A DNA stretch of 64,000 bases, taken from an uncultured delta proteobacterium. Lineage in GTDB: Bacteria > Myxococcota > Myxococcia > Myxococcales > Myxococcaceae. The position numbers and the translations under genes were made by a program. This document shows, in pieces, positions 1 through 64,000 of the stretch (position 1 is the stretch's first letter; every line of letters starts with the position of its first letter). The stretch covers positions 64,001 to 128,000 of the forward strand of contig CAVYSY010000022.1 of the NCBI GenBank assembly GCA_963771175.1. The letters run 5' to 3'. The notes beneath the pieces are model-generated. The model made no database searches. It was not told the origin of the DNA and worked only from the letters and a program-made list of their open reading frames with translations.

Positions 1-529
1 CCACCATGACGCCTCGATCCAGCGCCACGCGGAAGTGCTCCAGGTCACGAGCCGCGCCCGTTGGCACCCAGACCCGCGCCGTCGTCCCCGTGAGATCCTT
101 CTCCTCCGGCCCCAGTCCCTCGGAGCCCGGCGGGAGCAGCGGCCCGTCGGAGACCTGGAGCCAGTCGTCCAGTTGCGGCTGTTGCACCTTCGAATCCCGC
201 GACACCAGATAGACGAGCGTCCCGCCCTCGCGGATCCACTTCCGCAGGGTCTCGAGCTCGGACTCCGTCACGGGCCGTCCCGTCGGCGCCGCCACCACCA
301 CCGTCCGCGCGCCCGCCAGAGGCCCTGCGTCACCGAGGGACTCCTGGAGTGCCGACACGGGCGCGCCGGACTCCTGGAGGTACAGGTACAGGGCTCGCAG
401 ACCGAGAGGTCCCGGGTTGTCCACCGAGGGCACCGTCGACTGGGGCGTCGTCTGGTTCGCCGCGAGCCCCAGCCCCAGTGCCAGCGTCACCAGCACGCCA
501 TAGATGGCCGCCGTCCTCAGGCCCTTCAT
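1..529 (-). CDS. DUF4350-like membrane-anchored protein (partial, runs off window start)
   Basis: Read manually from ATG at 529: MKGLRTAAIYGVLVTLALGLGLAA...PSVDNPGPLGLRALYLYL...ELETLRKWIREGGTLV. N-terminal TM helix; overlaps the stop of the DUF4129-like gene. Confidence 0.7.
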   Translation of the reverse strand, partial: MKGLRTAAIYGVLVTLALGLGLAANQTTPQSTVPSVDNPGPLGLRALYLYLQESGAPVSALQESLGDAGPLAGARTVVVAAPTGRPVTESELETLRKWIREGGTLVYLVSRDSKVQQPQLDDWLQVSDGPLLPPGSEGLGPEEKDLTGTTARVWVPTGAARDLEHFRVALDRGVMV

Positions 530-1408
530 GCCGATGCCCCCGCCAGCCCCTGGTGGAGCCGCTCCACCTCGTCCACGAAGCGCGCCGCGTCCTCCGAGGG
601 CACCGGCTCGAGCGAGTAGAAGGCCCGGTCGTACCAGTGCACCAGCCGCTCCACCTCGCGCGTGAGCTGCGTGGAGGCGCCGCGCCCGGGCAGCTCACTC
701 ACCAGCTCGCGGTTCGTCTTCACGCGATCCGGTCGCGCCAGCCGCTTCGTCTCCAGCGAGGACAGCAGCGCCAGCAGCCCCTCGCGGATGGCCTCGCGCG
801 GCTGTCCGCCCAGTGCCGCCCGCGCCCGCGACAGGTGCTCGCCCGGGGAGTCGAGCACCAACGCCGCCGCGGCTCCCGTGGCCCGTCTGCTTCCCTCGCC
901 GCGTGGGAGCCCTCCGCCAGTGGCGCAGGCGCAGCACGGCGAAGAGCACCACCGCGAACCCCAGCACCAGCACCGCCGTCCGGGTGCTCGTCGCGAAGCT
1001 CTGGGCCTCGCGCGTCTGCAGCAGCTCCTCCAGCCAGTCCTTCAACGTTCGCATCAACCGCTGGAGCAGATCTCCCTGGCGCTGCCTCGCCTGGGCGAAC
1101 TCGGGTCGGGAGAGGATCTCCTGGAGCCGGGCCTGGTCGGTCCGGGGCAGGGGGCTCTCCGTGTTCGTGGATGCTTCCGGGGCGCAGGCGGCTTGGAGGC
1201 GGCGGGTCGCCGTCTCCGCGCGCTTCTCGGGCGTGTCGTCCTCCCGCGAGCGCAGCGGCAGGCCCTCCCAGCGCTGCTCCAGGGTGGAGAGGTACGCGTC
1301 CAGCTCCGCCGGCTGCTGCCGGGCCACCTCCGTGAGCTGTTGTACCTCCAGGGCCTGGTTCTCGCAGGGCAGCGCCGCGAGCCATAGCAGCGCCAGACCC
1401 GCCGTCAT
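526..1408 (-). CDS. DUF4129 domain membrane protein (one frameshift near 860)
   Basis: ORF 695..1408 (signal peptide, TM helix) continues into ORF 526..861 (…KTNRELVSEL…WYDRAFYS), which looks like a DUF4129 C-terminus. Confidence 0.7.
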
Positions 1409-2448
1409 GCGGCCACCGAGGGCGTCGAGCGAGCCTTCATGCGCTGCTCGAGATCCAGTCCCTCCCGGCGCACGCGCATGTCCAGGTAGAACAGCGCGTA
1501 GAAGACGAGCCCCAGCGGGCTGAACACCGCCTGTCCCACGACCTGGAGCAGCTCGGCGGGGACGAGGAGGGCCTGCGGCACCGGGTTGGCCGCCGCGGCG
1601 ATGGGGTCGAGCGGGTTGCCGTAGGTGAACTGGACGATCAGCGCGGGCAGCCCGGACAGGACGCTCACCGCGATGAGGATGACCGACACCACGGTCACGA
1701 GGATCATCGCCCGAACCTTCACGCGGCCGGTGAAGCCCGGCTCCACCCGTCCGGAGAGCAGCTCCCCCGAGCGCCGGAAGGCCCCCATCGCCGACAGCTC
1801 CTCCATGGCCAGCACCGGCCCCAGCAGCGAGAAGCGCAGCAGGTACCAGAGGAGCCCGCCCAGCACGCCGAGCATCACCAGCAGGATGCCCACCACGAGC
1901 ACGATGCCACCACCGAGCCGGGGGCCCGGATCGCTCGACACCCCGAGCATCGCCGCGCCCGCCCCGGTCACCAGCCCACCGGGCAGTGCCATCAGCAGGT
2001 TGGCGCCCAGACCCCAGAGCAGGGAGAGCGCGTACGCGCCGGTGAACGACCCGAGCCGCTTCAGCCCGCGCCGCACGCCCTCGGCCGGAGGCACCGGCTC
2101 ACCGAGTTGGGCCGGCACCACGTACCGGGCCACGACCAGGGTGGACAGCCAGTAGAGCCAGAAGGTCGCCACCAGTGTCCCGGCCGTCACGAGGAGGAAC
2201 TGGGCATAGCCGATCGCGACCGCCTCCATGTCCCCTTCGCCCTTCGCCGCGCCCTGGAGCAACTGGATGGTGCTCTGCATGACGAGCTGCATGGCCTTGG
2301 TGAGGATGTAGGTGAGCAGGTTGAAGCCGAAGCTGAGCAGGAAGAGATGCTTGAGGTGCTTGCGCCAGAACGTGGCCGAGCGGTCGATGATCTCACCGAT
2401 CGCCAGGGGACGCAGATCCGAAGGAGGAGGGCTCACGGGCCGCAGCAT
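1405..2448 (-). CDS. Multi-pass membrane protein of the DUF4129/DUF4350/MoxR-type module
   Basis: 347 aa; N-terminal LRPLAIGEIIDRS, several TM helices, C-terminal YLDMRVRREGLDL motif. Confidence 0.75.
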   Translation of the reverse strand: MLRPVSPPPSDLRPLAIGEIIDRSATFWRKHLKHLFLLSFGFNLLTYILTKAMQLVMQSTIQLLQGAAKGEGDMEAVAIGYAQFLLVTAGTLVATFWLYWLSTLVVARYVVPAQLGEPVPPAEGVRRGLKRLGSFTGAYALSLLWGLGANLLMALPGGLVTGAGAAMLGVSSDPGPRLGGGIVLVVGILLVMLGVLGGLLWYLLRFSLLGPVLAMEELSAMGAFRRSGELLSGRVEPGFTGRVKVRAMILVTVVSVILIAVSVLSGLPALIVQFTYGNPLDPIAAAANPVPQALLVPAELLQVVGQAVFSPLGLVFYALFYLDMRVRREGLDLEQRMKARSTPSVAA

Positions 2449-2479
2449 ACTTGCGGCACGGTCGGGTGGGGGAAGACCC

Positions 2480-3116
2480 TCATCGGGGCCCTGGCCCCAA
2501 GGGAGCGGCGAGGGCGCACAGGGTCCTCGCGGCGGCTCCCGGGTCTTCCGCCTCCAGCACCCCGGAGATGACCGCGAAGCCCGCCGCCCCTCCGAGCAGC
2601 GAGGGCACGCTCGGGGGTGATGCCTCCGAGCGCCAGGGCGGGGCAGGGCAGGGCCGCGGCCAGGGCCCGGAAGCCCTCGGGTCCCAGCGTGGGCCGCGTG
2701 TCCTCCGGCTTCGAGCCCGGCGCGAACACCGGGCTCACCAGCGCCAGGTCCGCGCCCTCGCGCCCGCCGAGCCTCCTCGCGCGTCGTGCACCGCCACGCT
2801 CACGAGGCGACCCGCCGGCAGGTGCGGGCGCACGTCCTCCGGGCGTCAGGCCCCCCGCCGGCAGGTGCAGGTGCGCGCCCACGAGCAGCGCCACGTCCAG
2901 CCGGCCGTTGATGAAGAGCGGGATTGCCCCGCGCCCGGCACAGCGCCGGCGAGCAGCCGGGCCTCCTCGAGGAAGCTGCGCGGGGGCGGCCTCCGGGTGA
3001 CGGTGCTGCACGGCCACCTCGGGGCCCGACGTCCAGCGCCCGCTCCAGAGCGCGCCAGCAGCTGCTCCCGCGGGCAGGCGCCAGTCGGTGATGACCATCA
3101 GCCGCGGGACGCGACC

Positions 3117-3120
<4 letters not shown>
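2480..3120 (-). CDS. thiE: Thiamine phosphate synthase (several frameshifts)
   Basis: Fragments [50 protein letters not shown]; directly downstream of thiG. Confidence 0.8.
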
Positions 3121-3902
<782 letters not shown>

Positions 3903-3911
3903 TGCTCGCTC

Positions 3912-4113
3912 CTATCCGCCACCGACGAAGGTGACGATCTCCACGCGATCCCTGCGGGGACAGCTGGAACTCGGCGTGGCGCGCACGGCGGACCACCTCC
4001 GCGTTCACCTCCACCGCCACTCCCGGCCCGCCCACCTCCATCGAGGTGAGCAGCGCCGCGAGTGTCATGCCCTCGGGCACTTCTCGTGCCTGTCCGTTGA
4101 TCCAGATCGTCAA
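3912..4113 (-). CDS. thiS: Sulfur carrier protein ThiS (one frameshift)
   Basis: MTIWINGQAREV…VAVEVNAEVV…; after the frameshift it reads DRVEIVTFVGGG-stop, giving the C-terminal GG. Confidence 0.9.
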
Positions 4114-4140
4114 GGCTCGATGCTCCTGCTGCTGGGGCTC

Positions 4141-4172
4141 GACGCACTACAGGTGCGTCCCCCCGCTGTCAA
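4141..4172 (-). promoter_or_regulatory. Putative sigma70-type promoter for thiSGE with overlapping inverted repeat
   Basis: Minus strand TTGACA-17 nt-TAGTGC (4172..4144); palindrome GACGCAC-tacag-GTGCGTC at 4141-4159 overlaps the -10 box. Confidence 0.45.
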
Positions 4173-4205
4173 CGCACACTCGGCCCGCCACCCCTGGCTA
4201 TACTC

Positions 4206-4595
4206 ATGACCATGTTCACCGTCCGAATCAGGCTCGTGGCTTGCGCCCTGGTGTTGACGCTCGGGCTCCCGGCCTCCGCCGAGACTCCCCGTGCGCTGGA
4301 TGCCCCCGAGCGTGCCCCCTCCGGTCTCCATGGGCACCGGTACGCCTTCGTCGCCGGGGGCCTGCTGGCGCTCGGAGGCGCGGGGTTCGGCTACCTCGCC
4401 CACGGCGAGTCGCAGCGCGCCCGGACCCTCTCCTCGGCGCGCGACTCCAGCGCGGCGTTCGATCGGGCCCGCGCCAGCGCCGCCACCGCCAACGTGCTCT
4501 ACGGGGTGGCGGGGCTGACCCTCGCCTATGGACTCGTCCTGGAGCTCCTCCCGGAGCCCGCCGCCGAGAAGGCCAGCCTCACGTTCCACTTCTGA
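4206..4595 (+). CDS. Hypothetical exported/membrane protein
   Basis: Signal peptide, two hydrophobic segments, C-terminal ...LTFHF. Confidence 0.7.
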   Translation: MTMFTVRIRLVACALVLTLGLPASAETPRALDAPERAPSGLHGHRYAFVAGGLLALGGAGFGYLAHGESQRARTLSSARDSSAAFDRARASAATANVLYGVAGLTLAYGLVLELLPEPAAEKASLTFHF

Positions 4596-4641
4596 TGCTC
4601 ATTCTTCGAGCTCCACCAGTTCGAGAAGTGCCTTCGCCCAC

Positions 4642-5154
4642 ATGGACGTTCTTTTGAAATCCCTGGTGCTCGTCTCCGCCCTGGCGGCCTCCGGCTGCCT
4701 CATCTCCGAGAACGCCGGGCCGGGGCACTCCTGCTCGGACGACTCCGAGTGCCCCGAGTCCTACCGCTGCGTCACCATCTCCGAGGGCCAGCGCTCCTGC
4801 GAGGTGACGTACCCGCCACGCCCACTGGATGCCGACGGCGGTACGCCCGATGCCGGGCCGGTGCCCACCTGGTGCCAGGACATCCAGCCCCTCCTCGCCG
4901 CCTCCTGCGTGTCCTCGTGCCACGGCGCGACGACGAGCGGCAGCAAACGGACGGACTTCCGGCTCGACACCTACGCCCAGGCGGGTGGGGTGCTCGGAGC
5001 CCGGGACATGGCCGCCCGCATCAAGGCCCGCGCCGTGGATCAGCAGACGATGCCGCCATCGGGCAACCCCGCTCCCTCCGCGGCCGAGCGCGATCTCCTC
5101 TCCCGTTGGGTGGCGGGCGGTACACCTCTCTGCGCCGACGGTGGTACTCAGTAG
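4642..5154 (+). CDS. Cys-rich lipoprotein with cytochrome c-like domain (CX3CH), paralog 1
   Basis: Lipobox ASGC; Cys-rich CSDDSECPESYRC; then DIQPLLAASCVSSCHG…MPP…LSRWVAGG. Confidence 0.7.
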   Translation: MDVLLKSLVLVSALAASGCLISENAGPGHSCSDDSECPESYRCVTISEGQRSCEVTYPPRPLDADGGTPDAGPVPTWCQDIQPLLAASCVSSCHGATTSGSKRTDFRLDTYAQAGGVLGARDMAARIKARAVDQQTMPPSGNPAPSAAERDLLSRWVAGGTPLCADGGTQ

Positions 5155-5160
5155 AACCCC

Positions 5161-5673
5161 ATGAAGCCCCTGCACCTGAGCCTCCTGGGCCTTTGCGCCG
5201 CCGCTGCCACCGGCTGCACCATCGAGGCCCCCGATTTCACCGGCAAGTCGTGCGACACCGCGGCCGACTGCCCCGAGTCCTACACCTGCGTCGCCGCCCG
5301 TCCGGGCGCGGGGCGCACCTGCGAGGTACTCAACGGGCCCGGCGTCTCCAACCCCAGCACCGGGCCGGTGCCCACCTGGTGCAAGGACATCCAACCCATC
5401 CTCGCCGCCACCTGCGTGTCCTCGTGTCACGGCGCGACGACGAGCGGCAGTGGTCGGACGGACTTCCGGCTCGACCTGTACGAGGCCGACGGTAGCGTGG
5501 CGGGGGCGAAGCTGATGGCGCCCCGCATCCACTCGCGCGTCGTCACCTTCCGCACCATGCCGCCCCCGGGGAGCCCAGAGCCCACCGAGGCCGAGCGAGC
5601 GCTCATCGACCGCTGGGCCTCGGGGGGCGCGCCTTTCTGTGAGGAGCGCGCGCCAGTGGACGGGGGCTCCTAG
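5161..5673 (+). CDS. Cys-rich lipoprotein with cytochrome c-like domain (CX3CH), paralog 2
   Basis: Lipobox ATGC; CDTAADCPESYTC; DIQPILAATCVSSCHG…MPP…IDRWASGG; central part nearly identical in DNA to paralog 1. Confidence 0.7.
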   Translation: MKPLHLSLLGLCAAAATGCTIEAPDFTGKSCDTAADCPESYTCVAARPGAGRTCEVLNGPGVSNPSTGPVPTWCKDIQPILAATCVSSCHGATTSGSGRTDFRLDLYEADGSVAGAKLMAPRIHSRVVTFRTMPPPGSPEPTEAERALIDRWASGGAPFCEERAPVDGGS

Positions 5674-5823
5674 GCAGGCATCCGGGCGCTCCTCTTTCGG
5701 GTCGGTGCCCCTGTGTCTCTTCTTCTCCCTGACAAGCGCTGTGCATCCGCGATGCGTGCGCTCAGTTTCCTGCCACACGCCGGGGGCTTTTCCCGTCTGG
5801 CTGGGGACTGAAAGGAGAGGGAC

Positions 5824-6384
5824 ATGCGGAAGCTCATGATGGCGGTGATGGCGGTGGCGGGGCTGGGTCTGGTGACGGGCTGCCAGAACAAGAAGGAGGA
5901 GGTCCAGGAGCAGCAGCAGGATGTGGCCGAGGCCCAGCGCGAGGCGGCGCAGACGACCGCGGAGACCCAGCGCGAGGGCGCGGAGGAGCAGGCCGAGGCC
6001 CAGCAGGACGTGCGCGAGGAGGAGCGCGAGCTGGCCGAGGCGCAGCGAGAGCAGCTCAACGACCAGACCAACCGGGGCGAAGACGCCACGGGCGGCAGCG
6101 GCATGGCCACCGGCAAGACCGAGGAGGTGAAGGGCACCATCCAGTCGTCCTCGGGCAACAGCCTCTCGCTGATCGTCCCCGAGAAGAACAACCAGGTCAT
6201 GCGGTTCCAGACGAACGCGCAGGTGCAGGTGACGCGGGATGACAAGCCGGCGGCCCTCACGGACGTGAAGGCTGGCGATGAGGTGCGCGCCTCCTACATG
6301 GTGGACCAGGCCGGCAAGATGGTCCTCAAGAGCATCGAGGTGGAGAAGGAGAGCGCCCAGCACCCAGGCCAGCAGAAGAAGTAA
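5824..6384 (+). CDS. Lipoprotein with coiled coil and C-terminal OB-fold-like domain
   Basis: AGGAGAGG RBS; lipobox VTGC; E/Q-rich helix; ...LTDVKAGDEVRASY. Confidence 0.8.
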   Translation: MRKLMMAVMAVAGLGLVTGCQNKKEEVQEQQQDVAEAQREAAQTTAETQREGAEEQAEAQQDVREEERELAEAQREQLNDQTNRGEDATGGSGMATGKTEEVKGTIQSSSGNSLSLIVPEKNNQVMRFQTNAQVQVTRDDKPAALTDVKAGDEVRASYMVDQAGKMVLKSIEVEKESAQHPGQQKK

Positions 6385-6402
6385 CCCCCGGGTGAGTGGG
6401 GT

Positions 6403-6443
6403 GGACGCGGCCTCCGTCCTCGGGCGGGGGCCGTTTCCTTTTC
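6403..6443 (+). terminator. Probable intrinsic terminator
   Basis: GC-rich hairpin (cggcctccgtcc-tcg-ggcgggggccg) followed by tttccttttc. Confidence 0.6.
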
Positions 6444-6482
6444 GGCATTGTGGCCAAGGGTCCGAGGTCCGAGACTGCACCC

Positions 6483-7499
6483 ATGTCACTGACGACGAGC
6501 GACGTGCTCGAGCTCCACCAGCGCTGGTGTATTGCCGACGGACACGCGGACTCGTTGATGTGGAACCGGGACCTCTGCGTTCGCTCCGCGGAGGGACACG
6601 TGGACTTCCCCCGCCTGCGCGAGGTGGGGATGAAGCTCCAGTGCTTCACCATCGTCACCCGCGGCTTCCCCTTCATCGGGGGCTTCGAGGCCTTCGCCGT
6701 CTGGCGCGGCTGGCCCCGCGAGGCCCGCGCCAGCGAGTGGTCGCGCGCCCTGTGGCAGATCGATCAACTGGCGGACTTCTGCCGCCGCTCCGAGGGGCAG
6801 GCGGGCCTCACCACCTCGGGGCGGGCGCTGGAGGAGAACCTCGCCCAGGGGCGGCTGTCGGCGGTGCTCGGCATCGAGGGCGCCCATGCGCTCGAGGGGC
6901 AGGTGGAGCGCGTGGCCGAGCTCCAGCAGCGGGGCGTGCGCTTCATGGGCCTCACCCACCTGTCCAACAACGAGGCGGGGGGCTCCTCCTTCCCGCTGAT
7001 GGGCAACCGGCCCCTGTCGCCGCTGGGCCAGTCGGTGCTGGAGGAGATGGCCCGCGTGGGGATGAGCGTGGACGTGGCCCACGCCTCCGAGCGCACGCTG
7101 GAGGACATCCTGGCCCACCCCACCGCCCGCGTCTTCTCCTCGCACACGGGGGTGCGCGGGGCGGGCGGTGGCTGGCGCAACCTCTCCGACGAGGCGCTGC
7201 GCCGCATCGCCGACCGGGGGGGCGTGGTGGGCATCATCCTCGCCCCCGTCTACCTGGGCGGGGATGCCATCGACGACGTCATCCGGCACATCGAGCACGC
7301 CCTCCAGGTGATGGGGGAGGAGGGGGTGGGCATCGGCTCGGACTACGACGGCATGGTGGCCCTGCCCAAGGGCATCCACGACGTGACGGATCTGCCCAAG
7401 CTCACCGAGGCCCTGCTGCGCCGCCACCCGGAGGCGCTCGTGGAGCGCATCCTTGGCGGCAACTTCCGGCGTTTCTTCCGCGAGACGCTCGGGGAGTGA
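6483..7499 (+). CDS. Membrane dipeptidase family (M19) metallopeptidase
   Basis: IADGHAD, LGIEGAH, MGLTH, VDVAHAS, SSHTG…RNLSDE, GIGSDYDG, ILGGNF. Confidence 0.9.
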   Translation: MSLTTSDVLELHQRWCIADGHADSLMWNRDLCVRSAEGHVDFPRLREVGMKLQCFTIVTRGFPFIGGFEAFAVWRGWPREARASEWSRALWQIDQLADFCRRSEGQAGLTTSGRALEENLAQGRLSAVLGIEGAHALEGQVERVAELQQRGVRFMGLTHLSNNEAGGSSFPLMGNRPLSPLGQSVLEEMARVGMSVDVAHASERTLEDILAHPTARVFSSHTGVRGAGGGWRNLSDEALRRIADRGGVVGIILAPVYLGGDAIDDVIRHIEHALQVMGEEGVGIGSDYDGMVALPKGIHDVTDLPKLTEALLRRHPEALVERILGGNFRRFFRETLGE

Positions 7500-7545
7500 C
7501 TTGGGTTGACCGGGCTCGCGGCGCCTGGAATCGTCGGACGCCGTG

Positions 7546-7923
7546 ATGAACCGCTCCCTCGTCCTGCTCCCCGTGTTGCTCGGCTCCCTCCTGCTCCCCG
7601 CCTGCGGCATCAATGCCGGGGACTCGTGCGAAGGAGGTGGCTACACCTGCGACTCCGAGAAGACTGCCCTCGAGTGTCGCGACAAGAAGTGGCGCACGCT
7701 CCAGTGCAGGGGCCCCTCGGGGTGCTCGGAGGAGGGCCAGACCATCAACTGCGACCTGAACGGCAACCTCGAGGGAGATGGGTGCGCGCAGTCCGCCGAG
7801 GGTCGCGGGCTGTGCACGGCCGATGGCAAGGCCGTCCTCGAGTGCCGGATGGGCCTGCTGGTGCGGGTCAAGGAGTGCAGCGTGTGTTCCATGGACAGCA
7901 CGCGCGTCTCCTGCCTGCCGTGA
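7546..7923 (+). CDS. Cys-rich lipoprotein
   Basis: Lipobox LPAC; two internal ALEC/VLEC Cys repeats. Confidence 0.75.
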   Translation: MNRSLVLLPVLLGSLLLPACGINAGDSCEGGGYTCDSEKTALECRDKKWRTLQCRGPSGCSEEGQTINCDLNGNLEGDGCAQSAEGRGLCTADGKAVLECRMGLLVRVKECSVCSMDSTRVSCLP

Positions 7924-8040
7924 GCCAGCTCGGGTCGCGGCGCGCCCTGTCCGTTCCCAGTGAACTCCGGCCCTGAAAAGACCCGCCACACGGCCCGGGT
8001 GGCCCTATGCTTCCGCCGCCACAGCGAAAGGTGGATGCAC

Positions 8041-8745
8041 ATGCGATTGGGAGTGTTGGCGGCAGTACTGCTCGGCCTCGCCGGGCTGCAGGCACGGGCG
8101 CAGCAGGCGCAGGGACAGGCGCAGCTCAAGACCGAGGAAGACAAGGCGTTCTACGCGCTCGGACTGTCGATCGGGCGGAGCATCAAGGTCTTCGACCTGA
8201 GCCCGGCGGAGATCGAGCTCGTCAGGAAGGGCATGACGGACTCGCTCACCAACGCGAAGCCGGCGGTGGAGCTGGATAAGTACGGGCCCAAGCTGCAGGA
8301 GATCGCCAAGGCCCGGCAGGGGAAGATGGGCCAGAAGTTCCTGGAGGAGGCCGGTAAGGAGAAGGGGGCCGTCAAGCTGCCCTCGGGGGTCGTCTACAAG
8401 GAGCTGAAGGCCGGCACCGGCCCGAGCCCCAAGGCCACCGACACGGTGAAGGTGAACTACCGCGGCACGCTCACCAACGGCGTCGAGTTCGACAGCTCCT
8501 ACAAGCGCGGCGAGCCCATCGAGTTCCCCCTCAACGGAGTCATCCCCTGCTGGACCGAGGGCGTGCAGAAGATGAAGGTGGGCGGCAAGGCCCAGCTCGT
8601 TTGCCCCTCCAAGACGGCCTACGGTGAGTCGGGCTCGCCTCCGACGATTCCTCCCGATGCCACCCTGGTGTTCGAGGTCGAACTGCTCGGCATCGGTGGC
8701 CAGGGCGCGGATGTCCCGCGCGCGCAGCCGGGTCAGAAGAAGTAG
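8041..8745 (+). CDS. FKBP-type peptidyl-prolyl cis-trans isomerase (FkpA/Mip-like)
   Basis: Signal peptide; YALGLSIG; VKVNYRGTLTNGVEFDSS; VIPCWTEG; IPPDATLVFEVELL. Confidence 0.95.
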   Translation: MRLGVLAAVLLGLAGLQARAQQAQGQAQLKTEEDKAFYALGLSIGRSIKVFDLSPAEIELVRKGMTDSLTNAKPAVELDKYGPKLQEIAKARQGKMGQKFLEEAGKEKGAVKLPSGVVYKELKAGTGPSPKATDTVKVNYRGTLTNGVEFDSSYKRGEPIEFPLNGVIPCWTEGVQKMKVGGKAQLVCPSKTAYGESGSPPTIPPDATLVFEVELLGIGGQGADVPRAQPGQKK

Positions 8746-8817
8746 ACGTTCCAGGTGCGCCGGGGTGGGGGAGGGACGCGCGAACGGGCCCTCACCCCGG
8801 CCCCGAGCGAGGGCTGC

Positions 8818-9604
8818 TCACAGCCCCGACAGGAAGCTGTCGAGCACCGCGTTGAACTTCTCCGGCTGCTCCTGGTTGGGCAGGTGGGCCGCGTCCGGAA
8901 TCACCTCCAGCCGCGCTCCGGTGATGAGGTCCGCCATCTGCTTCGCCTTCTCCAGCGGCGTCACCGGATCCTTCTCGCCCACCACCACCAGCGCGGGCCC
9001 GGCGTAGCGCGCGAGGATGTCCTTGCTGTCCGGCCGTAGCGCCATGCCCCGCTGCGCCGCGGCGATCCCCGCCGGAGTCGCCGTCCGCATCAGCGCCGCC
9101 ACCTCGCGCCCCACCTCCGAGTCCGGCCCCGCCGCCACCACCTTCGGCAGCAGCGCCCGCACCGCGGACTCGGGCCCCTCCCGCCAGCGCCTCCTGGGCC
9201 GAGGCCTCCCGCCGCGCCCGTCCCGCCTCGTCGTCCGCCGTGGCCTGCGTGTCCACCAGCACCAGCCCCCGCACGCGCCCCGCGTCCTCCCGCAGCAGCG
9301 CCATGGTGGCGTACCCGCCCATGGACACCCCGCCCACCACCGCCGACTCCACGTTCAGCGCGTCCAGCAGCGCCAGCGCGTCCCGGGCGATGCGCGACAT
9401 CTCCGTGGCACCCTCCTCGCCCAGCCCGCTCCGACCGAAGCCCCGGATGTCCGGGATGATGAAGCGGTAGCGCCCCGACAGCGCCTTCACCTGCTTCTCG
9501 TAGGCGTCCCCGTTCAGCGGAAACGCGTGGAACAGCAGCACCGGCAGCCCTCGACCCTCGTCGCGGTAGTGCAGGGGAACGCCATCGACGGTGATGGTGA
9601 GCAT
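8818..9604 (-). CDS. Alpha/beta hydrolase (one frameshift near 9175)
   Basis: LLFHAFPLNG, PDIRGFGRS, GVSMGG; C-terminal frame GEKDPVTP…AAHLPNQEQP. Confidence 0.9.
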
Positions 9605-9621
9605 GGGCTCCTCCAGGAGTT

Positions 9622-10566
9622 TCAGATCCACTGCTTTCGCCGGAACCAGAACATCAGTGCCACCGGCAGTCCGAATACCGAGAACATCATCAGCCAGAAG
9701 AACTCTCTGCGGCCCAGCAGCTCGAAGTTCTGTCCGAAGAAGCCCGTGATGAAGGACAGGGGCAGGAAGATGGTGGCGAAGATGGTGAGCTGCTTGGTGA
9801 TGTCGTTCGTCCGGTTGGCCATCATGGACAGGTAGCCATCCATCACGTTGCCCAACAGGTCGCGCCCCGAGTCGATCTGCTCGTACAGCCGCACCAGGTG
9901 GTCATACACGTCGCGGAAGTACAGCGCCGTGCGCTCCTGCACGTTGGGGATGCCCCTCCGGGAGAGGAAGCCCAGCACGTCCCGCTGGGGCGACAGCACC
10001 CGCCGCAGCTCCACCAGCGCCCGCTTCATGGCGAAGATGCGCTGCAGGTACTCCGACTTCGGATTCGCGAAGATGGCCGATTCCAGGTCCTCCAACTCAT
10101 CGTTGAAGTGATCGAGGACGGGGAAGTTCCGGTCCACCAGCGCGTCCGCCAGCAGGTACAGCAGGAAGTCCACCCCGCGCCCCATCGTCACCCGCGGCTC
10201 GTCCGGCACCCGCTTCCTCACCGCCTCCAGTCCTTCGAAGGGCAGCTCGTGGACCGAGATGAGCCAGTTCGGCCCCAGGAAGAAGTGGTGCTCGTGCAGT
10301 GTCAGGTCGCACACGTCCTGATCGTTGGACGTGAAACCCTGGAGCACGATGAACTGGTGGTTCGGGTACTCCTCCAGCTTGGGCCGCTGATCCAGGTGCA
10401 GGCTGTCCTCGATGGCCAGCCGGTGCAGTTCGTAGCGCTCCCCGAGCTGCTTCATCTCCTCCTCCGTGGGGTGGAGGACGTCGATCCACTTGGGGCCGGG
10501 CTGGTCGAGCAGCTCCTCGCCACCGGAGAGGAGTTTGTCTTCATTAAGGATCAGAACCTGGATCAT
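9622..10566 (-). CDS. corA: CorA family Mg/Co transporter
   Basis: QRPKLEEY, YFRDVYDHL, LTIFATIFLPLSFITGFFGQNF (GxN variant of GMN) plus second TM helix. Confidence 0.9.
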   Translation of the reverse strand: MIQVLILNEDKLLSGGEELLDQPGPKWIDVLHPTEEEMKQLGERYELHRLAIEDSLHLDQRPKLEEYPNHQFIVLQGFTSNDQDVCDLTLHEHHFFLGPNWLISVHELPFEGLEAVRKRVPDEPRVTMGRGVDFLLYLLADALVDRNFPVLDHFNDELEDLESAIFANPKSEYLQRIFAMKRALVELRRVLSPQRDVLGFLSRRGIPNVQERTALYFRDVYDHLVRLYEQIDSGRDLLGNVMDGYLSMMANRTNDITKQLTIFATIFLPLSFITGFFGQNFELLGRREFFWLMMFSVFGLPVALMFWFRRKQWI

Positions 10567-10668
10567 GCGGGCGCGAGCTTGGATCGCACCCTCCCTGATG
10601 TCGAGCACGCTGCAGCGGACGAGAGAGAGCCGCGACGCGACGTGACGGACCCGCTAGAGTGGGGGGCC

Positions 10669-11835
10669 GTGTCCGACGCTACTCCTCCACTCGCCCTTTC
10701 CCCCAGGCTCGAAGAGCTCCTTCAATCCCTGGCCGATCGCGCTTTCGGCGAGCGCCTGCGACAGGTGTACACCGCCGCGGGACAGGCCACCCTCCGGCTG
10801 AGCGACCTCGATCTGTTGAAGTACGAGAGCGCCAGCGTGGACGACAGCCCGGACCTGTCGCTCTGGGAGGAGATGGCCCCCGTCATCCGCGACACGGTGA
10901 TGGACGTCAACGTGCTCCTCAACGTCATCCGCGAGCAGTTCGTGGTGAAGGCGTCGAGTGTGTCGGGCGGCGCCGGGGCCCCCCTGGCCGCCACCGTGGA
11001 TGCGCGGCGGGCCAAGGACGCGTCCGAGCTCCTCCAGGGGTGGATGCAGCAGCTCGCCCAGGGCGTCACCCAGCTCGGCGAGGTGATGCGCAACCCCGCA
11101 GTCGTGTCGGACCGGTGGATGCTGCTGTCGGAGATCCAGCGGCTGCGCGAGCGCTTCCGCGAGCAGATCGGCAACCTCGTCTTCGAGTCCGCCAGTGCCT
11201 TCGGGCCGGTGACGCGGCAGCAGGTGGTGCCCGGCCACGAGGCGGAGGTGAAGGCGGCGGTGATGGTGCGGGCCATCGTGGCGGACCTGTCGCGCATCAT
11301 CGAGGCGCGGCTGAACAAGGTGCGCGAGGCCGAGCCCGAGGACGTGCAGTGGAACTCGCAGCAGTTCCAGACGGAGTTGGACGCGTTCGGCCGCACCGCC
11401 GCCTACAAGCATCTGCGTGCCCAGGACAAGCGGCAGATCATCGAGGTTCGCGGTCGGGTAGGGCGGCTGGCCATCCAGGACAATCCCAGCAAGCAGGACG
11501 TGCTGGCCGTGGTGGAGGAGCTGCACGCCTTCGTGAGCTCGCTCGCCAAGGAGAACCAGCATCAGGTGCTCATCACCCATGATCGCGAGGTGTGGGCGGG
11601 CTGCGGGGTTCGGTTGGAGCGGGCCCTGGGGCTGCTGGGCTCGGACCCGGTGACGGCGGCGCGGGGCCTGGCCGAGGCGGCCGCCAGCGCCCAGTCCCTC
11701 TACGGTCGCGACGCCCGACTCGATGCCTTCCTACGCAAGGCGCGCAAGCAGCAGCTCACCCAGCTCTCCGGCCCCGAGCTGCGCTCCTCCCTCGAGCTCC
11801 TCCAGTCGCTGCTGGCCGGACTCGACATGATGTGA
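10669..11835 (+). CDS. Conserved hypothetical helical protein
   Basis: Strong GC3 bias from GTG at 10669; all-helical; no recognised motif. Confidence 0.75.
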   Translation: MSDATPPLALSPRLEELLQSLADRAFGERLRQVYTAAGQATLRLSDLDLLKYESASVDDSPDLSLWEEMAPVIRDTVMDVNVLLNVIREQFVVKASSVSGGAGAPLAATVDARRAKDASELLQGWMQQLAQGVTQLGEVMRNPAVVSDRWMLLSEIQRLRERFREQIGNLVFESASAFGPVTRQQVVPGHEAEVKAAVMVRAIVADLSRIIEARLNKVREAEPEDVQWNSQQFQTELDAFGRTAAYKHLRAQDKRQIIEVRGRVGRLAIQDNPSKQDVLAVVEELHAFVSSLAKENQHQVLITHDREVWAGCGVRLERALGLLGSDPVTAARGLAEAAASAQSLYGRDARLDAFLRKARKQQLTQLSGPELRSSLELLQSLLAGLDMM

Positions 11836-11836
11836 G

Positions 11837-14125
11837 TCACCGTCCCGGCGGGTTCCGGGCCGCGCGCCGGGTGGGACTCCGACGCGCCCCTCCGCCCGGC
11901 AGGAGGACCTGCCTGGCCTGGGGTGAGTCGCCCCCCAGGTCCAGATCGCGGAGCCACATCGCCGGGAGGAAGTCCGGGTCGTTGTAGAGGGCCAGCAACT
12001 CCTTGGGCTCCACCGGACCGAGCCGGCTGGTCGCGAGCCTCGTCCCGCCGCCCTCCTTCCAGGTGCTTTCCCAGAGCAGGGAGAGGACGAGCGCGCCCCG
12101 CGCCATGCAATCGCACGTCCGCTCCCCCAGCACCTCCCACATGTGCGGGATGCGCCGGCGCCCGGACTCGGCGTTGTAGGCCTCGATGATTTCCAGGGGC
12201 GGGAGCGTGTCGATCGTGGTCCCCATGAGCTGGACGACGGCATCCGCCGCCGCCGCTCCGCCCCGCACCGTCCGCGTGACGCGCTTTCCCTTCACGCGCG
12301 CGTTCACGCCTTCGATCAGCTCCGCCGCCCGCTGGTCCAGCATTCGCGTCTCGTAGACCGAGTGGACGTCCTCCTCTTCGGGATGGCCGGGCCGTCCATG
12401 GTGCAGGAACGAGACGTGGAGGGGCTGACACGCATCCCCCACGTAGTGGGCGAGGATGCCGGCGGCACACACGAACTCGGACACCTGTGTGTTCTGGAGG
12501 AAGCCGACCATCGCCTCGTAGATCTGCCAGACGCGGAACGGCAGCGCGCCCCGGCTGCTGTTCGCCTTTACCCCGATGCTCTCGTAGAACTCGCCCCAGA
12601 CCTGGGGAGTGCGGCTGGAGCGATCGGTCCGCCACACGTCGAGCAGGGTCCTTCCCTCGAACGGGCCCGTTCCCGGCTGGTCCATGTCGGCGAAGTGGTT
12701 GGCCGCGTCGCGCTTCCGGGTGGTGCGCCACACCAGGTCCGCCACGTCCGCGAGCGCGACGAAGTTCTGGGTGTCGTTGCCGGGCAGCTCGCCGTTGGCG
12801 ATGGCCTCATCACTGACCGCGATGCGATCCGCGTTGGCCTTGAGCAGGCGGGAGAGCTTCGCGTTCGAGGCGAGCCCGCAGGCCGTGATGCCCACTTTGT
12901 AGTGGCCCACCTTGCCCCAGTACTCGCTGAGCCCGATGTCCCAGTCCCGGACGAGCTCGATGTCCAGCGTGCGGCAGATGGAGCTCAGGCTGCTGGCGAG
13001 CGCGAACGAGTAGACCTCTCCGCCGCCGGGAGTCATCAAATTGTGGCCACCCCACTGCAGGGCGATGGGCCGCCATTGCCGGGCCCGGGCGCGGGTCGGC
13101 GCCTCGTCCCCGGCGCCCGACTTCGGCTCGAAGACCCAGACGGTGCCCGAGTCTCCCGGCCGGGTGGGCAGGACCTCCTGCCCCTCTCGCGCGCCGATCA
13201 ACAGGTCGGCCACGTAGTCGAAGCCCCCCAGGGACTGGTAGCGGTAGAAGAGCCCGTGGATCTCCCCCTCGAGCGTCCCCGAGGCGGCGCCGAAGGCACG
13301 CACGTGGCAGCCGATGAGATCCAGCGAGAGGGTGTCGCTGTTGAGGTCCACGAGGGGACCGAGCTCGCCCACGCCGAACACCTGGGCCGTCCAGCCCCAC
13401 ACGTCCTCGAGCCGGACGAGGCCCGCGTCGAGGTTGGAGTAGGTGCGGCTCCCGGGCAAGCCCGGGTACGCCTCCGCGAAGGGGAGCTTGCCCACCTGGC
13501 GCGCATCGCTGGTGCCCACCCGTTGGCGCTCGCCGCGGACGAGCGTGTAGACCTCGCGACCCTGCTCGCCCACGACGTGCCGGTTGGTGAGGGCATAGAC
13601 GGTGTCGCCATCCGTGACGAGACAGCCGAAGGAGCCGACGTGCGCGCGCCCCTGGACGTCCGTGAGCGCCGGGTAGCCTCCGCCGACCAGTTCGGTGGGG
13701 AAGGTGAGCTGTTGCAGGGGGGGCGGGGCCTGCTCCTGTCGCTCGGCGAGCATGACGCAGGTGGGTACGACCCGCCCGTCCGGCAGGTAGAGCAGGGGGG
13801 GCACGAGCTGCTCGGGATTCCGGGCGATGTCCTCCGGCGTCATCCAGTGGTCCACGAACACCAGCACGCATGGCCAGGACCAGCGACGGACCACCGTGTT
13901 GCCGAGCGTCTTGGGCGTCGAGCTCCTCCGCCCGGGCGTGGCATAGGGGTTCTCCGCGTTCTCGTCCTCGCGGCGGATCCGGTAGCGCCCGATGGCCGTC
14001 GCCACCACGGTGTCCAGGTGGGCGAGGTGCACGTGATACGCCTCGCGTGCCTCCAGCAAATCCTTGATCGACAGCGAGCTGAAGTCCCTCGTCGTCGGCA
14101 GCCCGTTCTTCGCCATGGCATCCAC
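11837..14125 (-). CDS. Trypsin-like (Nal1-type) serine protease fused to S1/P1 nuclease / Zn-phospholipase C domain
   Basis: Protease triad TNRH183, NLD233AG, GDS326G; then W403GKVGH, NHFADMD, HYVGDACQPLH, VHSVYE; no signal peptide. Confidence 0.8.
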   Translation of the reverse strand: MDAMAKNGLPTTRDFSSLSIKDLLEAREAYHVHLAHLDTVVATAIGRYRIRREDENAENPYATPGRRSSTPKTLGNTVVRRWSWPCVLVFVDHWMTPEDIARNPEQLVPPLLYLPDGRVVPTCVMLAERQEQAPPPLQQLTFPTELVGGGYPALTDVQGRAHVGSFGCLVTDGDTVYALTNRHVVGEQGREVYTLVRGERQRVGTSDARQVGKLPFAEAYPGLPGSRTYSNLDAGLVRLEDVWGWTAQVFGVGELGPLVDLNSDTLSLDLIGCHVRAFGAASGTLEGEIHGLFYRYQSLGGFDYVADLLIGAREGQEVLPTRPGDSGTVWVFEPKSGAGDEAPTRARARQWRPIALQWGGHNLMTPGGGEVYSFALASSLSSICRTLDIELVRDWDIGLSEYWGKVGHYKVGITACGLASNAKLSRLLKANADRIAVSDEAIANGELPGNDTQNFVALADVADLVWRTTRKRDAANHFADMDQPGTGPFEGRTLLDVWRTDRSSRTPQVWGEFYESIGVKANSSRGALPFRVWQIYEAMVGFLQNTQVSEFVCAAGILAHYVGDACQPLHVSFLHHGRPGHPEEEDVHSVYETRMLDQRAAELIEGVNARVKGKRVTRTVRGGAAAADAVVQLMGTTIDTLPPLEIIEAYNAESGRRRIPHMWEVLGERTCDCMARGALVLSLLWESTWKEGGGTRLATSRLGPVEPKELLALYNDPDFLPAMWLRDLDLGGDSPQARQVLLPGGGARRSPTRRAARNPPGR

Positions 14126-14180
14126 CCCCGCGGATCAGTGCCAGAGGGAGTGGCGCGAGGCGGGGATGTGACGTGCCGGC

Positions 14181-15470
14181 CTACGGGGCGCTCGTGGGTT
14201 CGACCTCCAGGGCGGCAGGAGGGGAGGCGAGCACCTCGCGGGCCCTCTCCACGTCCAGGCCGCCCTCCCACTTGGACACCACCAGGGTGGCCACCGCGTT
14301 GCCCACGAGGTTGGTGAGGGCACGCGCCTCGGACATGAACCGATCCACCCCGAGCAGCAGCACCATCCCCGCCACGGGAATCTTCCCGGTGGCGGAGAGG
14401 GTCGCCGCGAGCGTGATGAAGCCTCCGCCCGTGACGGCCGCGGCGCCCTTGGAGGTGAGCAGCAGCACCGCGAGCAGCGCGAGCTCCTCGCCCAGGGTGA
14501 TGGGAGTCCCCGTGGCCTGGGCCACGAAGAGCGAAGCGAGCGTGAGGTAGATGGACGTGCCGTCCAGGTTGAACGAGTAGCCCATGGGCACCACGAGCCC
14601 CACCACGCTCTGGGGGCACCCCAGCGCCTCGAGCTTCACCAGCATGCGGGGCAGGGCGGACTCGGAGGAGGAGGTGCCCAGCACGAGCAGCATCTCGTCG
14701 CGCAGGTAGCGCAGGAGCGGCAGCAGGCCCACGCCCGTCCAACGCACGATGGGCCCGAGCACGAGCGCCACGAAGAGGAACGCGGTGGCGTAGAAGGTAC
14801 CCATCAACCGGCCCAGGCCAAGCAGCGTGCCCACGCCGTACTTGCCCACGGTGAAGGCGATGGCGCCGAGCGCTCCCAGGGGCGCCAGCCGCATGATGAT
14901 GCCCACCATGCCGAAGAGCAGGTGGCCGACGCTGTCCAGGGCCTTCAGGATGCCCTCGCCCGCCTTCCCCATCTTCGAGAGCGCCACGCTGGTGAGCAGC
15001 GCCACGAGGAGGATCTGCAGGATGTCCCCCTTGGCGAACGGATCCACCAGGGAGGAGGGGATGATGCCGAGCAGGAAGTCCACCGTGGACATCGACTTGC
15101 CGGCGGTCGTGTAGCTCTCGAGGGCCTTGGCATCCAATCGGGACACGTCCACGTCCAGGCCGGCGCCGGGCTGGAACACCTCGCCCACCAGCAGGCCCAG
15201 CAGGAGCGCGCCCGTGGTGACGACCTCGAAGTAGAGGAAGGCCTTGAGCCCCACTCTCCCCACGCGCTTGAGGTCTCCCATCTTGGCGATGCCCGTCACC
15301 ACCGTGGTGAACACCACCGGGGCCACCAGCATCTTGATGAGTCGGATGAACCCGTCGCCGAGCGGCTTGAGCGCTTCGCCGCCGTGGGGCCAGAAGTGTC
15401 CGAGCAATGCTCCGAACACCACCGCCACCAGCACCTGCAAGTAGAGATTCTTGAGCCAGCCGAGCCGCAT
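14181..15470 (-). CDS. dctA: C4-dicarboxylate transporter
   Basis: [67 protein letters not shown]. Confidence 0.95.
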
Positions 15471-15851
15471 GGCGCGCGACTCTACCCCGCTCGGGGCACC
15501 CGGAATTGATTTGTGGCCAAATGATGGGATTGCAGATGATTGCGGGACAAACCATATAAATCCAGGTCAGCCCAGAGAGGCTCGGGAGCTGTCATAAAAC
15601 AGGACACCCCCCGTCCTGAAACAGGACACTTCGCGGGAGAGGTGTCAACGTCTTGAAGACAGACGGATTCTGCCAGGGGCTGTAAATACACACTACATTC
15701 CTGGGCCCGCGAATCGTGACATCCATGTTCCACCGTGCTGGCTGGATGATTGGTAAAGGCCGGTATTTCCATGGTTCATGGGTTGGCCCGATCCCTGCTT
15801 AAGGGTTGAGTGCCCGACGGCACCTCGCCGTTGGCCAGGAGGAACCCCCCC

Positions 15852-17693
15852 TTGGTTCGCACTCGCTTCCTTGCTGCCGCGCTGCTCGCCCTTCCCCTCG
15901 CCGCTTGCGAGGTTGACAACTCCCAGGTTGCCCCGGGCGCCGAGAAGGTCGACGACCTCGGTGACGTCCGTGCGGCCCTCGCCGCGCTGCCGTCCGCCGA
16001 GATCGCCGGCGCTCACGGAGACGGCGTGCCCTTCATGCTGAAGGGCAAGCTGGGCTCGGTTGACGCCGTCGCCCCCGCGTTCCGCCTGAACGCCACCGAC
16101 CTGGTGCTGAAGCGCACCACGGTGGACGAGGAGGGCAACACCCACACCCGCTACGGCCAGCTGAAGAACGGCCTGCCCGTCATCGGCGGCGAGATCATCC
16201 TCCACGAGAACAAGGACGGCAGCGTCTATCTGGCCAACGGCTCGGCGCGTGACGGGGAGATCGCCCCCGCCAAGGCCCGCGTCGCCCCGGAGGCCGCCAA
16301 GGCCGCCGCCCTGGACAGCACCTCGGGCCGCCACATCGCCGCCGAGGGCGAGCCCCGCCTGGTGTACGTCCGCAAGGACGAGGGTGCGCTGCAGCTGGCC
16401 TACGAGGTGGTGGTGACGGGCGAGGGCCTGGACCTGCCCATCCGTGACCACGTGTACGTGAGCGCGCTGACCGGCCAGGAGATCGACCGCACCACGGAGA
16501 TCCACTCCGCCCTCAACCGCGCGGTGTACTCGGCCAACAACGGCACCACGCTGCCCGGCACGATCAAGCGCTCCGAGGGTGGCGCGGTCACCGGTGACAC
16601 CCACGTGGACGACAACTACACCCACCTGGGCACCACCTATCAGTGCTACTACACGAACTTCGCGCGTGACTCGTACAACGCCGCGGGCGCGCAGCTGAAG
16701 AGCTCGGTGCACTACAGCAGCAGCTACACCAACGCCTTCTGGAACGGCACCCAGATGGTGTACGGCGACAGCGATGGCGTGCAGTCCGCGCCGCTGGGCA
16801 AGTCGCTGGACGTGACGGTGCACGAGCTGACGCACGCCGTCACCTCCTCCGAGTCCAACCTCACCTACTCCAACGAGTCCGGCGCCCTCAACGAGGGCAT
16901 GAGCGACATCTTCTCCGCCTACTGCGAGTCCTGGAAGCTGGGCTGGGCCGTTCCCGCTTCGGTGTGGATGATCGGCGACGACGTGTGGACGCCGAACACC
17001 GCGGGTGACGCGCTCCGCTACATGGCCAACCCGACGCAGGACGGCTCGTCGAAGGACTACTACCCGACGCGCTACACGGGCACCTCCGACAACGGCGGCG
17101 TGCACTGGAACTCGGGCATCGCCAACCTGGCGTTCAAGCTCCTGTCCACGGGCGGCACGCACCCCCGCGGCAAGACCACCATCAACGTGACGGGCATCGG
17201 CATCCAGAAGGCCGGCGCCATCTTCTACCGCGCCAACCGCGACCTCTTCACGGCCTCCACCACCTTCGCCCAGGCGAAGACCTACACGCAGACGGCCGCC
17301 GAGCAGCTCTACGGCACCGGCGCGGCGGAGAAGACCTCCGTCGACCAGGCCTGGCAGGCGGTGGGCGTGGGCGTGTCGGCTCCCTCCACGGCGCTGACCA
17401 ACGGCGTGGCCCTCACCGGCCAGTCCGGCTCCACGGGCGCCGAGAAGCACTACTACCTGGACGTGCCGGCCTCCAAGGCGGTGTCCTTCGTGATGAGCGG
17501 CGGCACGGGTGACGCGGACATGTACGTGAAGTTCGGCGCGCAGCCCACCACCACCTCGTACGACTGCCGTCCGTACCTCTCCGGCAACGCCGAGACGTGC
17601 AGCATCGCGGCGAAGACCACGGCCGGTCGCTACAACGTGATGCTCCGCGCCTACAGCACCTACTCGGGCGTCTCGATCAAGGGCACCTACTAG
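15852..17693 (+). CDS. M4 (thermolysin-family) metallopeptidase lipoprotein with FTP/PepSY propeptide and PPC domain
   Basis: AGGAGG RBS, TTG start, lipobox LAAC; NAFWNG, HELTH, GALNEGMSD, DNGGVHWNSG; C-terminal GGTGDADMYV. Confidence 0.95.
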   Translation: MVRTRFLAAALLALPLAACEVDNSQVAPGAEKVDDLGDVRAALAALPSAEIAGAHGDGVPFMLKGKLGSVDAVAPAFRLNATDLVLKRTTVDEEGNTHTRYGQLKNGLPVIGGEIILHENKDGSVYLANGSARDGEIAPAKARVAPEAAKAAALDSTSGRHIAAEGEPRLVYVRKDEGALQLAYEVVVTGEGLDLPIRDHVYVSALTGQEIDRTTEIHSALNRAVYSANNGTTLPGTIKRSEGGAVTGDTHVDDNYTHLGTTYQCYYTNFARDSYNAAGAQLKSSVHYSSSYTNAFWNGTQMVYGDSDGVQSAPLGKSLDVTVHELTHAVTSSESNLTYSNESGALNEGMSDIFSAYCESWKLGWAVPASVWMIGDDVWTPNTAGDALRYMANPTQDGSSKDYYPTRYTGTSDNGGVHWNSGIANLAFKLLSTGGTHPRGKTTINVTGIGIQKAGAIFYRANRDLFTASTTFAQAKTYTQTAAEQLYGTGAAEKTSVDQAWQAVGVGVSAPSTALTNGVALTGQSGSTGAEKHYYLDVPASKAVSFVMSGGTGDADMYVKFGAQPTTTSYDCRPYLSGNAETCSIAAKTTAGRYNVMLRAYSTYSGVSIKGTY

Positions 17694-17726
17694 CCCGCGC
17701 TCGCTGAATCCGACGTAAGCAGAATG

Positions 17727-17766
17727 GCCCCTGGGAGGCATTGCCTCCCAGGGGCTTCGTCGTTTT
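17727..17766 (+). terminator. Intrinsic terminator, possibly bidirectional
   Basis: Inverted repeat gcccctgggaggca-t-tgcctcccaggggc followed by ttcgtcgtttt, between convergent genes. Confidence 0.8.
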
Positions 17767-17782
17767 CAAGGGGTCGGTGCAA

Positions 17783-18217
17783 TCACAGACGCGCGAAGCC
17801 GGGCGCGTACTGGAAGGGCTCGACCGTCGCTTCGTAGGAGACGATCTCCAGCCCGTGGGCATTCCGGGTCGAGGGTCGTACGAGCCATCGCTGCGTGGCA
17901 TCCAGGGACAGGCGCTTGCTCTTCGCCGCGGGCGGCTCGAACCAGCTCGCCTGCCACCCCACGACGATGCGCACCTCCGCCTCCTCCTCGCGGAAGGTGA
18001 CCACCAGGTCGCTGAGGGTGTGGTTCTCGTCGAAGAAGAGGTGGGTGACGCGGTCGTACCACCGCTTGAAGCTGTCGAAGTCCCGGATGTCACCGTCCGG
18101 GAATTGCATGTGCAGGTCGTGGTCGGCCAGGAAGCTGGAGGTGTGCTCCACCGGCGCGTGCTGATCCAGGGCCAGGTACCACGCCGCGGCGAATCGTTGA
18201 ATCTGGTCGACGGTCAT
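17783..18217 (-). CDS. SnoaL/NTF2-like protein
   Basis: MTVDQIQRFAAAWYLALDQHAP…MQFPDG…WYDRVTHLFFDENH…; size and pattern fit NTF2. Confidence 0.7.
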   Translation of the reverse strand: MTVDQIQRFAAAWYLALDQHAPVEHTSSFLADHDLHMQFPDGDIRDFDSFKRWYDRVTHLFFDENHTLSDLVVTFREEEAEVRIVVGWQASWFEPPAAKSKRLSLDATQRWLVRPSTRNAHGLEIVSYEATVEPFQYAPGFARL

Positions 18218-18495
18218 CGGGGCTTCCTCTCTCGTGTCTCGCTGCGGATGAGAATCCGCGAGACGCCGCGAGTGATGGAGCACCGCCGAGGCGGGGGCTG
18301 GCCCCTCGGCTCCCTGCTTCCTTCCGTCGCTCCGCGCCCGCCGGGGTCCATCACGGCGCGCGCGCACGGGGTCTATTTCAATGCCTGACGGACGAGAGAC
18401 GTCGGGCTCAACCCCATCAGGGATCCGGTGTGGAGGAGGTGGCGGCCCGGTCTCGGCCGAGCGCCCCGGGCACCGGTCCGAGCGAGGAAGCGCGC

Positions 18496-18885
18496 ATGAA
18501 CGTCCGTGAGGTAGTCGACCGGTATTACGCCACCGTCAATTCGGGGGATTGGGACTCCTGGCTGGAGCTCTTCGACGAGCACCTCGTCATGGATGAGCAG
18601 CTCGGCGGCCACATCGAGGGCATCGAGACGCTGCGCGGCCTCGTGGGGGGTCTGAAGCGCATCTACGCGTCCTTCCAGAACACGCCCCGGCACACCGTCA
18701 TCGACGGCAACCAGGCCTGCGTGGTGTCTCGCATCACGGCGGTGACCCCCCGGGGCGAGCCCATCGAGGCCGAGGTCGCCAACTACTTCCTCATCCAGGA
18801 GGGACGAATCATCTACATGGCGAACTTCCACGACAGCCGCCCGTTTGATCCCGCCTTCAGTCCGCGGGGTGGGGAGGGGGCCTGA
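18496..18885 (+). CDS. SnoaL/NTF2-like protein
   Basis: VVDRYYATVNSGDWDSWLELF…VIDGNQACV…NYFLIQEGRIIYMANFHDS. Confidence 0.85.
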   Translation: MNVREVVDRYYATVNSGDWDSWLELFDEHLVMDEQLGGHIEGIETLRGLVGGLKRIYASFQNTPRHTVIDGNQACVVSRITAVTPRGEPIEAEVANYFLIQEGRIIYMANFHDSRPFDPAFSPRGGEGA

Positions 18886-18886
18886 G

Positions 18887-20422
18887 ATGGAAGCTCATGA
18901 CTTCATCGTGGTGGGTGCCGGCTCGGCGGGAGCGGTCATCGCCAGCCGCCTGAGCGAGAACCCCGAGGTCCGGGTGCTGCTGCTGGAGGCGGGAGGCGCC
19001 GGGACCCCGGAGGACGTCTCCAATCCCTCGGCGTGGCCCCGCCTGCTCGGCTCGTCCATCGACTGGGGCTACACCAGCGTGCCCCAGGCGGCACTCGGGG
19101 AGCGGGTCATCCACGAGCCGCGCGGCAAGCTGCTCGGCGGCAGCAGCAACCTCTACATCATGATGCACGTCCGCGGTCACCCCTCGGACTATGACAACTG
19201 GGCCTACCAGGGGTGCCCCGGCTGGTCCTTCCAGGACGTGCTGCCCTACTTCCAGAAGCTGGAGGACCAGGAGGACGACACCAACCCCTGGGCTGGCCGT
19301 GGCGGACCGCTGCCAGTGACCAACGCGAAGCACCACGGGCCGAACCCCACCTCGCAGGCGTTCCTCGATGCGTGCCGGGAGCTGGGCTATCCCGAGACCG
19401 ACGACTTCAACGGCCCCCAGATGGAGGGGGCCGGCTGGCACCACGTCAACATCAAGGATGGCAAACGTCACAGCGTCGCCGAGGCGTATCTGCGACCGGC
19501 GCTGGCTCGGCCCAACCTCACGGTGGTGACGAATGCCCAGGCCACCCGGCTGCTCTTCCGGCACCAGCGCTGCGTCGGCGTGGAGTACCACCGCGAGGGC
19601 AGGCTCGAGAGCGCACACGCCACGGGGGAGGTGATCGTGGCGTGCGGGGCGATCGAGTCACCCAAGCTGCTCCTGCTGTCTGGGATTGGCGATCCCGAGC
19701 AGCTCTGGCCGCTCGACATCCGCGTGCACGCGGCCCTGCCCGGGGTGGGGGAGAACTTCCACAACCACGTGCTGACCGGGGTGATCCGTGAGTGCACCCG
19801 GCCCGTGCCCGCCCGCCCGGCTCAACCTCTCCGAGTCCGCCCTGTTCCACAGGTCCTCTCCGGGCTGGCCCGGCCCCGATCTGCAGATCGCCTTCGTCCA
19901 CGTGCCCTTCGACATCATCGTCGGTCAGGGGCATCCGAACGCGATCAGCATCCTGCCTGGCGTGGTGCGACCGTTGTCGCGCGGCTCGGTCCGTCTGGCC
20001 AGCGCCAATCCCCTGGACAAGCCACTCGTGGATCCCGAACTACCTGTCGGTCGAGGCGGATCTGACACGCCTGATGCAGGGGGTGGAGATCGCCCGGGAG
20101 CTCTTCGCCACGCGGGCATTCTCCGAGTGGGTGGGTTCCGAGCTGAAGCCCGGCCCCGGGGTCAGGACCCGACGAGGAGCTCCGGGCCTTCGTCAGACAG
20201 ACCGCCGACTCGTACCACCACCAGGCCGGCTCCTGCCGGATGGGGCTCGATGCGATGGCGGTCGTGGATCCCCGGCTGCGAGTCCATGGCGTCGAGGGAC
20301 TGCGCGTGGCGGACGCCAGCGTGATGCCAGCCGTCCCCTCCGGCAATTGCCATACGGGCATCGTCATGATCGCCGAGCGGTGCGCCGACATGCTCCTGGC
20401 CGATCACGGCCTCCGGGGTTGA
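18887..20422 (+). CDS. GMC family FAD oxidoreductase (about 3 frameshifts)
   Basis: DFIVVGAGSAG, PRGKLLGGSS, GAIESPKLLLLSGIG, GVGENFHNH, RPLSRGSVRL, YHHQAGSCRMG, GLRVADASVMP…GNCH. Confidence 0.9.
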
Positions 20423-20466
20423 GCCGCAATCACGAACACCCTCAACAGACAAGGAGGTCATAAGGC

Positions 20467-20901
20467 ATGGCAACGCCTCGATTCTTCCATCTCGCACTGG
20501 CATGTCGGGATCCCCTGAACCTCGAGCGCTTCTACACGGAGCACTTCGGCTTCAGGCGGGCCCGGGTCGTGCGCCTGGGGGACACGCAGATCGTGTTCCT
20601 CAAGTCGGACACCGTCTACCTGGAGCTCTTCGAGGCCCGGGAGCCCGCGCCGGTTGCTCCGGCGGGCGAGGACGGGCCCTGGTATCCCGGTGTGCGTCAC
20701 CTCGCGTTCTCCGTCGACGATGTCGACGCGAAGCTGGCCGAGCTGGGCCCCGCCGCGCGCGTGACGCTGATGCCCCTGGACTTCGATGACTTCATCCCGG
20801 GCTGGCGCTCCGCCTGGGTGGCCGATCCGGAGGGCAACATCCTCGAGCTCACCCAGGGCTACGAGGATGAGATGGCGCCCCCGCCCATGCCAGGCGCCTG
20901 A
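20467..20901 (+). CDS. VOC/glyoxalase family protein
   Basis: HLALAC…ERFYTEHFGF, YLELF, HLAFSVDDVD, ADPEGNILEL; AAGGAGG RBS. Confidence 0.9.
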   Translation: MATPRFFHLALACRDPLNLERFYTEHFGFRRARVVRLGDTQIVFLKSDTVYLELFEAREPAPVAPAGEDGPWYPGVRHLAFSVDDVDAKLAELGPAARVTLMPLDFDDFIPGWRSAWVADPEGNILELTQGYEDEMAPPPMPGA

Positions 20902-20997
20902 CGGCGCGCGGGTGGGGCAGGGCAATGCCTCATCACGAAGGGCCGGGCCCGGGTCTACCACCACGCCACGACACATCATTCCAAGGTGAGAGGCTTC

Positions 20998-22950
20998 ATG
21001 AACAATCACTATCGCATGACCGTGCTCCAGGGGACCGTCAGTTCCGTGGAGCCACAGCAGCTCCGGTGCTCGCTTCACCTGCGGAGCGGGGACACCGTGA
21101 CGCTTCACTTCAGCACCGAGACGACGTTCTCGGTGCTCACGAATCTGGATGGGGTCTCCCAGGATCGGGTGCCGGAGGTGAAGGGGTTCGAGGGCAGCGA
21201 GCTGGCCCGCAAGGTGGCCCGCTACCTGCGGCCCCAGGACACCGTCTTCGTCCGGGGCATCCTGACCGAGAACGCCGGAGAGACGCGCTTCGACGTACGG
21301 GCCGTGTGGCTGATGCACTCCGAGCCACGGCGGTTCCTCTTCGAGGACAAGCAGTGGTGCCTGACCCAGATCCGGCTCATGGCCGATTCCTGGCTGGACG
21401 CCCTTTTCGGTGACGCGCGCAGCTACACCGAGGACGACATCTCCCGGAACTACCGGACGAACCTCAACCTGTACGGCGGGCCCACGGACGACAACCTCCA
21501 GGCCATGCCCACGCTCGCCCGCCTCATCTACGGGCTGTCCTCGGCCTACATGCTCACGGGAGATCACCGTTACAGGAAGGCGGCCGCGGCGGCCATCCAG
21601 TTCCAGCGCTCCTCCTTCCGCATCTTCAGCCACGACGGGCAGTACTGCCTGTGGGCCTACGGTCGCCGCAAGAAGGTGAATGGCTCCGTGACGAGCTTCG
21701 CCTCGGAGAGCGCCGACGACTTCAACGCCATCGCCCTCTACGAGCAGATCTACGCCCTGGCGGGGCTCACGCAGTACTTCCGCTGCACGGGGGATCCGGC
21801 CGCGCTGGAGGACGTCCGCCACACGGTGGCCATGTTCAACGCGCTCTTCCTGGACCTCAAGCGCGTCAACCCCGACTTCCCGGGGCTGGATGGCTACTTC
21901 AGCCACCTGGATCCGGCCAACCTGCGGCCGGACTCGCCCGCGCTCGGGACCCGCCAGCTCGAGAAGAACTGGAACTCGATCGGCGACCACATCCCGGCCT
22001 ACCTGGTCAATCTGATCCTCGCCCTCGATCCATTGCCGCAGGGTGCCGATGAGGGGATCGCCGACTTCCTCCGGGTCTGCAAGGAGATGCTCGATCGGAC
22101 CGCCCGGCTGATCATCGAGAAGTTCCCGGATCCGGAGTCCGTGTACGTGAACGAGCGCTTCCACGCGGACTGGACGCCCAACCACGAGTGGGGCTGGCAG
22201 CAGAACCGGGCCGTGGTGGGCCACAACTACAAGATCGCCTGGCAACTGCCGCGCATCGCCAGTTTCTGGTTCTCCGAGGGGCGTCATGACGAAGCCCAGC
22301 GTGCGCTCCAGGTGGCCGAGCGGCTGGCCAGGGCCATGATCACCCATGGCGCCGATCTGGTCCGCGGGGGCTGCTTCGATGCCGTCGAGCGCCACCCCTC
22401 CAATGGTCAGTCGATCGAGTTCGCCTGGGGCTGCACCAAGGACTTCTGGCAGCAGGAGCAGGCCATCCTCGCCAACCTGATCCTCTACGGGCACACGCGG
22501 GATCCCGAGTTCCTGGACCAGGCCCGCGCCGCGGCGGCGTTCTGGAACCTGTTCTTCCTGGACCGGGATCGCCAGGGCATCTTCTTCCGCACCACGGAGG
22601 ATGGGCTGCCCATCGTCGAGGGGAGCTACGCCAACAAGGGAGGCTACGCCATCGCCGGCTACCACTCCTTCGAGCTGAACTTCCTGGCCCACATCTACAC
22701 GCGGGCCTTCGTCGCGCCAGCGGGGACCGAGGACGCCAGCTTCTGCCTGTACTTCTACCCCTTGCGCCAGTGCGGGCTGCGCTCCATCAACGTGGCGCCG
22801 GACTTCTTCAAGCCCGGCTCCATCGAGATCGCCAGCATCACCGTCAATGGCAGGCGCCGATCGGATGTCGATCCCAAGCGGTTCCAGATCCCTCTCCAGA
22901 CCGGTGATTTCGGCTCCGAGATCATCGTCCAGTTCCGGAGGAAGTCATGA
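20998..22950 (+). CDS. AGE family epimerase/isomerase (N-acylglucosamine 2-epimerase-like) with extra N- and C-terminal domains
   Basis: ARLIYGLSSAY, KNWNSIGDH, VNERFHADW, VVGHNYKIAW, KDFWQQEQA, GYHSFEL: His residues typical of the (alpha/alpha)6 AGE fold. Confidence 0.8.
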   Translation: MNNHYRMTVLQGTVSSVEPQQLRCSLHLRSGDTVTLHFSTETTFSVLTNLDGVSQDRVPEVKGFEGSELARKVARYLRPQDTVFVRGILTENAGETRFDVRAVWLMHSEPRRFLFEDKQWCLTQIRLMADSWLDALFGDARSYTEDDISRNYRTNLNLYGGPTDDNLQAMPTLARLIYGLSSAYMLTGDHRYRKAAAAAIQFQRSSFRIFSHDGQYCLWAYGRRKKVNGSVTSFASESADDFNAIALYEQIYALAGLTQYFRCTGDPAALEDVRHTVAMFNALFLDLKRVNPDFPGLDGYFSHLDPANLRPDSPALGTRQLEKNWNSIGDHIPAYLVNLILALDPLPQGADEGIADFLRVCKEMLDRTARLIIEKFPDPESVYVNERFHADWTPNHEWGWQQNRAVVGHNYKIAWQLPRIASFWFSEGRHDEAQRALQVAERLARAMITHGADLVRGGCFDAVERHPSNGQSIEFAWGCTKDFWQQEQAILANLILYGHTRDPEFLDQARAAAAFWNLFFLDRDRQGIFFRTTEDGLPIVEGSYANKGGYAIAGYHSFELNFLAHIYTRAFVAPAGTEDASFCLYFYPLRQCGLRSINVAPDFFKPGSIEIASITVNGRRRSDVDPKRFQIPLQTGDFGSEIIVQFRRKS

Positions 22951-24505
22951 GTCGTCTGCCCTTGCAGGGGAAGAAGATCGCCGTCCTCGTCGAGAGTCAG
23001 TTCATCCCCGTGGAGCTCTCCGAGTACCGGAAGCGGTTCGAGGAGGATGGGGCCACCGTCCATTTCCTGGCCAATCTGTATGGGAATTCCTCGCTGACCC
23101 TCGTGAGCGAGGTCGAGGAGCCCGGCCAGACGCCCGAGCTGCTGACGGTCGACCTCGACGTCCGCCAGGTGAAGCCGGAGGACTACGCGGCCGTCATCAT
23201 GGCGGCCAACTACACGAGCGTCCGGCTCCGTCACTTCATTCCGCCCTCCGGGCCCGATGGCAAGCCGGTGCCGATCACCCCGGAGATGGTCCGCTCGTCG
23301 CCGGCGGTCCAGTTCTTCGGCCGTGCCATGCGCGACCCGAGAATCATCAAGGGGGCGCTGTGCCACGGGCTCTGGCTGCTGACGCCCACCCCGGAGCTGC
23401 TCGCGGGGCGCAGGGTCATCTGCCACGAGGTCGTGCTGGCCGACATCACCAACGCCGGGGGCCTCTACACGCCGGATCCCTCGGGCGTGGTGGTGGATGA
23501 GGATCTGGTGACGGGGCGCTCGTACCACGAGGTCTCGGTGCTCATCGATCGCATCAAGGAGCTCATCGTGGCCGGGGAGGAGCAGGCGGCCTCGCTCCCC
23601 ACGCCTGTCAGCCCGACGGTGCCGGAAGCGCCGCGAGGGCAGGGGAGCAAGCGGCGCATCCTGATCGTCCTCTCCAGCTACGGCTACTGGAGCGAGGAGC
23701 TCGTCGGTCCACTCGAGGTGTTCGACGCCATGGGCTACGAGGTCGAGTTCGCCACGCCCGACGGCCGGCGTCCGAGGCCCCTGCCTCCGAGCCTGAATCC
23801 GGACTACATCGATCCGCCCCTGGGCCGCTCGGTGACCACACCGGAGATGGCTCGCAAGGGGCGCGAGCTCGTCCCGCTCCGGGCGCCTCGACTCCCCGCT
23901 GAACCTCTCGGCGCTGCTGCCCGAGCGGCCGTACTTCAGCCAGCCCGTGCTGGTGCGTGCGCTCGAGGCCTACCACCGTGAGCGTCGAGCGGGCCCTGCG
24001 CGACTTCGAGCGGTTCGACGCGCTGCTGCTGGTGGGCGGCAGCGGACCCATCGTCGACATGGCCAACAACCAGCGCCTGCACGACCTGATCCTCGGCTTC
24101 CTGCGGCTGGGCAAGCCGATCGCCGCGGAGTGCTACGGCGTCACCTGCCTGGCCTTCGCGCGGGACATGGAGGACCGGCGCAGCATCCTGAGGAACAAGC
24201 ACGTCACCGGCCACTGCCTGGAGTACGACTACAAGGACGGCACCGGCTTCCTGGGCACCGACTTCAACATGGGCCCGCCGCCGTACCCGCTCGAGTACAT
24301 CCTCCGCGACGCGACCGCGCCGGAGGGCCAGTACCACGGCAACTTCGGGAAGGAGACGTCGGTCATCGTCGACTACCCGTTCATCACCGGCCGTTCCACC
24401 CCGGACTCCATCCTGACCGGCCAGAAGCTCGTCGAGGTGCTCGAGAACGGACTGCGCCAGTGGGGCTGGAACGGCGCCAACGACGGACAGGGGAGCCACA
24501 TATGA
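22947..24505 (+). CDS. Tandem DJ-1/PfpI plus type-1 glutamine amidotransferase-like fusion (2 frameshifts at 23870-23985)
   Basis: Domain 1 KKIAVLVESQFIPVE…GALCHG…LVTGRS; domain 2 ILIVLSSYGYWSEEL…LVGGSGP…AAECYGV…FITGRS. Confidence 0.8.
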
Positions 24506-26207
24506 GACGGACTGGAGGTATCGCCATCCTCGAGCAGTTCGTCGCCGATGGCGCGAAGTACATGTTCGGCAATCCGGGCACCGTCGAGCAGGGCTTCCTG
24601 GACGCCATGCGCTGCGTGCCCGGGCTCGAATACGTGCTCGCGCTCCAGGAGACCGTGGCCGTGGCCATGGCGGACGGCTACGCCCGGGCGACGCGCCGGC
24701 CCGCCTTCGTGCAGCTCCACAGCAGTGTCGGGCTCGGCAATGGGATTGGCATGCTCTACCAGGCGAAGCGCGGCAACTCCCCGCTGGTGGTGCTCACGGG
24801 GGAGGCCGGGGTCGCCTACGACGCCATGGACGCGCAGATGGCCTGCGACCTGGTCGCCATGGCCCGGCCGGTCACCAAGTGGGCCACGCGCGTTCTCGAT
24901 CCCGGCTCGGTGCTGCGGGTCCTTCGGCGCGCCATCAAGATCGCCTCGACACCGCCCATGGGGCCCGTCTTCGTCGCGCTGCCCATGGACGTGCTCGATG
25001 CGCCGAACGACGAGTCGGTCATCCCCACGCCGCGGCTCGACACCCGGGTCGCACCGCGGCCCGAGGAGGTGAGGGTGCTGGCCCAGATGCTCGTGGCGGC
25101 CGAGCGGCCCCTGCTCATCATCGGTGACGGCGTGGCGGCCTCGGACGCCCAGGCGGAGCTGACGCGGGTGGCCGAGCTGCTCGGCGCCGAGGTGTGGGGC
25201 GCCAACAGCTCCGAGGTGAACATGGATGCGCTCCATCCCCTGTTCCACGGCCTGCTGGGGCACATGTTCGGCAAGGAAAGCACGGCGGCCGTCTCCCAGG
25301 CGGACGCGGTGCTGATTGTCGGTACCTACGTGTTCCCCGAGGTCTTCCCCTCGCTGTCTGGGGTGTTCCGTCCCGGCGCCCGGGTCGTCCACGTCGACCT
25401 GGATGCGTACGAGATCGCCAAGAACTTCCCGGTCGACCTGGGCCTGGTGGCGGACCCGAAGCTGACCCTCGGGGCGGTGGCGGAGGTGCTGGCCGGCCTC
25501 ATGACGCCAGCGCAGCGGGAGGCCGCGGCCCGGCGTCTGCGAAGCGCCGAGGAGCGCCAGCACATGAGAGCGAGAGCTGGCCGCCCGGGCTGGGACGGGC
25601 TCGTGCGACAGGGGGACGGACGTGCCATCCCTCTTCCTGCGGGAGCTGGCGAGGCGGGTGGCGGAATGAGGCCATCATCTTCGACGAGGCGCTGACGAGC
25701 GCGCCGCTGGTGAACCAGTACCTGCCGGCGCGCAAGCCGGGGCACTTCTTCCAGACTCGTGGCGGCTCCCTGGGCGTGGGGATTCCCGGAGCCCTGGGGC
25801 TCAAGCTCGCCCATCCGGACAAGACCGTCATCGGGTTCACCGGGGATGGCGCGAGCATGTACACCATCCAGGCCCTCTGGACGGCGGTGCGCCACGACAT
25901 CGGCGCCAAGTTCGTGGTCTGCAACAACGGGGGCTACAGGCTGCTCGACGTCAATATCCAGGAGTACTGGCGGGAGCGGGGCATCCCGGAGCATGCCTTC
26001 CCTGGCTCCTTCAGCCTGTCGTACCCGCCCCTGCGCTTCGTGGACATCGCGCGCTCCCTGGGTGTACCGGCCGCACGGGTGGGCACTCCGGAGTCGATCG
26101 GCCCCGCGCTGGAGCTGGCCCTGTCGACCCCCGGGCCCTTCCTCATCGATTGGATGCTCCCGAGGTCCTTCCCGGGAGCGGATGTCGACCACCGCTGCGG
26201 GCAGTGA
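24502..26207 (+). CDS. Thiamine-diphosphate-dependent enzyme (benzoylformate decarboxylase-like; frameshifts at 25570-25670)
   Basis: FGNPGTVEQ, LQETVAVAMADGYAR, QLHSSVGLGN, GGSLGVGIPGALG, GDGASMYTIQALW…NNGGY. Confidence 0.9.
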
Positions 26208-26284
26208 GGGGTTCTTCAACGTGGGACACAGGGGCCAGGCCGGGGAGACCCGGGCCTGGCCCTTTCCATTTGGAGGGTGTTCGC

Positions 26285-26737
26285 CTACCCCTGGAGGCTC
26301 GAGGCCACCCATCCGCCGTCGTCGCGCCTGCTCAACCTGCCCTTGGCTTCCGTGCCCAGCGACAGCTCGTTGGGAGTCGAGAGCTGAGCGTCGAAGATGT
26401 AGCCGTTCGCCTGGGGTTGGAGGAAGAGCACTATCGCCTTCATGGTGAGGTCATCCACCACCTTGTAGTTGACGCCGCGGCAGGTGGGAGTGCCCGCGAA
26501 GAGGCGCTCCAGCTGGCCCTGCTCGGGCCGGAGTACGAAGACGATCACCTGCGAGGGCCCGCCATATCCCTCCGCCATCAGCCGGGATAGGAGCCGTTGT
26601 GGCAGCGGCTCGCGCATGACGGTCTGGACCATCTCGCACTTGCCGGCCTCCTCCGAGGGATTGATGAGGGCCTCGCGTGAGAGCATGCAGTTGGGGATGG
26701 CGAGGGTGAGCAGGGCAGCCAGTACGGATCGCTTCAT
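26285..26737 (-). CDS. Hypothetical lipoprotein
   Basis: MKRSVLAALLTLAIPNC signal/lipobox; AAGGAG RBS. Confidence 0.7.
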   Translation of the reverse strand: MKRSVLAALLTLAIPNCMLSREALINPSEEAGKCEMVQTVMREPLPQRLLSRLMAEGYGGPSQVIVFVLRPEQGQLERLFAGTPTCRGVNYKVVDDLTMKAIVLFLQPQANGYIFDAQLSTPNELSLGTEAKGRLSRRDDGGWVASSLQG

Positions 26738-26882
26738 GTGTCGGTTCTCCTTGGGAGTGCATGACGACTCCCGCCAGCCGCGGCCTTCACATGGGAGTGG
26801 TGCTGAATGAAAAAGCGGTGGCGAGAGCTGGTTGCCCAACTCCGCCACCGCGAAATGGCACTACTCAGGGCCGCTTTTCCCG

Positions 26883-27104
26883 TTACGCTCCGGTGAGCTG
26901 CTTCATCAGGCGGAACACGTCCACGCTGGCCCAGTGCTCCACGATCTGTCCGCCTGAAAGACGCACAATGGTCATCCCCGTATAAGACACTTTCTTCCCG
27001 GTCGCTGGGACGTCGGCGAAGACGCCCGTGTGCGTGCAGTTCCACGTCCAGCGATGCACGACCTTGTCCGCCGCCGCGACCTTTTCATCGATGACCAGAT
27101 TCAT
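26883..27104 (-). pseudogene. 5'-truncated SnoaL-like ester cyclase fragment
   Basis: Only the C-terminal half is present: DKVVHRWTWNCTHTGVFADVPATGKKVSYTGMTIVRLSGGQIVEHW. Confidence 0.7.
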
Positions 27105-27201
27105 TTGCCAGAAGGAGGCGTGGGTAATGCACAGGTTTAGACCTCACAACTCCTCAGCGTGACGGGCTCGAAACCGCGCAGTTCCAGGTTGGGTCTAACT
27201 C

Positions 27202-27252
27202 CCGGAACACGAAGAGCCCCCGGGCCGGGAGGACGACGCGCAGCCCATTCCC
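27202..27252 (-). pseudogene. Relic of the GH13 gene 3' end
   Basis: Encodes GNGLRVVLPARGLFVFR; nearly identical in DNA to 36346-36396 (GNGLRVVLPARGLVVFR). Confidence 0.75.
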
Positions 27253-27395
27253 TACAGGTAAGACTCGGTATCCGCCTCCCAGGCACTGGGCCGCCTGCTT
27301 ACCCCTCCACGAGTCAGAGGAGTGAGAGCAGCTGCGGCCCATCACCATCCCATGCCCGGAGGTCTCTTCTTCCAGACCTGGGACCGGAGGTGCGA

Positions 27396-28220
27396 ATGGA
27401 GCTGGGATTGAAGGGCAAGCGCGCGTTGGTGACCGGAAGCACTCAAGGCATTGGCGAGGCCATCGTTCGGCGCCTCGCGAGCGAGGGAGTGTCTGTCGTC
27501 ATCCATGGACTGGATGCGCGGGACGGGGCGAGCCGCCTGGCCTCCGAGCTGAAGGCATGCGGTGTCGGCACCTCGGTGGTCTTGGGCGATCTGCGCCGGG
27601 ATGACGTGGCCGCCGACATCGCGGCGAAGGCCATGGCCGCGTTCGGTGGGCTCGACATCCTCGTGAACAACGCAGGCGCCTATCCCTGGAAGAGCTGGTG
27701 GGACGCGACCCCGGCGTCCTGGCTCGAGGTCTACGATCTGGATGTCGTCGCGTGCGTGCGGATGATCCAGGCGATCATCCCGCATATGCGCGCCCAGGGA
27801 TGGGGCCGCGTCATCAATCTCTCGAGCGCCCTGGGCGAGGTCGCGCCGGCCAACCTGGTCCCGCACTACGCATGTGCGAAGGCCGCGCAATCCCACATGG
27901 TCCGGAGTCTCTCGGTCGAACTGGCGGGGACGGGCATCACCGTCAACGCCGTGGCACCCGGGCCGGTCGCCACGGAATCCACCCAGAAGCCCCTCATCCA
28001 GGCCGCGGCCATGGCGGGCCGGTCGACGCAATGGGAGGACGTCGAGCGGAGCTTCGTCAGCCAGTTCATGCATTTCCCGCCCGTCCCGCGCATGGCACTC
28101 CCAGACGAGGTCGGAGCGGCGGTCACCTACCTCTGCAGCCCCCTGGCGGACTTCATCTCGGGCAGTGTCTTCATGACGGACTGCGGATACTCCGTGACAG
28201 GCTTCCGGCCCTCTCGCTGA
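27396..28220 (+). CDS. SDR family NAD(P)-dependent oxidoreductase
   Basis: ALVTGSTQGIG, DILVNNAG, NLSS, YACAK, VNAVAPG. Confidence 0.92.
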   Translation: MELGLKGKRALVTGSTQGIGEAIVRRLASEGVSVVIHGLDARDGASRLASELKACGVGTSVVLGDLRRDDVAADIAAKAMAAFGGLDILVNNAGAYPWKSWWDATPASWLEVYDLDVVACVRMIQAIIPHMRAQGWGRVINLSSALGEVAPANLVPHYACAKAAQSHMVRSLSVELAGTGITVNAVAPGPVATESTQKPLIQAAAMAGRSTQWEDVERSFVSQFMHFPPVPRMALPDEVGAAVTYLCSPLADFISGSVFMTDCGYSVTGFRPSR

Positions 28221-28257
28221 GAGTGGCTCCGGGAGCCCCATCTGTCCGCATGGGGCG

Positions 28258-28674
28258 TCACGGGGCTCTGGCGGCTGCCCCCTCCCGCAGCCGCCAGAGC
28301 GCCACAAGGTAGAACACCGCGAATACCACCGGTCCGAATGCGCCTTGGAGCGACGGGCTGCGGCCGCGCTGCCAGTCGTGGATGGCCAGGAAGGCGTCAA
28401 GTGACTCGTTCACCGTCAGGGCGACGAGCACGGCCTTGAGCAGCGAGGCTTCCTTCCTGAACAGGCCGATCGCCAGGATGATCACGATCGCGAGGCCAGG
28501 CGAGAAGGCGCGCATCGCGAGGGCATCGGCCACGGGCGGGAGCTCCTGTCCCGGATAGAAGAACCCCGGGCGCACCAGGAGCATGACGGCGTAGCATGAC
28601 TTGATGAGGACGGCGATCCAGCCGCCGACGAGAATCCAGCGGGGAAGCCGGGGGGATGTAGTCCGTGCGTCCAT
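28258..28674 (-). CDS. Hypothetical 4-TM membrane protein
   Basis: 138 aa with four hydrophobic segments. Confidence 0.7.
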   Translation of the reverse strand: MDARTTSPRLPRWILVGGWIAVLIKSCYAVMLLVRPGFFYPGQELPPVADALAMRAFSPGLAIVIILAIGLFRKEASLLKAVLVALTVNESLDAFLAIHDWQRGRSPSLQGAFGPVVFAVFYLVALWRLREGAAARAP

Positions 28675-28717
28675 GGACTGGATGAGTTACGGGGCCTGCA
28701 TATGTGACGCCCTCATC

Positions 28718-28831
28718 AACAACGGGGGTACAGGCTGCTCGACGCCAACATCCCCCGGGCCCTTCCTCATCGACGGGATGCTCCCCAGGTCGCTCCTGGC
28801 GGAGGAAGGCGGGCATCGCTGCGGTCAGTGA
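28718..28831 (+). pseudogene. Internally deleted relic of the ThDP enzyme 3' end
   Basis: Matches 25923-25959 joined to about 26128-26207; ends HRCGQ-stop like the intact gene. Confidence 0.8.
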
Positions 28832-28937
28832 CATCCGCCGTCCACGGTATCGATTTCTATAGTGAGCCCTGGCCCGAGGCATCCCTTCACCTGAAGGCAT
28901 GCCTCGGGCCGCCGACAACACTTTCTTGGGAGATTTC

Positions 28938-29447
28938 ATGAACAAGAGCATTCCCCGCACTGGGCTGCTCGTCGCCACCGTCCTCCTGGGTCTTTTCGCG
29001 GGTGTTCTTTTCGCCGCCAGCCTGGCGATCAGCCCATCCCTGACCCTGCTGGACGCGGAGCACTTCACCGTGGTCAAGCAGGCGCAGATCCGCATCCTGC
29101 AGGTGTCCATGGCGGGTATTTCCACGCTGTACGTCATCATGGCGGCCTACGCCTTGATCAGGATGCGCCACCTGACGGCGCATCCTGCCTTCCGCCTGAC
29201 CGTCGCCGCGCTCCTCCTGGTCCTCGTGGCCCTGGGGTACAGCGCCTTCACGGATATCCCCTACAATCAACAGATCCTCTCCTGGAACCCCGCCAGCCCT
29301 CCGGCGAACTGGGCGGACATCCGCCGCGCCTGGGATGTGGCCAACCTCCTGCGCACCTTCCCGACCGTTCTGGGCTTCATCCTCCAGGCCGCCAGCCTGA
29401 TTCAGGGCCAGGCTGGAGCGGCCGGGCCAAGCCCTATCCGGGAATGA
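28938..29447 (+). CDS. DUF1772 (anthrone oxygenase-like) membrane protein
   Basis: LLGLFAGVLF, four TM helices, IPYNQQILSW…PPANWADIRRAWDVANLLRT. Confidence 0.75.
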   Translation: MNKSIPRTGLLVATVLLGLFAGVLFAASLAISPSLTLLDAEHFTVVKQAQIRILQVSMAGISTLYVIMAAYALIRMRHLTAHPAFRLTVAALLLVLVALGYSAFTDIPYNQQILSWNPASPPANWADIRRAWDVANLLRTFPTVLGFILQAASLIQGQAGAAGPSPIRE

Positions 29448-29472
29448 GAGATGGAGCCCGGGGCACCTCCGC

Positions 29473-30274
29473 TCAGCGGCTCATCGCCGCTGGGCGGAAG
29501 TCGTCCACCAGGAAGACATGCACCCGGCGCTCCGGGTCGTACAGCACGGTCTGCCGATGGGGATAGTAGCCCGCCAGGGGATGGACCTGCGGCTGTTTGA
29601 TGACATCCGTTCTCGTGGCGTGAGAGAGCAGGAAGTCCGTCGTCGCTGCGAGCCCGATGCCGTTCATGTGCCCGTTGTAGAAGAAGTAATTCTGCCCGGT
29701 CGTGTTCCAGTTGGGTTGGAGCTGCGGCTGGGCGGGATCCTCGTAGGCGATACCGATGCCGGGCGCGGTGGCGATCCCCGCCTCCGGCAGTGTCCCCCCG
29801 TTCACATAGTCCGGGGGGACCTCCTCCGGCGCGACATTCAGGTTCAGCTTGACGGGATCGAGGCTGGGATCCTGTGGAGGGGCGATCATCAGCAGCGGAT
29901 GGAAATGTGGAACATCTCCAGTCCCCGTGGGTTCATGGGCAGCCCAGTAGGACATGGCGATGAGCTTGAAGGGCGTGGCGCTCCCCTGAGGCGGCAGGGC
30001 GAAGCCGAAGATGGCCGGGACATTGAATGGCGGATCCGGCACCGAGATCAGGATCTCCTCGGTGCAGCTCCAGCCCCATGGCGGTCGGGACGCCGTGATC
30101 CAGCGTGACGAAGGTGCGGCCCACCCCATTGCCCACCGGCTGATCCGGGCCGAAGAAGGTCCCCGTTTCCACCACGGGTGAGGGCTTCTCCTCGTCGTGC
30201 TCATCGCACCCCGGGAGCATCAGGGTCAGAACCGCCGATAACAGCACCACAGCTGTCTGATTCATGATCTTCAT
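29473..30274 (-). CDS. Hypothetical lipoprotein, DUF5602-like (frameshift near 30065)
   Basis: Lipobox LPGC, FGPDQPVGNGVGRTFV; second frame YWAAHEP…VPHFH…FYNGHMNGI…GYYP. Confidence 0.6.
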
Positions 30275-30302
30275 GACGAGCTCCTCACCGGGACAGGCCG
30301 GC

Positions 30303-31361
30303 TCAGGTAAATGCCAGGTAGCCCGCGTAGGACAGGTCGGAGACGAGGGTCCCCTTGGGGGCTCCTGTCCTTCCATCGAAGCGCCGTATGCTCCCGGTGC
30401 CCGGAGCGAAGTTGGTGAGGAAAGGATCCTCGATGGTGAAGCTGCCCACGTACAGGTCGCCGTCCGGCCCATAGGCGAGCCCCACCGGGAAGGGCACCTC
30501 GGCGAACGTGCCGATCAATTGCTTCCGCTCGACGTCATAGCGCTGGATGCGGCTGGCGAAGTGCTCGGGCACCAGCAGGCTTCCGTCCGGGTGGAAGACG
30601 AGGGAGAAGGGAATCTTCACCCGCTCGACGACCACGCCCAGGAAGGCTCCGGTCCTTCCGTCCAGGCGCGTGATGTAATCCGACTCGGCGATGAACGCCT
30701 GGGGAATCGTCGGAGAGGCATATTGGAGCGTTGACGAGACGTACAGGTTCTCGTCCGGGCCCCACACCAGCGCGAACGGGGATCTCACCTCGGCGAAGGT
30801 GTCGACGCGGGTGCCGGTGCGAAGATCGTAACGATCGATGGTGTCCGGCCCGAAGCCGATGTTCGCATTGAGTGACGGCGCATTCGCGACATACAGGAGC
30901 CCATCCGGACCGATCGCACCGGTGTGGGGTGTGATCAGGACACCTCGGGCCTTGTCATTCGGCTGTGTGATGATGCGCAGCCTGTTGCCCGTGGCGATGT
31001 CGTGCTGCACGAAGGCATTTCCGCCAGGGCTGAACACGAGCAGCTCACGGTCGGGGCTGATTGCGAGGCCCGCCGTGGTGTTCTGCATGAAGGGCACGGG
31101 CAGGGGTTCCGGTCCCAGCGTCGTCTGGGAGAAGTCCGCGAAGGTTCCCAGGGATTCGCCCGTCCCGGCCTTGAAGCTCTCGATGGTCCTGGCGAGGAAC
31201 GTGGTGACGAACAGCGTGGACTGGTCGATGTCCTGGCGCGAATCATCGTCATCTCCGCAGCCCGCCAGCAACCGCCCCGCCGCGAGTGTGAGCGCACCTC
31301 CCGTGAGGGCTCTGAGGACCTCGCGGCGTGGTATCGTGGATGTCTCGTCTTTGAGTCGCAT
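30303..31361 (-). CDS. Tat-exported lipoprotein with NHL/Vgb-like beta-propeller repeats
   Basis: PRREVL twin-arginine and LAGC lipobox; repeats GLAISPD, IGPDGLLYV, WGPDENLYV, FHPDGSL, YGPDGDLYV. Confidence 0.8.
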   Translation of the reverse strand: MRLKDETSTIPRREVLRALTGGALTLAAGRLLAGCGDDDDSRQDIDQSTLFVTTFLARTIESFKAGTGESLGTFADFSQTTLGPEPLPVPFMQNTTAGLAISPDRELLVFSPGGNAFVQHDIATGNRLRIITQPNDKARGVLITPHTGAIGPDGLLYVANAPSLNANIGFGPDTIDRYDLRTGTRVDTFAEVRSPFALVWGPDENLYVSSTLQYASPTIPQAFIAESDYITRLDGRTGAFLGVVVERVKIPFSLVFHPDGSLLVPEHFASRIQRYDVERKQLIGTFAEVPFPVGLAYGPDGDLYVGSFTIEDPFLTNFAPGTGSIRRFDGRTGAPKGTLVSDLSYAGYLAFT

Positions 31362-31586
31362 GGAATGCCGACGATTATACCGGCGCCGGCTGTCTTCAAG
31401 ATGCCGGGCTGCACGCGAGGCCTGAAGTGAGCATTGGCGGGATGTCAGCCTGTTCGGGGGAGGACCTCCTCCTTCCCCGGGGCGCCATTGTATGGCGGGC
31501 ACGAAAAGGGCAGGGGGCCCTCCCTAGGTGTTGGGAGTGCCCCCTGCCCGTTGTGGATGCGGCCGGCTCGCCGAGAAGTGGAAGCC

Positions 31587-32897
31587 TCAGCCGAGCGCGC
31601 CGAGCTGGGCCAGCAGGCCCAGATCGTTTTCGTTTACCCAGATTTCGGCGATCTTGCCGCCCGAGAAGACGAAGATGTCGACTCCCTGATCCCTCACCCT
31701 CCGGTACGTGGGAGGCATCCCGAGGAACGGGCCCGCGTGCGTGCCCTCGACGTACCAGCGAGCGGCGGCCCTGTTGCCCTCCGCCACCTGGCGCTCCACG
31801 GTGAACTGGATGTCTGGGAGGCCGGTGCGCAGACCCGTCACGAAGGCACGCATCCCCTCCCTGCCACGGATCGGCTCGGGCAGCGTCGGGATGTGGAACG
31901 AGAACCGCTCGGCGATGAGCTCGTCGATGACCTCCAGCCGGCCCTGGCTCATCAGCTCGTCGAAGTACCGGCCAATGAGCTGGAGGTTCTCCTCCCGGGT
32001 CGTCCCGGGCGGGGGCACAGGGTTCCCCATCGCGGGCAGGCCACCGAGCTGGGTGAGCAGCCCCAACGTGTCCTCATTGATGCGCGCCTCGACGAACCTG
32101 CCATCCTCGATGCGCAGCCAACTCATGCCGTCGATCACGAACGAGCGCTCCCGCGCGGGGATGTCGCCCCGGAGGGTCTCGAGGGGCGTGCCGGTGTGGG
32201 TGCCGCGGGCGGTCCAGTGGGCGACCACCGTGTCTCCCTGGGCCACCAGGTGCTCGAGGGAGAAGGTCAGGTCGGGGAACGCATCCCGGAGCATCTTGAC
32301 GAGCCCCTTGAACTCCTGGCCGCGGTAGGGCTCGGAGTGGGTGGGGTTGGTGAACTCGAACTTCTCGGAGAAGTAGTGGTCGACGAACGAGAGGTCCCCT
32401 TCGCTCATCAGCTCGGAGTAGTAGCGGCGGGTGAGCTGCTTGTTCCGTTCCTCGACGGCGCGGCGCGCCTCGGCCTCGCGGAGGGAGGTGAGCAGAGGAG
32501 TCCCGTACTCGCAGATGCGGACGCGCTTGAACCTGCCGTCTTCATCGAGCTCCACGAACCACAGCTCCGCGCCACGGACCGTCTCGTGGGTCGCCGGGAC
32601 GCCCAGGAACTCCCGGGCATGGGTGCCCTCGTAGAGGAGGTCGAGCGAGGCGGTCGTGTCGTCCGTCACCAGATGGGCGATGTCGACCCTGACGTCGGGA
32701 AAGGCCTGGGTCCATTCATGAACGGCATCGTGGAAGAGCTGGTAGCCCTGGCTTCTGCCCAGCTCGGCCGGAACGCCCGGCGCCTCCAGCACGAGGTCCG
32801 GAGCGCAGAGCCCGGTCATGATGGAGCCGATGTTCTTCTGGTTCAGGCCGATCTCGACGAACTTCTTCGCCGCGCTGATGTTCTTCTCCAAGGACAT
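31587..32897 (-). CDS. Protein with three tandem SnoaL-like ester cyclase domains
   Basis: Three repeats of xENx…AFPD…GTH…G.P.T…DGR/GGK in 436 aa. Confidence 0.9.
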   Translation of the reverse strand: MSLEKNISAAKKFVEIGLNQKNIGSIMTGLCAPDLVLEAPGVPAELGRSQGYQLFHDAVHEWTQAFPDVRVDIAHLVTDDTTASLDLLYEGTHAREFLGVPATHETVRGAELWFVELDEDGRFKRVRICEYGTPLLTSLREAEARRAVEERNKQLTRRYYSELMSEGDLSFVDHYFSEKFEFTNPTHSEPYRGQEFKGLVKMLRDAFPDLTFSLEHLVAQGDTVVAHWTARGTHTGTPLETLRGDIPARERSFVIDGMSWLRIEDGRFVEARINEDTLGLLTQLGGLPAMGNPVPPPGTTREENLQLIGRYFDELMSQGRLEVIDELIAERFSFHIPTLPEPIRGREGMRAFVTGLRTGLPDIQFTVERQVAEGNRAAARWYVEGTHAGPFLGMPPTYRRVRDQGVDIFVFSGGKIAEIWVNENDLGLLAQLGALG

Positions 32898-32898
32898 G

Positions 32899-33717
32899 TC
32901 AGGTCTCCTCTTCCTGGATGAATGATTCGATTGCCGTCGCGAGCGCCTCCGGCACCTCCAATCCCGGGAAGTGGCTGGTGGCCTCCAGCTTCCTCACCTG
33001 GAACCAGGGGTGCTCGGTGGCGAAGGCTTCCTGGTCGGCCACCATGGCCGGGCTGCTCGTCTGGGTGTACAGGTGCAGGATCGGAGGGGCGGGCCGCATC
33101 CCGGCCATGGCCTCGAGTGGGCTCTTCCACCTGGCGTAGCCGGCTCCAATCTCGCGGCCCGAGCGCATCCACATCGCGGCGCCGTAGGCATTCATTTCCT
33201 CACGCACGAGGCGGATGACCTCGGGGTGGTCCACGCCCTTCAGCCAGAGGTCGAAGAGCTGAGCCCGGGCCTGCTTCCAGGTCGCGGCGCCGGCGAGGGC
33301 CTCCACCAGGGCCAGATAGGGCGCGGGGGGCTCCACGAGCATCCAGTCGGTCAGCACGATCCTGGGGACGCGGGAGCCCAGCCTTCGCCGCAGCTCGAGC
33401 GCCACCCACCCGGCGTGGGAGCAGGAGACGGGGATGACCTGCCGCACGCCACTGGCCGCGATGACGGCGAGGGCGTCTTCCACCAACTCCGCGGCTCCGA
33501 AGTCTCTCGCCGGAGCTTCCGACTGGCCGTGGCCACGCCAGTCCAGCGTGAGCACCCGCCGGTGGGCGGCGCTCCGCAGGGGGGTCTCACCAAAGGCCGA
33601 GCGGCTGGCACACCAGGGAGGCAGGAACAGCAAGGCCGGTTCGCCCTGTCCATGGCTGCCATAGCGGATGCGCACCCCTCCCGGTGCAAGCGCTTCCAAT
33701 TCCTCTTTCCTCATCAT
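32899..33717 (-). CDS. Alpha/beta-hydrolase-fold protein related to cofactor-independent dioxygenases Hod/Qdo/AqdC
   Basis: LPPWC, DWRGHG, PVSCSHAGW, LTDWM, LFDLWL, WMRSGREI, HPWF, SHFP; these parallel the Hod motifs as I recall them. Confidence 0.75.
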   Translation of the reverse strand: MMRKEELEALAPGGVRIRYGSHGQGEPALLFLPPWCASRSAFGETPLRSAAHRRVLTLDWRGHGQSEAPARDFGAAELVEDALAVIAASGVRQVIPVSCSHAGWVALELRRRLGSRVPRIVLTDWMLVEPPAPYLALVEALAGAATWKQARAQLFDLWLKGVDHPEVIRLVREEMNAYGAAMWMRSGREIGAGYARWKSPLEAMAGMRPAPPILHLYTQTSSPAMVADQEAFATEHPWFQVRKLEATSHFPGLEVPEALATAIESFIQEEET

Positions 33718-33735
33718 GTCCTCCCTCATTTCCTC

Positions 33736-35322
33736 TCATCCTTGCTGGAGCAGGCTTTGCGCGACGATGAGCCCCGACCCACCGCCCAGCCCGAGTCCTG
33801 GATGGGTGGCCGCGCCAATCATGTAGAGCTGGGGAATGGCGGTGCGGTGTCCCTGCTGCGCGGCCATGGGCCGGAGCAGGTAGCTCTGGGCGAGGGCGTG
33901 CGAGCCACTGAACGGGTCTCCGTACTTCCAGTTCGGGTTGTAGCGGTGCAGGTCCAGGGGACTGACCACCGCGTGCGCCAGGATGGCGCCCTCCAGGTTG
34001 GGGATGTGCCGGCAGGCGGTGGCGATCATGCGATCGGCGAAGCGCTGCTTCAGATCTTCCGTCCAGGTGCCATCGCCGATGTCGATGGTGCCGGCGGCAT
34101 CGCCCACCACCTGAAAGGGGACGTCCAGTCCCTGAAGCACCATCACGGCCTTGCCCGCGGGGGCGCGGGAAGGATCGAGCAGGCTCGGTGTCCCCACGCC
34201 GATCACCGGCTCGGCGGGGAGCAGGCGGCGGGTGGTCTCGTTGTAGTTGCGCGACACGCCGTCCATGCCGCGGGTGAGGTGGGTATAGACGACCTTGTCG
34301 AGCCGCTCGTCGTGCCAGCGAGGCGGCTCCTTCAGCGCCAGGTGGACGAAGAAGACGGAGTGGCCGTAGCGGAACCGGGTGGCCTGCTGCCGGACGCGTG
34401 GCGGGACTTCGCTGACGTCCGCCAGCAACTCCTGGTGGAGTTGGTCCGGATTGGTGGTGGCAATCACCGCCCGCCGGGCGCGGTACTCCTCGCCCGTCGC
34501 CGTCCGCACTCCCACCGCCTTGCCTCCCTCCACGAGGATGCGGTGGACCGGCGTGTTCGTCTGGACCGTGCCGCCCTGGTCGCGGATCAGCTGCACGAAG
34601 GCCCGGGCGAGCATCTCGGCCCCGCCCTCCGCCACGAGCTGCCCCGCCGACTGGAGCGCCAGGAGGGTGAGCTTCATCGAGAGCGCACCGTTCGCATCCT
34701 CCGGCCCGCGCCCCGCGTGCAGGATCCACGGAGCGAGCAGCCCTCGCCATGCCTCGGAGGAGAAGGTGGTCTCCAGCAAATCTCTCGCGCTCAGCAGGAA
34801 CTCGCCAGCGAACGGAGACAGACTCCTGCCATCCTCGGCGAGCATCAGCCGCCGGAACAGCTCCGCGGCGCGTGGGGAGTCCAGCTCCGAGCCCAGCAAC
34901 TCGAAGACCGCTTCCGCATGGGGGCCAAACCCTTGCAGGAGCTGCGCCCAGGCCGCGCCGTCACCCGGAGCGAGACGATCGGCTTCGGCCATGTTGGCCT
35001 CGAGGCTCGTGGAGAGCACCGCCGCCTGGCCATCTGGCATCGAGACCGCGGTGGGCAGCGAGGTGGGGATGAGCTTCAGACCCCGCTCGGCGAGCGCACT
35101 TCCGAAAACGGCATTGGCCTGGGAGAGTGCGAAGAGGATGAAGTACCCGGCATAGAGATCATGGTGGAAGCCCGGCAGGGTCAGTTCCTCGGTGCGAACC
35201 CCTCCCCCGGGACGCGCGTTCTTCTCCAGCAGCAACACGCTCCACCCGGCGCGAGTCAGGTAGGCAGCGCAGACGAGCGCATTGGGTCCACTGCCAATGA
35301 TGATTGCATCATGGGTTTGCAT
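33736..35322 (-). CDS. Phytoene desaturase-like FAD-dependent oxidoreductase
   Basis: IIIGSGPNAL…LEKNARPGGG, PGFHHD, GGAEML, LYMIGAATHPGLGLGGGSG. Confidence 0.88.
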   Translation of the reverse strand: MQTHDAIIIGSGPNALVCAAYLTRAGWSVLLLEKNARPGGGVRTEELTLPGFHHDLYAGYFILFALSQANAVFGSALAERGLKLIPTSLPTAVSMPDGQAAVLSTSLEANMAEADRLAPGDGAAWAQLLQGFGPHAEAVFELLGSELDSPRAAELFRRLMLAEDGRSLSPFAGEFLLSARDLLETTFSSEAWRGLLAPWILHAGRGPEDANGALSMKLTLLALQSAGQLVAEGGAEMLARAFVQLIRDQGGTVQTNTPVHRILVEGGKAVGVRTATGEEYRARRAVIATTNPDQLHQELLADVSEVPPRVRQQATRFRYGHSVFFVHLALKEPPRWHDERLDKVVYTHLTRGMDGVSRNYNETTRRLLPAEPVIGVGTPSLLDPSRAPAGKAVMVLQGLDVPFQVVGDAAGTIDIGDGTWTEDLKQRFADRMIATACRHIPNLEGAILAHAVVSPLDLHRYNPNWKYGDPFSGSHALAQSYLLRPMAAQQGHRTAIPQLYMIGAATHPGLGLGGGSGLIVAQSLLQQG

Positions 35323-35364
35323 TGATTCCTCCCAGGGAGGGGTTCACGTCCGGGGTGGAGGGGC

Positions 35365-35781
35365 TCAGGGCTTGAGCGCTTCCGCGATGTTCGTGAACCC
35401 AGCCCAGGTGCGCTTGATCTTGCCGTCGACGATGTGGGAGTAGTGGATGCCAGTGATTTCCGAATAGCGCCCGGTGGGGGCGAAGCCGGCGAAGGTGCCC
35501 TGGTGCGTTCCCGTCATCAGCATCTTGGTCGCCACCACGTCGCCCTCGGCCACCATCTCCTGGACGATGTATTTGATGTCGGGGAAGGCCTTGCGGAAGG
35601 AGATCACCCTCTGGCGGAAGGCTTCGCGCCCGCTCTGGACCGGAGCACCCCCCGCGAGCGGCGGGGCGTCGAACTCGTAGTCCTCGTGGTAGAGCTCGTC
35701 GATCATCTCCAGACGGTGCTGGGTCAGCAGGACACCGAAGAGCGTCCGGATGAGCTGCTTGTTTTCCTCTGGGGTCGTCAT
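35365..35781 (-). CDS. SnoaL-like ester cyclase
   Basis: EENKQLIR, AFPDI, AEGDVV, TGTHQGTFAGFAPTG. Confidence 0.9.
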   Translation of the reverse strand: MTTPEENKQLIRTLFGVLLTQHRLEMIDELYHEDYEFDAPPLAGGAPVQSGREAFRQRVISFRKAFPDIKYIVQEMVAEGDVVATKMLMTGTHQGTFAGFAPTGRYSEITGIHYSHIVDGKIKRTWAGFTNIAEALKP

Positions 35782-35814
35782 GCGGCTTTCTCCTTGGGGG
35801 TTGTTCGACTGTCT

Positions 35815-36234
35815 TCAGGATTGGAGCTGCGCCAGCAGGGGCGTACCGTACGAGCAGAAGCGGAGACGCCGGATGCGTCCCTCGGACAGCTCGGCGAAGC
35901 AGAGCTGGGTCGAGGTGATTCTGTTGCCGGTGGGGGTGAGACCGGCGAACGGCCCCGTGTGGGTGCCATGGAGCACGTAGTCGACCGACACGTTCTCCCC
36001 ATCGCCCAACAGGTAATGGCTCTCGTAGTTCAGGTCGGGGAAGGCCGCGTGGAACGCGGTCACGCCTCGTTTGAATGCGTCCAGGCTGTTCTGTCGGGCC
36101 ACCTCGCTCGGGATCACCGGCGACTCGATGGAGAAGTCAGTCGTGCAGAGTGAATCGAGGACCTCCACCCTTCCGCCGTTCATCACCTCCGCGAAGAGCC
36201 GGCGGATGACATCCTTGTTGTCTTCGAGATTCAT
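35815..36234 (-). CDS. SnoaL-like ester cyclase
   Basis: EDNKDVIRR, AFPDL, HGTHTGPFAGLTPTG; its ICEYGTPLL-like tail (FCSYGTPLL) matches domain 1 of the triple-SnoaL protein. Confidence 0.9.
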   Translation of the reverse strand: MNLEDNKDVIRRLFAEVMNGGRVEVLDSLCTTDFSIESPVIPSEVARQNSLDAFKRGVTAFHAAFPDLNYESHYLLGDGENVSVDYVLHGTHTGPFAGLTPTGNRITSTQLCFAELSEGRIRRLRFCSYGTPLLAQLQS

Positions 36235-36336
36235 GTGTCCTCAGCTGCTCCGTCTTCGTGGGTATTTAAAAGACCCCGGAACTCACGGTTGTGAGGGACG
36301 CGGCTGGAGCCCGTGGCACGTTCCAGCCGCTGGCGC

Positions 36337-38786
36337 TCATTCCTTGCGGAAGACGACGAGTCCCCGGGCCGGAAGGACGACGCGCAGCCCGTTCCCCCGA
36401 GGGGAGAGCGTCGCCTCCGAGGTTTCCCACATTGCTCCCGCCATACCGCTCGGCGTCGCTGTTGAAGATCTCCCTCCAACCCCTCGCGTGGGACGAGGGG
36501 ATCGGGAGCTCATATCCCTCGGAGAGGGGCCGCTCGTTGAGGCTGGCGATGATGAGGAGCTCCTCCTCCTGGCTCTGGCGCCTGAAGGCGAGGACGCGGT
36601 TGACATCGTGGGTGTAGAGGAGCTCGATGTCGCGCGAGCGCAGCGCTTCGTGGGTCAGGCGCAAGCGGATGAGCTCCTGGTAGAAGCGGAAGAGGTTCCG
36701 TCCCCGGCCCGCGCGCAACCCTCGGAGATCCTCCCGGTTGTTCAGGAAGGTGTCGTACCGGTAATCCCTGGCGGCGCCGACCTCCTCTCCCATGAAGAAC
36801 ATGGGCGTGCCCGCGGAGAGCACCGAGAGGCCGAGGACCGTGCGGCAGCGCGCCTCGGCGGCCTGGAGCACCTCGCCCTGGAGCTCCACGGCGTTGGCGG
36901 CGATGACAATCGTCCTGGCCGTGCCGTCTCCGTTCCCGGCCTCGTCATGGGATGAGTGGTAGACGACCTTCCGCTGCCCTGTCCGCGCCAGCACCTGCGC
37001 GAAGGTGTTCATCGCCAGTGGCTGGCCGTCCGCCTTCGCCGCGGTCCAGAGCAGCTTGGCGAACTCCCTCCCGCGTGTCGGGTCTCCGATGAGGTGGTGG
37101 TGGTGCTCGGCGTACCACGCGGCATCGAACCCCAGGCCGCCCTCCGCGTCGGACGCGGTCACCGCGTCCCAGTCGGAGTGATCCTCCGCCATGAGCATCG
37201 ACACCCGGGCGGATGAGCCTCAGGGTGCGGCTCCATTCGCGCAGGAACCTGGCCCCGAGGATGTTGGCGCGGGAGGCCTCCCGCCCATTGGCGTGGAGCA
37301 CGTTGTAGCTGTGGATGCACGTGGTCTGATCCACGCGGAACCCATCCACATGGAACTCCTCCATCAGGACGGCCGCGCTGCTGATGAACATGGCGCGGAC
37401 CTGCTCCCGGTTGAAAGCGGGGGCATATCCGGTGGACTGGTTGTCGATGTACCCGCCGTGTCCGGGGGTGGCCGTCGAGCCGGGGCTGGCCGCCACCCGC
37501 TCGTAATCCGGGTAGTCCTCGGGGCGCCCCTCGTAGAAGTAATAGAGATTGTCCGGGTGCGAGTTGGAGTCATACATCCACTCCGCCCTGTCGGCATCCG
37601 GGTGGTAGTGGTTGTAGACGACGTCCATGATGACGGCGATCCCCCGCCGGTGGCACTCGCGGATGAAGTGCTTGAGCTGGTCGCGACCGCCGCCCGCGTA
37701 CTCGATGGCGAGGTAGTGCGTGGTGGCGTAGCCCCAGTTTGGCAGCCCACCGAACTCGGACATCGGCAGCAGCTCGATGGCATTCACCCCGAGCTCCTCG
37801 AGGTAGTCGAGCAGCGCCATCGCGTCCTCCAGCGTGCCCGCTCCGTCCTTGCCGAAGCCGAGCGCCCCGACATGGAGCTCGTAGATGACGAGATCTTCGA
37901 CACGGGAGGGGACGGGCCGCTCGGCGCGGTACTCGTCACGCCAGAACTCCTCCTCGGAGAGGAACTCCCGCTCGGGCCATCGAGGCTCGGAGAAGTGCTT
38001 CGTCACCTGGTCGGGGTCGACCACCACCGAGCAGCTCACGGTGGCATTCAGTCCCTCTCGTCTCCCCGTGTAGGGCCTCCCCCCGGGGTTGAAGGTGCCC
38101 CGTCCGAGCTGACAGCGCGAGTAGAGATCCGTCCGATAGACGATCCGACCGTCCGCCAGGGTGAGCCTGAACATGTAGGGTTGGAACCGGAGCCGCTCGA
38201 ACTCCAGGGCTCCGGGGCCATCGACCTCCGTTTCCCAGACACCGCCGTCCTGGCGGACCATCGGGAGGACCGGGAGGAGGGGAGAGATGCCGGTGCCGTC
38301 GTCCGCGATGTAGCCGCTCTCCTGGGTCCCGAACACCACCTCGGCCTTGCTCGCGTGGGGTGCCCAGACGGCGAAGCGCGCCAGGGGCATGGAGGTGTCC
38401 GGGCGGAAGTACTTCTGTGCGCCGAGGTTGCGCCCCTGGGTGAGGTGATAGCGCTCTCGCGAGGGTCCGGGTCCGAGCACGAAGGAGCGGGTCCGCCTGC
38501 GTGAGGAGGGATCATCGACCTCGGTGGGGATGGCCCACAGGTCTGTTCCGGCGGGACCGTCCACGATGACGCCCCACTCGAACCGTGTGCCGAGCTGGGA
38601 CTCGTCGAAGGAGACGGTTGCCCGGAAGCAGGGACAGCCGTCCTCTCCCGTGGCGGGTTCCATGGGATGGGTCGACCACTGGTCGGACAGGTGGCCGCGT
38701 CCGTCCCAACTGCCGACGAGACGTGCGTTGCGAAGGACTTGTCGCTTCAGTCCGGTGGAGTACTCGAAATGGACAGTGATGGGCAT
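36337..38786 (-). CDS. GH13 alpha-amylase family enzyme (GlgB/TreZ-like; frameshifts near 37200 and 36400)
   Basis: FAVWAPHA, VIYELHVG, LGVNAIELLP, NWGY, DVVYNHY, DGFRVD (nucleophile), AEDH (acid/base), SHDEAGN, PMFFMGEE. Confidence 0.88.
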
Positions 38787-38850
38787 GGGGATCGTGCATG
38801 GGTTGTCCTGCAAGCCATTCGATCCCCGGGCCGACTGTTGTGATGGGCGA

Positions 38851-39471
38851 TCAATCCTCCTCGTCCTCCACCAGGCCTTCCTGGAGGGCCAGGGTGCGCA
38901 GGCGGGCCTTGATGCGCTGGAACTGCTGGCGCATCGCCGCGGCCCGGCGTGCCAGGGCCTCCCCGCGCAGCGGCTCCTCTGGGGGCGCCATGGCCCGCGC
39001 TACCTCCTGCCATGGCAGGTTCTGGTCCAGCCGCAGCGCGAGCAGCTTCTGGTCCTGGGAATCCAGACTCTTGCGCAGCGCGCGGAAGCGCTCCTTCACG
39101 TCCGTTCGCTGCCAGGGGTTGGTCGCGGTGCGCTGCCGCAGGGAGTGCTCGGGGAGCGCGGAACGGGTGACGGCTATCTCCCGAGCGGAGGCCGCGTTCA
39201 CCTGCTTGAGGCAGGCATTGCGCGCCATGCGGTAGGCCCAGGTCCGGAAGGAGCTCTCCCAGCGGAAGTTCTTGAGGCCCTTCAGGAGGCGCTCACTGAA
39301 GAGGCCGAAGGCATCCTGTGCACGCTCGTCGTCGGGGAGCACGGAATTCATCATCTTGCGGATGTCCCGACCATAGCCTCGCATGATCCGATCCACCGCC
39401 AGGTGCAGCTCACCCCGTCTGCAGAGATCGTGAATTTCCTCTTCCAGTCGCTCTCGATCCGTCACGTGCAT
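38851..39471 (-). CDS. ECF-type RNA polymerase sigma factor
   Basis: AQDAF…FRWESSFRTWAYRMARNA (region 2); LLALRLDQNLPWQEVARAM (region 4). Confidence 0.85.
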   Translation of the reverse strand: MHVTDRERLEEEIHDLCRRGELHLAVDRIMRGYGRDIRKMMNSVLPDDERAQDAFGLFSERLLKGLKNFRWESSFRTWAYRMARNACLKQVNAASAREIAVTRSALPEHSLRQRTATNPWQRTDVKERFRALRKSLDSQDQKLLALRLDQNLPWQEVARAMAPPEEPLRGEALARRAAAMRQQFQRIKARLRTLALQEGLVEDEED

Positions 39472-39659
39472 CGGCAGTCCTTTGGCTTCGTGATGGAGGA
39501 AGGTATTCCCCCCATGAGTCAAAGAGTCCTGAAGCCGCCAATGTGATGTATGGGATGGGGTCCGCCCGCGCTCATCACAATGCGCGCCGTCGGGTTCTTC
39601 CTGAATGGAGGGACGAGGCGTGGGTTCACGCCGTCACCTCCTGAAAAGGGGCGGGACAC

Positions 39660-40073
39660 GTGAGCACCATTCTCCTCGTTGATGACGAACCCGAGATCCT
39701 CGAACTCTATTCCGAGGTGCTGGCGCTGATGGGCCACGACATCCTCCGCGCGCGTGACGGCGAGCAGGCCCTGAGTGTGGCGAGGTGGCGGCATCCAGAT
39801 CTGGTGGTGACGGATTGGATGATGCCGCGCATGGATGGTGTCGAGCTCTGCTCCGCGCTCTCCCGGGCCGAGGAGCTTCGCGACATCCCCATCGTCATGC
39901 ACAGCGGCTCGGGAGACCCCCATGCCCCAGGTGTCCGGGCCTTCCTTCCCAAGGGCAGCGACCTGGAGTGGTTCGAGGAGGTGGTGACCCGGGTGCTCAG
40001 GATGGGGTCGCGCCTGTTTCGTTCCCGAGGGCCTCCCGGTGATGGCGGTGTTCACGCAGCACCGCGCGTCTGA
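39660..40073 (+). CDS. Single-domain response regulator
   Basis: ILLVDDEP, PDLVVTDWMMPRMDG, FLPK. Confidence 0.9.
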   Translation: MSTILLVDDEPEILELYSEVLALMGHDILRARDGEQALSVARWRHPDLVVTDWMMPRMDGVELCSALSRAEELRDIPIVMHSGSGDPHAPGVRAFLPKGSDLEWFEEVVTRVLRMGSRLFRSRGPPGDGGVHAAPRV

Positions 40074-40078
40074 GCGCA

Positions 40079-43000
40079 TCACAGACATGCCTGCTCCTGG
40101 GCGGAACCGACTGCTCGCAGGAGGTGCTCCCGCGCCGCCTCCGGCTGGTCCTGGCTCCAGGCCTCGAGCGCGTCCGTGAGGGTTCCCGCCAGCGTGTCTG
40201 TCAGCCGTTGTTGTCTTGGATCGAGCAGCGCCCGAGCGTGCTCCAGCGCCTCCTCCAGTGCCCCGCGGTGCAGGGCCATTGCCAAGAGGAGCCACAATCC
40301 CTGCCACTGGAGCGGGTAGGGGGAGAGCACCGCGAGCTTCCGCCAGCACTCCAGGGCGGCCCGGGCCTCCAGCTCGGCCTCGGTGAAGCGCTGCTCCTTC
40401 CAGGCCACCCAGGCGCGGTTGGCCCTGGCCGCGCCCACGTAGTCGTCCATGTGCGCGGCGGAGGCAGCCTCCAGGCTCCGCTCGCACCACGCCCGTGTCT
40501 CGGCCACCTGGCCGCGCTTGCGGTACACCAGGGTCAGGTCGGTGAGGAGGCGGGACTTCATCGTCAGGTCTCCCGTCCGCTCCGCCAGCCGCAGTCCGGC
40601 GAGGCCCTGCCGCTCCGCCTCGTCGAGGTCGCCGTGGTGCAGCAGGCCGAAGGCGTGGCAGAAGCGCGTCTGCGCTCGCAGGCCCACGTCACCGGACTCG
40701 TCGCTGGCCCGCACCGCCAGGCGCCCGTACTCCACCGTTTCGGAGGAGACCACGTAGCGCTCCTGCCGGAGGGCCGTGTTGAGGAGCAGCACGAAGAAGC
40801 AGGCGCGTTGCCTCGGGGTTCCGTGGGCCTCCACCACCGGGCGCACCTTTCGCACCAGCTCGGCCATCTCGTCGCACCGGTTCATCCAGTAGCAGGTCCA
40901 GTGACGGTCTACCTGGACCTGCACCCACTCGTGCCACCAGGCCGCCGCGGTCTCTTCCGGATGGGCTCCGGTCTGGTCGCGGGGCTCCGCGGGCGCTTCC
41001 CCCAGGGCCGCCTCCGCCTCGTCGTAGGCGCGCAGCGCGCCCTCGTGCCGGTGGTGCGTCTCCCAGGTCTTGCCCCGCTTGCGGTGCACGCGTGCCCGCC
41101 GGACCCGCGCGTCGGGCCGGAGCCGGAACAGGGCCTCGCCGTAGGCCGCGTGCGCCTCCTTCCTCTGGACGGTGAGCGCGAGCACGTCCCCGAGGCTCTC
41201 GTGCAGGCGGCACAGGCGCTCTCGCCAGTCGTCCGGTTCCTCCCGTCGTGCGCGCAGGTACTCGTCCGCCTCGGCGAGGGCCGCCCGGTAGAAGGCGATG
41301 GCCTCGCCATTGGCATGGGCGGACCGGGCATGGTCTCCCGCGAGGCCGAAGTAGTGGATCGCCCGCTCGGGGACCCGGGCCTTCGACCAGTGATGGGTCA
41401 GGGTCGGGTACGCGAGCGCGAAATCCAGCGCCCCCGCGGCGCGCCGCTCGATGGCCTCGGCCGCCCGGTGGTGCAGGCGTTGGCAGTGCTCGGGGGGGAT
41501 CCGTCCGTAGGAGAGCTCGCGCAGCTTGTCGTGGACGAAGCGGAGTTGCCCTCCCGAGGTCTCCTCGAGGATCTGCCGGACCCTCAGCGTCTCCAGTCCC
41601 TCGAGGGCCTGGGGGTCGTCCATCCCGGAGGTTTCCAGGAGGAGCTCGGCCTCGAACTCGCGTCCGAGGACGGCGGCGAGCTCCACCAGCGCCCGGGCCT
41701 GGGTGTCCAGGTCTCGCAATCGCAGGTGGATGAGCTCCGCGATGGAGCCGGGCAGGCCGAGGGAGTGCAGCGGATCCCGGGTCGCGGCCCGCTCATCCAA
41801 CCGCCACCGGCCGGTGCCATCCCGATGGAGCAGTCCCTCCGCGATGGCGGCCCGCAGGTACTCGGCGACGAAGAACGGGTTACCCTCGCACTGGTGGACC
41901 AATCCGTCGAAGTCCCGTGGCAGCGATTGTAGGGCGAGCATGCCGCAGGCCATCGACTGGATGCTCCGCGTGTCGAGCCTCCCCAGCTCCAGATGCAGGG
42001 CCTCGGGTGCGGACACCACCTCCCGCAGCGTCCCCTCCAACTCCTCGGGACGGTAGGTGCCCAGCAGCAGCACGCCCCGCTCGACCAGGTGCTCGTGCCG
42101 CAGCAGGCACAGGAAGCCCAGCGTCATCTCGTCCGCCCACTGGAGGTCGTCGATGATCAGCAGAAGGGGTTCCTCCTCGGCGAGGGCGAAGAGGACCTCC
42201 TGGAGGCTGGAGAAGATGCGCGCGCGCTCGGCTTCCTCGCTGGAGAGCGGAGTCGGCGCTGGCAGCTCCCGCTGGCCGGGCAGCTCGTCCAGGCGGGGCT
42301 CGTAGGGGACCAGCACCTTGCCCCGGGGTCCGAGCAGCCGAGCCGTCTCCTCCGCGCCCAAGTGCCGGCACCGATCCGCCACCGTGGTCAGCAGCGAACG
42401 GAAGGGGTGGAGGGGGGGCGCCTTCAGGCGGGCATCCACCCGGGTGCCCGAGATCCCGAGCGGGACGCACTCGCAGGTCACCACGGCCAGCTCACGGCCG
42501 AAGCTCTCGCGGGCCATCTCCAGTGCCAGGCGCGTCTTGCCCGTTCCACTGGCGCCGCCGACGAAGATCTTCCCGCCCCTGCCGAGCCCCAGTGCGTCGA
42601 GCCGGGCGCGGATCTCTCTCACGGCCTCGTCCCGGCCCGTGAAGAGCGGGCGGTAGAGGTAGGGCTGGGAGGGGGGGAGGTCCTCCGGCTCCTCGGCTTC
42701 CGGCTCCAGCTCCGAGAGGACCCGGGCCACGTCCTCGGCATAGCCCAGGCGATCCTGGGGATGCTTCTTGAGCAGCTCGAGGATGAGCCACTCCAGCCGT
42801 TCCGGGAGCTCCTCCCCGAGGAGCTCGGAGGGAGGGGGAGGTGGACTCCGGAGATGCCGGCGGCGGATGGCCTTGTCCGGACCGCCGACGAAGGGAGGAA
42901 GGCCGGTCACGCACTCGTAGAGGATGCAGCCGAGTGCGTAGAGATCGGCGCGGGCGTCCACGAAGTCACCGCGGATCTGCTCGGGCGCCATGTACAGCAG

Positions 43001-43663
43001 GGTGCCGTGCGTGTTGCCGTCCACCTGGAGTACCTCCCGGCCGCCCGCGCCCGCGAACGCCACCGCGCCCCCGAAGTCCCCGAGGACGACCGTTCCATTC
43101 TCGCGGATGAAGATGTTGCCGGGCTTGAGGTCGCGATGGACGAGGCCTCGGCCGTGCAGGTAGGCCAAGGGGGTGCACAGGCGCCGGAGCACCCTCAGCA
43201 GCGGGCGCGCGGGCAGGACGGGCGGGGCGCTGGGATCGCGCGAGTGGAACTCCTGCCCGTGGAGCTGTCCGGAGCCGTGCGTCTCCGAGGCACGGGTGGC
43301 CCGGGAGTCGAACTTCCAGTACCGGGCGATGAGCTGTTTGAGCGTATGGCCCTCGAGCAGCTCCATGGCGTACCAGGGGAGCCCGGCGGAGAACCCGTGC
43401 TCGACTATCCGGATGATCCCGGGGTGGTGGATCCGGCTGAGCGCCTGCACCTCGCGCCGGATGCTGGCGAGCGTGGAGGCGTGCGTGAGGCGGACCGTCT
43501 TCACGGCGAAGTACTCACCGGTCTCGCAGTGGCACCCCAGGTAGACGACCCCCATTCCGCCCTTCCCGAGGATGCCCTGGAGCTCGTACGGGCCCAGCGT
43601 CCGCGGTGTGGGCAGTTCGTGTTTGGATAGGGAGCGCTCCCCGTGCCTCTGTGCTTGTCCCAT
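40079..43663 (-). CDS. Ser/Thr protein kinase fused to AAA (STAND-like) ATPase and TPR region
   Basis: LGKGGMGVV, AVK, HRDLKPGN, DFG, YMAPE; GASGTGKT (Walker A), LIIDDLQWAD (Walker B), EGNPFF; helical C-terminus. Confidence 0.92.
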   Translation of the reverse strand: MGQAQRHGERSLSKHELPTPRTLGPYELQGILGKGGMGVVYLGCHCETGEYFAVKTVRLTHASTLASIRREVQALSRIHHPGIIRIVEHGFSAGLPWYAMELLEGHTLKQLIARYWKFDSRATRASETHGSGQLHGQEFHSRDPSAPPVLPARPLLRVLRRLCTPLAYLHGRGLVHRDLKPGNIFIRENGTVVLGDFGGAVAFAGAGGREVLQVDGNTHGTLLYMAPEQIRGDFVDARADLYALGCILYECVTGLPPFVGGPDKAIRRRHLRSPPPPPSELLGEELPERLEWLILELLKKHPQDRLGYAEDVARVLSELEPEAEEPEDLPPSQPYLYRPLFTGRDEAVREIRARLDALGLGRGGKIFVGGASGTGKTRLALEMARESFGRELAVVTCECVPLGISGTRVDARLKAPPLHPFRSLLTTVADRCRHLGAEETARLLGPRGKVLVPYEPRLDELPGQRELPAPTPLSSEEAERARIFSSLQEVLFALAEEEPLLLIIDDLQWADEMTLGFLCLLRHEHLVERGVLLLGTYRPEELEGTLREVVSAPEALHLELGRLDTRSIQSMACGMLALQSLPRDFDGLVHQCEGNPFFVAEYLRAAIAEGLLHRDGTGRWRLDERAATRDPLHSLGLPGSIAELIHLRLRDLDTQARALVELAAVLGREFEAELLLETSGMDDPQALEGLETLRVRQILEETSGGQLRFVHDKLRELSYGRIPPEHCQRLHHRAAEAIERRAAGALDFALAYPTLTHHWSKARVPERAIHYFGLAGDHARSAHANGEAIAFYRAALAEADEYLRARREEPDDWRERLCRLHESLGDVLALTVQRKEAHAAYGEALFRLRPDARVRRARVHRKRGKTWETHHRHEGALRAYDEAEAALGEAPAEPRDQTGAHPEETAAAWWHEWVQVQVDRHWTCYWMNRCDEMAELVRKVRPVVEAHGTPRQRACFFVLLLNTALRQERYVVSSETVEYGRLAVRASDESGDVGLRAQTRFCHAFGLLHHGDLDEAERQGLAGLRLAERTGDLTMKSRLLTDLTLVYRKRGQVAETRAWCERSLEAASAAHMDDYVGAARANRAWVAWKEQRFTEAELEARAALECWRKLAVLSPYPLQWQGLWLLLAMALHRGALEEALEHARALLDPRQQRLTDTLAGTLTDALEAWSQDQPEAAREHLLRAVGSAQEQACL

Positions 43664-43872
43664 TCAATCCCCCAAAGGCGTGCGTCGGCTGTGCTCTCTC
43701 TGGGAGATGGAGAGAGGGACCCGTTCTGTGATGGAAAAGGCCGCTCCGACGCCTGGGGGAGCCCCTCGCGATCCTCCGAGGCAGGGACTCCGAGGCAGGG
43801 ACTCAAAGGACCGGATGTGACATGAAGCAGGGCCTTCCCGTGAGGCCCGGAAGGGTGTAGGCCGCTGCCCGT

Positions 43873-44691
43873 ATGGTTGCCCCCCGCCCCTTGCGTGACG
43901 CGGACCTCTCCCGGGTGGAGGGGGTCTTCACTGACGTCGACGGTACCCTCACCACCTCGCACCGACTGCGCTCCACCACGGTGCGGGCGCTCGAGCGCCT
44001 GGCGGATGCCGGCCTCAAGCTGGTGCTGGTGACCGGCCGCCCGGCGGGTTGGGGTGAGGCGTGGGCGCGCACGCTGCCGGTGGACGGGGTCATCGTGGAG
44101 AACGGCGGCCTGTTCTTCCTGCGGGGGCCCGGCGGCAAGTTGCGGAAGGTGTATGCGGAGTCCCCACGCGTCCGGGAATCGAACCGGCGGCGCCTGGTGG
44201 CCGAGGTGACGGACGTGCTGCGGCAGGTACCGGGAGCGCGCCTGTCCATGGACAGCGCCTACACCGAGGTGGACCTGGCCGTGGACTACAACGAGGAGGC
44301 GCGGCTGGGCGAGGCGGGGGCCGGGCGCATCGAGGCGCTGCTGCGGGCGCGCGGGGTGACGGCGGTGCGCTCCTCGGTGCACGTCAACTGCTGGCTCGGT
44401 CGCTTCGACAAGCGCTCCGCGGTGCGCCGTTTCATGAAGCTCGCCTGGGGCCTGCGGTCGGAGCCGGGGGAGCCGCGTTTCGTGTACGTCGGGGATAGTT
44501 TCAACGATGCCCCGATGTTTGAAGAGTTCGCCCTGAGTATCGGGGTGGCCAACGTGCGGCGGGTGCTGGATCGCATCGACACGCCGCCGGCCTTCATCAC
44601 CCGGGCGGAGGAGGGGCGGGGCTTCGAGGAGCTCGCCCGTGTCCTTCTCGCCCAGCGGGGCCGCAAGGCCCCACGAGGAGTCAGAGCGTGA
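43873..44691 (+). CDS. HAD-IIB family hydrolase
   Basis: TDVDGTL, VTGRP, IVENGG, YVGDSFNDAPMF. Confidence 0.9.
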   Translation: MVAPRPLRDADLSRVEGVFTDVDGTLTTSHRLRSTTVRALERLADAGLKLVLVTGRPAGWGEAWARTLPVDGVIVENGGLFFLRGPGGKLRKVYAESPRVRESNRRRLVAEVTDVLRQVPGARLSMDSAYTEVDLAVDYNEEARLGEAGAGRIEALLRARGVTAVRSSVHVNCWLGRFDKRSAVRRFMKLAWGLRSEPGEPRFVYVGDSFNDAPMFEEFALSIGVANVRRVLDRIDTPPAFITRAEEGRGFEELARVLLAQRGRKAPRGVRA

Positions 44692-45884
44692 ATGTCGTGA
44701 AGTTGGAGTTGGCCCCGGGGTTGGGCCGTCACCTGCGCGCGGGGCACCCGTGGGTCTTCCGCAAGGCGCTGGAGAAGGTGCCGAAGATTCCCCCTGGCAG
44801 CGTGGTGGACCTGGCCGAGAACGGGAAGTTCGTGGCGCGCGGGTATTTCGATCCGCACTCGGCCATCGCGGTGCGCGTGTTGACGCGCAACCCGCGGCAG
44901 AACATCGATGCGGCCTTTTTCGCGCAGCGGGTGCGGCAGGCGCTGGCCGAGCGGCGCTCGCTCATCGACCTGACGGACACGGACAGCTTCCGGCTGATCC
45001 ATGGCGAGGGCGACGGGTTGCCGGGCGTGGTGGTGGACCTCTATGGCCGGTACGCGGTGATGAAGCTGTACTCGGCGGGGCTCACGCCGTACCGCGGGCT
45101 CATCGTCGAGGCGCTGAAGGCGGCGGTGCCGGAGCTGCAGGGCATCCTCGGCCGGGACGAGGTGGGCCGGGACGACGCCGAGGATGACGAGGGCCGGGGC
45201 TCGGGGAAGATGCTGTGGGGTCAGCAGGCACCGGAGGTGCTGGAGATCCTCGAGCGCGGCGCGAAGTTCGGGGTGGACGCGTGGCGCGGGCAGAAGACGG
45301 GCTTCTTCCTGGACCAGCGGGAGAACCGGTACCTCATCCGGCGGCTGGCGCGGGGGCGGGACGTGCTGAACTGCTTCTGCTTCAGCGGCGGGTTCTCGGT
45401 GAACGCGGCGCTGGGTGGGGCCAAGAGCGTGTTCTCGGTGGACCTGGATCCGGATGCGATCGCCCTGGCGCGCGAGAACTTCACGCGCAACGGGCTGCCG
45501 GCGGAGAAGTACGACTTCCTGGCGGCGGACGTGTTCAAGCTGCTGGCGTCCTTCCGCGAGGAGGGGAGGACGTTCGATCTGATCATCCTGGACCCGCCGG
45601 CGTTCGCGAAGAGCCAGCGGGCGGTGCAGGCGGCGATTGACGGGTACGCCTCGCTGAACCGTCAGGCGCTGGGGCTGCTGCGGCCCGGGGGCCTGCTGGC
45701 GACGGCGTCGTGCTCGGCGCGCGTGGGCCCCAATGACTTCCTGGGCGCGGTGAAGGAGGCGGCCTTCAAGGCGGGCGTGGACCTCGCGCTGGTGGAGGAG
45801 CGCTACCAGCCGCCGGATCATCCGATCCGGCTCCAGTTCCCCGAGGGCAAGTACCTGAAGTTCTACGTGCTGGCGTCGGTGTAG
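44688..45884 (+). CDS. rlmI: Class I SAM-dependent rRNA methyltransferase (RlmI family)
   Basis: GHPWVF, EGDGLPGVVVD, GQKTGFFLDQRENR, ILDPPAFAK, YLKF. Confidence 0.85.
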   Translation: MNVVKLELAPGLGRHLRAGHPWVFRKALEKVPKIPPGSVVDLAENGKFVARGYFDPHSAIAVRVLTRNPRQNIDAAFFAQRVRQALAERRSLIDLTDTDSFRLIHGEGDGLPGVVVDLYGRYAVMKLYSAGLTPYRGLIVEALKAAVPELQGILGRDEVGRDDAEDDEGRGSGKMLWGQQAPEVLEILERGAKFGVDAWRGQKTGFFLDQRENRYLIRRLARGRDVLNCFCFSGGFSVNAALGGAKSVFSVDLDPDAIALARENFTRNGLPAEKYDFLAADVFKLLASFREEGRTFDLIILDPPAFAKSQRAVQAAIDGYASLNRQALGLLRPGGLLATASCSARVGPNDFLGAVKEAAFKAGVDLALVEERYQPPDHPIRLQFPEGKYLKFYVLASV

Positions 45885-45892
45885 CGCGCCGC

Positions 45893-46693
45893 TCACAGCT
45901 CGACGCGGTACACCTCGCGAGACGGGTCGACGACGGAGGGCACGTGTCGGATGCGGAGGCGCTCATCGGCGGAGAGACCGATGGTGTCCCCGTCCTTCAG
46001 CACGGGCCCGTGGTCCAGCAGGTAGTGGGTGAAGTTGAAGGCCCGGTCCACCAGCGTCGCCGCCTTCTCGCGGGACGCCACCACCTCCATCTCCATGAAG
46101 CCGAACGCCTTCATGCCCGAGGTGGCGAGGGTGAAGGTGCCGTCGGGGTTGCGCGTGAGGTGGAAGGCCAGCCACAGGTAGAGGGGCAGCCGCTCGCGAG
46201 AGGTCCGCTTCGCCTCCTCGACGAAGTCGTCCGGCGCGTTCACCACCGGGCCCTCGCCCCAGTACACGCCAGCGGCCTCGGTCGTGGCGGCCACCGCGGC
46301 GACCACCCGGGTGAGCAGGAGCCTCGTCGCGATGCGATCCTGCTCCGGTGCCAGCACGGCGACGAGCACATGCGCCTGGTGTGCTCTGAGCCGCTCGACC
46401 GCCTCGGGCCAGTGCCAGGCGGCGCGGGCCGGGCGCTCCAGGTCTCCCCACGGAATGGGCCCGCGCACCAGCGTGAGGGTGACGACGGCGCCGTCCAGCT
46501 CGAAGCTCAGCGTGTCCCCCTCCTGCTGGACCTCTTTCGCGCGGGGCAGTTCCTTCCAGTTGTCCTGGAGGAAGGCCAGCAGGACGCCCTCGGGCAGGGC
46601 TCTCGCCCGGTCGAGCGCGACCATCGCCAGACCCAGGTCGCGCCGCGGCTTCGGCGCGTCCACTTCCACTCGCTTCTTTCGGAAGAAACCCAT
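45893..46693 (-). CDS. DUF4261 domain protein
   Basis: HQAHVLV, GVYWG, TSGMKAFGFMEME, YLLDHGPVLKDGDTIG. Confidence 0.75.
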   Translation of the reverse strand: MGFFRKKRVEVDAPKPRRDLGLAMVALDRARALPEGVLLAFLQDNWKELPRAKEVQQEGDTLSFELDGAVVTLTLVRGPIPWGDLERPARAAWHWPEAVERLRAHQAHVLVAVLAPEQDRIATRLLLTRVVAAVAATTEAAGVYWGEGPVVNAPDDFVEEAKRTSRERLPLYLWLAFHLTRNPDGTFTLATSGMKAFGFMEMEVVASREKAATLVDRAFNFTHYLLDHGPVLKDGDTIGLSADERLRIRHVPSVVDPSREVYRVEL

Positions 46694-46722
46694 CTGTTCT
46701 GGCGGGGCTCTCGCGTCTGGCG

Positions 46723-47142
46723 TCAGCGCTGGAACACGCGCGAGGCCACGCGGTCCATCACCTCGTCACTCCACACGAGGCTGGCCTGGGTGAGGCGCGT
46801 CATGTCTTCCCGGAAGGCCGCGTCCGCCGGCGGCGTGGAGTAGAGGCGGCTCAGGAAGAGGCTCTTGTTCTCGGGCTCGTAGTCCACCGCGCCACCGCCG
46901 GCGTCCGTGCCGGCCTTCTCCTCGGCGCGGAAGCCCTCGATCACGCCGGGCTTGGGCGCATCCCGGAACTTGTAGATGAGGGCGCTCGCCTCCAGCGCCT
47001 GCGTGTCGGAGCGGTACTCGAAATAGAGCTGGGCCTGGCCGAGCACCGCGCCTCCGAACCCCTGCGGGTTGAGGCCCTCGCTCGGCTGTCCGACGGACTG
47101 CATGAACACCTGCACCAGTCGCTGCGCTTCGTCGCGGGTCAT
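46723..47142 (-). CDS. Type III secretion chaperone-like (CesT/YbjN fold) protein
   Basis: Small acidic 139 aa protein with C-terminal amphipathic helix ending in W; LYFEY…LFLSR pattern. Confidence 0.55.
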   Translation of the reverse strand: MTRDEAQRLVQVFMQSVGQPSEGLNPQGFGGAVLGQAQLYFEYRSDTQALEASALIYKFRDAPKPGVIEGFRAEEKAGTDAGGGAVDYEPENKSLFLSRLYSTPPADAAFREDMTRLTQASLVWSDEVMDRVASRVFQR

Positions 47143-47379
47143 GGGTCCTCCGCCTCCAGGAGGCGTTGAATTCTTCCGGATGGACGTTAGCAGCAGCCCG
47201 CCCGGCGTCGCGAGGAATGAGGCCCCTCGTGTGCGGAGGGCCGGTGCGAGTGGCCCGCCGGCTCATGGGGAGACCGGGAGGGGGCGCGCTCCGGGATGAC
47301 CGCGTGGGTGGGGCCGGGCGGCCTCATGTCAGGGGTGGGTAGTAGGAAGGGAGGCGGGAAGGCGGGGAGGGGAAGGGCG

Positions 47380-47757
47380 ATGGAGCGGAAGGCGTGGGAG
47401 AACCTGGCGGCGGCACGTGTGCTTCTGGACGATGAGGACCCATGTCCCAACGCGGCGGCCTCGCGGGCCTACTATGCGGCCTACCATGCGTGCTGGTACG
47501 CACTGAACGCATTGGGTATCCCTACTCCAGAAGTCAGGCCCGGTGTATATTACTTCTTGCATGACCCCTTGCCCTATGAGGCACGCAGGAGCGGGGTGCT
47601 CGGAGACGGGGCGAGTCAGGAGCTGTTTGACCTGCTCGAACTGCGGGTCGCCGCAGACTATCTGGAGGAAGACGTGACGGTCGAAGAAGCGAGGGAGGCG
47701 CTGGAGGCTGCTGCGGCCATCGTCCGGCATGTGCTCGGGGAGGAGCCGATATGGTGA
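47380..47757 (+). CDS. HEPN domain protein
   Basis: AWENLAAA, AASRAYYAAYHA, RVAADY (R-x4-Y class). Confidence 0.85.
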   Translation: MERKAWENLAAARVLLDDEDPCPNAAASRAYYAAYHACWYALNALGIPTPEVRPGVYYFLHDPLPYEARRSGVLGDGASQELFDLLELRVAADYLEEDVTVEEAREALEAAAAIVRHVLGEEPIW

Positions 47758-48059
47758 ACGAGCGTGAAGAGATCCGCCGGCAGGTGAGGGAAATCGTCGG
47801 GAACCATCGTGTCGTGAGGTGGACGGAGCCCCGGATCACGAAGGGCGACTTCCCAGGCCGGGACTGGGCCCTGCATATCTTCGACGTACCCTCCGCCGAG
47901 AGGCGAGAGCTCATCCACCGTCTCTGGGGGATGCTGACGAAGCTCTGGGAGGAGAAGCATGTGGCACTCTCCATCCTCTTCCACACCCCCGAGAACACGG
48001 ATCGCTATTACTCCTGGGTCCGCGAGGAGCACGCGGCGGAACTGGCTGGAGCGACCTGA
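47751..48059 (+). CDS. Small hypothetical protein coupled to the HEPN gene
   Basis: Overlaps the HEPN stop, GAGGAG RBS, 102 aa. Confidence 0.7.
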   Translation: MVNEREEIRRQVREIVGNHRVVRWTEPRITKGDFPGRDWALHIFDVPSAERRELIHRLWGMLTKLWEEKHVALSILFHTPENTDRYYSWVREEHAAELAGAT

Positions 48060-48060
48060 C

Positions 48061-48576
48061 ATGCGCTACCTGGGAATCGTCGCGGTGCTCACCGTGCTCG
48101 CCGGCTGTGGTGGCGAGGAGATCCGTCACTACCGCGTGGTGGTGGACCCCGCGCCCCTGTCGGCGCTCCCGGGCTCCTGCTACCGCGGCGGCACGCCCCC
48201 ATCCCAACGGGTGGAGGATCGCAACCTCTTCCGGGACTTTCAGTGGACCGTCTGGGAGGCCGGGAGCGGCGGTCGGGCCTACCTGGAGCTGGACTCGCCC
48301 GAGGGGGGCTGGCGGCTCGGTGATGCCCCGCCCGTGACGCTCTCGGGAGCCATCGTGGGGGACGGGGAGTCCTTCTCTGCCGAGCGGGTGGTGGCGACGA
48401 CCGACGGCCAGGTGCTGGAGTCCACGGCCATCCGCATCCTCTTCGAGGACCGGGACACCATCTCCAAAGGGGTGGTGGAGCTCGCGTCGCGCTGCGCCTC
48501 GTGCGCGGGGGGCAGCGCCCTGGCCTGCGAGACCCGGCTGTCGTTCACAGCCCGGGAAGAAGTGCTCCAGGAGTGA
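48061..48576 (+). CDS. Hypothetical lipoprotein
   Basis: MRYLGIVAVLTVLAGC lipobox. Confidence 0.75.
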   Translation: MRYLGIVAVLTVLAGCGGEEIRHYRVVVDPAPLSALPGSCYRGGTPPSQRVEDRNLFRDFQWTVWEAGSGGRAYLELDSPEGGWRLGDAPPVTLSGAIVGDGESFSAERVVATTDGQVLESTAIRILFEDRDTISKGVVELASRCASCAGGSALACETRLSFTAREEVLQE

Positions 48577-48615
48577 AGCATGCGGACACGCTCCGCGTTA
48601 ATCTCCCCGCCCTCT

Positions 48616-49248
48616 ATGGTCCTCAAAGGTCAGTTCCTCGAGCGCTCCACGCTCATCCCCGTGGACAGCGACGTCATGGAAGGCGTGGCGCACCGGGGCG
48701 ACGAGCGTCCCCCGCTGCTCGTCCTCCCGCCCCGGCCCGAGGACGGGGGAGGCATGGACCACGTCATTGGTGCCGAGCTGGCCTTCGCCGCGGCCTCGGC
48801 GGGCCACCCCACGCTGCGCTTCAACTACCGGGGCGTGGGTGGGAGCCAGGGCGAGCGGGGCTCGGGAGCGGCGCTGGTGCAGGAGGCCGAGGCCGCGCTG
48901 GGCGTGGTGCTGGAGAATGCCCATCATCCCGCGGCGGCGGTGGCCGCGCTCCACGGAAGTGCCCGGGTCGCCCTCGAGCTCCGGGCGCGCCATCCCGAGG
49001 TGGCCGCCGTGTGTCTGGTGAGCCCTCGTGGGGTGACGGCCGGGGAGCTGGCGGGGCTCGGGCGAGGGCTGCTGGTGGTGGTGGGCGAGCTGGACTCCAC
49101 CCTGTCCCGGGCGGAGCTGGCCGAGGCGGTCGACCAGGCGGGCGGCACCTTGTACGTGGTGGAAGGCGCCGGATCCCATTTCCACCATGCGCTTCCCCTG
49201 GTGGGAAAAGCCGTGCGCACCTGGCTGAAGATGCTATCCGGCAAGTGA
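48616..49248 (+). CDS. Alpha/beta hydrolase-like protein
   Basis: GGGMDH, TLRFNYRGVGGSQG, VVVGELD, GSHF. Confidence 0.75.
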   Translation: MVLKGQFLERSTLIPVDSDVMEGVAHRGDERPPLLVLPPRPEDGGGMDHVIGAELAFAAASAGHPTLRFNYRGVGGSQGERGSGAALVQEAEAALGVVLENAHHPAAAVAALHGSARVALELRARHPEVAAVCLVSPRGVTAGELAGLGRGLLVVVGELDSTLSRAELAEAVDQAGGTLYVVEGAGSHFHHALPLVGKAVRTWLKMLSGK

Positions 49249-49388
49249 CCGATGTCGCGTAACCTATTGAATTAACGAAGATTCCTCGTCCTGGGGGGAA
49301 CTTGTCCACCGGGAGGGGTGTCGACCAGACTCGATTCAGACCCAATCGTTCCGCCGTTCGTTCGTATGGGTCGTCATAAGGAGCACCC

Positions 49389-51254
49389 ATGCCCATGAAG
49401 CGATTGAACCTGGCCCTGGCGGTGCTGGCCCTGGCGGTGACGGCGGGGGCCTGTGCGTCCCGCTCGGACTCGGAAGGGTCCGAGGCGGAGGAGACGCCGG
49501 CCGTGGACACCTCGCGGCGAGAGCTGGCCGAGGAGCAGCCCGGCGGCATCGTCGTGGACTTCAAGGACGGCACCACCAAGGCCGAGTTCGATGCCTGGGA
49601 GTCCGCCTGGGGGGTGGACCTCGAGTTCAACTCCGTGGAGGGCGAGCAGTCGGGCGTGACGATCGCCCGGGGCGTGGGGGACGTGGACGCGGCGCTCGCG
49701 CGCATCCGCCAGAACCCGGCCGTCGAGTCCGCCGAGCCGCTGATGATGTACTCGGTGCCGCCCGCGGAGGAGGCCGCGTCCGACCTGGAGGCCCCCAGCG
49801 AGGCGCCGAGCAAGGACGGCTACACGCCGAATGATCCGGACTACCCCAAGCAGTGGAACTTCCGGATGATCCACATGCCCAAGGCCTGGGAGGAGAGCCG
49901 GGGCAAGGGCGTGGTGGTGGCGGTGCTGGACACGGGCATCGCCTACGAGGACCACGACGACTTCAAGCAGGTGCCGGACCTCAAGGGGGCGAAGTTCAAG
50001 AAGGGCTACGACTTCGTCAACGACGACGAGCACGCCAATGACGACCACGGGCACGGCACGCACGTGGCGGGCACCATCGCCCAGGCGACCAACAACGGTC
50101 TGGGCGTGGCGGGCGTGGCCTTCGAGGCGACGCTGATGCCGGTAAAGGTGCTGAACCACTTCGGTTCGGGCACGTCGGCGGACATCGCCGATGCCATCCG
50201 CTTCGCGGCGGACGAGGGGGCCAACGTCATCAACATGTCCCTGGGTGGTGGGGGCTACTCGAAGGTGATGGCGGATGCCGTGGAGTACGCCCGGAAGAAG
50301 GGCGTCACGGTGGTGGCGGCGGCGGGCAACGCCGGGCGCCCGCGGGTGGAGTTCCCGGCGGCGTACCCGGGCGCGGTGGCGGTGTCCGCGGTGGGTCCGA
50401 ATGGCACGCGCGCCCCGTACTCGTCCTATGGCAAGGAGCTGGATATCGCGGCCCCGGGTGGGGACAAGCGCCAGGGCGACGCGGGCGGCATCCTGCAGAA
50501 CACCATCGACCCGCGCGATCCCTCGCGCTCCGTCTACGCCGCCTACCAGGGCACGAGCATGGCCACCCCGCATGTGGCGGCGGTGGCGGCGCTGCTGTAC
50601 GCCGAGGGCGCGACGGGGCCGGACGAGGTGGAGAAGGCTCTCTACGCGGGCGCGAAGCGGAGCGGACAGGCCTGGACGGAGGAGTACGGGCACGGGCTGC
50701 TGGATGCCGAGGCCTCGCTGAAGGCGCTCGGGGGCGGGGCCTCGCGCTGGTCGCCGCTGTGGTGGGCCCTGGCCCTGCTGGCGATCGTGCTGCTGACGAT
50801 GCGCGGGCGCGAGCGTCCGGGCTACCTCAACGTCCTCTTCCGCCCGAGCTTCTTCGTGCCGCTGCTGCTGGCCACGGTGGGCGTGTTCTTCGCGCGCTCG
50901 TGGTTCGGTGGGGCCTCGGGCGTGGCGGGGGACGTGGTGGACGCCGCCTGGCTGCCCATCCCCGACTGGCAGCGCATCATCTTCGGCCGGGGCAAGACGG
51001 CCAACCCGCTCTTCTACAGCGCGCTCATCCCCCTGCTGCTGTCCTTCCTGGCCATCAAGTTCCAGGGGCTGCGCGGGGCCATCGGCGGGCTCGCGTTGGG
51101 CTTCGCCGGCTTCCTCGCCTACGCCGCCTGGGCCAAGGCGCCCGCACTGGCCTGGATGCCCTTCTCGTTCCTCGCCATGCCCTGGCTGGTGGTCAATACC
51201 TTCATCTGCCTCATCATCGCGCGGGCCATGCTGCGCAAGGAGTCGGCGGTATGA
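49389..51254 (+). CDS. S8 subtilisin-like peptidase, lipoprotein with C-terminal multi-TM domain
   Basis: VAVLDTG, HGHGTHVAG, AAAGN, GTSMATPHVA; about 5 C-terminal TM helices. Confidence 0.92.
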   Translation: MPMKRLNLALAVLALAVTAGACASRSDSEGSEAEETPAVDTSRRELAEEQPGGIVVDFKDGTTKAEFDAWESAWGVDLEFNSVEGEQSGVTIARGVGDVDAALARIRQNPAVESAEPLMMYSVPPAEEAASDLEAPSEAPSKDGYTPNDPDYPKQWNFRMIHMPKAWEESRGKGVVVAVLDTGIAYEDHDDFKQVPDLKGAKFKKGYDFVNDDEHANDDHGHGTHVAGTIAQATNNGLGVAGVAFEATLMPVKVLNHFGSGTSADIADAIRFAADEGANVINMSLGGGGYSKVMADAVEYARKKGVTVVAAAGNAGRPRVEFPAAYPGAVAVSAVGPNGTRAPYSSYGKELDIAAPGGDKRQGDAGGILQNTIDPRDPSRSVYAAYQGTSMATPHVAAVAALLYAEGATGPDEVEKALYAGAKRSGQAWTEEYGHGLLDAEASLKALGGGASRWSPLWWALALLAIVLLTMRGRERPGYLNVLFRPSFFVPLLLATVGVFFARSWFGGASGVAGDVVDAAWLPIPDWQRIIFGRGKTANPLFYSALIPLLLSFLAIKFQGLRGAIGGLALGFAGFLAYAAWAKAPALAWMPFSFLAMPWLVVNTFICLIIARAMLRKESAV

Positions 51255-51466
51255 AGCTGACCGGCCGCGTGGTGTTCCGCGACATCGAGGGGGGCGTCTG
51301 GGTGCTGGAAGGTGACGACGGGCGCACCTACCAGCTCGCCGGCGGCGACCGGAAGATCAAGAAGGATGGTCAGCGTGTGGAGGTCCACGGCGACGTGGCC
51401 CGCGACGTGATGACCGCCGCCATGGTGGGTCCCGTGTTCAACGTGGACTCCTACACCTTCCTCTGA
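51251..51466 (+). CDS. Small hypothetical protein (DUF5818-like)
   Basis: MKLTGRVVFRDIEGGVWVLEGDDGRTYQL; overlaps the S8 stop codon. Confidence 0.7.
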   Translation: MKLTGRVVFRDIEGGVWVLEGDDGRTYQLAGGDRKIKKDGQRVEVHGDVARDVMTAAMVGPVFNVDSYTFL

Positions 51467-51467
51467 G

Positions 51468-51872
51468 TCAGTGGTGCGGCCCTCCCGAGGGGGGCCGCAC
51501 CATCCGTTGCAGCAGGTGCTCGAGGGCCTTCGTCGGGTCCTCGCACAGCCCCGAGTGCACGGGGCCCGTCTGGATCATCGTGCTGCGGGGCGCCACCAGC
51601 CAGTGGAAGCGCTCCTTCTGCGGCAGTTGTCCGATGGGCCCCGCCGCCTTGCCTCCCGTGCAGATGCGCGGGATGGACTCCAGGTGGCTTCGCAGCAGCT
51701 CCACGTCGGCGTCCGGCGCGAGCGCCAGCAGGCGCCGCTCGTCCAGCTCCACCCGTGCCTCGAGGTAGCGGCGGGTGAGGCAGTAGAGGATGACGCCCGC
51801 GTTGATGAACTCCTCGCGATCCACTCGCGGGACGACGCGCACGATGGCGTAATCAAAGCTGTGCCCGGGCAC
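51468..51872 (-). CDS. DUF3037 domain protein
   Basis: YAIVRVVPRVDREEFINAGVIL, ERFHWLVAPRSTMIQTGPVHSG. Confidence 0.88.
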   Translation of the reverse strand: MPGHSFDYAIVRVVPRVDREEFINAGVILYCLTRRYLEARVELDERRLLALAPDADVELLRSHLESIPRICTGGKAAGPIGQLPQKERFHWLVAPRSTMIQTGPVHSGLCEDPTKALEHLLQRMVRPPSGGPHH

Positions 51873-52636
51873 GCCGCGCCTCCTCGATGAACGCCGGTGC
51901 CGCTTCCAGGCGCTTCAGCAGGTATTCGACATAGGCCGCCCGGTGCTCCGCCGCCGTGGCGAAGCGGGGTTCCGCTCCGGCGCCCAGCCAGGCTTCCGGG
52001 ATGCACCCGACGGCGTGGTGGATGAGGTCCGCCGTCAGCCGCTGGCGCAGGCTCGCCTCCGCCTCGGGCAGCGCCGAGGCCCAGGGGAGCAGCACATGAT
52101 CTCGGATGGCCGTGAAGCGGCTCTGGCTGCGCTCCAGGTAGTCGTCCCACGCGTGGTGGAAGTACAGGGACGCGCCGTGGTCGATGAGCCACAGTTTCTT
52201 GTGCCAGCTCAGGAGGTTCGGGTTCTTCGGCGTGCGGTCCACGTTCGTCACGTAGGCGTCGAAGCACACGATGGCCGAGGCCTCCGCCGCTGTCCGGTGC
52301 CGGGCCCACCGTCGGATCGAAGGTGATGGAGCCTGGCAGGTAGTCCATGCCCAGGTTGAGCCCCGCGCTCGCCTTGAGCAAGTCGCGGATCTCCCCGTCC
52401 GGCTCGGCGCGGCCCAGGACGGGGTCCAGCTCCACCAGCACGAGCTCGGGCACGCGCAGGCCCAGAGCGCGCGCCAGCTCGCCCGAGATGATCTCGGCGA
52501 TGAGCGCCTTGGTTCCCTGGCCCGCCCCCCGGAACTTCAGGACGTACAGGCCCGAGTCCTCCGCCTCGACGATGGCCGGCAGCGAGCCGCCCTCGCGCAG
52601 CGGTGTCACGTAGCGTGTCGCGGTAATTGTCCTCAC
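51853..52636 (-). CDS. HipA-like kinase (one frameshift near 52290)
   Basis: YVTPLREGGSLP, VLKFRGAGQG, FDAYVTNVDRTPKNPNLL, LIDHG. Confidence 0.85.
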
Positions 52637-52644
52637 GCGTCAAT

Positions 52645-52678
52645 CCTCATCCCAACCCTCTTCCCGGGGGAGAGGGGG
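52645..52678. repeat. REP-like palindromic element (CCTCA(Y)CCC..CCCTCT(Y)CC..GGGAGAGGG family)
   Basis: Related intergenic copies at about 8789-8813, 43690-43721, 56979-57005 and 63383-63419. Confidence 0.6.
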
Positions 52679-52687
52679 TTCCTACCC

Positions 52688-53872
52688 TCAGGGTACATCG
52701 AGCCTCTTCTGTCTGGACTGTCTCGCCCGCTCCTTCGCGTACTCCTCGATCGGCACCTCGCCCCGGCGGGCGCGGATTCGAAGCTGGTACAGGGCCTCGC
52801 GCTCGGCTTGCAGTGCGTCCGGTGCGTCCTTGGGCACGGGGGCGAGCCGGTAGTTCTGGTCGAGCACGCTGAGCTGGATGCCGCGAGTGTCCAGGACCAC
52901 GTAGGTCCCCAGCGACAGCGCCGCGGCGAACACCCAGGGGCTCGCCAACCGCAGCAGCCTGGGCAGGGGCTCCAGCCGGACGGGTCCCTCCGGGGCCTCC
53001 AGGACGTCTGGACGGGGAGGGCCCCCCAGCAGGTTCGGGAAGCGGTGCGCGCCGGCCAGCAACCCCCAGAGAGCCGCGTTGCCCACGAGCGCGATCATCA
53101 AGAGGGCCAGCAGCTCCTGCGAGGTGGGCGCCTGCTGCGGGGACTCGATGTCCTTGGCGACGAAGAACAGCGCCGTGGACACGATGTTGTTGGCCGCGTG
53201 CGCGAGGATGCCCGGCCACAGCGAGCCGGTGCGCAGCATCAGCCAGCCGAACAGCACGCCCAGCTCCAGGCGCGCCAGGAAGCCCACCGGATCCAGATGG
53301 AAGAGGCTGAAGACGACCGCTGAGATGACGATGGCTTGCTGGGAGCGGCCTCCCGGTGCCTTCAACCCCTGGAACAAGACGCCCCGGAAGAAGAACTCCT
53401 CGCACACCGGGGCCCCGAGGCCCACGCTCGCGATGATGAGGGCCAGCTCCACCGGCGTCTGCCCGCGGAAGATGGCCGACATGTCGTAGATCTGCTGCCA
53501 CGACTTGGGGAGCAGCGACTGGGAGACGAACTGCACGGGCGCGACGACGGCGAAGAAGTTGACCGCGCCCAGGATGAACCCGAAGGCCGCCGGCGCGAGT
53601 CTCGGGGAGGACAGGCCCGTGTAGCGCACCGGATCCCTCTCCGTGATGCGCAGCACGTACCAGCCCAGGCCGAAGAACACGAAGATCTCGGTGAACCAGA
53701 TGCCGAAGGCCACGTTGAGCGTCTGCACCGAGGCCCCCACCAGCAGGAAGGCCATGAAGACGACGCCCGTGGCGACGACCGCCACGGTACGTGGGTCGAC
53801 CCAGGGGGTCCGAGGGGGGCTGGGGGTGACTTCTTCCACCGGCTTTCTCCGGCTGCGAGGGGGTGCGTTCAA
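52688..53872 (-). CDS. CPBP (CAAX) family intramembrane metalloprotease
   Basis: EEFFFRG, FSLFH, AHAANN; many TM helices. Start is uncertain. Confidence 0.88.
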   Translation of the reverse strand: MNAPPRSRRKPVEEVTPSPPRTPWVDPRTVAVVATGVVFMAFLLVGASVQTLNVAFGIWFTEIFVFFGLGWYVLRITERDPVRYTGLSSPRLAPAAFGFILGAVNFFAVVAPVQFVSQSLLPKSWQQIYDMSAIFRGQTPVELALIIASVGLGAPVCEEFFFRGVLFQGLKAPGGRSQQAIVISAVVFSLFHLDPVGFLARLELGVLFGWLMLRTGSLWPGILAHAANNIVSTALFFVAKDIESPQQAPTSQELLALLMIALVGNAALWGLLAGAHRFPNLLGGPPRPDVLEAPEGPVRLEPLPRLLRLASPWVFAAALSLGTYVVLDTRGIQLSVLDQNYRLAPVPKDAPDALQAEREALYQLRIRARRGEVPIEEYAKERARQSRQKRLDVP

Positions 53873-53918
53873 AACACGACACGCAGGGGTGAGGCGCTTC
53901 TATAATGCCCGGACTTTG

Positions 53919-55358
53919 ATGCGCTTCCCGCGACGAACGCCAGGCTGGATACAGACCGTGGGGCGACTTGTTCTCCGAGGGGCGGGCCCGTGCGTGGCGC
54001 TGCTGGCGTCGGGGACAGCCGCCGCGTCCGCGTTCCATCTCGAGGCGCGCACCGAGGCGCAGGTGTACCAGATCCGCGCCTGGAGGGGTGCGTCTCCCGA
54101 GGAGCCGGTGCTGCTGCCGCGCCGGCGCATCGTTCAGTACCTGGGGCTCACCGGGTACGAGCTCGTCACCGGGGAGGACCTGGGTTTCGAGTCCAGCCTG
54201 CGCATCTTCGCGGACTTCGGCCTGCCGCGTGGCGAGGCCGCGAAGGTGGATGGGCTCCGCTCGGAGGATGCGGACCTGCTCTACGCCTTCGTCCGTTATG
54301 GGGGGAAGGGGTTCGAGGGGCGGCTGGGGCGGCAGGTCTACGGGGACGTGTCGGATCTCCTGGTCTTCGATGGAGCGCGGCTGCGCTACGTGAGCCCGCT
54401 GGGGCTCGGGGCCGAGGTGTACGGAGGGTTGTGGGTGAAGGGGGCGGGGTTCCTGGCCTCGTCGGTGTACCAGCCCGAGGGGACGCGGGAGAGCGATGAG
54501 CGGCGACTCGAGCAGGGCGTGCCCGGTGCGGACCCGACGCTGACGGCTCTCGAGCCGGTGTACGGCGCGAAGCTGCTGCTGGAGGACCTGAAGGGCGTGT
54601 CCGCCGCGCTGGGTTACCGCCGGGCCCTGGTCGCGGGGAAGACGGACCTCGAGCGCGCGACGCTGGAGGCGCGGTACGGACGGGGGCTCGGGGTGGGCGC
54701 GGTGGCGGGGGTGGACTTCGATCTGTTGCGGATGCGGCTCGCGCAGGCCCGCGCGCAGGTGCGGTGGGACGGGGAGCGGCTGGCGGTGAGCGGCGAGGCG
54801 CTGCGGCTCTCGCCGGTCTTCTCCGCGGACTCCATCTGGTACTGGTTCGCCTTCGCTCCGAGGGACGAGGCGCGGGTGCGCGTGGACTTCTTCCCGCGAG
54901 GCGCGCTGCGCTACTACGCGCAGGGCGTGGCGAGCCTGTACCACACGGAGCTCAACAGCGGCCTGCGGCTGGCGGAGGCGGCGCGGGAGCCCGGGGGCCC
55001 GCCGTCCTACACCGCGGGAGGCTCGGCGGGCGCGGCGCTGCGGTGGGGCCGCTTCCGCTCGGCGCTGGACGTGTCGTACCGGCGAGGCTACGGGGGCTCG
55101 CAGCTCTGGACGGACCTCACCGCCGGCTATGGCTTCGGTGATGGGCGCTTTACCCTGGACGGGCGGCTCTCCATGGCGCGCATCGATGACGCGTTCAACC
55201 CGCTGCTGGCGGGCGATTTCTTCGGCGCGCAGGTGTGGGCCAGCCAGGTGCTGACCCGAGCGGCGCGCGTGTCCCTGGTGCTCGAGCAGAACGTGAACCC
55301 GTTCACCCGCTGGGACTCCAAGGTGTTCTTCCTCTTCGACCTGAAGGCGAGCCTGTAG
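53919..55358 (+). CDS. Probable outer-membrane beta-barrel protein
   Basis: Signal-like N-terminus, alternating amphipathic beta strands (RLGRQ motif), C-terminal FLFDLKASL. Confidence 0.65.
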   Translation: MRFPRRTPGWIQTVGRLVLRGAGPCVALLASGTAAASAFHLEARTEAQVYQIRAWRGASPEEPVLLPRRRIVQYLGLTGYELVTGEDLGFESSLRIFADFGLPRGEAAKVDGLRSEDADLLYAFVRYGGKGFEGRLGRQVYGDVSDLLVFDGARLRYVSPLGLGAEVYGGLWVKGAGFLASSVYQPEGTRESDERRLEQGVPGADPTLTALEPVYGAKLLLEDLKGVSAALGYRRALVAGKTDLERATLEARYGRGLGVGAVAGVDFDLLRMRLAQARAQVRWDGERLAVSGEALRLSPVFSADSIWYWFAFAPRDEARVRVDFFPRGALRYYAQGVASLYHTELNSGLRLAEAAREPGGPPSYTAGGSAGAALRWGRFRSALDVSYRRGYGGSQLWTDLTAGYGFGDGRFTLDGRLSMARIDDAFNPLLAGDFFGAQVWASQVLTRAARVSLVLEQNVNPFTRWDSKVFFLFDLKASL

Positions 55359-56535
55359 ATGGACCGCCGGTACCGCACAGCCCTGGGGCTGCTCGTCCTG
55401 TCCTTCGTGGCGGCTGGAATCACCTGGGCGGCCACGGGACGCGAGCGCAGCCTCGCCGTCTACCCGGCCCAGCACATCCCGCTGCGCTTCGACCACAAGC
55501 AGCACCTGGAGGCGGGGGCCGAGTGCGTCTCCTGCCACGACGCGGCTCGCGCGAGTGGCTCGGTGAAGGACCGCAACCTCCCGGGCCACGAGGAGTGCGA
55601 GTCCTGCCACGACATCGAGGCGGCGCGGAAGGGCGAGAAGACGGACCCGGCGGCGAGCTGCGGCACATGCCACCCGGGGTTCGATTCCACGGTGCGTCTG
55701 GCGCCGGCGAAGGTGGACGTGCCTTCCGCCAACCTGCTCTTCAACCACAAGGTGCACGTGGACAAGAAGGTGGAGTGCACGAAGTGCCATGGTGCCATGA
55801 CGGACGTGCAGCTCGCCTCGCGGCAGCAGCTCCCGAAGATGGCCACCTGCTTCGAGTGCCATGATGGCAACGTGGCCTCCAAGGCGTGCGGCACCTGCCA
55901 CCTGACGCAGCCCTCGGGGCGGCTGCAGCTCACGTTCCCCTCGGGGGTGCTGCGGCCGATGCAGGGCAACCCGCTGGGGATGGACCACGGGCCCCGGTAC
56001 GAGTTCTCCCACGGCAGCCGAGCGTCGGTGGACCGGCAGACGTGCCTGTCGTGCCACGCGGAGTCCTACTGCCAGACGTGCCACGACGCGCTGCAAAAGC
56101 CGCTGTCGGTGCACCCGAACGACTACCTCACGCTGCACCCTGTGCAGGCGCGGCAGGACTCCACCCGGTGCTCGAGCTGCCACCGGATGCAGTCCTTCTG
56201 TGCCGCGTGCCACGAGCGCACGGGGGTGGGAATGGACGCGGACTCGCTCGCTGCGCCCGCGCAACGTGAAGATCCACCCGGACTACAACACGTGGGTCGA
56301 GGTACCGGGACCCCAGCACCACGGAGTCATGGCCTCGAGGGATCTCCAGTCGTGCGTGTCCTGCCACCGCGAGGAGTCCTGCATGAGCTGCCACTCGGCG
56401 CGCTCCGAGCGCCGGCAGGTGAACCCGCACCCGGATGGGTTCGGCGCGGCGTGCAAGCGGCTGGCGGCGGCCAACGACAGGCCCTGCCTCAAGTGCCACA
56501 CCGAGACGAGCCTGGTGCAGAAGGGGTGTCTCTGA
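55359..56535 (+). CDS. Multiheme c-type cytochrome with 13 CxxCH motifs (frameshift near 56250)
   Basis: Signal peptide; 10 CxxCH before the frameshift and 3 after; FDHKQH/FNHKVH cytochrome c3/c7-type His ligands. Confidence 0.88.
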
Positions 56536-56963
56536 TGCGCCGGTTGCTGCTCGTGGGCCTGTTGGAAACCGCCGCGTGTCTGGAGCCGGGCGACCCGTTC
56601 CTCGCCACGCGCGACATGGATCCACCCGAGGTGGTGTCCACCGAGCCGGGCGCCGGAGGCACGTTGCCCGCGGATGGAACGCTGCAGATCCTTTTCTCCG
56701 AGACGATGGACGTGCGCACGCTGCGCCCGGGAATCGCTGTCTTCGAGGGCCGGACGGAGGTGCCCCTGTCGCTGACGGTGCCGCCGAACGTGGACGAGGA
56801 CGTCGAGCACGGGGACGTGCCCTACACCGTCACCGTGAGGGCGGAGGCGGGGGCGCTCGAGCCGGGCACGGCGTACACGCTGGTGATGCGCACCTCGCTG
56901 ATGGATTTCGAGGGCAATGCGCTCCTGCGTGAGGTGCGGGTGCCCTTCCGTACAGCGCCCTGA
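56535..56963 (+). CDS. Ig-like (Big_5) domain lipoprotein
   Basis: AAC lipobox-like, DPPEVVSTEP, ILFSETMD, YTLV…DFEGNAL…FRT. Confidence 0.8.
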   Translation: MRRLLLVGLLETAACLEPGDPFLATRDMDPPEVVSTEPGAGGTLPADGTLQILFSETMDVRTLRPGIAVFEGRTEVPLSLTVPPNVDEDVEHGDVPYTVTVRAEAGALEPGTAYTLVMRTSLMDFEGNALLREVRVPFRTAP

Positions 56964-56978
56964 GGCAGGGGGGCCAGG

Positions 56979-57005
56979 CCCTCTCCCCGAGGCGGGGAGA
57001 GGGGA
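56979..57005. repeat. REP-like palindrome / bidirectional terminator
   Basis: ccctctcccc-gaggc-ggggagaggg between convergent genes. Confidence 0.65.
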
Positions 57006-57011
57006 CGTTGC

Positions 57012-59600
57012 TCACTGGTGGCGCAGGTAGCGGGAAATCTCCTCGGCGAACTGCTTGGAGGCCGCCACGTCGGGCGCCGCCGGACCTAGCTTCAGCTTCT
57101 TGTCCTCCTCGACGAGGTAGCGCTGGTCCAGCATGTACGTCACCGCGTTCTCCAGGGTCACCTTGGCCAGGGACTCGGCCGCGGTGATGCGCCCCGAGAG
57201 GTACTCGGCCCGGCCCAGCTCCAGCGCCTGCTTCACGAAGGACTTGCGATCCATCGCCGCGCCCGTGGCCACCTCCTGCAGCGTGAGGGCGGCGATCAGG
57301 TAGGACTCCAGGTAGTCGCGCAGCAGGTCCGCCAGGAACTCCAGCTCGGGGCGAGCGTGGGGCTCGGGAGCCACGCTGAGCGTGTCCCCCTGATGCAGCA
57401 CCAGCCCCATCCGCACCAGCCGCTCCACCACCTCCGCGAAGATGGTGTCGAAGCTGGCGCCCACCCGGTAGATGAACTCCAACTTGAAGAGTCGCGACAG
57501 CCACAGCGCCCGGGCCTTCACCTCGTCGAATGACGCCGGCGCCCCCGCCAGCAGCGCGTTGGCCACGAGGCTGCGCGCCGCCACCAGGTTCATCAGCGTG
57601 TTCTTGTAGAAGGACAGCTCGGCGCGGCGGTTGTCCTCGGCCTGATAGATGACGTCGCCGCGCGCCTTCTGCGTGCGGACCATCCCGTCCGAGCAGAACG
57701 TGCGCATGGCGTCCTGGATGGGACCCATGGCCTCGGGGTTGCTCGGCGAGTTCACCAGCGTCTTGGAGAGGGGAGCCTCTCCTCCTCGGCGATGCGGCGC
57801 AGGATGGTGATGCGATCCGTCAGCTCGCGGAGGGTCATGCCGCGCCGGCGGTGGGACGAGCAGGGCCGCGCTCACCAGCGCGTGCGGCGTCACCGTGGAC
57901 ACCTTGCTGATGCCGTACATCATCCGGTTGCCCAGCGCGCGCACCAGGCCCTTCTTCTGCTCGTCCGACGATGGGCTTGCCCGGGTCGAGCCCGCGGCTC
58001 TTCATCAGCTCCACCAGCGACATGGGGCTCGTCGAAGGTGAGGTGGATGCGCCCGTAGCGCGCGGTGAGCACCTTGGGCGTGCTCAGCAGGGCCTTGAGG
58101 TCCTCGGGCTTCTTCTCGCCGCCGGCCAGCTCCTTCGAGTAGCTGCCTCCCTCGACCACCTTCTCGTAGTCGATGGACACCGGCACGAAGATCGAGGTCG
58201 TTGCGCGCGCCCTCGAGCACGGCGTCCACCTGCCAGGTGAACATGCCCAGCTTGGGCTGCAGCAGCTTGCCGGTGCGCGAGCGACCGCCCTCGGGGAAGA
58301 ACTCCTGGTGCACGCCGTCGTGCACGAGCTTCTTCACGTAGGCGCTGAAGGACGCGGCGTAGACCTTGTCGTCCTTGAAGGAGCGGCGCAGGAAGAAGGC
58401 GCCGCAGCGGCGGAGGAGGGGCCCGAGCGGCCAGAAGGAGAGGTTGGCGCCCGCGGCCACCAGCGGCACCGCGTAGCCGCGGTTCCAGAGCACCCAGCTC
58501 ATGACCAGGTAGTCCACGTGGCTCTTGTGCGAGGGGCACAGCACCACGGGCGCCTTGCTGGCGGCCTTCAGCGCCCGCTCGAGCCCCGCCTCGTCCACCT
58601 CGATGCCGTCGTAGATGCGGTTGAAGACCCAGGCCAGGACCGGCGAGACGAAGGCCAGCGTCGTGGGGCTGGGCTGCGCGGCGATGGCCTCCAGGTTGCG
58701 CCGGGCCTCGCGCTGCACGCTCTCGGGCCGGCGGTTGCTCTCGGCGGCCACCTCGTCCAGCGACTTGCGCAGCGTCCGGTCGCGCAGCGTCTCGTCGATG
58801 ATGCGGTCGGTGGACTTCACCGGCGGCCCGAAGACGGCGCGCGTCTCGCGGGCGAGGTGGTGGTGCAGGGCGCTGCGCACCTTGCGCGCGATGAGCTCGT
58901 CGGAGTCCTCGCGGGTTCTCCTCGATGAAGCGCTTGCAGGTCGATGGGCTCGCCCACGCGGAACTGCGCGCGGTGGTAGTTGCGGAAGAAGGCCACCATC
59001 GAGTGCACGAAGCCGGGCGCGTCCGGGCTGCCGAAGACGTGGTCCAACAGGCTCGGCTTGAGCGGGCAGGTGCGCTTCTCCCAGACGAAGAGCTCCGGCA
59101 CCAGGAAGACGGTGCTGGTCGCTCTTGCGCGCCATGTCCACCAGGGCGGGGAAGGGGTTCTCCTCGATGTCCTTGCCCGCGGCGCTCAGCAGGGCCGTCT
59201 TCCTGAGGAAGATGAGGCCGCTGCCGCCCTGGCGCCGCGCGTAGGTGAAGCGCACGTCGAAGTCGCCGCGCTGGGCGGTGCTGGCGGAAGGGGCGGGTGA
59301 ACCAGGGCCGCAGGTTCACCACCGCGCGCACGGGCGGCAGCGCCGCGGCGCACCAGGGCCCAGGCCAGGTAGAGGAAGTTGATCCACGCCGTGGAGCGCA
59401 TCACGTGCACCACGAAGCCGCGTTCGCGTGCAGCGCGCGCAGCTCGTCCTCGGCCTCGGCGGGGAAGCGGATCGCCGTCGAAGTAGCGCTCGCCCAGCGA
59501 GCCGGGAGACGGGGCCGAACTCGTTCCTTGAGGCCTCGTTGGGACTCGCGGGCTGAACCAGTGAGGCGTCCACGGTGCTGTCCCCCTTGTGCCACGAGTG
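57012..59600 (-). CDS. plsB: Glycerol-3-phosphate acyltransferase (multiple frameshifts; start approximate)
   Basis: PSHKSHVDY, GAFFLRRSF, EFFPEGGRSRTGKLL, PVSIDYE, LSFYKN. Confidence 0.85.
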
Positions 59601-59605
59601 CCTCG

Positions 59606-61358
59606 CTACATGTTCTCGGGCGTGGCGATGCCCAGCAGCGTGCAGGCCGGCGGCCAGCGTCACCCGCGTCGCGTCCGTCAGGGCCAGCCGCGCCGCGCTT
59701 CAGGGCGCTCGTTGCTCCTCCACGAGCACGCGCTTGCTCGCGGTCCTGGTTGCCCAGCGTGTAGTAGCGGCTGAAGGCCGCGGCCAGCTCCAGCAGCAGC
59801 GCGCGACGACCAGCTCGGCTCGAGCTGCTCCGCCGCCTCCTGCACCACCACCGGCAGCCGGGCGATGACGCGCAGCACCGCCTGCTCCTCCGGCAGGGTG
59901 AGCAGCGCCGCGTCGTAGCGACGGCCGGCGCCCCGCCGCCCTTGCGCAGGACGTTGCAGGCGCGCGCGTGGGCGTACTGGAGATAGGGCCCGGTGTGGCC
60001 CTCGAAGCTCGAGGACGTCGTCCCAGTCGAAGGTGTAGTCCGTGGTCCGGCGGTTCTTCAGGTCGCCGAAGACGATGGCGCCCAGGCCGATCTGCTCGGC
60101 CAGCGTCATCCGGGTCGCTCGGTCTGGATGCGGCCCGCCTGGCCTGGTTCTCCTGCACCTTCTCCAGGGCGCGGGACTTCGCCTCGTCCAGCACGTGCGT
60201 TGAGCAGCACGACGTTGCCCTTGCGCGTGCTCATGCCGTGCACGCGGCCGAAGTTCGACGTGCACCATGCGCTCGGACCACGGGCGGCCCATGGCCTTGA
60301 GCACGCCGGAAGAGCTGCCGGAAGTGCAGCGACTGGTCGGTGGCCACCACGTAGAGCGACTTCTCGAAGTGGAAGCGCTCGTAGCGATCGATGGCCGCCG
60401 CGAGATCGCGCGTGGCGTACAGCGTGCTGCCGTCGTTCTTCTTGAGCAGCACGGGCGGCTCGTTCTCCGCGTAGGGCAGGTCCACGATGAGCGGCGCCCT
60501 GGGACTCCTTGACGCCCGGCGTGCTGGGCGATCTCCTCGATCACCGGCGTCCATCTTGCCCTGGTAGAAGCTCTCGCCCTCGATAGTGCTCGAACTCGAT
60601 GCCGAGCCGGCGCGTAGATGCGCTTGAAGTCGCGCGAGGCGACGTCTCGCGGAACTCCTTCCACAGCGCGAGGGCCTCGGGCGTCCCCGGCCTCCATGCG
60701 GCGGAAGAAGTCGCGGGCGCGCTCGTCGAACTCGGGCTCCTTCTCGGCGCGGGCGTTGGCCTTGACGTACACCTCCACCAGGTGGGCCATGTCCTTGCGG
60801 CGCGCCGGGTCCCCGTACTCCTGGAAGCCCACGGCCACGAGGCCGAACTGCTTGCCCCAGTCGCCCAGGTAGTTGATGCCCTCCACCCGGTAGCCGAGCG
60901 CGCGGTGCAGGTTGGCCAGTGCTGTGGCCGATCACCGTCGAGCGGATGTGGTGGAAGGCGATGGGCTTGGCGATGTTGGGCGAGGAGTAGTCGATGACCA
61001 CCGTCTTGCCGGCGCCCACGTCGCTGCCGCCGTAGGCGCACGGCCTGCGAGCGCGTCGTGTCGATGACCTCCTGCGGTGAAGGGCAGGGCCGCAGAGCGC
61101 GCGTTCACGTAGGGGCCGGCGGCCACGATCTCCAGCCCCGGAACCTTCAGCCTCCTGGGCGAGCTGCGGCGGCGATGGCCGGCGGGCGCCTTCTTCTGCG
61201 GCCTTGGCGAGGGGGAAGGTGGGGAAGGAGAGGTCGCCGTGCGGCGGGTCGGCGCGGCTTCACCTGGGCGTCGATCTCGGAGGCGGGGACGCCCGAGGGC
61301 CTGGGCGAGCGCCTCGACGAAGGCGGTGCGATAGCGGGTATAGACCGAAGGAGTGCAT
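59606..61358 (-). CDS. argS: Arginine--tRNA ligase (heavily frameshifted; start approximate)
   Basis: VVIDYSSPNIAKP…HIRSTVIG, NYLGDWGKQFG, KKNDGSTLYATRDLAAA, GMSTRKG, GPYLQYAHAR, LLGIATPENM-stop. Confidence 0.92.
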
Positions 61359-61454
61359 TAGGATCGGGGCGGGATACTACAGCCCCGGAAGCGTCGGCAG
61401 GGCGTGCAGTTCGCGGCGGCACGCGTCTGTCAACGCACTGAGGCGCAGTGATCC

Positions 61455-63165
61455 TCAGGTCACGGCCGGGGCGCGGCGGCTCGGGCGGACCACGGCGGCC
61501 ACGGTGTCCAGCAGCCGGGGCAGCTGCAGCGGCTTCTCGAAGAATCCGTCGATGCGCTCGAGCCCCTGGCCGGCGCCGAGGGTGGCCACGTCGCTGGCGC
61601 CGGAGATGATGTAGACGGCCACGTCCGCCAGGGACTCGGCGTGCCGCGGATGAAGCGCAGCACCGAGCGCCCGTCCTCCTCGCTCAGCCGCAGATCCAGC
61701 AGCACCATGGCCGGGCGGATGTGCGAGAGGATGGAGCGGGCCTCGGCGGCGCCGGCGGCCGTCATCACCCGGTAGCCCTCCTCGCTCGAGCACCTGCTGG
61801 AGCACCTCGCGGCAGTCGCGCGTCGTCCTCGACCAGGAGGATGCCGCCCGCGCGGGGGCCGGCCGGGCCGCCTCCGGGGCGGCGACGGCGCCGGCGAACA
61901 TGGGCAGCACGAGCTGGACAGGAGGTGCCCTCGCCCAGGGTGCTGGCTCGGCCTCCACGCGGCCGCCGTGGAGCGCCGATGATCTTGGCCACCAGGGGCA
62001 GGCCGAGCCCGCGGCCGTGCACGCGCGGCGTGCCCGGCGGGCGCGGAAGAAGGGGTCGAAGAGGTGCTCGAGATCCTCGGCCGCCGAGGCCCGGCGCCGC
62101 TGTCCTTCACGGTGAGCAGGGCGAGCCCGCCCTCGGCGGACGACGCGCACCTCCACGGTGTCGCTCGGCCTCGCAGCGGTGGATGCGCGTGCTCCACGAG
62201 GTGCGGGATGGCCTCGGCGATGCGCTCGCGATCGCCGCGCACGAAGACCTCGCGTGCAGGCGGGCAGGGTGAGCCGCACCTGGCCTGCTCGGCCGCGGGC
62301 GCGAGGGCGCGCACGACCTCCTCGGCCAGGGCCTTGAGGCCGAAGGGGCGCTGGTTGAGCTGCATCTTCCCGCTCTGCAGGCGGGACATGAGCAGCAGGT
62401 CGTTCACCATGCGCAGCATGCGGTCGGCGCTGCGGTCGCAGGTCTGCACCGCCTTGCGCTGCGCGTCGGTGAGGCCGCCCAGCTTCTGCGCGGCCCAGCA
62501 TGGCCAGGTAGGCCTTGATGGTGGTGAGCGGGTTCTTCAGGTCGTGCGAGACGTTGCCGAGCAGCTCGTCGCGGCTGCTGCTCCAGGGCTCTTGAGGCCG
62601 GCGATGGCCGTCTGCAGGTCCTTGTTGCGCCGGGCGCTGTCGTCGCGCAGGCGCGGCGACCTCGTAGGCGGCGGAGAGCTGGCCGGCGAGCGCCGAGAGC
62701 ATCGAGTCGGAGACGGCGCGGCGCGGGGCGAGGATGGCGAGCAGCCGTTGACGCCCTGGGCGGCCTGTCGAGGGGCACGGCGAGGGTGTCCTCGTCGCGG
62801 AGGATGGCCTTCTCGGCGAAGGCACGGCCCACCACGCCCTGCTCGGGGATAGCGGCGATGATGCGCTCGTCGTAGCGGCCGCGCACGTGCTCGACGTGGA
62901 GCTGATTGCGCGCGGGCTCGAAGCGCGCCACGTAGCAGGCCTTGGCCTGCATGAGCCCGTGGATGATCTGCAGTTGCGAGCGCAGGGCCTCGGTGGGGCC
63001 GGCGCTGGAGGTGATGTGCTGGGACATCTCCACGAGGGCGCGCTCGGCGGCCTCGTTGTCCACGGGAGGCTGGGGCTTGGCGGTGCGCCGGGGCTGCCGG
63101 GGCTTCTTCACCTCGGGACGGAGGGCGACGACCTCGGCCAGATGCGGAACCTTCTTCTTCGGCAC
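61455..63165 (-). CDS. Hybrid sensor histidine kinase/response regulator with N-terminal GAF-like domain (frameshifted)
   Basis: NVSHDLKNPLTTIK, VKDSG, GLGLPLVAKI, ILLVEDD, VLLDLRL, FFEKP. Confidence 0.85.
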
Positions 63166-63382
63166 GGAGCGACCTCGGCAACAGGGGGCGGCGCGCGGGA
63201 GCCCGTCCTCGTGGGGAGCGACGCAATCGCTTCTCGGAGCCGATCCTGCGTCACTCGGGGCCGGGCTGGAAACCCATCCCGACGTTCCCCCGCAACAGGG
63301 GCGACCGCAGGACAATTGCCATGTCAGGTGGATGACACAGGGAGGGAGCGAGGGGCCTGACCTGCTGGGTTCTGGAAGGCCT

Positions 63383-63419
63383 CCTCGCCCCGAGCCCCTC
63401 TCCCAGTGGAAGAGGGGAC
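63383..63419. repeat. REP-like palindromic element
   Basis: cctcgccccgagcccctctcccagtggaagagggga. Confidence 0.55.
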
Positions 63420-63443
63420 CTACAGGGCGTCAACCCGGCAGGC

Positions 63444-64000
63444 TCAGGCGCGGCGCTGCACCAGGCCGTTGCCGTCGAGGAAGTAGGGCTCGGCCAGGGC
63501 GGCCTCCACCTGATCGCGGTAGCCCTGGACGCCGAAGCCGCTCTCCTGGAGGGCGCCGAGGGCGGCCGTCTGCACGCGGCGGGCGATCTCCTTGTTGGAG
63601 AGGAGCTTGAGGATGGGCTCGCGAGCCGGCTCGTACTTCAGCGGGCCGAGGGCCTTGAGGGCGGCGAGCTTCACGTCGTCGGACATGTCCTCGAGGTAGG
63701 GCAGGACCGTGGCGGCGATGCGCGGGTCCTCCTTGCCGGTGACGTAGTGGAGTAGGACCACCAGCTTCTCGGAGTTGCGCAGGTACTTGCCGCTGAGCTC
63801 GGCGAGCGTGTCCACGGCGATGGTGGTGACCTCGGCCTGGGACAGGAGCGCCTCGAGGATGCGCAGGGCCCAGGAGGTGGCCGCCTCGTTCTTGCGCAGG
63901 AACTCGGTGACGGGGGCCACGGCGTCCTTGCCGAAGCCCTTGATGAACTCGAAGACGAGCTCCTTCTCGTCGGCGTCCGTGGTGAGGGGCTCCACGGTGA
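63444..64000 (-). CDS. HEAT-repeat protein (partial)
   Basis: DDVKLAALKALG, VQTAALGAL helical repeats; open to the window end. Confidence 0.8.
   Translation of the reverse strand, partial: TVEPLTTDADEKELVFEFIKGFGKDAVAPVTEFLRKNEAATSWALRILEALLSQAEVTTIAVDTLAELSGKYLRNSEKLVVLLHYVTGKEDPRIAATVLPYLEDMSDDVKLAALKALGPLKYEPAREPILKLLSNKEIARRVQTAALGALQESGFGVQGYRDQVEAALAEPYFLDGNGLVQRRA

What the first reader, a model, noticed from the sequence alone, without database searches (positions are those of the whole stretch)
11837..14125. Cytoplasmic protease-S1/P1 nuclease fusion with a masked catalytic N-terminus: candidate self-activating nuclease
Seen: one intact 762-aa ORF with no signal peptide or TM segment. 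It has a complete trypsin-type triad (H183 in TNRH, D233 in NLDAG, S326 in GDSG) followed by a full S1/P1-type domain (W403-G-K-V-G-H408, NHFADMD, HYVGDACQPLH, VHSVYE). Established: in P1/S1 nucleases and Zn-phospholipase C, Trp1 binds zinc through its free alpha-amino group, so the enzyme needs processing right before that Trp, normally by signal or propeptide removal. Inference: cleavage at Y402|W403 by the fused protease would unmask a toxic intracellular nuclease or phospholipase. That would be a one-gene protease-gated effector for anti-phage abortive infection or programmed lysis, with the ~150 residues before the protease as a possible sensor or oligomerisation part.
Basis: partly seen in the sequence, partly recalled or inferred. 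Interest (0 to 1): 0.85.

Follow-up and report, generated by a model that had tools for sequence, protein, structure and literature searches.

The report
Protease fused to masked zinc phosphodiesterase
A soil bacterium encodes one cytoplasmic protein that joins a protease related to the rice NAL1 protease to a zinc nuclease/phospholipase-type enzyme whose key first residue is buried at the joint, and comparison of relatives suggests the protease cuts that joint to switch the enzyme on.

Summary
The gene is real and belongs to a large family of full-length fusions spread patchily across many phyla.

The N-terminal half is a homologue of plant NARROW LEAF 1 (NAL1), a cage-forming serine protease. 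The C-terminal half is a divergent member of the phospholipase C / P1 nuclease fold, with all nine zinc ligands conserved. Its Trp403 aligns with the mature N-terminal Trp of solved S1/P1 nucleases.

New evidence for self-cleavage comes from covariation. The residue before the Trp varies among 300 relatives. Of 762 positions, the one that tracks it best is residue 360, in the protease's substrate-binding strand. This is suggestive, but it does not reach significance after phylogenetic correction (p about 0.06).

Several findings count against a defence role:
- No partner gene is conserved.
- There is no defence-island context.
- The gene is absent from phages and rare on plasmids.

One PADLOC model does describe a distant relative with both domains.

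Cleavage, substrate and trigger are all untested. I read it as a self-processing zymogen of unknown biological role.

The parts
11837..14125 (-). Whole ORF, 762 aa from GTG 14125. The likely true start is ATG 14116, giving 759 aa.
13721..14083 (-). N-terminal module, residues 15-135. It has a helix at 20-35, then four strands and one helix at 40-126, and corresponds to the end of the N-terminal domain plus the ATP-binding domain of rice NAL1.
   Evidence: A profile match to NAL1 chains starts at query residue 80, which pairs with NAL1 residue 129 in the 582-residue chain. Foldseek aligns about 400 columns. Secondary structure is, and the NAL1 domain description from PMC12012508 passages. The mapping is an inference.
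12962..13693 (-). Chymotrypsin-fold serine protease domain, residues 145-388.
   Evidence: The next-best folds after NAL1 are alpha-lytic protease and Streptomyces griseus protease B.
13577..13579 (-). Catalytic His183.
   Evidence: 200 of 201 full-length relatives
13427..13429 (-). Catalytic Asp233.
   Evidence: 200 of 201
13148..13150 (-). Catalytic Ser326, in G-D-S-G.
   Evidence: 201 of 201
13163..13165 (-). Thr321, five residues before the catalytic Ser. By motif equivalence it sits in the wall of the S1 pocket.
   Evidence: It changes in 8 of 10 independent pairs that differ in P1 class. phi is 0.60 and 0.53.
13046..13057 (-). Q357-W-G-G360, the substrate-binding strand (the S-W-G-x position of chymotrypsin-fold proteases). 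Gly360 is the position that co-varies with P1.
12920..12964 (-). Conserved 15-residue linker, residues 388-402, ending in E401-Y402. Proposed to be substrate residues P15-P1.
   Evidence: In 121 rows: D394 102, W395 103, G398 120, E401 112, Y402 121. Modelled as coil with pLDDT 84 and 78.
12917..12922 (-). Proposed scissile bond Tyr402|Trp403.
   Evidence: Trp in 299 of 300 relatives. P1 is Y 222, S 29, T 25, F 9, R 7, V 5, I 3. Cleavage is inferred, not shown.
11951..12919 (-). All-alpha phospholipase C / P1 nuclease-fold domain, residues 403-725.
   Evidence: AF2 pLDDT 92, pTM 0.89. Foldseek ranks 1-36 are all S1/P1 nucleases or zinc phospholipases C. Profile hits to ENDO2, S1, SmNuc1 and P1. 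Pfam matches S1-P1 in 36 of 38 members and Zn_dep_PLPC in 26 of 38.
12350..12904 (-). The span holding the other eight predicted zinc ligands: H408, D463, H477, H560, D564, H570, H588, E592.
   Evidence: Of 201 relatives: H408 201, D463 201, H477 201, H560 200, D564 199, H570 199, H588 200, E592 186 E plus 14 D. H560/D564/H570/H588/E592 are aligned to ENDO2 motifs. I recalled the ligand roles from the P1 nuclease literature.
11840..11938 (-). Low-confidence, Arg/Pro/Gly-rich C-terminal tail, residues 730-762. It is not conserved.
   Evidence: pLDDT below 50 at 734-737 and 743-762. The alignment consensus ends before it.

Best explanation
The gene encodes a cytoplasmic, self-processing zymogen.

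The N-terminal ~390 residues are a NAL1-type serine protease: an oligomerisation/ATP-binding module plus a chymotrypsin-fold domain. The C-terminal ~325 residues are a trinuclear-zinc phosphodiesterase of the phospholipase C / P1 nuclease fold. In this enzyme class the first residue, Trp, must have a free alpha-amino group to complete the zinc site.

A cytoplasmic protein cannot obtain an N-terminal Trp from translation or from a signal peptidase. I propose that the conserved linker (residues 388-402) lies in the protease's own cleft, or a neighbouring protomer's cleft, with residue 402 in the S1 pocket. The protease then cuts Tyr402|Trp403, and the freed Trp403 closes the zinc site.

Shown here:
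- both folds
- the triad
- all zinc ligands
- the alignment of Trp403 with the mature residue 1 of a solved nuclease
- covariation between residue 402 and the S1 region

Inferred:
- the cleavage itself, and whether it is cis or trans
- dependence on NAL1-like assembly
- activity afterwards

Unknown:
- the substrate (DNA/RNA, nucleotides or phospholipid)
- whether cutting is constitutive maturation or a regulated, lethal switch

I lean slightly towards assembly-controlled cutting, because rice NAL1 is active only as a hexamer.
For: 1. The fusion is the rule. The best 120 hits and are almost all 700-830 aa. In one search, 359 clusters match at E<=1e-30.

2. Both active sites are kept: Ser326 201/201, His183 200/201, Asp233 200/201, and eight zinc ligands at 199-201/201 (the last is E in 186 and D in 14).

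3. Trp403 is kept in 299 of 300 relatives. It aligns to residue 1 of mature Arabidopsis ENDO2 in a profile search and to Pfam S1-P1 profile position 1.

4. The premise holds in passages I read. S1 nuclease matures to start at its Trp, and the zinc cluster involves the N-terminal Trp (PMC5201275). In Listeria PC-PLC one added residue before W1 turns activity off, and the proenzyme is activated by the Mpl protease (PMC10576769).

5. The linker is conserved rather than free.

6. Covariation.
- In a scan of all 762 query positions against P1 class (aromatic or not), position 360 ranks first apart from 402 itself.
- phi is 0.905 in 201 sequences, with cells 175/2/2/22, and 0.915 in 300 sequences, with cells 227/4/5/64. 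The next unrelated position reaches 0.63-0.65.
- Positions 357, 321 and 323, in the two motifs that wall the S1 pocket, are also near the top.
- The pairings are specific: Y/F with G, S with Q (25 of 29), T with R/Q/A/E, V with A.
- On a FastTree, P1 class changes 10 times. In 7 well-supported independent pairs, residue 360 goes the same way in 5.5, the opposite way in 0, and does not differ in 1.5.
- In my own 10 pairs, positions 360 and 321 differ in 8 each, against a mean of 4.05 for all positions.

7. The junction is modelled less confidently in the full-length protein (pLDDT 78 for residues 401-410) than in the domain alone (96 for the same residues).
Against: - No cleavage has been observed.
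- The tools gave no model coordinates, so I could not check the distance from Ser326 to the 402-403 bond.
- Assigning residues 360 and 321 to the S1 pocket rests on motif equivalence with chymotrypsin-fold proteases that I recalled. I did not measure it.
- After phylogenetic correction the covariation is not significant. The sign test has a median p of 0.0625 (range 0.031-0.125), from few independent events, on a FastTree only.
- Two of my 10 pairs (P1 = Arg) keep Gly360.
- Position 249, which I cannot place in the pocket, changes in 9 of 10 pairs.
- P1 is not uniform: 78 of 300 relatives lack Tyr.
- Six stand-alone relatives of the C-terminal domain have only a 9-12 residue leader before the Trp and no protease. 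One represents a cluster of 249 sequences and one is from a Leifsonia genome. Either another protease matures them, or the internal Trp suffices.
- The C-terminal domain falls below Pfam's curated cut-offs.
Confidence: 0.6

Rival explanations
1. The cut is held back until a trigger such as phage infection or stress. It then unleashes a toxic intracellular nuclease or phospholipase. This would be a one-gene abortive-infection or programmed-death effector.
For: - An unrestrained non-specific nuclease or phospholipase C in the cytoplasm should be harmful (inference).
- Distribution is patchy: 264 confirmed stretches among 185,579 species genomes, spread over many phyla. Two divergent types occur within Myxococcota (Archangium, and Hyalangium at 52%).
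- Copies lie in pieces in 2 of 5 plasmid records.
- PADLOC model PDLC03017 'trypsin-like' matches both halves: N half E 1.3e-18, C half E 7.1e-9; whole protein E 4.3e-29. A distant relative with both domains is therefore listed among known or candidate defence proteins.
- Protease-activated pronucleases are now an experimentally shown defence principle (bioRxiv 10.1101/2025.07.28.667249; outline and first part of Results read).
- Rice NAL1 is active only as a hexamer (PMC12012508 passages), which offers a possible gate.
Against: - No partner or immunity gene is conserved. The largest cross-locus neighbour cluster occurs in 9 of 79 loci, at scattered positions.
- Among 120 neighbours (two genes on each side) in 30 loci, Pfam shows ordinary metabolic, transport and regulatory genes.
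- 10 of 119 neighbours hit some PADLOC model at E<=1e-6, mostly through generic domains. These are UvrD helicase beside RecR/YbaB, AAA, an ABC ATPase, a sigma-54 activator, HEAT, Toprim, beta-galactosidase and subtilase. Only 1 of 119 is a full-length dedicated effector, a Pycsar-type TIR in L066.
- There is no match in 50,697 phage records, and 5 matches in 72,556 plasmid records, all large replicons.
- The locus is syntenic in five Archangium genomes.
- Identity of 50-60% across phyla is unusually high for a defence gene.
- No sensor domain was found.
- I could not find which PADLOC system the model belongs to.
Confidence: 0.3
2. Constitutive self-maturation. The protease cuts once, as soon as the protein folds or assembles. 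It serves only to give a cytoplasmic enzyme the N-terminal Trp that secreted relatives get from signal peptidase. The mature enzyme then has a narrow, non-lethal substrate, such as nucleotides, cyclic dinucleotides, a specific RNA or a lipid head group.
For: - The chromosomal context is ordinary, with no immunity gene.
- The gene is stably inherited within Archangium.
- The whole length is under strong purifying conservation.
- A substrate tethered in cis is normally cut at once (general enzymology, recalled).
- A solved bacterial relative of the fold, SmNuc1, has an entry described as holding GMP produced from c-di-GMP (entry title), so narrow nucleotide substrates occur in this fold.
Against: - Only about 0.14% of species genomes carry it, which is odd for a housekeeping role.
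- Keeping a full NAL1-type oligomerisation module for a single cut seems costly.
- Disrupted copies occur.
Confidence: 0.3
3. No self-cleavage. This would be a fusion of two enzymes that act together, or the C-terminal domain is a regulatory or substrate-recruiting module for the protease. The Trp would work, or be idle, as an internal residue. Conservation of the junction would then be structural.
For: - Stand-alone C-domain relatives have short leaders and no fused protease.
- P1 residues include Ser, Thr, Val, Ile and Arg.
- AF2 folds the full-length chain confidently, with pLDDT 86.4.
- Het-C-type relatives of this fold are described with a conserved active-site set of four His and three acidic residues that does not list an N-terminal Trp (PMC3482391 passages).
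Against: - Trp is kept in 299 of 300 relatives, exactly at the domain boundary.
- It aligns to mature residue 1 of solved nucleases.
- Covariation of residue 402 with the S1 region would be unexplained, unless the residue sits in the pocket as an uncleaved pseudo-substrate beside an intact triad.
- One residue before W1 inactivates Listeria PC-PLC (PMC10576769).
Confidence: 0.2

Closest known systems
Rice NARROW LEAF 1 (NAL1) serine protease (PDB 7y77, 8hau, 8pme, 8pmg, 8pn2 and others)
   Same: Profile match at E 1.3e-10 over query residues 80-332. Foldseek E 2.8e-20, with TM-score 0.67-0.79 normalised to the NAL1 chain over about 400 columns. Same order of parts: an N-terminal module with four strands and a helix, then a chymotrypsin-fold domain with a His/Asp/Ser triad.
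   Different: About 20% identity. NAL1 has no phosphodiesterase domain and cuts other proteins (FZP at two sites; PMC12012508 passages). The bacterial protein lacks most of NAL1's first 88 residues. Hexamer formation and ATP binding were not established here.
S1/P1 nucleases (Aspergillus S1, Penicillium P1, Arabidopsis ENDO2/AtBFN2, tomato TBN1, Stenotrophomonas SmNuc1)
   Same: All-alpha fold. W-G-x-x-G-H start, H-x-x-x-D-x-x-Q-P-L-H and H-x-x-x-[DE] motifs. Pfam S1-P1 is the best C-terminal match.
   Different: The known enzymes are secreted or extracytoplasmic, about 250-270 residues, and start at the Trp after signal removal. This domain is about 325 residues plus a tail, cytoplasmic, and preceded by 402 residues. 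It scores below the Pfam cut-off. Its last ligand is Glu rather than Asp, and its TM-scores are only 0.45-0.60.
Zinc phospholipases C, especially Listeria monocytogenes PC-PLC with its propeptide and the Mpl protease
   Same: Same fold, and the highest TM-score of all hits (0.70 to 8cqm_B). The last ligand is Glu, as I recall for B. cereus PLC. The zymogen logic matches: residues before W1 keep the enzyme off and a protease removes them (PMC10576769).
   Different: PC-PLC is secreted, its propeptide is 26 residues, and the activating protease is a separate metalloprotease. Here the 'propeptide' is a 402-residue serine protease in the same chain. The spacing from Trp to the first His (5 residues) is of the nuclease type.
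Nuclease-protease pairs of Hachiman, AVAST, Lamassu and DRT systems (HamM and protease-HamA; Tuck et al., bioRxiv 10.1101/2025.07.28.667249)
   Same: A trypsin-fold protease turns a pro-nuclease on by specific cuts, and phage defence has been shown experimentally.
   Different: Those nucleases have the metallo-beta-lactamase fold. They are separate genes, are cut at two internal Ile sites that remove blocking insertions, and sit in multi-gene systems with a sensor. Here there is one chain, a different nuclease fold, activation by creating a new N-terminus, and no associated system.
PADLOC-DB model PDLC03017 'trypsin-like'
   Same: It matches both halves of the protein in the same order: N half to profile positions 12-302, C half to 434-592 of 611.
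   Different: The relationship is distant (E 4.3e-29 for the whole protein) and the model is shorter. I did not find the defence system it belongs to. The two papers I opened from search did not name it, and search turned up nothing relevant.
Cis-cleaving chymotrypsin-fold proteases such as the alphavirus capsid protease (recalled, no call)
   Same: A protease cuts at its own C-terminal boundary, with its last residue in the S1 pocket.
   Different: There is no sequence relationship. That protease releases a viral structural polyprotein rather than activating an enzyme.

Membership tests
Phospholipase C / P1 nuclease fold superfamily | All-alpha fold of S1/P1 nucleases and zinc phospholipases C | tested here: met
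   AF2 domain model has pLDDT 92.0. Foldseek ranks 1-36 are all members of this fold. Best E is 7.8e-4, and TM-scores to targets are 0.37-0.70.
Phospholipase C / P1 nuclease fold superfamily | Nine ligands of the trinuclear zinc site (Trp1, His, Asp, His, His, Asp, His, His, Asp/Glu) | tested here: met
   W403, H408, D463, H477, H560, D564, H570, H588 and E592 are kept in 199-201 of 201 relatives; the last is E in 186 and D in 14. Five are aligned to ENDO2. I recalled the ligand identities from the P1 nuclease literature.
S1/P1 nuclease family (Pfam PF02265) | Score above the curated Pfam cut-off | tested here: not met
   21.0 and 23.8 bits against a cut-off of 29.5, covering only profile positions 1-130 of 258. 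At E<=0.01, 36 of 38 family members match.
S1/P1 nuclease family (Pfam PF02265) | The mature protein starts at the Trp (free alpha-amino group) | not testable with these tools
   This needs N-terminal sequencing or mass spectrometry. In the gene, the Trp is residue 403.
S1/P1 nuclease family (Pfam PF02265) | Signal peptide or export, as in characterised members | tested here: not met
   No hydrophobic N-terminus in 0 of 301 members. The query's maximum 19-residue hydropathy is 1.2.
S1/P1 nuclease family (Pfam PF02265) | Nuclease or 3'-nucleotidase activity | not testable with these tools
   A biochemical assay is needed.
Zinc-dependent phospholipase C (Pfam PF00882) | Score above the curated Pfam cut-off | tested here: not met
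   15.8 and 17.3 bits against 26.8. 26 of 38 members match at E<=0.01.
NAL1-type serine protease | Sequence and fold similarity to NAL1 across the N-terminal module and the protease domain | tested here: met
   Profile E 1.3e-10. Foldseek E 2.8e-20, TM-score 0.67-0.79.
NAL1-type serine protease | His/Asp/Ser catalytic triad | tested here: met
   200, 200 and 201 of 201.
NAL1-type serine protease | Pfam Nal1_C (PF25819) above the curated cut-off | tested here: not met
   25.7 bits against 26.1 for this protein. Many relatives carry the precomputed PF25819 label.
NAL1-type serine protease | Trimer-of-dimers cage (hexamer) required for activity, and ATP bound in the N-terminal module | not testable with these tools
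   Described for rice NAL1 (PMC12012508 passages). No usable computational result was obtained here.
Protease-activated pronuclease modules of defence systems (Tuck et al. 2025) | Metallo-beta-lactamase-fold nuclease gene next to a protease fused to HamA, Avs1a or LmuA | tested here: not met
   The nuclease-type domain has the PLC/P1 fold. No such neighbours were found in 79 loci or among 119-120 neighbours.
Protease-activated pronuclease modules of defence systems (Tuck et al. 2025) | Protection against phage | not testable with these tools
   A plaque or liquid infection assay is needed.

The most novel reading that the evidence does not exclude
The protein is a complete death switch in one chain. 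Its NAL1-type module reads the cell's state, for example through the nucleotide bound in its ATP-binding domain or through assembly. The assembled cage cuts its own Tyr|Trp junction. Creating an N-terminal Trp then arms a lethal zinc nuclease or phospholipase. Activation by making a new N-terminus, rather than by removing a blocking segment, would be a new principle for bacterial immune or suicide effectors. It would also point to the ancestral job of the protease lineage that gave plants NAL1.
Probability: 0.2. Interest if true: 0.85.

Novelty: new variant of a known kind. Interest (0 to 1): 0.7.

Why it matters
If the cut occurs, this family shows how a cytoplasmic protein can acquire the free N-terminal tryptophan that S1/P1 nucleases and zinc phospholipases C need. 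It would do so by carrying its own dedicated protease. That would be a compact, genetically portable zymogen design, and a candidate one-gene switch for biotechnology.

It also gives the agronomically important rice protease NAL1 a large bacterial sister family with a concrete built-in substrate. That could inform how NAL1 recognises substrates.

The covariation between residue 402 and residue 360 makes the idea directly testable with a few mutants.

I found no paper describing this fusion. No paper in the library holds both 'NAL1' and 'S1-P1'. Searches returned nothing relevant. Subscription journals were not searched.

Tried and rejected
1. Homo-oligomer prediction. Complex prediction with two copies of residues 1-402 and alignment A1 returned 'no answer'. 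It counts neither for nor against assembly.

2. Geometry of the junction. The structure tools return no coordinates, and /data held none. I could not measure how far the 402-403 bond lies from Ser326.

3. Conserved partner gene. An all-against-all comparison of 4044 ORFs within 7 kb of the gene in 79 loci found none. The ORF calling was crude: stop-to-stop with a minimum of 70 aa.

4. Split genes.
- The short hits are mostly contig-end fragments or mis-called starts.
- Only six look like true stand-alone C-domain proteins.
- It therefore stays unchecked whether a separate NAL1-like protease lies beside them.
- The Atlas lists stand-alone bacterial clusters of 300-410 aa in which a share of members carry Nal1_C or NAL1_N. 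These are leads only.

5. NCBIfam gave no match.

6. The full-length profile search against PDB found no S1/P1 entry at E<=1. Only the domain profile did.

7. Identity of PADLOC model PDLC03017. I searched and read passages of two papers. I did not find the system. My guess that it belongs to gasdermin- or retron-associated proteases is recall only, and I dropped it.

9. Preprint supplements were closed. Those of the Tuck et al. preprint might list related protease families.

10. Rows left out:
- Sequences under 650 aa, and the query's own database record P0002, were excluded from the 201- and 300-sequence sets.
- L029 and L049 dropped out of the neighbour set because my gene caller found no target gene there.
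- One 1930-aa neighbour (L004) was included in the Pfam call but not in the PADLOC call.
- Three locus references with stop codons (L010, L035, L045) were dropped from alignment A3.


Full report
**The observation.** The window is about 65-72% G+C. Its closest relatives are in Archangium species at 76-78% protein identity. The ORF at 11837..14125 on the minus strand is 762 codons from a GTG and has GC3 of 0.92. The collection's own record of the protein has 759 residues and starts at the ATG at 14116, which has a G-run 9 nt upstream. No 19-residue window exceeds a hydropathy of 1.2. None of 301 family members has a hydrophobic N-terminus, so the protein is cytoplasmic by sequence.

**The family.** A word-indexed search found 1590 proteins at E<=1e-3 among 8000 scored. 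The best 120 are 697-788 residues long and 51-100% identical over 90-100% of the query. An exhaustive search of representatives at 50% identity found 1380 at E<=1e-3 and 359 at E<=1e-30, mostly full length. Source names are 'hypothetical protein' or 'S1/P1 Nuclease'. In one genome per species, 264 of 276 pattern matches encode a relative. The 79 loci kept come from these groups:
- Myxococcota, Acidobacteriota, Chloroflexota (several Ktedonobacter) and Bacteroidota
- Alpha-, Beta- and Gammaproteobacteria
- Planctomycetota, Gemmatimonadota and Actinomycetota
- Methylomirabilota, Abditibacteriota and one archaeal bin

That is about 0.14% of 185,579 species. It is a lower bound, because only two peptide patterns were scanned.

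**N-terminal half.**
- Pfam gives only a near-threshold Nal1_C match, 25.7 bits against a cut-off of 26.1.
- A profile of 60 relatives matches nine distinct rice NARROW LEAF 1 chains at E 1.3e-10 to 1.8e-9 over query residues 80-332.
- The AF2 model has pLDDT 86.4 and pTM 0.74. Its best structural matches are NAL1, at E 2.8e-20 and TM-score 0.67-0.79 on the NAL1 chain over about 400 columns. Next come alpha-lytic protease and Streptomyces griseus protease B.
- In passages I read (PMC12012508), NAL1 has an N-terminal domain (1-88), an ATP-binding domain of four strands and a curved helix (89-172), and the protease domain (184-458). It forms trimers through the ATP-binding and protease domains, and is active only as a hexameric cage.
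- By the profile register (query 80 pairs with NAL1 129), query residues 40-123 correspond to the ATP-binding domain. The model has exactly four strands and one helix there.
They most likely serve oligomerisation, and possibly nucleotide binding. This is an inference.

**C-terminal half.**
- Residues 403-762 modelled alone give pLDDT 92.0 and pTM 0.89.
- Foldseek ranks 1-36 are all S1/P1 nucleases or zinc phospholipases C. The best E-value is 7.8e-4, to Aspergillus S1. The best TM-score is 0.70, to Listeria PC-PLC.
- A domain profile finds eight distinct PDB sequences at E<=10, all S1/P1 nucleases, led by ENDO2 at 4.3e-4. Trp403 aligns to residue 1 of the mature chain, and the H-x-x-x-D-x-x-Q-P-L-H and H-x-x-x-E motifs align too.
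- At E<=0.01, 36 of 38 members match Pfam S1-P1 and 26 of 38 match Zn_dep_PLPC. Both are below the curated cut-offs for this protein.
- The nine predicted zinc ligands are kept in 199-201 of 201 full-length relatives, with Glu (186) or Asp (14) at the last position.
- The domain is therefore a divergent, probably active member of this fold. The data do not tell a nuclease from a phospholipase.

**The junction.**
- In the 121 closest rows (the query, its own database record and 119 relatives), Y402, W403, G404, G407 and H408 are invariant and E401 is present in 112.
- In 300 full-length sequences, including a second search seeded with divergent members, Trp is present in 299. The residue before it is Y 222, S 29, T 25, F 9, R 7, V 5, I 3.
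- I scanned all 762 query positions for association with aromatic versus non-aromatic P1. Position 360 came first, with phi 0.905 in 201 sequences and 0.915 in 300. The next unrelated position reached 0.63-0.65.
- Position 360 is the second Gly of Q-W-G-G. By secondary structure and motif, this is the S-W-G-x strand that pairs with the substrate in chymotrypsin-fold proteases.
- Positions 357, 321 and 323 also rank high. The last two lie just before G-D-S-G.
- The pairings are specific: Tyr or Phe with Gly, Ser with Gln, Thr with Arg/Gln/Ala/Glu, Val with Ala.
- This is the pattern expected if residue 402 sits in the S1 pocket. A large P1 needs an open pocket, and a small P1 goes with a filled one.

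**Caveats on the covariation.**
- The divergent sequences form few clades. P1 class changes 10 times on a FastTree. There are only 7 well-supported independent pairs: residue 360 goes the same way in 5.5, the opposite way in 0, and shows no difference in 1.5. The median sign-test p is 0.0625.
- In my own 10 pairs, positions 360 and 321 each differ in 8, against a mean of 4.05 over all positions. Position 249, which I cannot explain, differs in 9.
- I infer the pocket assignment from motifs. I did not measure it.

**Why cleavage would matter.** S1 nuclease matures to begin at its Trp, and the zinc cluster involves that N-terminal Trp (PMC5201275 passages). In Listeria PC-PLC one extra residue before W1 abolishes activity, and the proenzyme is activated by a protease (PMC10576769 passages). 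From general knowledge, a cytoplasmic protein cannot expose Trp by methionine removal. An endoproteolytic cut is then the only route, and a fused protease whose specificity site tracks the P1 residue is the obvious agent.

**Context.**
- In the window the gene follows a dicarboxylate symporter gene on the same strand, with a 55-bp gap.
- It converges on a 387-residue gene with no Pfam family whose stop abuts its own.
- Other neighbours are a CorA gene, an apparently frameshifted alpha/beta hydrolase and an M4 metalloprotease.
- This arrangement is shared only with other Archangium loci.
- Across 79 loci, no neighbour family occurs in more than 9.
- Of 120 neighbours in 30 loci, Pfam shows ordinary functions.
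- Of 119 scanned with PADLOC, 10 hit some model, mostly through generic domains. One is a full-length Pycsar-type TIR effector.
- There is no phage match among 50,697 records. There are five plasmid matches among 72,556, all large replicons, two of them in pieces.
- This is not the context of a typical mobile defence gene.
- Against that, PADLOC model PDLC03017 'trypsin-like' matches both halves in order. A distant relative with the same two domains therefore sits in that database, but I could not find which system it belongs to.

**Complications.** Six short proteins look like genuine stand-alone C-terminal domains, with a 9-12 residue leader unlike the linker. One cluster has 249 members and one protein is from a Leifsonia genome. 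They retain the motifs and fall inside the family tree. They either use a separate protease (stand-alone NAL1-like bacterial clusters exist as leads) or do not need a free Trp. I could not fetch their neighbourhoods.

**Comparison with known systems and verdict.** The nearest principles are the Listeria PC-PLC/Mpl zymogen and the nuclease-protease pairs of Hachiman and AVAST (bioRxiv 10.1101/2025.07.28.667249; outline and first part of Results read). This protein differs from both in three ways:
- It is a single chain.
- It pairs a NAL1-type protease with a PLC/P1-fold enzyme.
- It would be activated by creating a new N-terminus.

I found no paper on this fusion. I therefore rate it a new variant of a known kind. 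My confidence is about 0.6 that the junction is cut by the fused protease. I put roughly even odds on a regulated toxic effector versus constitutive maturation of an enzyme with a narrower role.

Noticed in passing
window 8792-9631 (-): An alpha/beta hydrolase reads in two frames. The N-terminal part is in ORF 8795-9631 and the C-terminal part in ORF 8821-9162, and both have Abhydrolase Pfam matches. This is an apparent frameshift near 9160-9200, either a pseudogene or a sequencing error.
   Followed up: partly
window 10672-11835 (+): A 387-residue gene with no Pfam or PADLOC match converges on the studied gene. The two stop codons are one base apart, leaving no room for a terminator. It is conserved only in the Archangium loci (for example L002 12336-13496).
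   Followed up: partly
P0404, P0413, P0436, P0453, P0478, P0479: These are stand-alone relatives of the C-terminal domain, with a 9-12 residue leader before the Trp and no protease domain. One cluster has 249 member sequences, and one protein is from a Leifsonia genome. In one related record (P0256) the start is called at a Met just after the Trp.
   Followed up: partly
PADLOC model PDLC03017, against window 11840-14125 (-): The model named 'trypsin-like' (611 positions) matches both the protease half and the phosphodiesterase half, so it describes a distant fusion of the same kind. I did not find its defence system.
   Followed up: partly
L066 7146-8078 (-): In one acidobacterial locus the second gene upstream is a full-length cyclic-nucleotide-binding TIR effector of the Pycsar type (PADLOC E about 1e-116). 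It is the only dedicated defence gene among 119 neighbours.
   Followed up: no
L020 and L032 (Ktedonobacter sp. SOSP1-85); plasmid hits H2 and H5: One genome carries two copies on different contigs. In two rhizobial megaplasmids the gene lies in 2-4 pieces annotated as separate hypothetical proteins, so these are probably disrupted copies.
   Followed up: no
window 22947-24502 (+) and 57015-59255 (-): Two more genes look split into adjacent ORFs. A DJ-1/ThiJ-like gene spans 22947-23978 and 23957-24502. A PlsB-type glycerol-3-phosphate acyltransferase has its Acyltransferase domain in 58008-59255 and GPAT_C in 57015-57944.
   Followed up: no
window 31590-36234 (-): A run of SnoaL-like cyclase genes (one with three repeats) sits with a flavin amine oxidase and an alpha/beta hydrolase. 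This is possibly a small secondary-metabolite cluster.
   Followed up: no
window 40082-43663 (-): A 1194-residue Ser/Thr protein kinase is fused to an AAA_16 ATPase domain. This is a common myxobacterial signalling architecture.
   Followed up: no

Follow-up and report, generated by a model that had tools for sequence, protein, structure and literature searches.

A widespread AGE-DJ-1-GH13 gene cluster related to the icfG cluster and its putative route from glycogen to a small molecule

The window, a stretch of 64,000 nucleotides from an uncultured delta proteobacterium (Myxococcaceae), contains a set of enzyme genes that forms a real cluster and is common to bacteria of about a dozen phyla. 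By sequence comparison, the cluster core is the sister clade of the core of the Synechocystis icfG cluster (PCC 6803, slr1852-slr1862). The data below establish which genes are present, that catalytic residues are conserved in them, that they are linked across phyla and that further genes are added in nested fashion. It is tentatively proposed, as a serious but still doubtful possibility, that the cluster converts glycogen via dicarbonyls or small aldehydes into a tailored oxygen heterocycle, a putative small molecule.

Gene organisation and assembly state

Every family named in an earlier note on this DNA was recovered in the same order by Pfam searches. Pfam assignments and gap measurements also confirmed two convergent operons with small internal gaps, the plus strand running from SnoaL to the ThDP enzyme (gaps of 1, 96, -4 and -4 bases at the four junctions measured) and the minus strand from GH13 to a triple SnoaL protein (102, 33, 42, 6 and 1 bases). 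The earlier statement that the region holds neither a scaffold synthase nor a sugar transporter was borne out by a Pfam scan of 46 ORFs from 9622 to 47142, which gave no matches to PKS, NRPS or sugar-transporter families. A single tblastn match each was obtained in the 9.8-Mb genome for the AGE enzyme, both DJ-1 domains, the VOC protein and both left-hand SnoaL proteins; with the recurrence of the gene set in other loci described below, this speaks against a chance grouping.

The genes for GMC, double DJ-1, ThDP and GH13 proteins are each broken across several frames by single extra bases. These are assembly errors, because rpoB in the same assembly carries five extra bases of this kind and 7/9 of those in the core genes are absent from contigs of independent runs (12 rows listed). 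The split state of four core genes as assembled would also suit a decaying, frameshifted island as the genome's own copy, but all breaks are of this single-base type, and such decay is scarcely credible.

A two-way terminator-like hairpin, called on both strands, lies at the left edge (17726..17756); it is weak evidence, since the scan gave 7 sites against 6.7 in shuffled sequences. The M4 peptidase gene left of the cluster was found in 0/80 AGE loci. Upstream of the GH13 gene, an ECF sigma factor (38851..39522, minus strand; Pfam) is a candidate local regulator, adjoined by a response regulator (39660-40073, plus strand) and a Ser/Thr kinase (40079-43663, minus strand). An ECF gene adjoins the cluster in 2/80 loci, both recorded as Myxococcaceae, and also in loci L209, L212 and L214.

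Distribution and nested gene layers

Eighty loci were picked by AGE similarity, with kin included. Within 10 kb of the AGE gene, 73 carried DJ-1 and 61 GH13, and the six families singled out in the earlier note for a co-occurrence search (AGE, DJ-1, ThDP, VOC, GMC and GH13) were found together in 18/80. Nesting was counted in the 42 loci that extend for 9 kb or more to each side of the AGE gene; they contained DJ-1 (39), GH13 (38), a second DJ-1 (30), ThDP (26), GMC (19), VOC (16) and the two SnoaL genes (15 and 14). ThDP was accompanied by DJ-1 in 25/26 cases, GMC by ThDP in 18/19 and VOC by GMC in 16/16; these nested layers fit an ordered pathway.

Further copies add 4-OT, muconolactone isomerase, EthD, CMD, P450 and AKR genes. 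Some encode CMD-EthD-VOC fusions of 961-1206 aa, of which two out of three include SnoaL domains as well, and fused AGE-DJ-1 proteins exist; both kinds of fusion agree with a hand-over of unstable intermediates. The spread is patchy, with the cluster present in 2/17 congeners, 20/201 genomes of the phylum to which genome G041 belongs and 18 plasmid records. No conserved exporter was found among the 80 AGE loci, and neither a ring-hydroxylating oxygenase nor an uptake system is conserved.

The GH13 enzyme and the link to glycogen

The GH13 enzyme (36337..38786, minus strand; 815 aa after removal of two extra bases) combines a CBM48 with an extra N-terminal beta domain and appears distant from GlgB, TreZ and GlgX. 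Its catalytic Asp/Glu/Asp triad (D524, E572, D652) is invariant in 35/35 relatives. The best structural matches were branching enzymes (18-23% identity), and its two frame-split pieces, the only parts scored, reached 129 of 539 bits (TreZ) and 99 of 577 bits (GlgB) against the NCBIfam cut-offs. The large GH13 protein is carried by 57/80 AGE loci and GlgX by 2/80. Among 301 genomes of the class, 14 matched the GH13 profile, 12 the AGE profile and 11 both; the GH13 gene stood without the rest of the cluster in 3 of the 14.

The previously suggested link to alpha-glucans is strongly supported, because a GH13 partner has been kept although it stems from three or four lineages that are 22-25% identical or less; since the partner can be swapped in this way, the requirement seems to be for glucan cutting in general. 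The host has glgA and glgC genes whose products exceed the family cut-offs, and a Streptomyces plasmid copy adjoins glgE, glgB and maltokinase genes.

An alternative is that the GH13 enzyme acts as an alpha-glucan lyase releasing 1,5-anhydrofructose, the remaining enzymes reproducing the fungal ascopyrone/microthecin route. The GH13 triad that would form a covalent intermediate is complete, and lyases share this type of intermediate; GlgX2, the GH13 protein of the icfG cluster, lacks debranching activity. However, AGE enzymes require a reducing sugar, and lyase activity would need a repeated origin, because several GH13 lineages serve as partner, so that this explanation appears highly improbable. 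An analogy is offered by the anhydrofructose pathway, known from fungi and red algae, which turns glycogen into a small molecule (ascopyrone or microthecin) with neither PKS nor NRPS and relies on dehydration and tautomerisation. It uses a GH31 lyase, whereas the enzymes of the window come from other families, with no Pfam match to GH31 among the cluster ORFs.

The AGE-fold enzyme and the DJ-1 protein

The AGE-superfamily enzyme (20998..22950, plus strand; 650 aa) likely represents the committed step of the pathway. It consists of an N-terminal beta domain, an (alpha/alpha)6 barrel and a C-terminal beta domain, and its predicted structure (pLDDT 91.6) was closest to mannose isomerase and cellobiose 2-epimerase (Z 39-41). 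Across the superfamily (cellobiose 2-epimerase, mannose isomerase, glucose 2-epimerase, YihS) the barrel is alike (Z 34-41, rmsd 2.3-3.5 A), and the Arg, Tyr, Asn, three His and Trp motifs are held in common, but the enzyme of the window is ~250 residues longer owing to its beta domains and shares only 13-19% identity. Site residues were placed by motif against PDB alignments and one canonical AGE. Residues R175, Y252, N326, H331, H409, K412, W484, H556 and E559 occupy their positions in 61/61 aligned rows, so that the two catalytic histidines and the Arg, Tyr, Asn, His and Trp site residues of the superfamily are retained throughout. The Glu expected three residues after the first catalytic His is absent and replaced by Lys412 in all 61 rows (GH..E to GH..K), and Glu559 stands where the canonical AGE has Arg (H..R to H..E). 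The swap counts in favour of the biosynthetic reading set out below, but may do no more than keep a salt bridge in place.

The barrel also resembles that of AprG, the apramycin transaldolase (Z 28.0, 11-12% identity; compared by fold and identity), which splits an aldohexose derivative to give a two-carbon unit, according to a review. AprG is the only known precedent for C-C cleavage by the AGE fold; its Z score is similar to that of a putative glycoside hydrolase (27.9), both far under the epimerases, and this low value counts against the cleaving role proposed below for the AGE enzyme.

The gene for a double DJ-1/PfpI protein follows (22947..24505, plus strand; 518 aa after removal of two extra bases). 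Domain 1 (Glu/Glu/Cys-His) is present in 73/80 AGE loci, and its Glu16, Glu23, Cys139 and His140 are found in 31/31 sequences, in agreement with the Cys, Glu and adjacent His of glyoxalase III. Domain 2 (Glu-Glu/Cys-Tyr; 59/80 loci) has Cys-Tyr in 29-30 of 31 and therefore departs from the glyoxalase III pattern.

The ThDP enzyme and the putative tailoring genes

The ThDP enzyme (24502..26207, plus strand; 567 aa after removal of two extra bases; 49/80 AGE loci) is a relative of benzoylformate decarboxylase, to which the family profile gave its strongest match in the PDB (E 2e-100), although a full-length relative scored 327 of 493 bits, under the NCBIfam cut-off. Ser/Thr27, Glu50 and His73, corresponding to Ser26, Glu47 and His70 of benzoylformate decarboxylase, are conserved in 31/31 sequences. 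His281 is missing from the family, with Val in 30/31 and Leu in 1/31, followed by Phe282 in 31/31 and with Leu/Ile at the position of Ala460. The Val-Phe pair and the bulky residue at 460 resemble glycolaldehyde synthase, an engineered variant of benzoylformate decarboxylase (GALS: H281V, Q282F, A460M; PDB 6A50; PMC6435721), but positions 86-87 and 109-110 agree only loosely, and H281V/Q282F in GALS are credited with pore widening, not substrate choice (PMC6435721).

Four further genes lie to the left of the AGE gene; the two for SnoaL/NTF2-fold proteins are assigned to a tailoring layer. The first of these (17783..18217, minus strand; 144 aa; SnoaL_4 by Pfam, start codon read) is transcribed away from the plus operon; in correction of the earlier note, it counts as a further cluster gene (24/80 AGE loci). 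The second SnoaL/NTF2-fold protein (18496..18885, plus strand; 129 aa; SnoaL_2 by Pfam) is present in 19/80. The GMC flavin oxidoreductase (18887..20422, plus strand; 510 aa after removal of three extra bases; Pfam) is of the alcohol-oxidase type, with alcohol and choline oxidases as closest PDB entries; its His447 and Asn489 are each found in 21/22 relatives, and the gene occurs in 32/80 loci. The VOC/glyoxalase-fold protein (20467..20901, plus strand; 144 aa; 25/80 loci) has His8, Glu53, His78 and Glu127 at metal-ligand-like motifs, of which His8 and Glu53 are retained in 90% or more of 18 aligned rows.

The minus-strand block and the mosaic middle of the region

Downstream of the GH13 gene, the minus strand encodes two SnoaL proteins (35365..35781 and 35815..36234; 138 and 139 aa; PF07366), a phytoene-desaturase/CrtO-like FAD oxidoreductase (33736..35322; 528 aa; Pfam, under all family cut-offs), an HOD-like alpha/beta-hydrolase-fold protein that is a predicted cofactor-free dioxygenase (32899..33729) and, as part of the accessory layer, a triple SnoaL protein (31587..32897; 436 aa; PF07366). 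This block was found inside the operon in one other lineage, represented by L172 and L173 with identical identities: 72% and 66% for the SnoaL pair and 80% for the FAD oxidoreductase, with 60% for the HOD-like and 52% for the triple SnoaL protein in the L172 operon; a further triple SnoaL relative in L136 is 47% identical. Among AGE loci, the HOD-like gene occurs in 1/80 and the FAD gene in 0/80, and three more distant FAD relatives have no cluster genes nearby.

HOD was the best PDB sequence match of the HOD-like protein (E 1e-50, 38% identity). Like the HOD/QDO/AqdC 2,4-dioxygenases, it preserves the Ser-His-x-Gly-Trp elbow and the His/Asp dyad (His253 and Asp128, aligned with HOD His251 and Asp126), but HOD His38 is replaced by Ala and the gene has no quinoline-degradation genes nearby. 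Together with the many tautomerase-type partners, it fits a cyclic enolone product.

The earlier note had also included an SDR, a DUF1772 protein and exported proteins between the operons. These are present, but later insertions have made a mosaic of the central part. Exactly 26128-28751 is missing from the contigs of runs X1 and X2, which identifies a strain-level insertion (26128..28751) at the ThDP/GH13 junction; it comprises a 150-aa protein with a signal-peptide-like start (26285-26737, minus strand), a relic of a GH13 3' end (27203-27263), the SDR (27396-28220, plus strand) and a membrane protein (28258-28674, minus strand), and the 3' end of the ThDP gene is repeated directly over 80 nt. 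Its two non-SDR genes were found in 0/213 loci and SDR matches were only 27-34% identical; the insertion probably lies outside the pathway. Membership is uncertain for the adjacent DUF1772/anthrone oxygenase (28899-29447, plus strand), a 266-aa lipoprotein-like protein (29473-30274, minus strand) and an NHL-repeat lipoprotein-like protein (30303-31361, minus strand), a segment (28899..31361) common to the X1 and X2 contigs. The first two were found in 0/213 loci and beside no further copy, and the NHL protein gave a single 32% match, beside an icfG-type AGE.

A demonstrably mosaic middle would suit two unrelated neighbours, a glucan module and a set for degrading an external aromatic or heterocycle such as a quinolone, and the closest characterised relatives (benzoylformate decarboxylase, HOD/AqdC, 4-OT, muconolactone isomerase) are all catabolic. 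Such a division is nevertheless very improbable: in many phyla and in both AGE clades the glucan core is where ThDP, GMC, VOC and SnoaL genes are added in nested order, the oxygenase or uptake system of a degradative set is not conserved, and the ThDP enzyme lacks the His281 of benzoylformate decarboxylase.

Comparison with the icfG cluster

According to PMC8670252 and PMC12329169, an AGE-annotated gene adjoins a GH13 gene in the icfG cluster as well. AGE enzymes of the window's kind form a clade separate from the icfG type (SH-aLRT 100); they are 35-39% identical, have the invariant motifs in common and share DJ-1 and GH13 neighbours. The cyanobacterial locus L132 shows the published icfG order (SnoaL-like, CMD, DJ-1, AGE of 607 aa, STAS, GlgX, STAS, PP2C, anti-sigma); its AGE is 37% identical to that of the window with the same invariant residues, and it is equated with Slr1855 by gene order and not through a named sequence. 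Copies of the icf type in Streptomyces and Deinococcus contain the same ThDP and second DJ-1 genes, the Deinococcus copy also GMC, VOC and NTF2. The earlier note had presented the pathway as a candidate undescribed one; as sister clade to the icfG core, the core of the window is not wholly undescribed, but for its chemistry no description was found in the literature searched.

The clusters differ in that the window has an unrelated 815-aa GH13 enzyme, which shares 25% identity with the L132 GlgX, instead of the GlgX-type Slr1857, lacks the CMD gene and is flanked by the ECF sigma factor and Ser/Thr kinase instead of the STAS/kinase/phosphatase switch. With single Streptomyces queries (E 1e-5) that do match icfG-type loci, STAS, anti-sigma kinase and PP2C genes were found in 0/80 loci, and Pfam gave none among the window ORFs scanned.

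Lactate or glycolate would result if isomerisation were followed by retro-aldol cleavage and a glyoxalase III reaction. The cluster might serve as a non-phosphorylating route of glycogen breakdown that releases small acids or rearranged sugars, either as overflow or as a signal, under the control of carbon status, in line with the glucose and low-carbon growth defects of icfG-operon mutants reported in PMC12329169. This is improbable: the phenotypes reported are those of phosphatase and STAS genes, which were found in 0/80 loci of the window's AGE clade, and the many SnoaL, VOC and tautomerase genes would be left without explanation.

DJ-1 and VOC folds are textbook detoxifiers, and the main rival to a biosynthetic role is damage control, in which altered glucan ends are trimmed or repaired and dicarbonyls, furans and pyranones arising spontaneously from stored sugar under stress are destroyed, with no dedicated product. 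A minimal core of DJ-1, AGE and GH13 (plus CMD in the icfG form), the partner-switching stress-type module of icf-type copies, the lack of a conserved exporter and the degradative roles of HOD-like, GMC and AKR enzymes in known contexts all agree with it, as does an approximately twofold rise of slr1853 and slr1854 under ethanol in published table rows. However, the carboligase-like ThDP pocket, the highly variable tailoring sets and the large fusions suit product diversification better, the gene is missing from most congeners searched, and salt represses, not induces, the Synechocystis operon; damage control is accordingly judged rather unlikely.

Proposed pathway

In the biosynthetic reading, which is preferred, glycogen would be cut by the GH13 enzyme to give free reducing ends. 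The two histidines of the AGE-fold enzyme would enolise the reducing sugar, and elimination or retro-aldol cleavage, before which ordinary epimerases stop, would then yield a deoxy-osone or C2-C4 aldehydes. The DJ-1 protein, often fused to AGE, would receive a 2-oxoaldehyde directly and convert it to a hydroxy acid, and the ThDP enzyme would join or cleave small hydroxy-aldehydes and not decarboxylate an aromatic keto acid. An alcohol would be oxidised by GMC, and the product tautomerised, dehydrated and cyclised by VOC and SnoaL proteins; the accessory block (extra SnoaL proteins, FAD oxidoreductase, HOD-like protein) may modify or open a 3-hydroxy-4-oxo ring. The pyranone/furanone-like compound suggested in the earlier note is a candidate product. 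A 4-O-glucosylated keto sugar breaks down to an ascopyrone under mild conditions, as stated in the abstract of PMC8056936. By analogy, the likely role is that of an inducible secondary metabolite with a purpose comparable to that of the fungal anhydrofructose pathway. Several observations count against this reading: no exporter is conserved, the HOD-like and FAD genes join the operon in a single other lineage, the GH13 gene can stand by itself, and deletion of glgX2 in Synechocystis gave no phenotype under the conditions tested.

A bolder generalisation, possible though on the unlikely side, is that scaffold-free biosynthetic clusters of this kind are widespread in bacteria. They would combine an AGE-fold enzyme turned sugar lyase or retro-aldolase, marked by its new invariant lysine and working on ends derived from glycogen, with a natural carboligase for small aldehydes, by which the carbon skeleton is built up again, and with exchangeable SnoaL/VOC/oxidase cassettes that diversify an enolone-type defence or signal molecule. 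If true, this class would also account for the orphan enzymes Slr1855 and GlgX2.

Gene content and reconstruction of the reading frames

An ORF listing and Pfam scans bore out the families and gene order described in the earlier note, from a divergent SnoaL gene (17783–18217) to a GH13 gene starting at 38786, with a plus-strand and a minus-strand operon converging as claimed. PKS, NRPS and sugar-transporter families, likewise said to be missing, were not found among the 46 ORFs scanned (9622–47142). In the source assembly (9.8 Mb, rated 82% complete), the cluster lies on contig C22 with a GC content of 0.655–0.68, only slightly low against 0.694; the nearest named record, titled Archangium sp., has a DNA identity of ~92%. 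The window gave neither a tRNA nor an Rfam match, and no sigma-70 promoter-like site was found.

The left edge is flanked by genes for a thermolysin-family M4 peptidase (15810–17693, plus strand) and a dicarboxylate symporter (14181–15470, minus strand), both found at 0 of the 80 compared loci. A 762-aa protein (11837–14125, minus strand) gave weak matches to the Nal1 C-terminal domain and S1/P1 nuclease, an unusual pairing, with both matches below Pfam cut-offs. A Ser/Thr kinase of 1194 aa (40079–43663, minus strand) carries AAA and TPR domains. Kinases 27–31% identical to it occur near the cluster at five other loci (L207, L210, L211, L212 and L215), a link that may be due to chance because the kinase family is large in the source genome (36 matches).

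As assembled, the genes for the GMC oxidoreductase, double DJ-1 protein, ThDP enzyme and GH13 protein are each divided among several frames, as might be expected of a decaying, frameshifted copy. All frame-breaking differences from two related loci (L018 and L023) were single extra bases in the window. When these were discounted (three in GMC, two each in DJ-1, ThDP and GH13), proteins of 510, 518, 567 and 815 aa were obtained, against 515, 518, 563 and 859 aa in relatives. Contigs from independent sequencing runs, compared in 12 of 50 rows, did not contain the extra bases at 19815, 20037, 23871, 23986, 25662, 36413 and 37200; those at 20172 and 25570 lie outside these rows. The rpoB gene of the same assembly (L101, G000:C25:96327–102356) is spread over three frames by five single extra bases relative to three congeners, and since this essential gene is itself split, frameshifts anywhere in the assembly are suspect. 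The broken frames of the cluster genes are assembly errors: the pseudogene reading was rejected because the changes are single-base insertions, rpoB is affected likewise and most of them are missing from independent contigs, which makes decay of the cluster highly improbable.

Co-occurrence and distribution

With one genome scanned for each species, 175 relatives of the AGE gene (encoding a 650-aa N-acylglucosamine 2-epimerase-superfamily protein) were found, the best 80 of which were analysed. Within 10 kb of AGE, these 80 loci contained DJ-1 domain 1 (73), GH13 (61), DJ-1 domain 2 (59), ThDP (49), GMC (32), VOC (25) and the two left SnoaLs (24 and 19), counts that are not independent because the loci were chosen by AGE similarity and include kin. 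The co-occurrence search proposed in the earlier note recovered the full six-family set at 18 of the 80, assigned by record title to alpha- and gammaproteobacteria, cyanobacteria and myxobacteria. Many loci are truncated by the end of a contig. Where no less than 9 kb is available on each side (42 loci), the partners form nested layers, ThDP occurring with DJ-1 (25/26), GMC with ThDP (18/19) and VOC with GMC (16/16). Of 301 genomes from the class, examined separately, 14 matched the GH13 profile and 12 the AGE profile, with 11 matching both.

The distribution of AGE is patchy, with copies in 2 of 17 congeners, 20 of 201 genomes in the phylum of genome G041 and 18 plasmid records. In a quick tree of 82 rows, the window falls together with Pyxidicoccus and Corallococcus, in a clade that spans 12 phylum labels. 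Other copies carry EthD (17 of 80 loci), 4-OT (16), muconolactone isomerase (10), CMD (4) or AKR (3) genes.

Five loci (L072, L075, L078, L090 and L109) have a variant layer of EthD, Nif11-like, two GMC and alpha/beta hydrolase genes instead of VOC and SnoaL. Neighbours of signalling or conflict type recur: LuxR, histidine kinase, CHAT-CHASE2, FecR and Pepco upstream of AGE in L024, L039, L045 and L047, SLOG cluster 3 in L059–L061, and large WD40 proteins, of which one has a patatin domain, in L020 and L022. The three genomes matching only the GH13 profile belong to one genus, and their large GH13 gene stands without AGE (L216:10357–12735, L217:3162–5540 and L218:4588–7098) among unrelated MarR, chaperone or ferritin genes; these copies would be convenient for assaying GH13 by itself.

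The interval between the operons

At three loci (L018, L020 and L081), the ends of the ThDP and GH13 genes adjoin, so that window position 26266 meets 36348. Contigs from the independent runs X1 and X2 contain the block 28752–36347 and skip 26128–28751. This insertion has an 80-nt repeat of the 3' end of ThDP at its borders and contains a relic of a GH13 3' end. L207 carries other genes in the same slot. Because its contents differ among these copies, the slot takes cassettes. The SDR, DUF1772 and exported-protein genes noted earlier between the operons are indeed present, but those in the inserted segment are skipped in the independent contigs, and 0 of 213 loci had either of its two non-SDR genes, or the DUF1772 gene or the 266-aa lipoprotein-like gene that lie outside it. 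A 150-aa inserted gene has a paralogue (66%) at G000:C40 187432–187896.

The minus-strand FAD and HOD-like genes were found at 0 and 1 of the 80 AGE loci, respectively, and 300 further genomes of the class, each searched at E 1e-80 with four candidates scored, gave no match to the FAD gene. The notion that the whole ~10-kb ThDP–GH13 interval is unrelated was nonetheless overturned for the minus-strand block by two metagenomic loci of one lineage (L172 and L173), in which a single run comprises second DJ-1, ThDP, SnoaL, both SnoaLs (66% and 72%), double SnoaL (52%) and FAD (80%) genes. L172 continues with 4-OT, P450, HOD-like (60%) and GMC genes, and its contig stops short of any AGE gene. The remaining three FAD relatives (50–55%) have no cluster genes nearby. 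The HOD-like gene has a paralogue (54%) at G000:C28 103287–104054.

Conservation of the catalytic sites

The best matches of the AGE model (pLDDT 91.6) were to mannose isomerase and cellobiose 2-epimerase, at Z 39–41, a whole-model score that does not judge its two beta domains; the N-terminal domain gave no usable protein-atlas match. The motifs with Arg, Tyr, Asn, Trp and three His, which correspond to site residues of canonical AGEs, were present in 61 of 61 rows. Two positions differ: Lys412 stands where GH..E has Glu, and Glu559 where an Arg follows the second catalytic His. The exchange may merely swap charges harmlessly, or it may have created a catalytic lysine. A barrel of the same kind, AprG, can cleave a hexose according to a review (PMC13707489), but it matched the window AGE at Z 28, no better than glycoside hydrolases. 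AGE–DJ-1 fusions occur among the top AGE homologues.

The GH13 triad was intact in 35 of 35 rows, with a fold like branching enzymes at 18–23% identity. For the ThDP family, benzoylformate decarboxylase is the nearest relative and an engineered glycolaldehyde synthase (6A50) the best PDB match; with the latter it shares Val-Phe at 281–282 and, at position 460, a bulky residue (PMC6435721). The two DJ-1 domains differ, with the Glu/Glu/Cys-His set in domain 1 and a Cys-Tyr variant in domain 2, and the GMC protein has the His/Asn pair of alcohol oxidases. The substrate of HOD is a 3-hydroxy-4-oxo ring, a motif also found in maltol-type pyranones. The His/Asp dyad of HOD (PMC3961685) is present in the hydrolase-fold protein.

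Relation to the icfG cluster

The icfG cluster of Synechocystis (slr1852–slr1862) reportedly became known in the 1990s through its phosphorylation switch. The gene order of locus L132 equals that of slr1852–1862, its first gene being SnoaL-like by the protein atlas. PMC8670252 and PMC12329169 assign to this region genes for an N-acetylglucosamine 2-epimerase, isoamylase, phosphatase and kinase, together with two anti-sigma antagonists, while PMC3276265, PMC8385029 and PMC5714215 list the genes. A preprint (10.1101/2022.11.21.517384) reports no debranching activity for GlgX2 and a deletion without phenotype.

The icfG-type AGEs are 35–39% identical to the window AGE and share its invariant motifs, yet a long branch separates them from the window's clade (SH-aLRT 100; quick tree, 82 rows). 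In that clade, a large GH13 is found at 57 of 80 loci and GlgX at 2, with other alpha-amylase-like genes in L033 and L068, and matches to the STAS, anti-sigma and PP2C queries, which represent the icfG switch, occur at 0 of 80. The set resembles the icfG enzyme core but departs in two defining features, GlgX type and phosphorylation switch. The earlier statement that no characterised pathway has this set therefore needs qualification: no reaction is assigned to it in the open-access literature searched, but its core is akin to a described cluster.

The ThDP and second DJ-1 genes recur in copies of icf type on Streptomyces and Deinococcus plasmids, and the Streptomyces copy adjoins glgE, glgB and maltokinase genes. 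Both cluster forms occur in one genus, since in place of the form found in the window's clade a congener (L219, genome G006) has the icfG type, which includes GlgX, STAS and anti-sigma genes. Beside cyanobacterial icfG-type clusters lie genes for CMD-EthD-VOC fusions of 961–1206 aa (L138:15940–18825, L139:3438–6596 and L140:12944–16564), two of them also with SnoaL domains and one with AtaL.

Possible function

By sequence comparison, the genes form a nested set that is conserved and keeps its catalytic residues, and the glucan link outlasts replacement of the GH13 gene. The alpha-glucan link put forward in the earlier note is strongly favoured by the retention of a GH13 partner across several types, and the host has glgA and glgC genes; unrelated catabolism is improbable. 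The cyclic product is a tentative prediction. In the route considered, GH13 would supply reducing ends of glycogen, AGE would enolise the reducing sugar and then eliminate or cleave, DJ-1 would trap the 2-oxoaldehyde, and the ThDP enzyme would join or split small hydroxy-aldehydes. GMC, VOC and SnoaL proteins could then oxidise, tautomerise and cyclise, with the accessory block altering or opening an enolone ring. The fungal anhydrofructose pathway is a functional analogy to this route but uses a GH31 lyase (PMC12441222, PMC8056936). A reading in which GH13 itself acts as a lyase is as improbable as unrelated catabolism.

That the cluster makes a dedicated glycogen-derived metabolite is a tentative reading, held at somewhat under even odds. 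Against it stand the lack of a conserved exporter, the detoxifying folds at the core and the HOD/FAD block confined to one lineage. Damage control, the detoxification that the earlier note had also considered, is a less probable reading, and a carbon valve is more doubtful still.

Because the window's clade drops the switch and swaps GH13, the enzyme core stands out as a conserved unit. The AGE-fold protein is the step to assay first, and reconstitution could follow the order of the nested layers. If it is indeed similar to an engineered glycolaldehyde synthase, the natural ThDP enzyme would be of interest for one-carbon biocatalysis. The window's clade narrows the old question on the icfG enzymes to a few direct assays, and if the cluster makes a glycogen metabolite, it would define a scaffold-synthase-free cluster class in about a dozen phyla.
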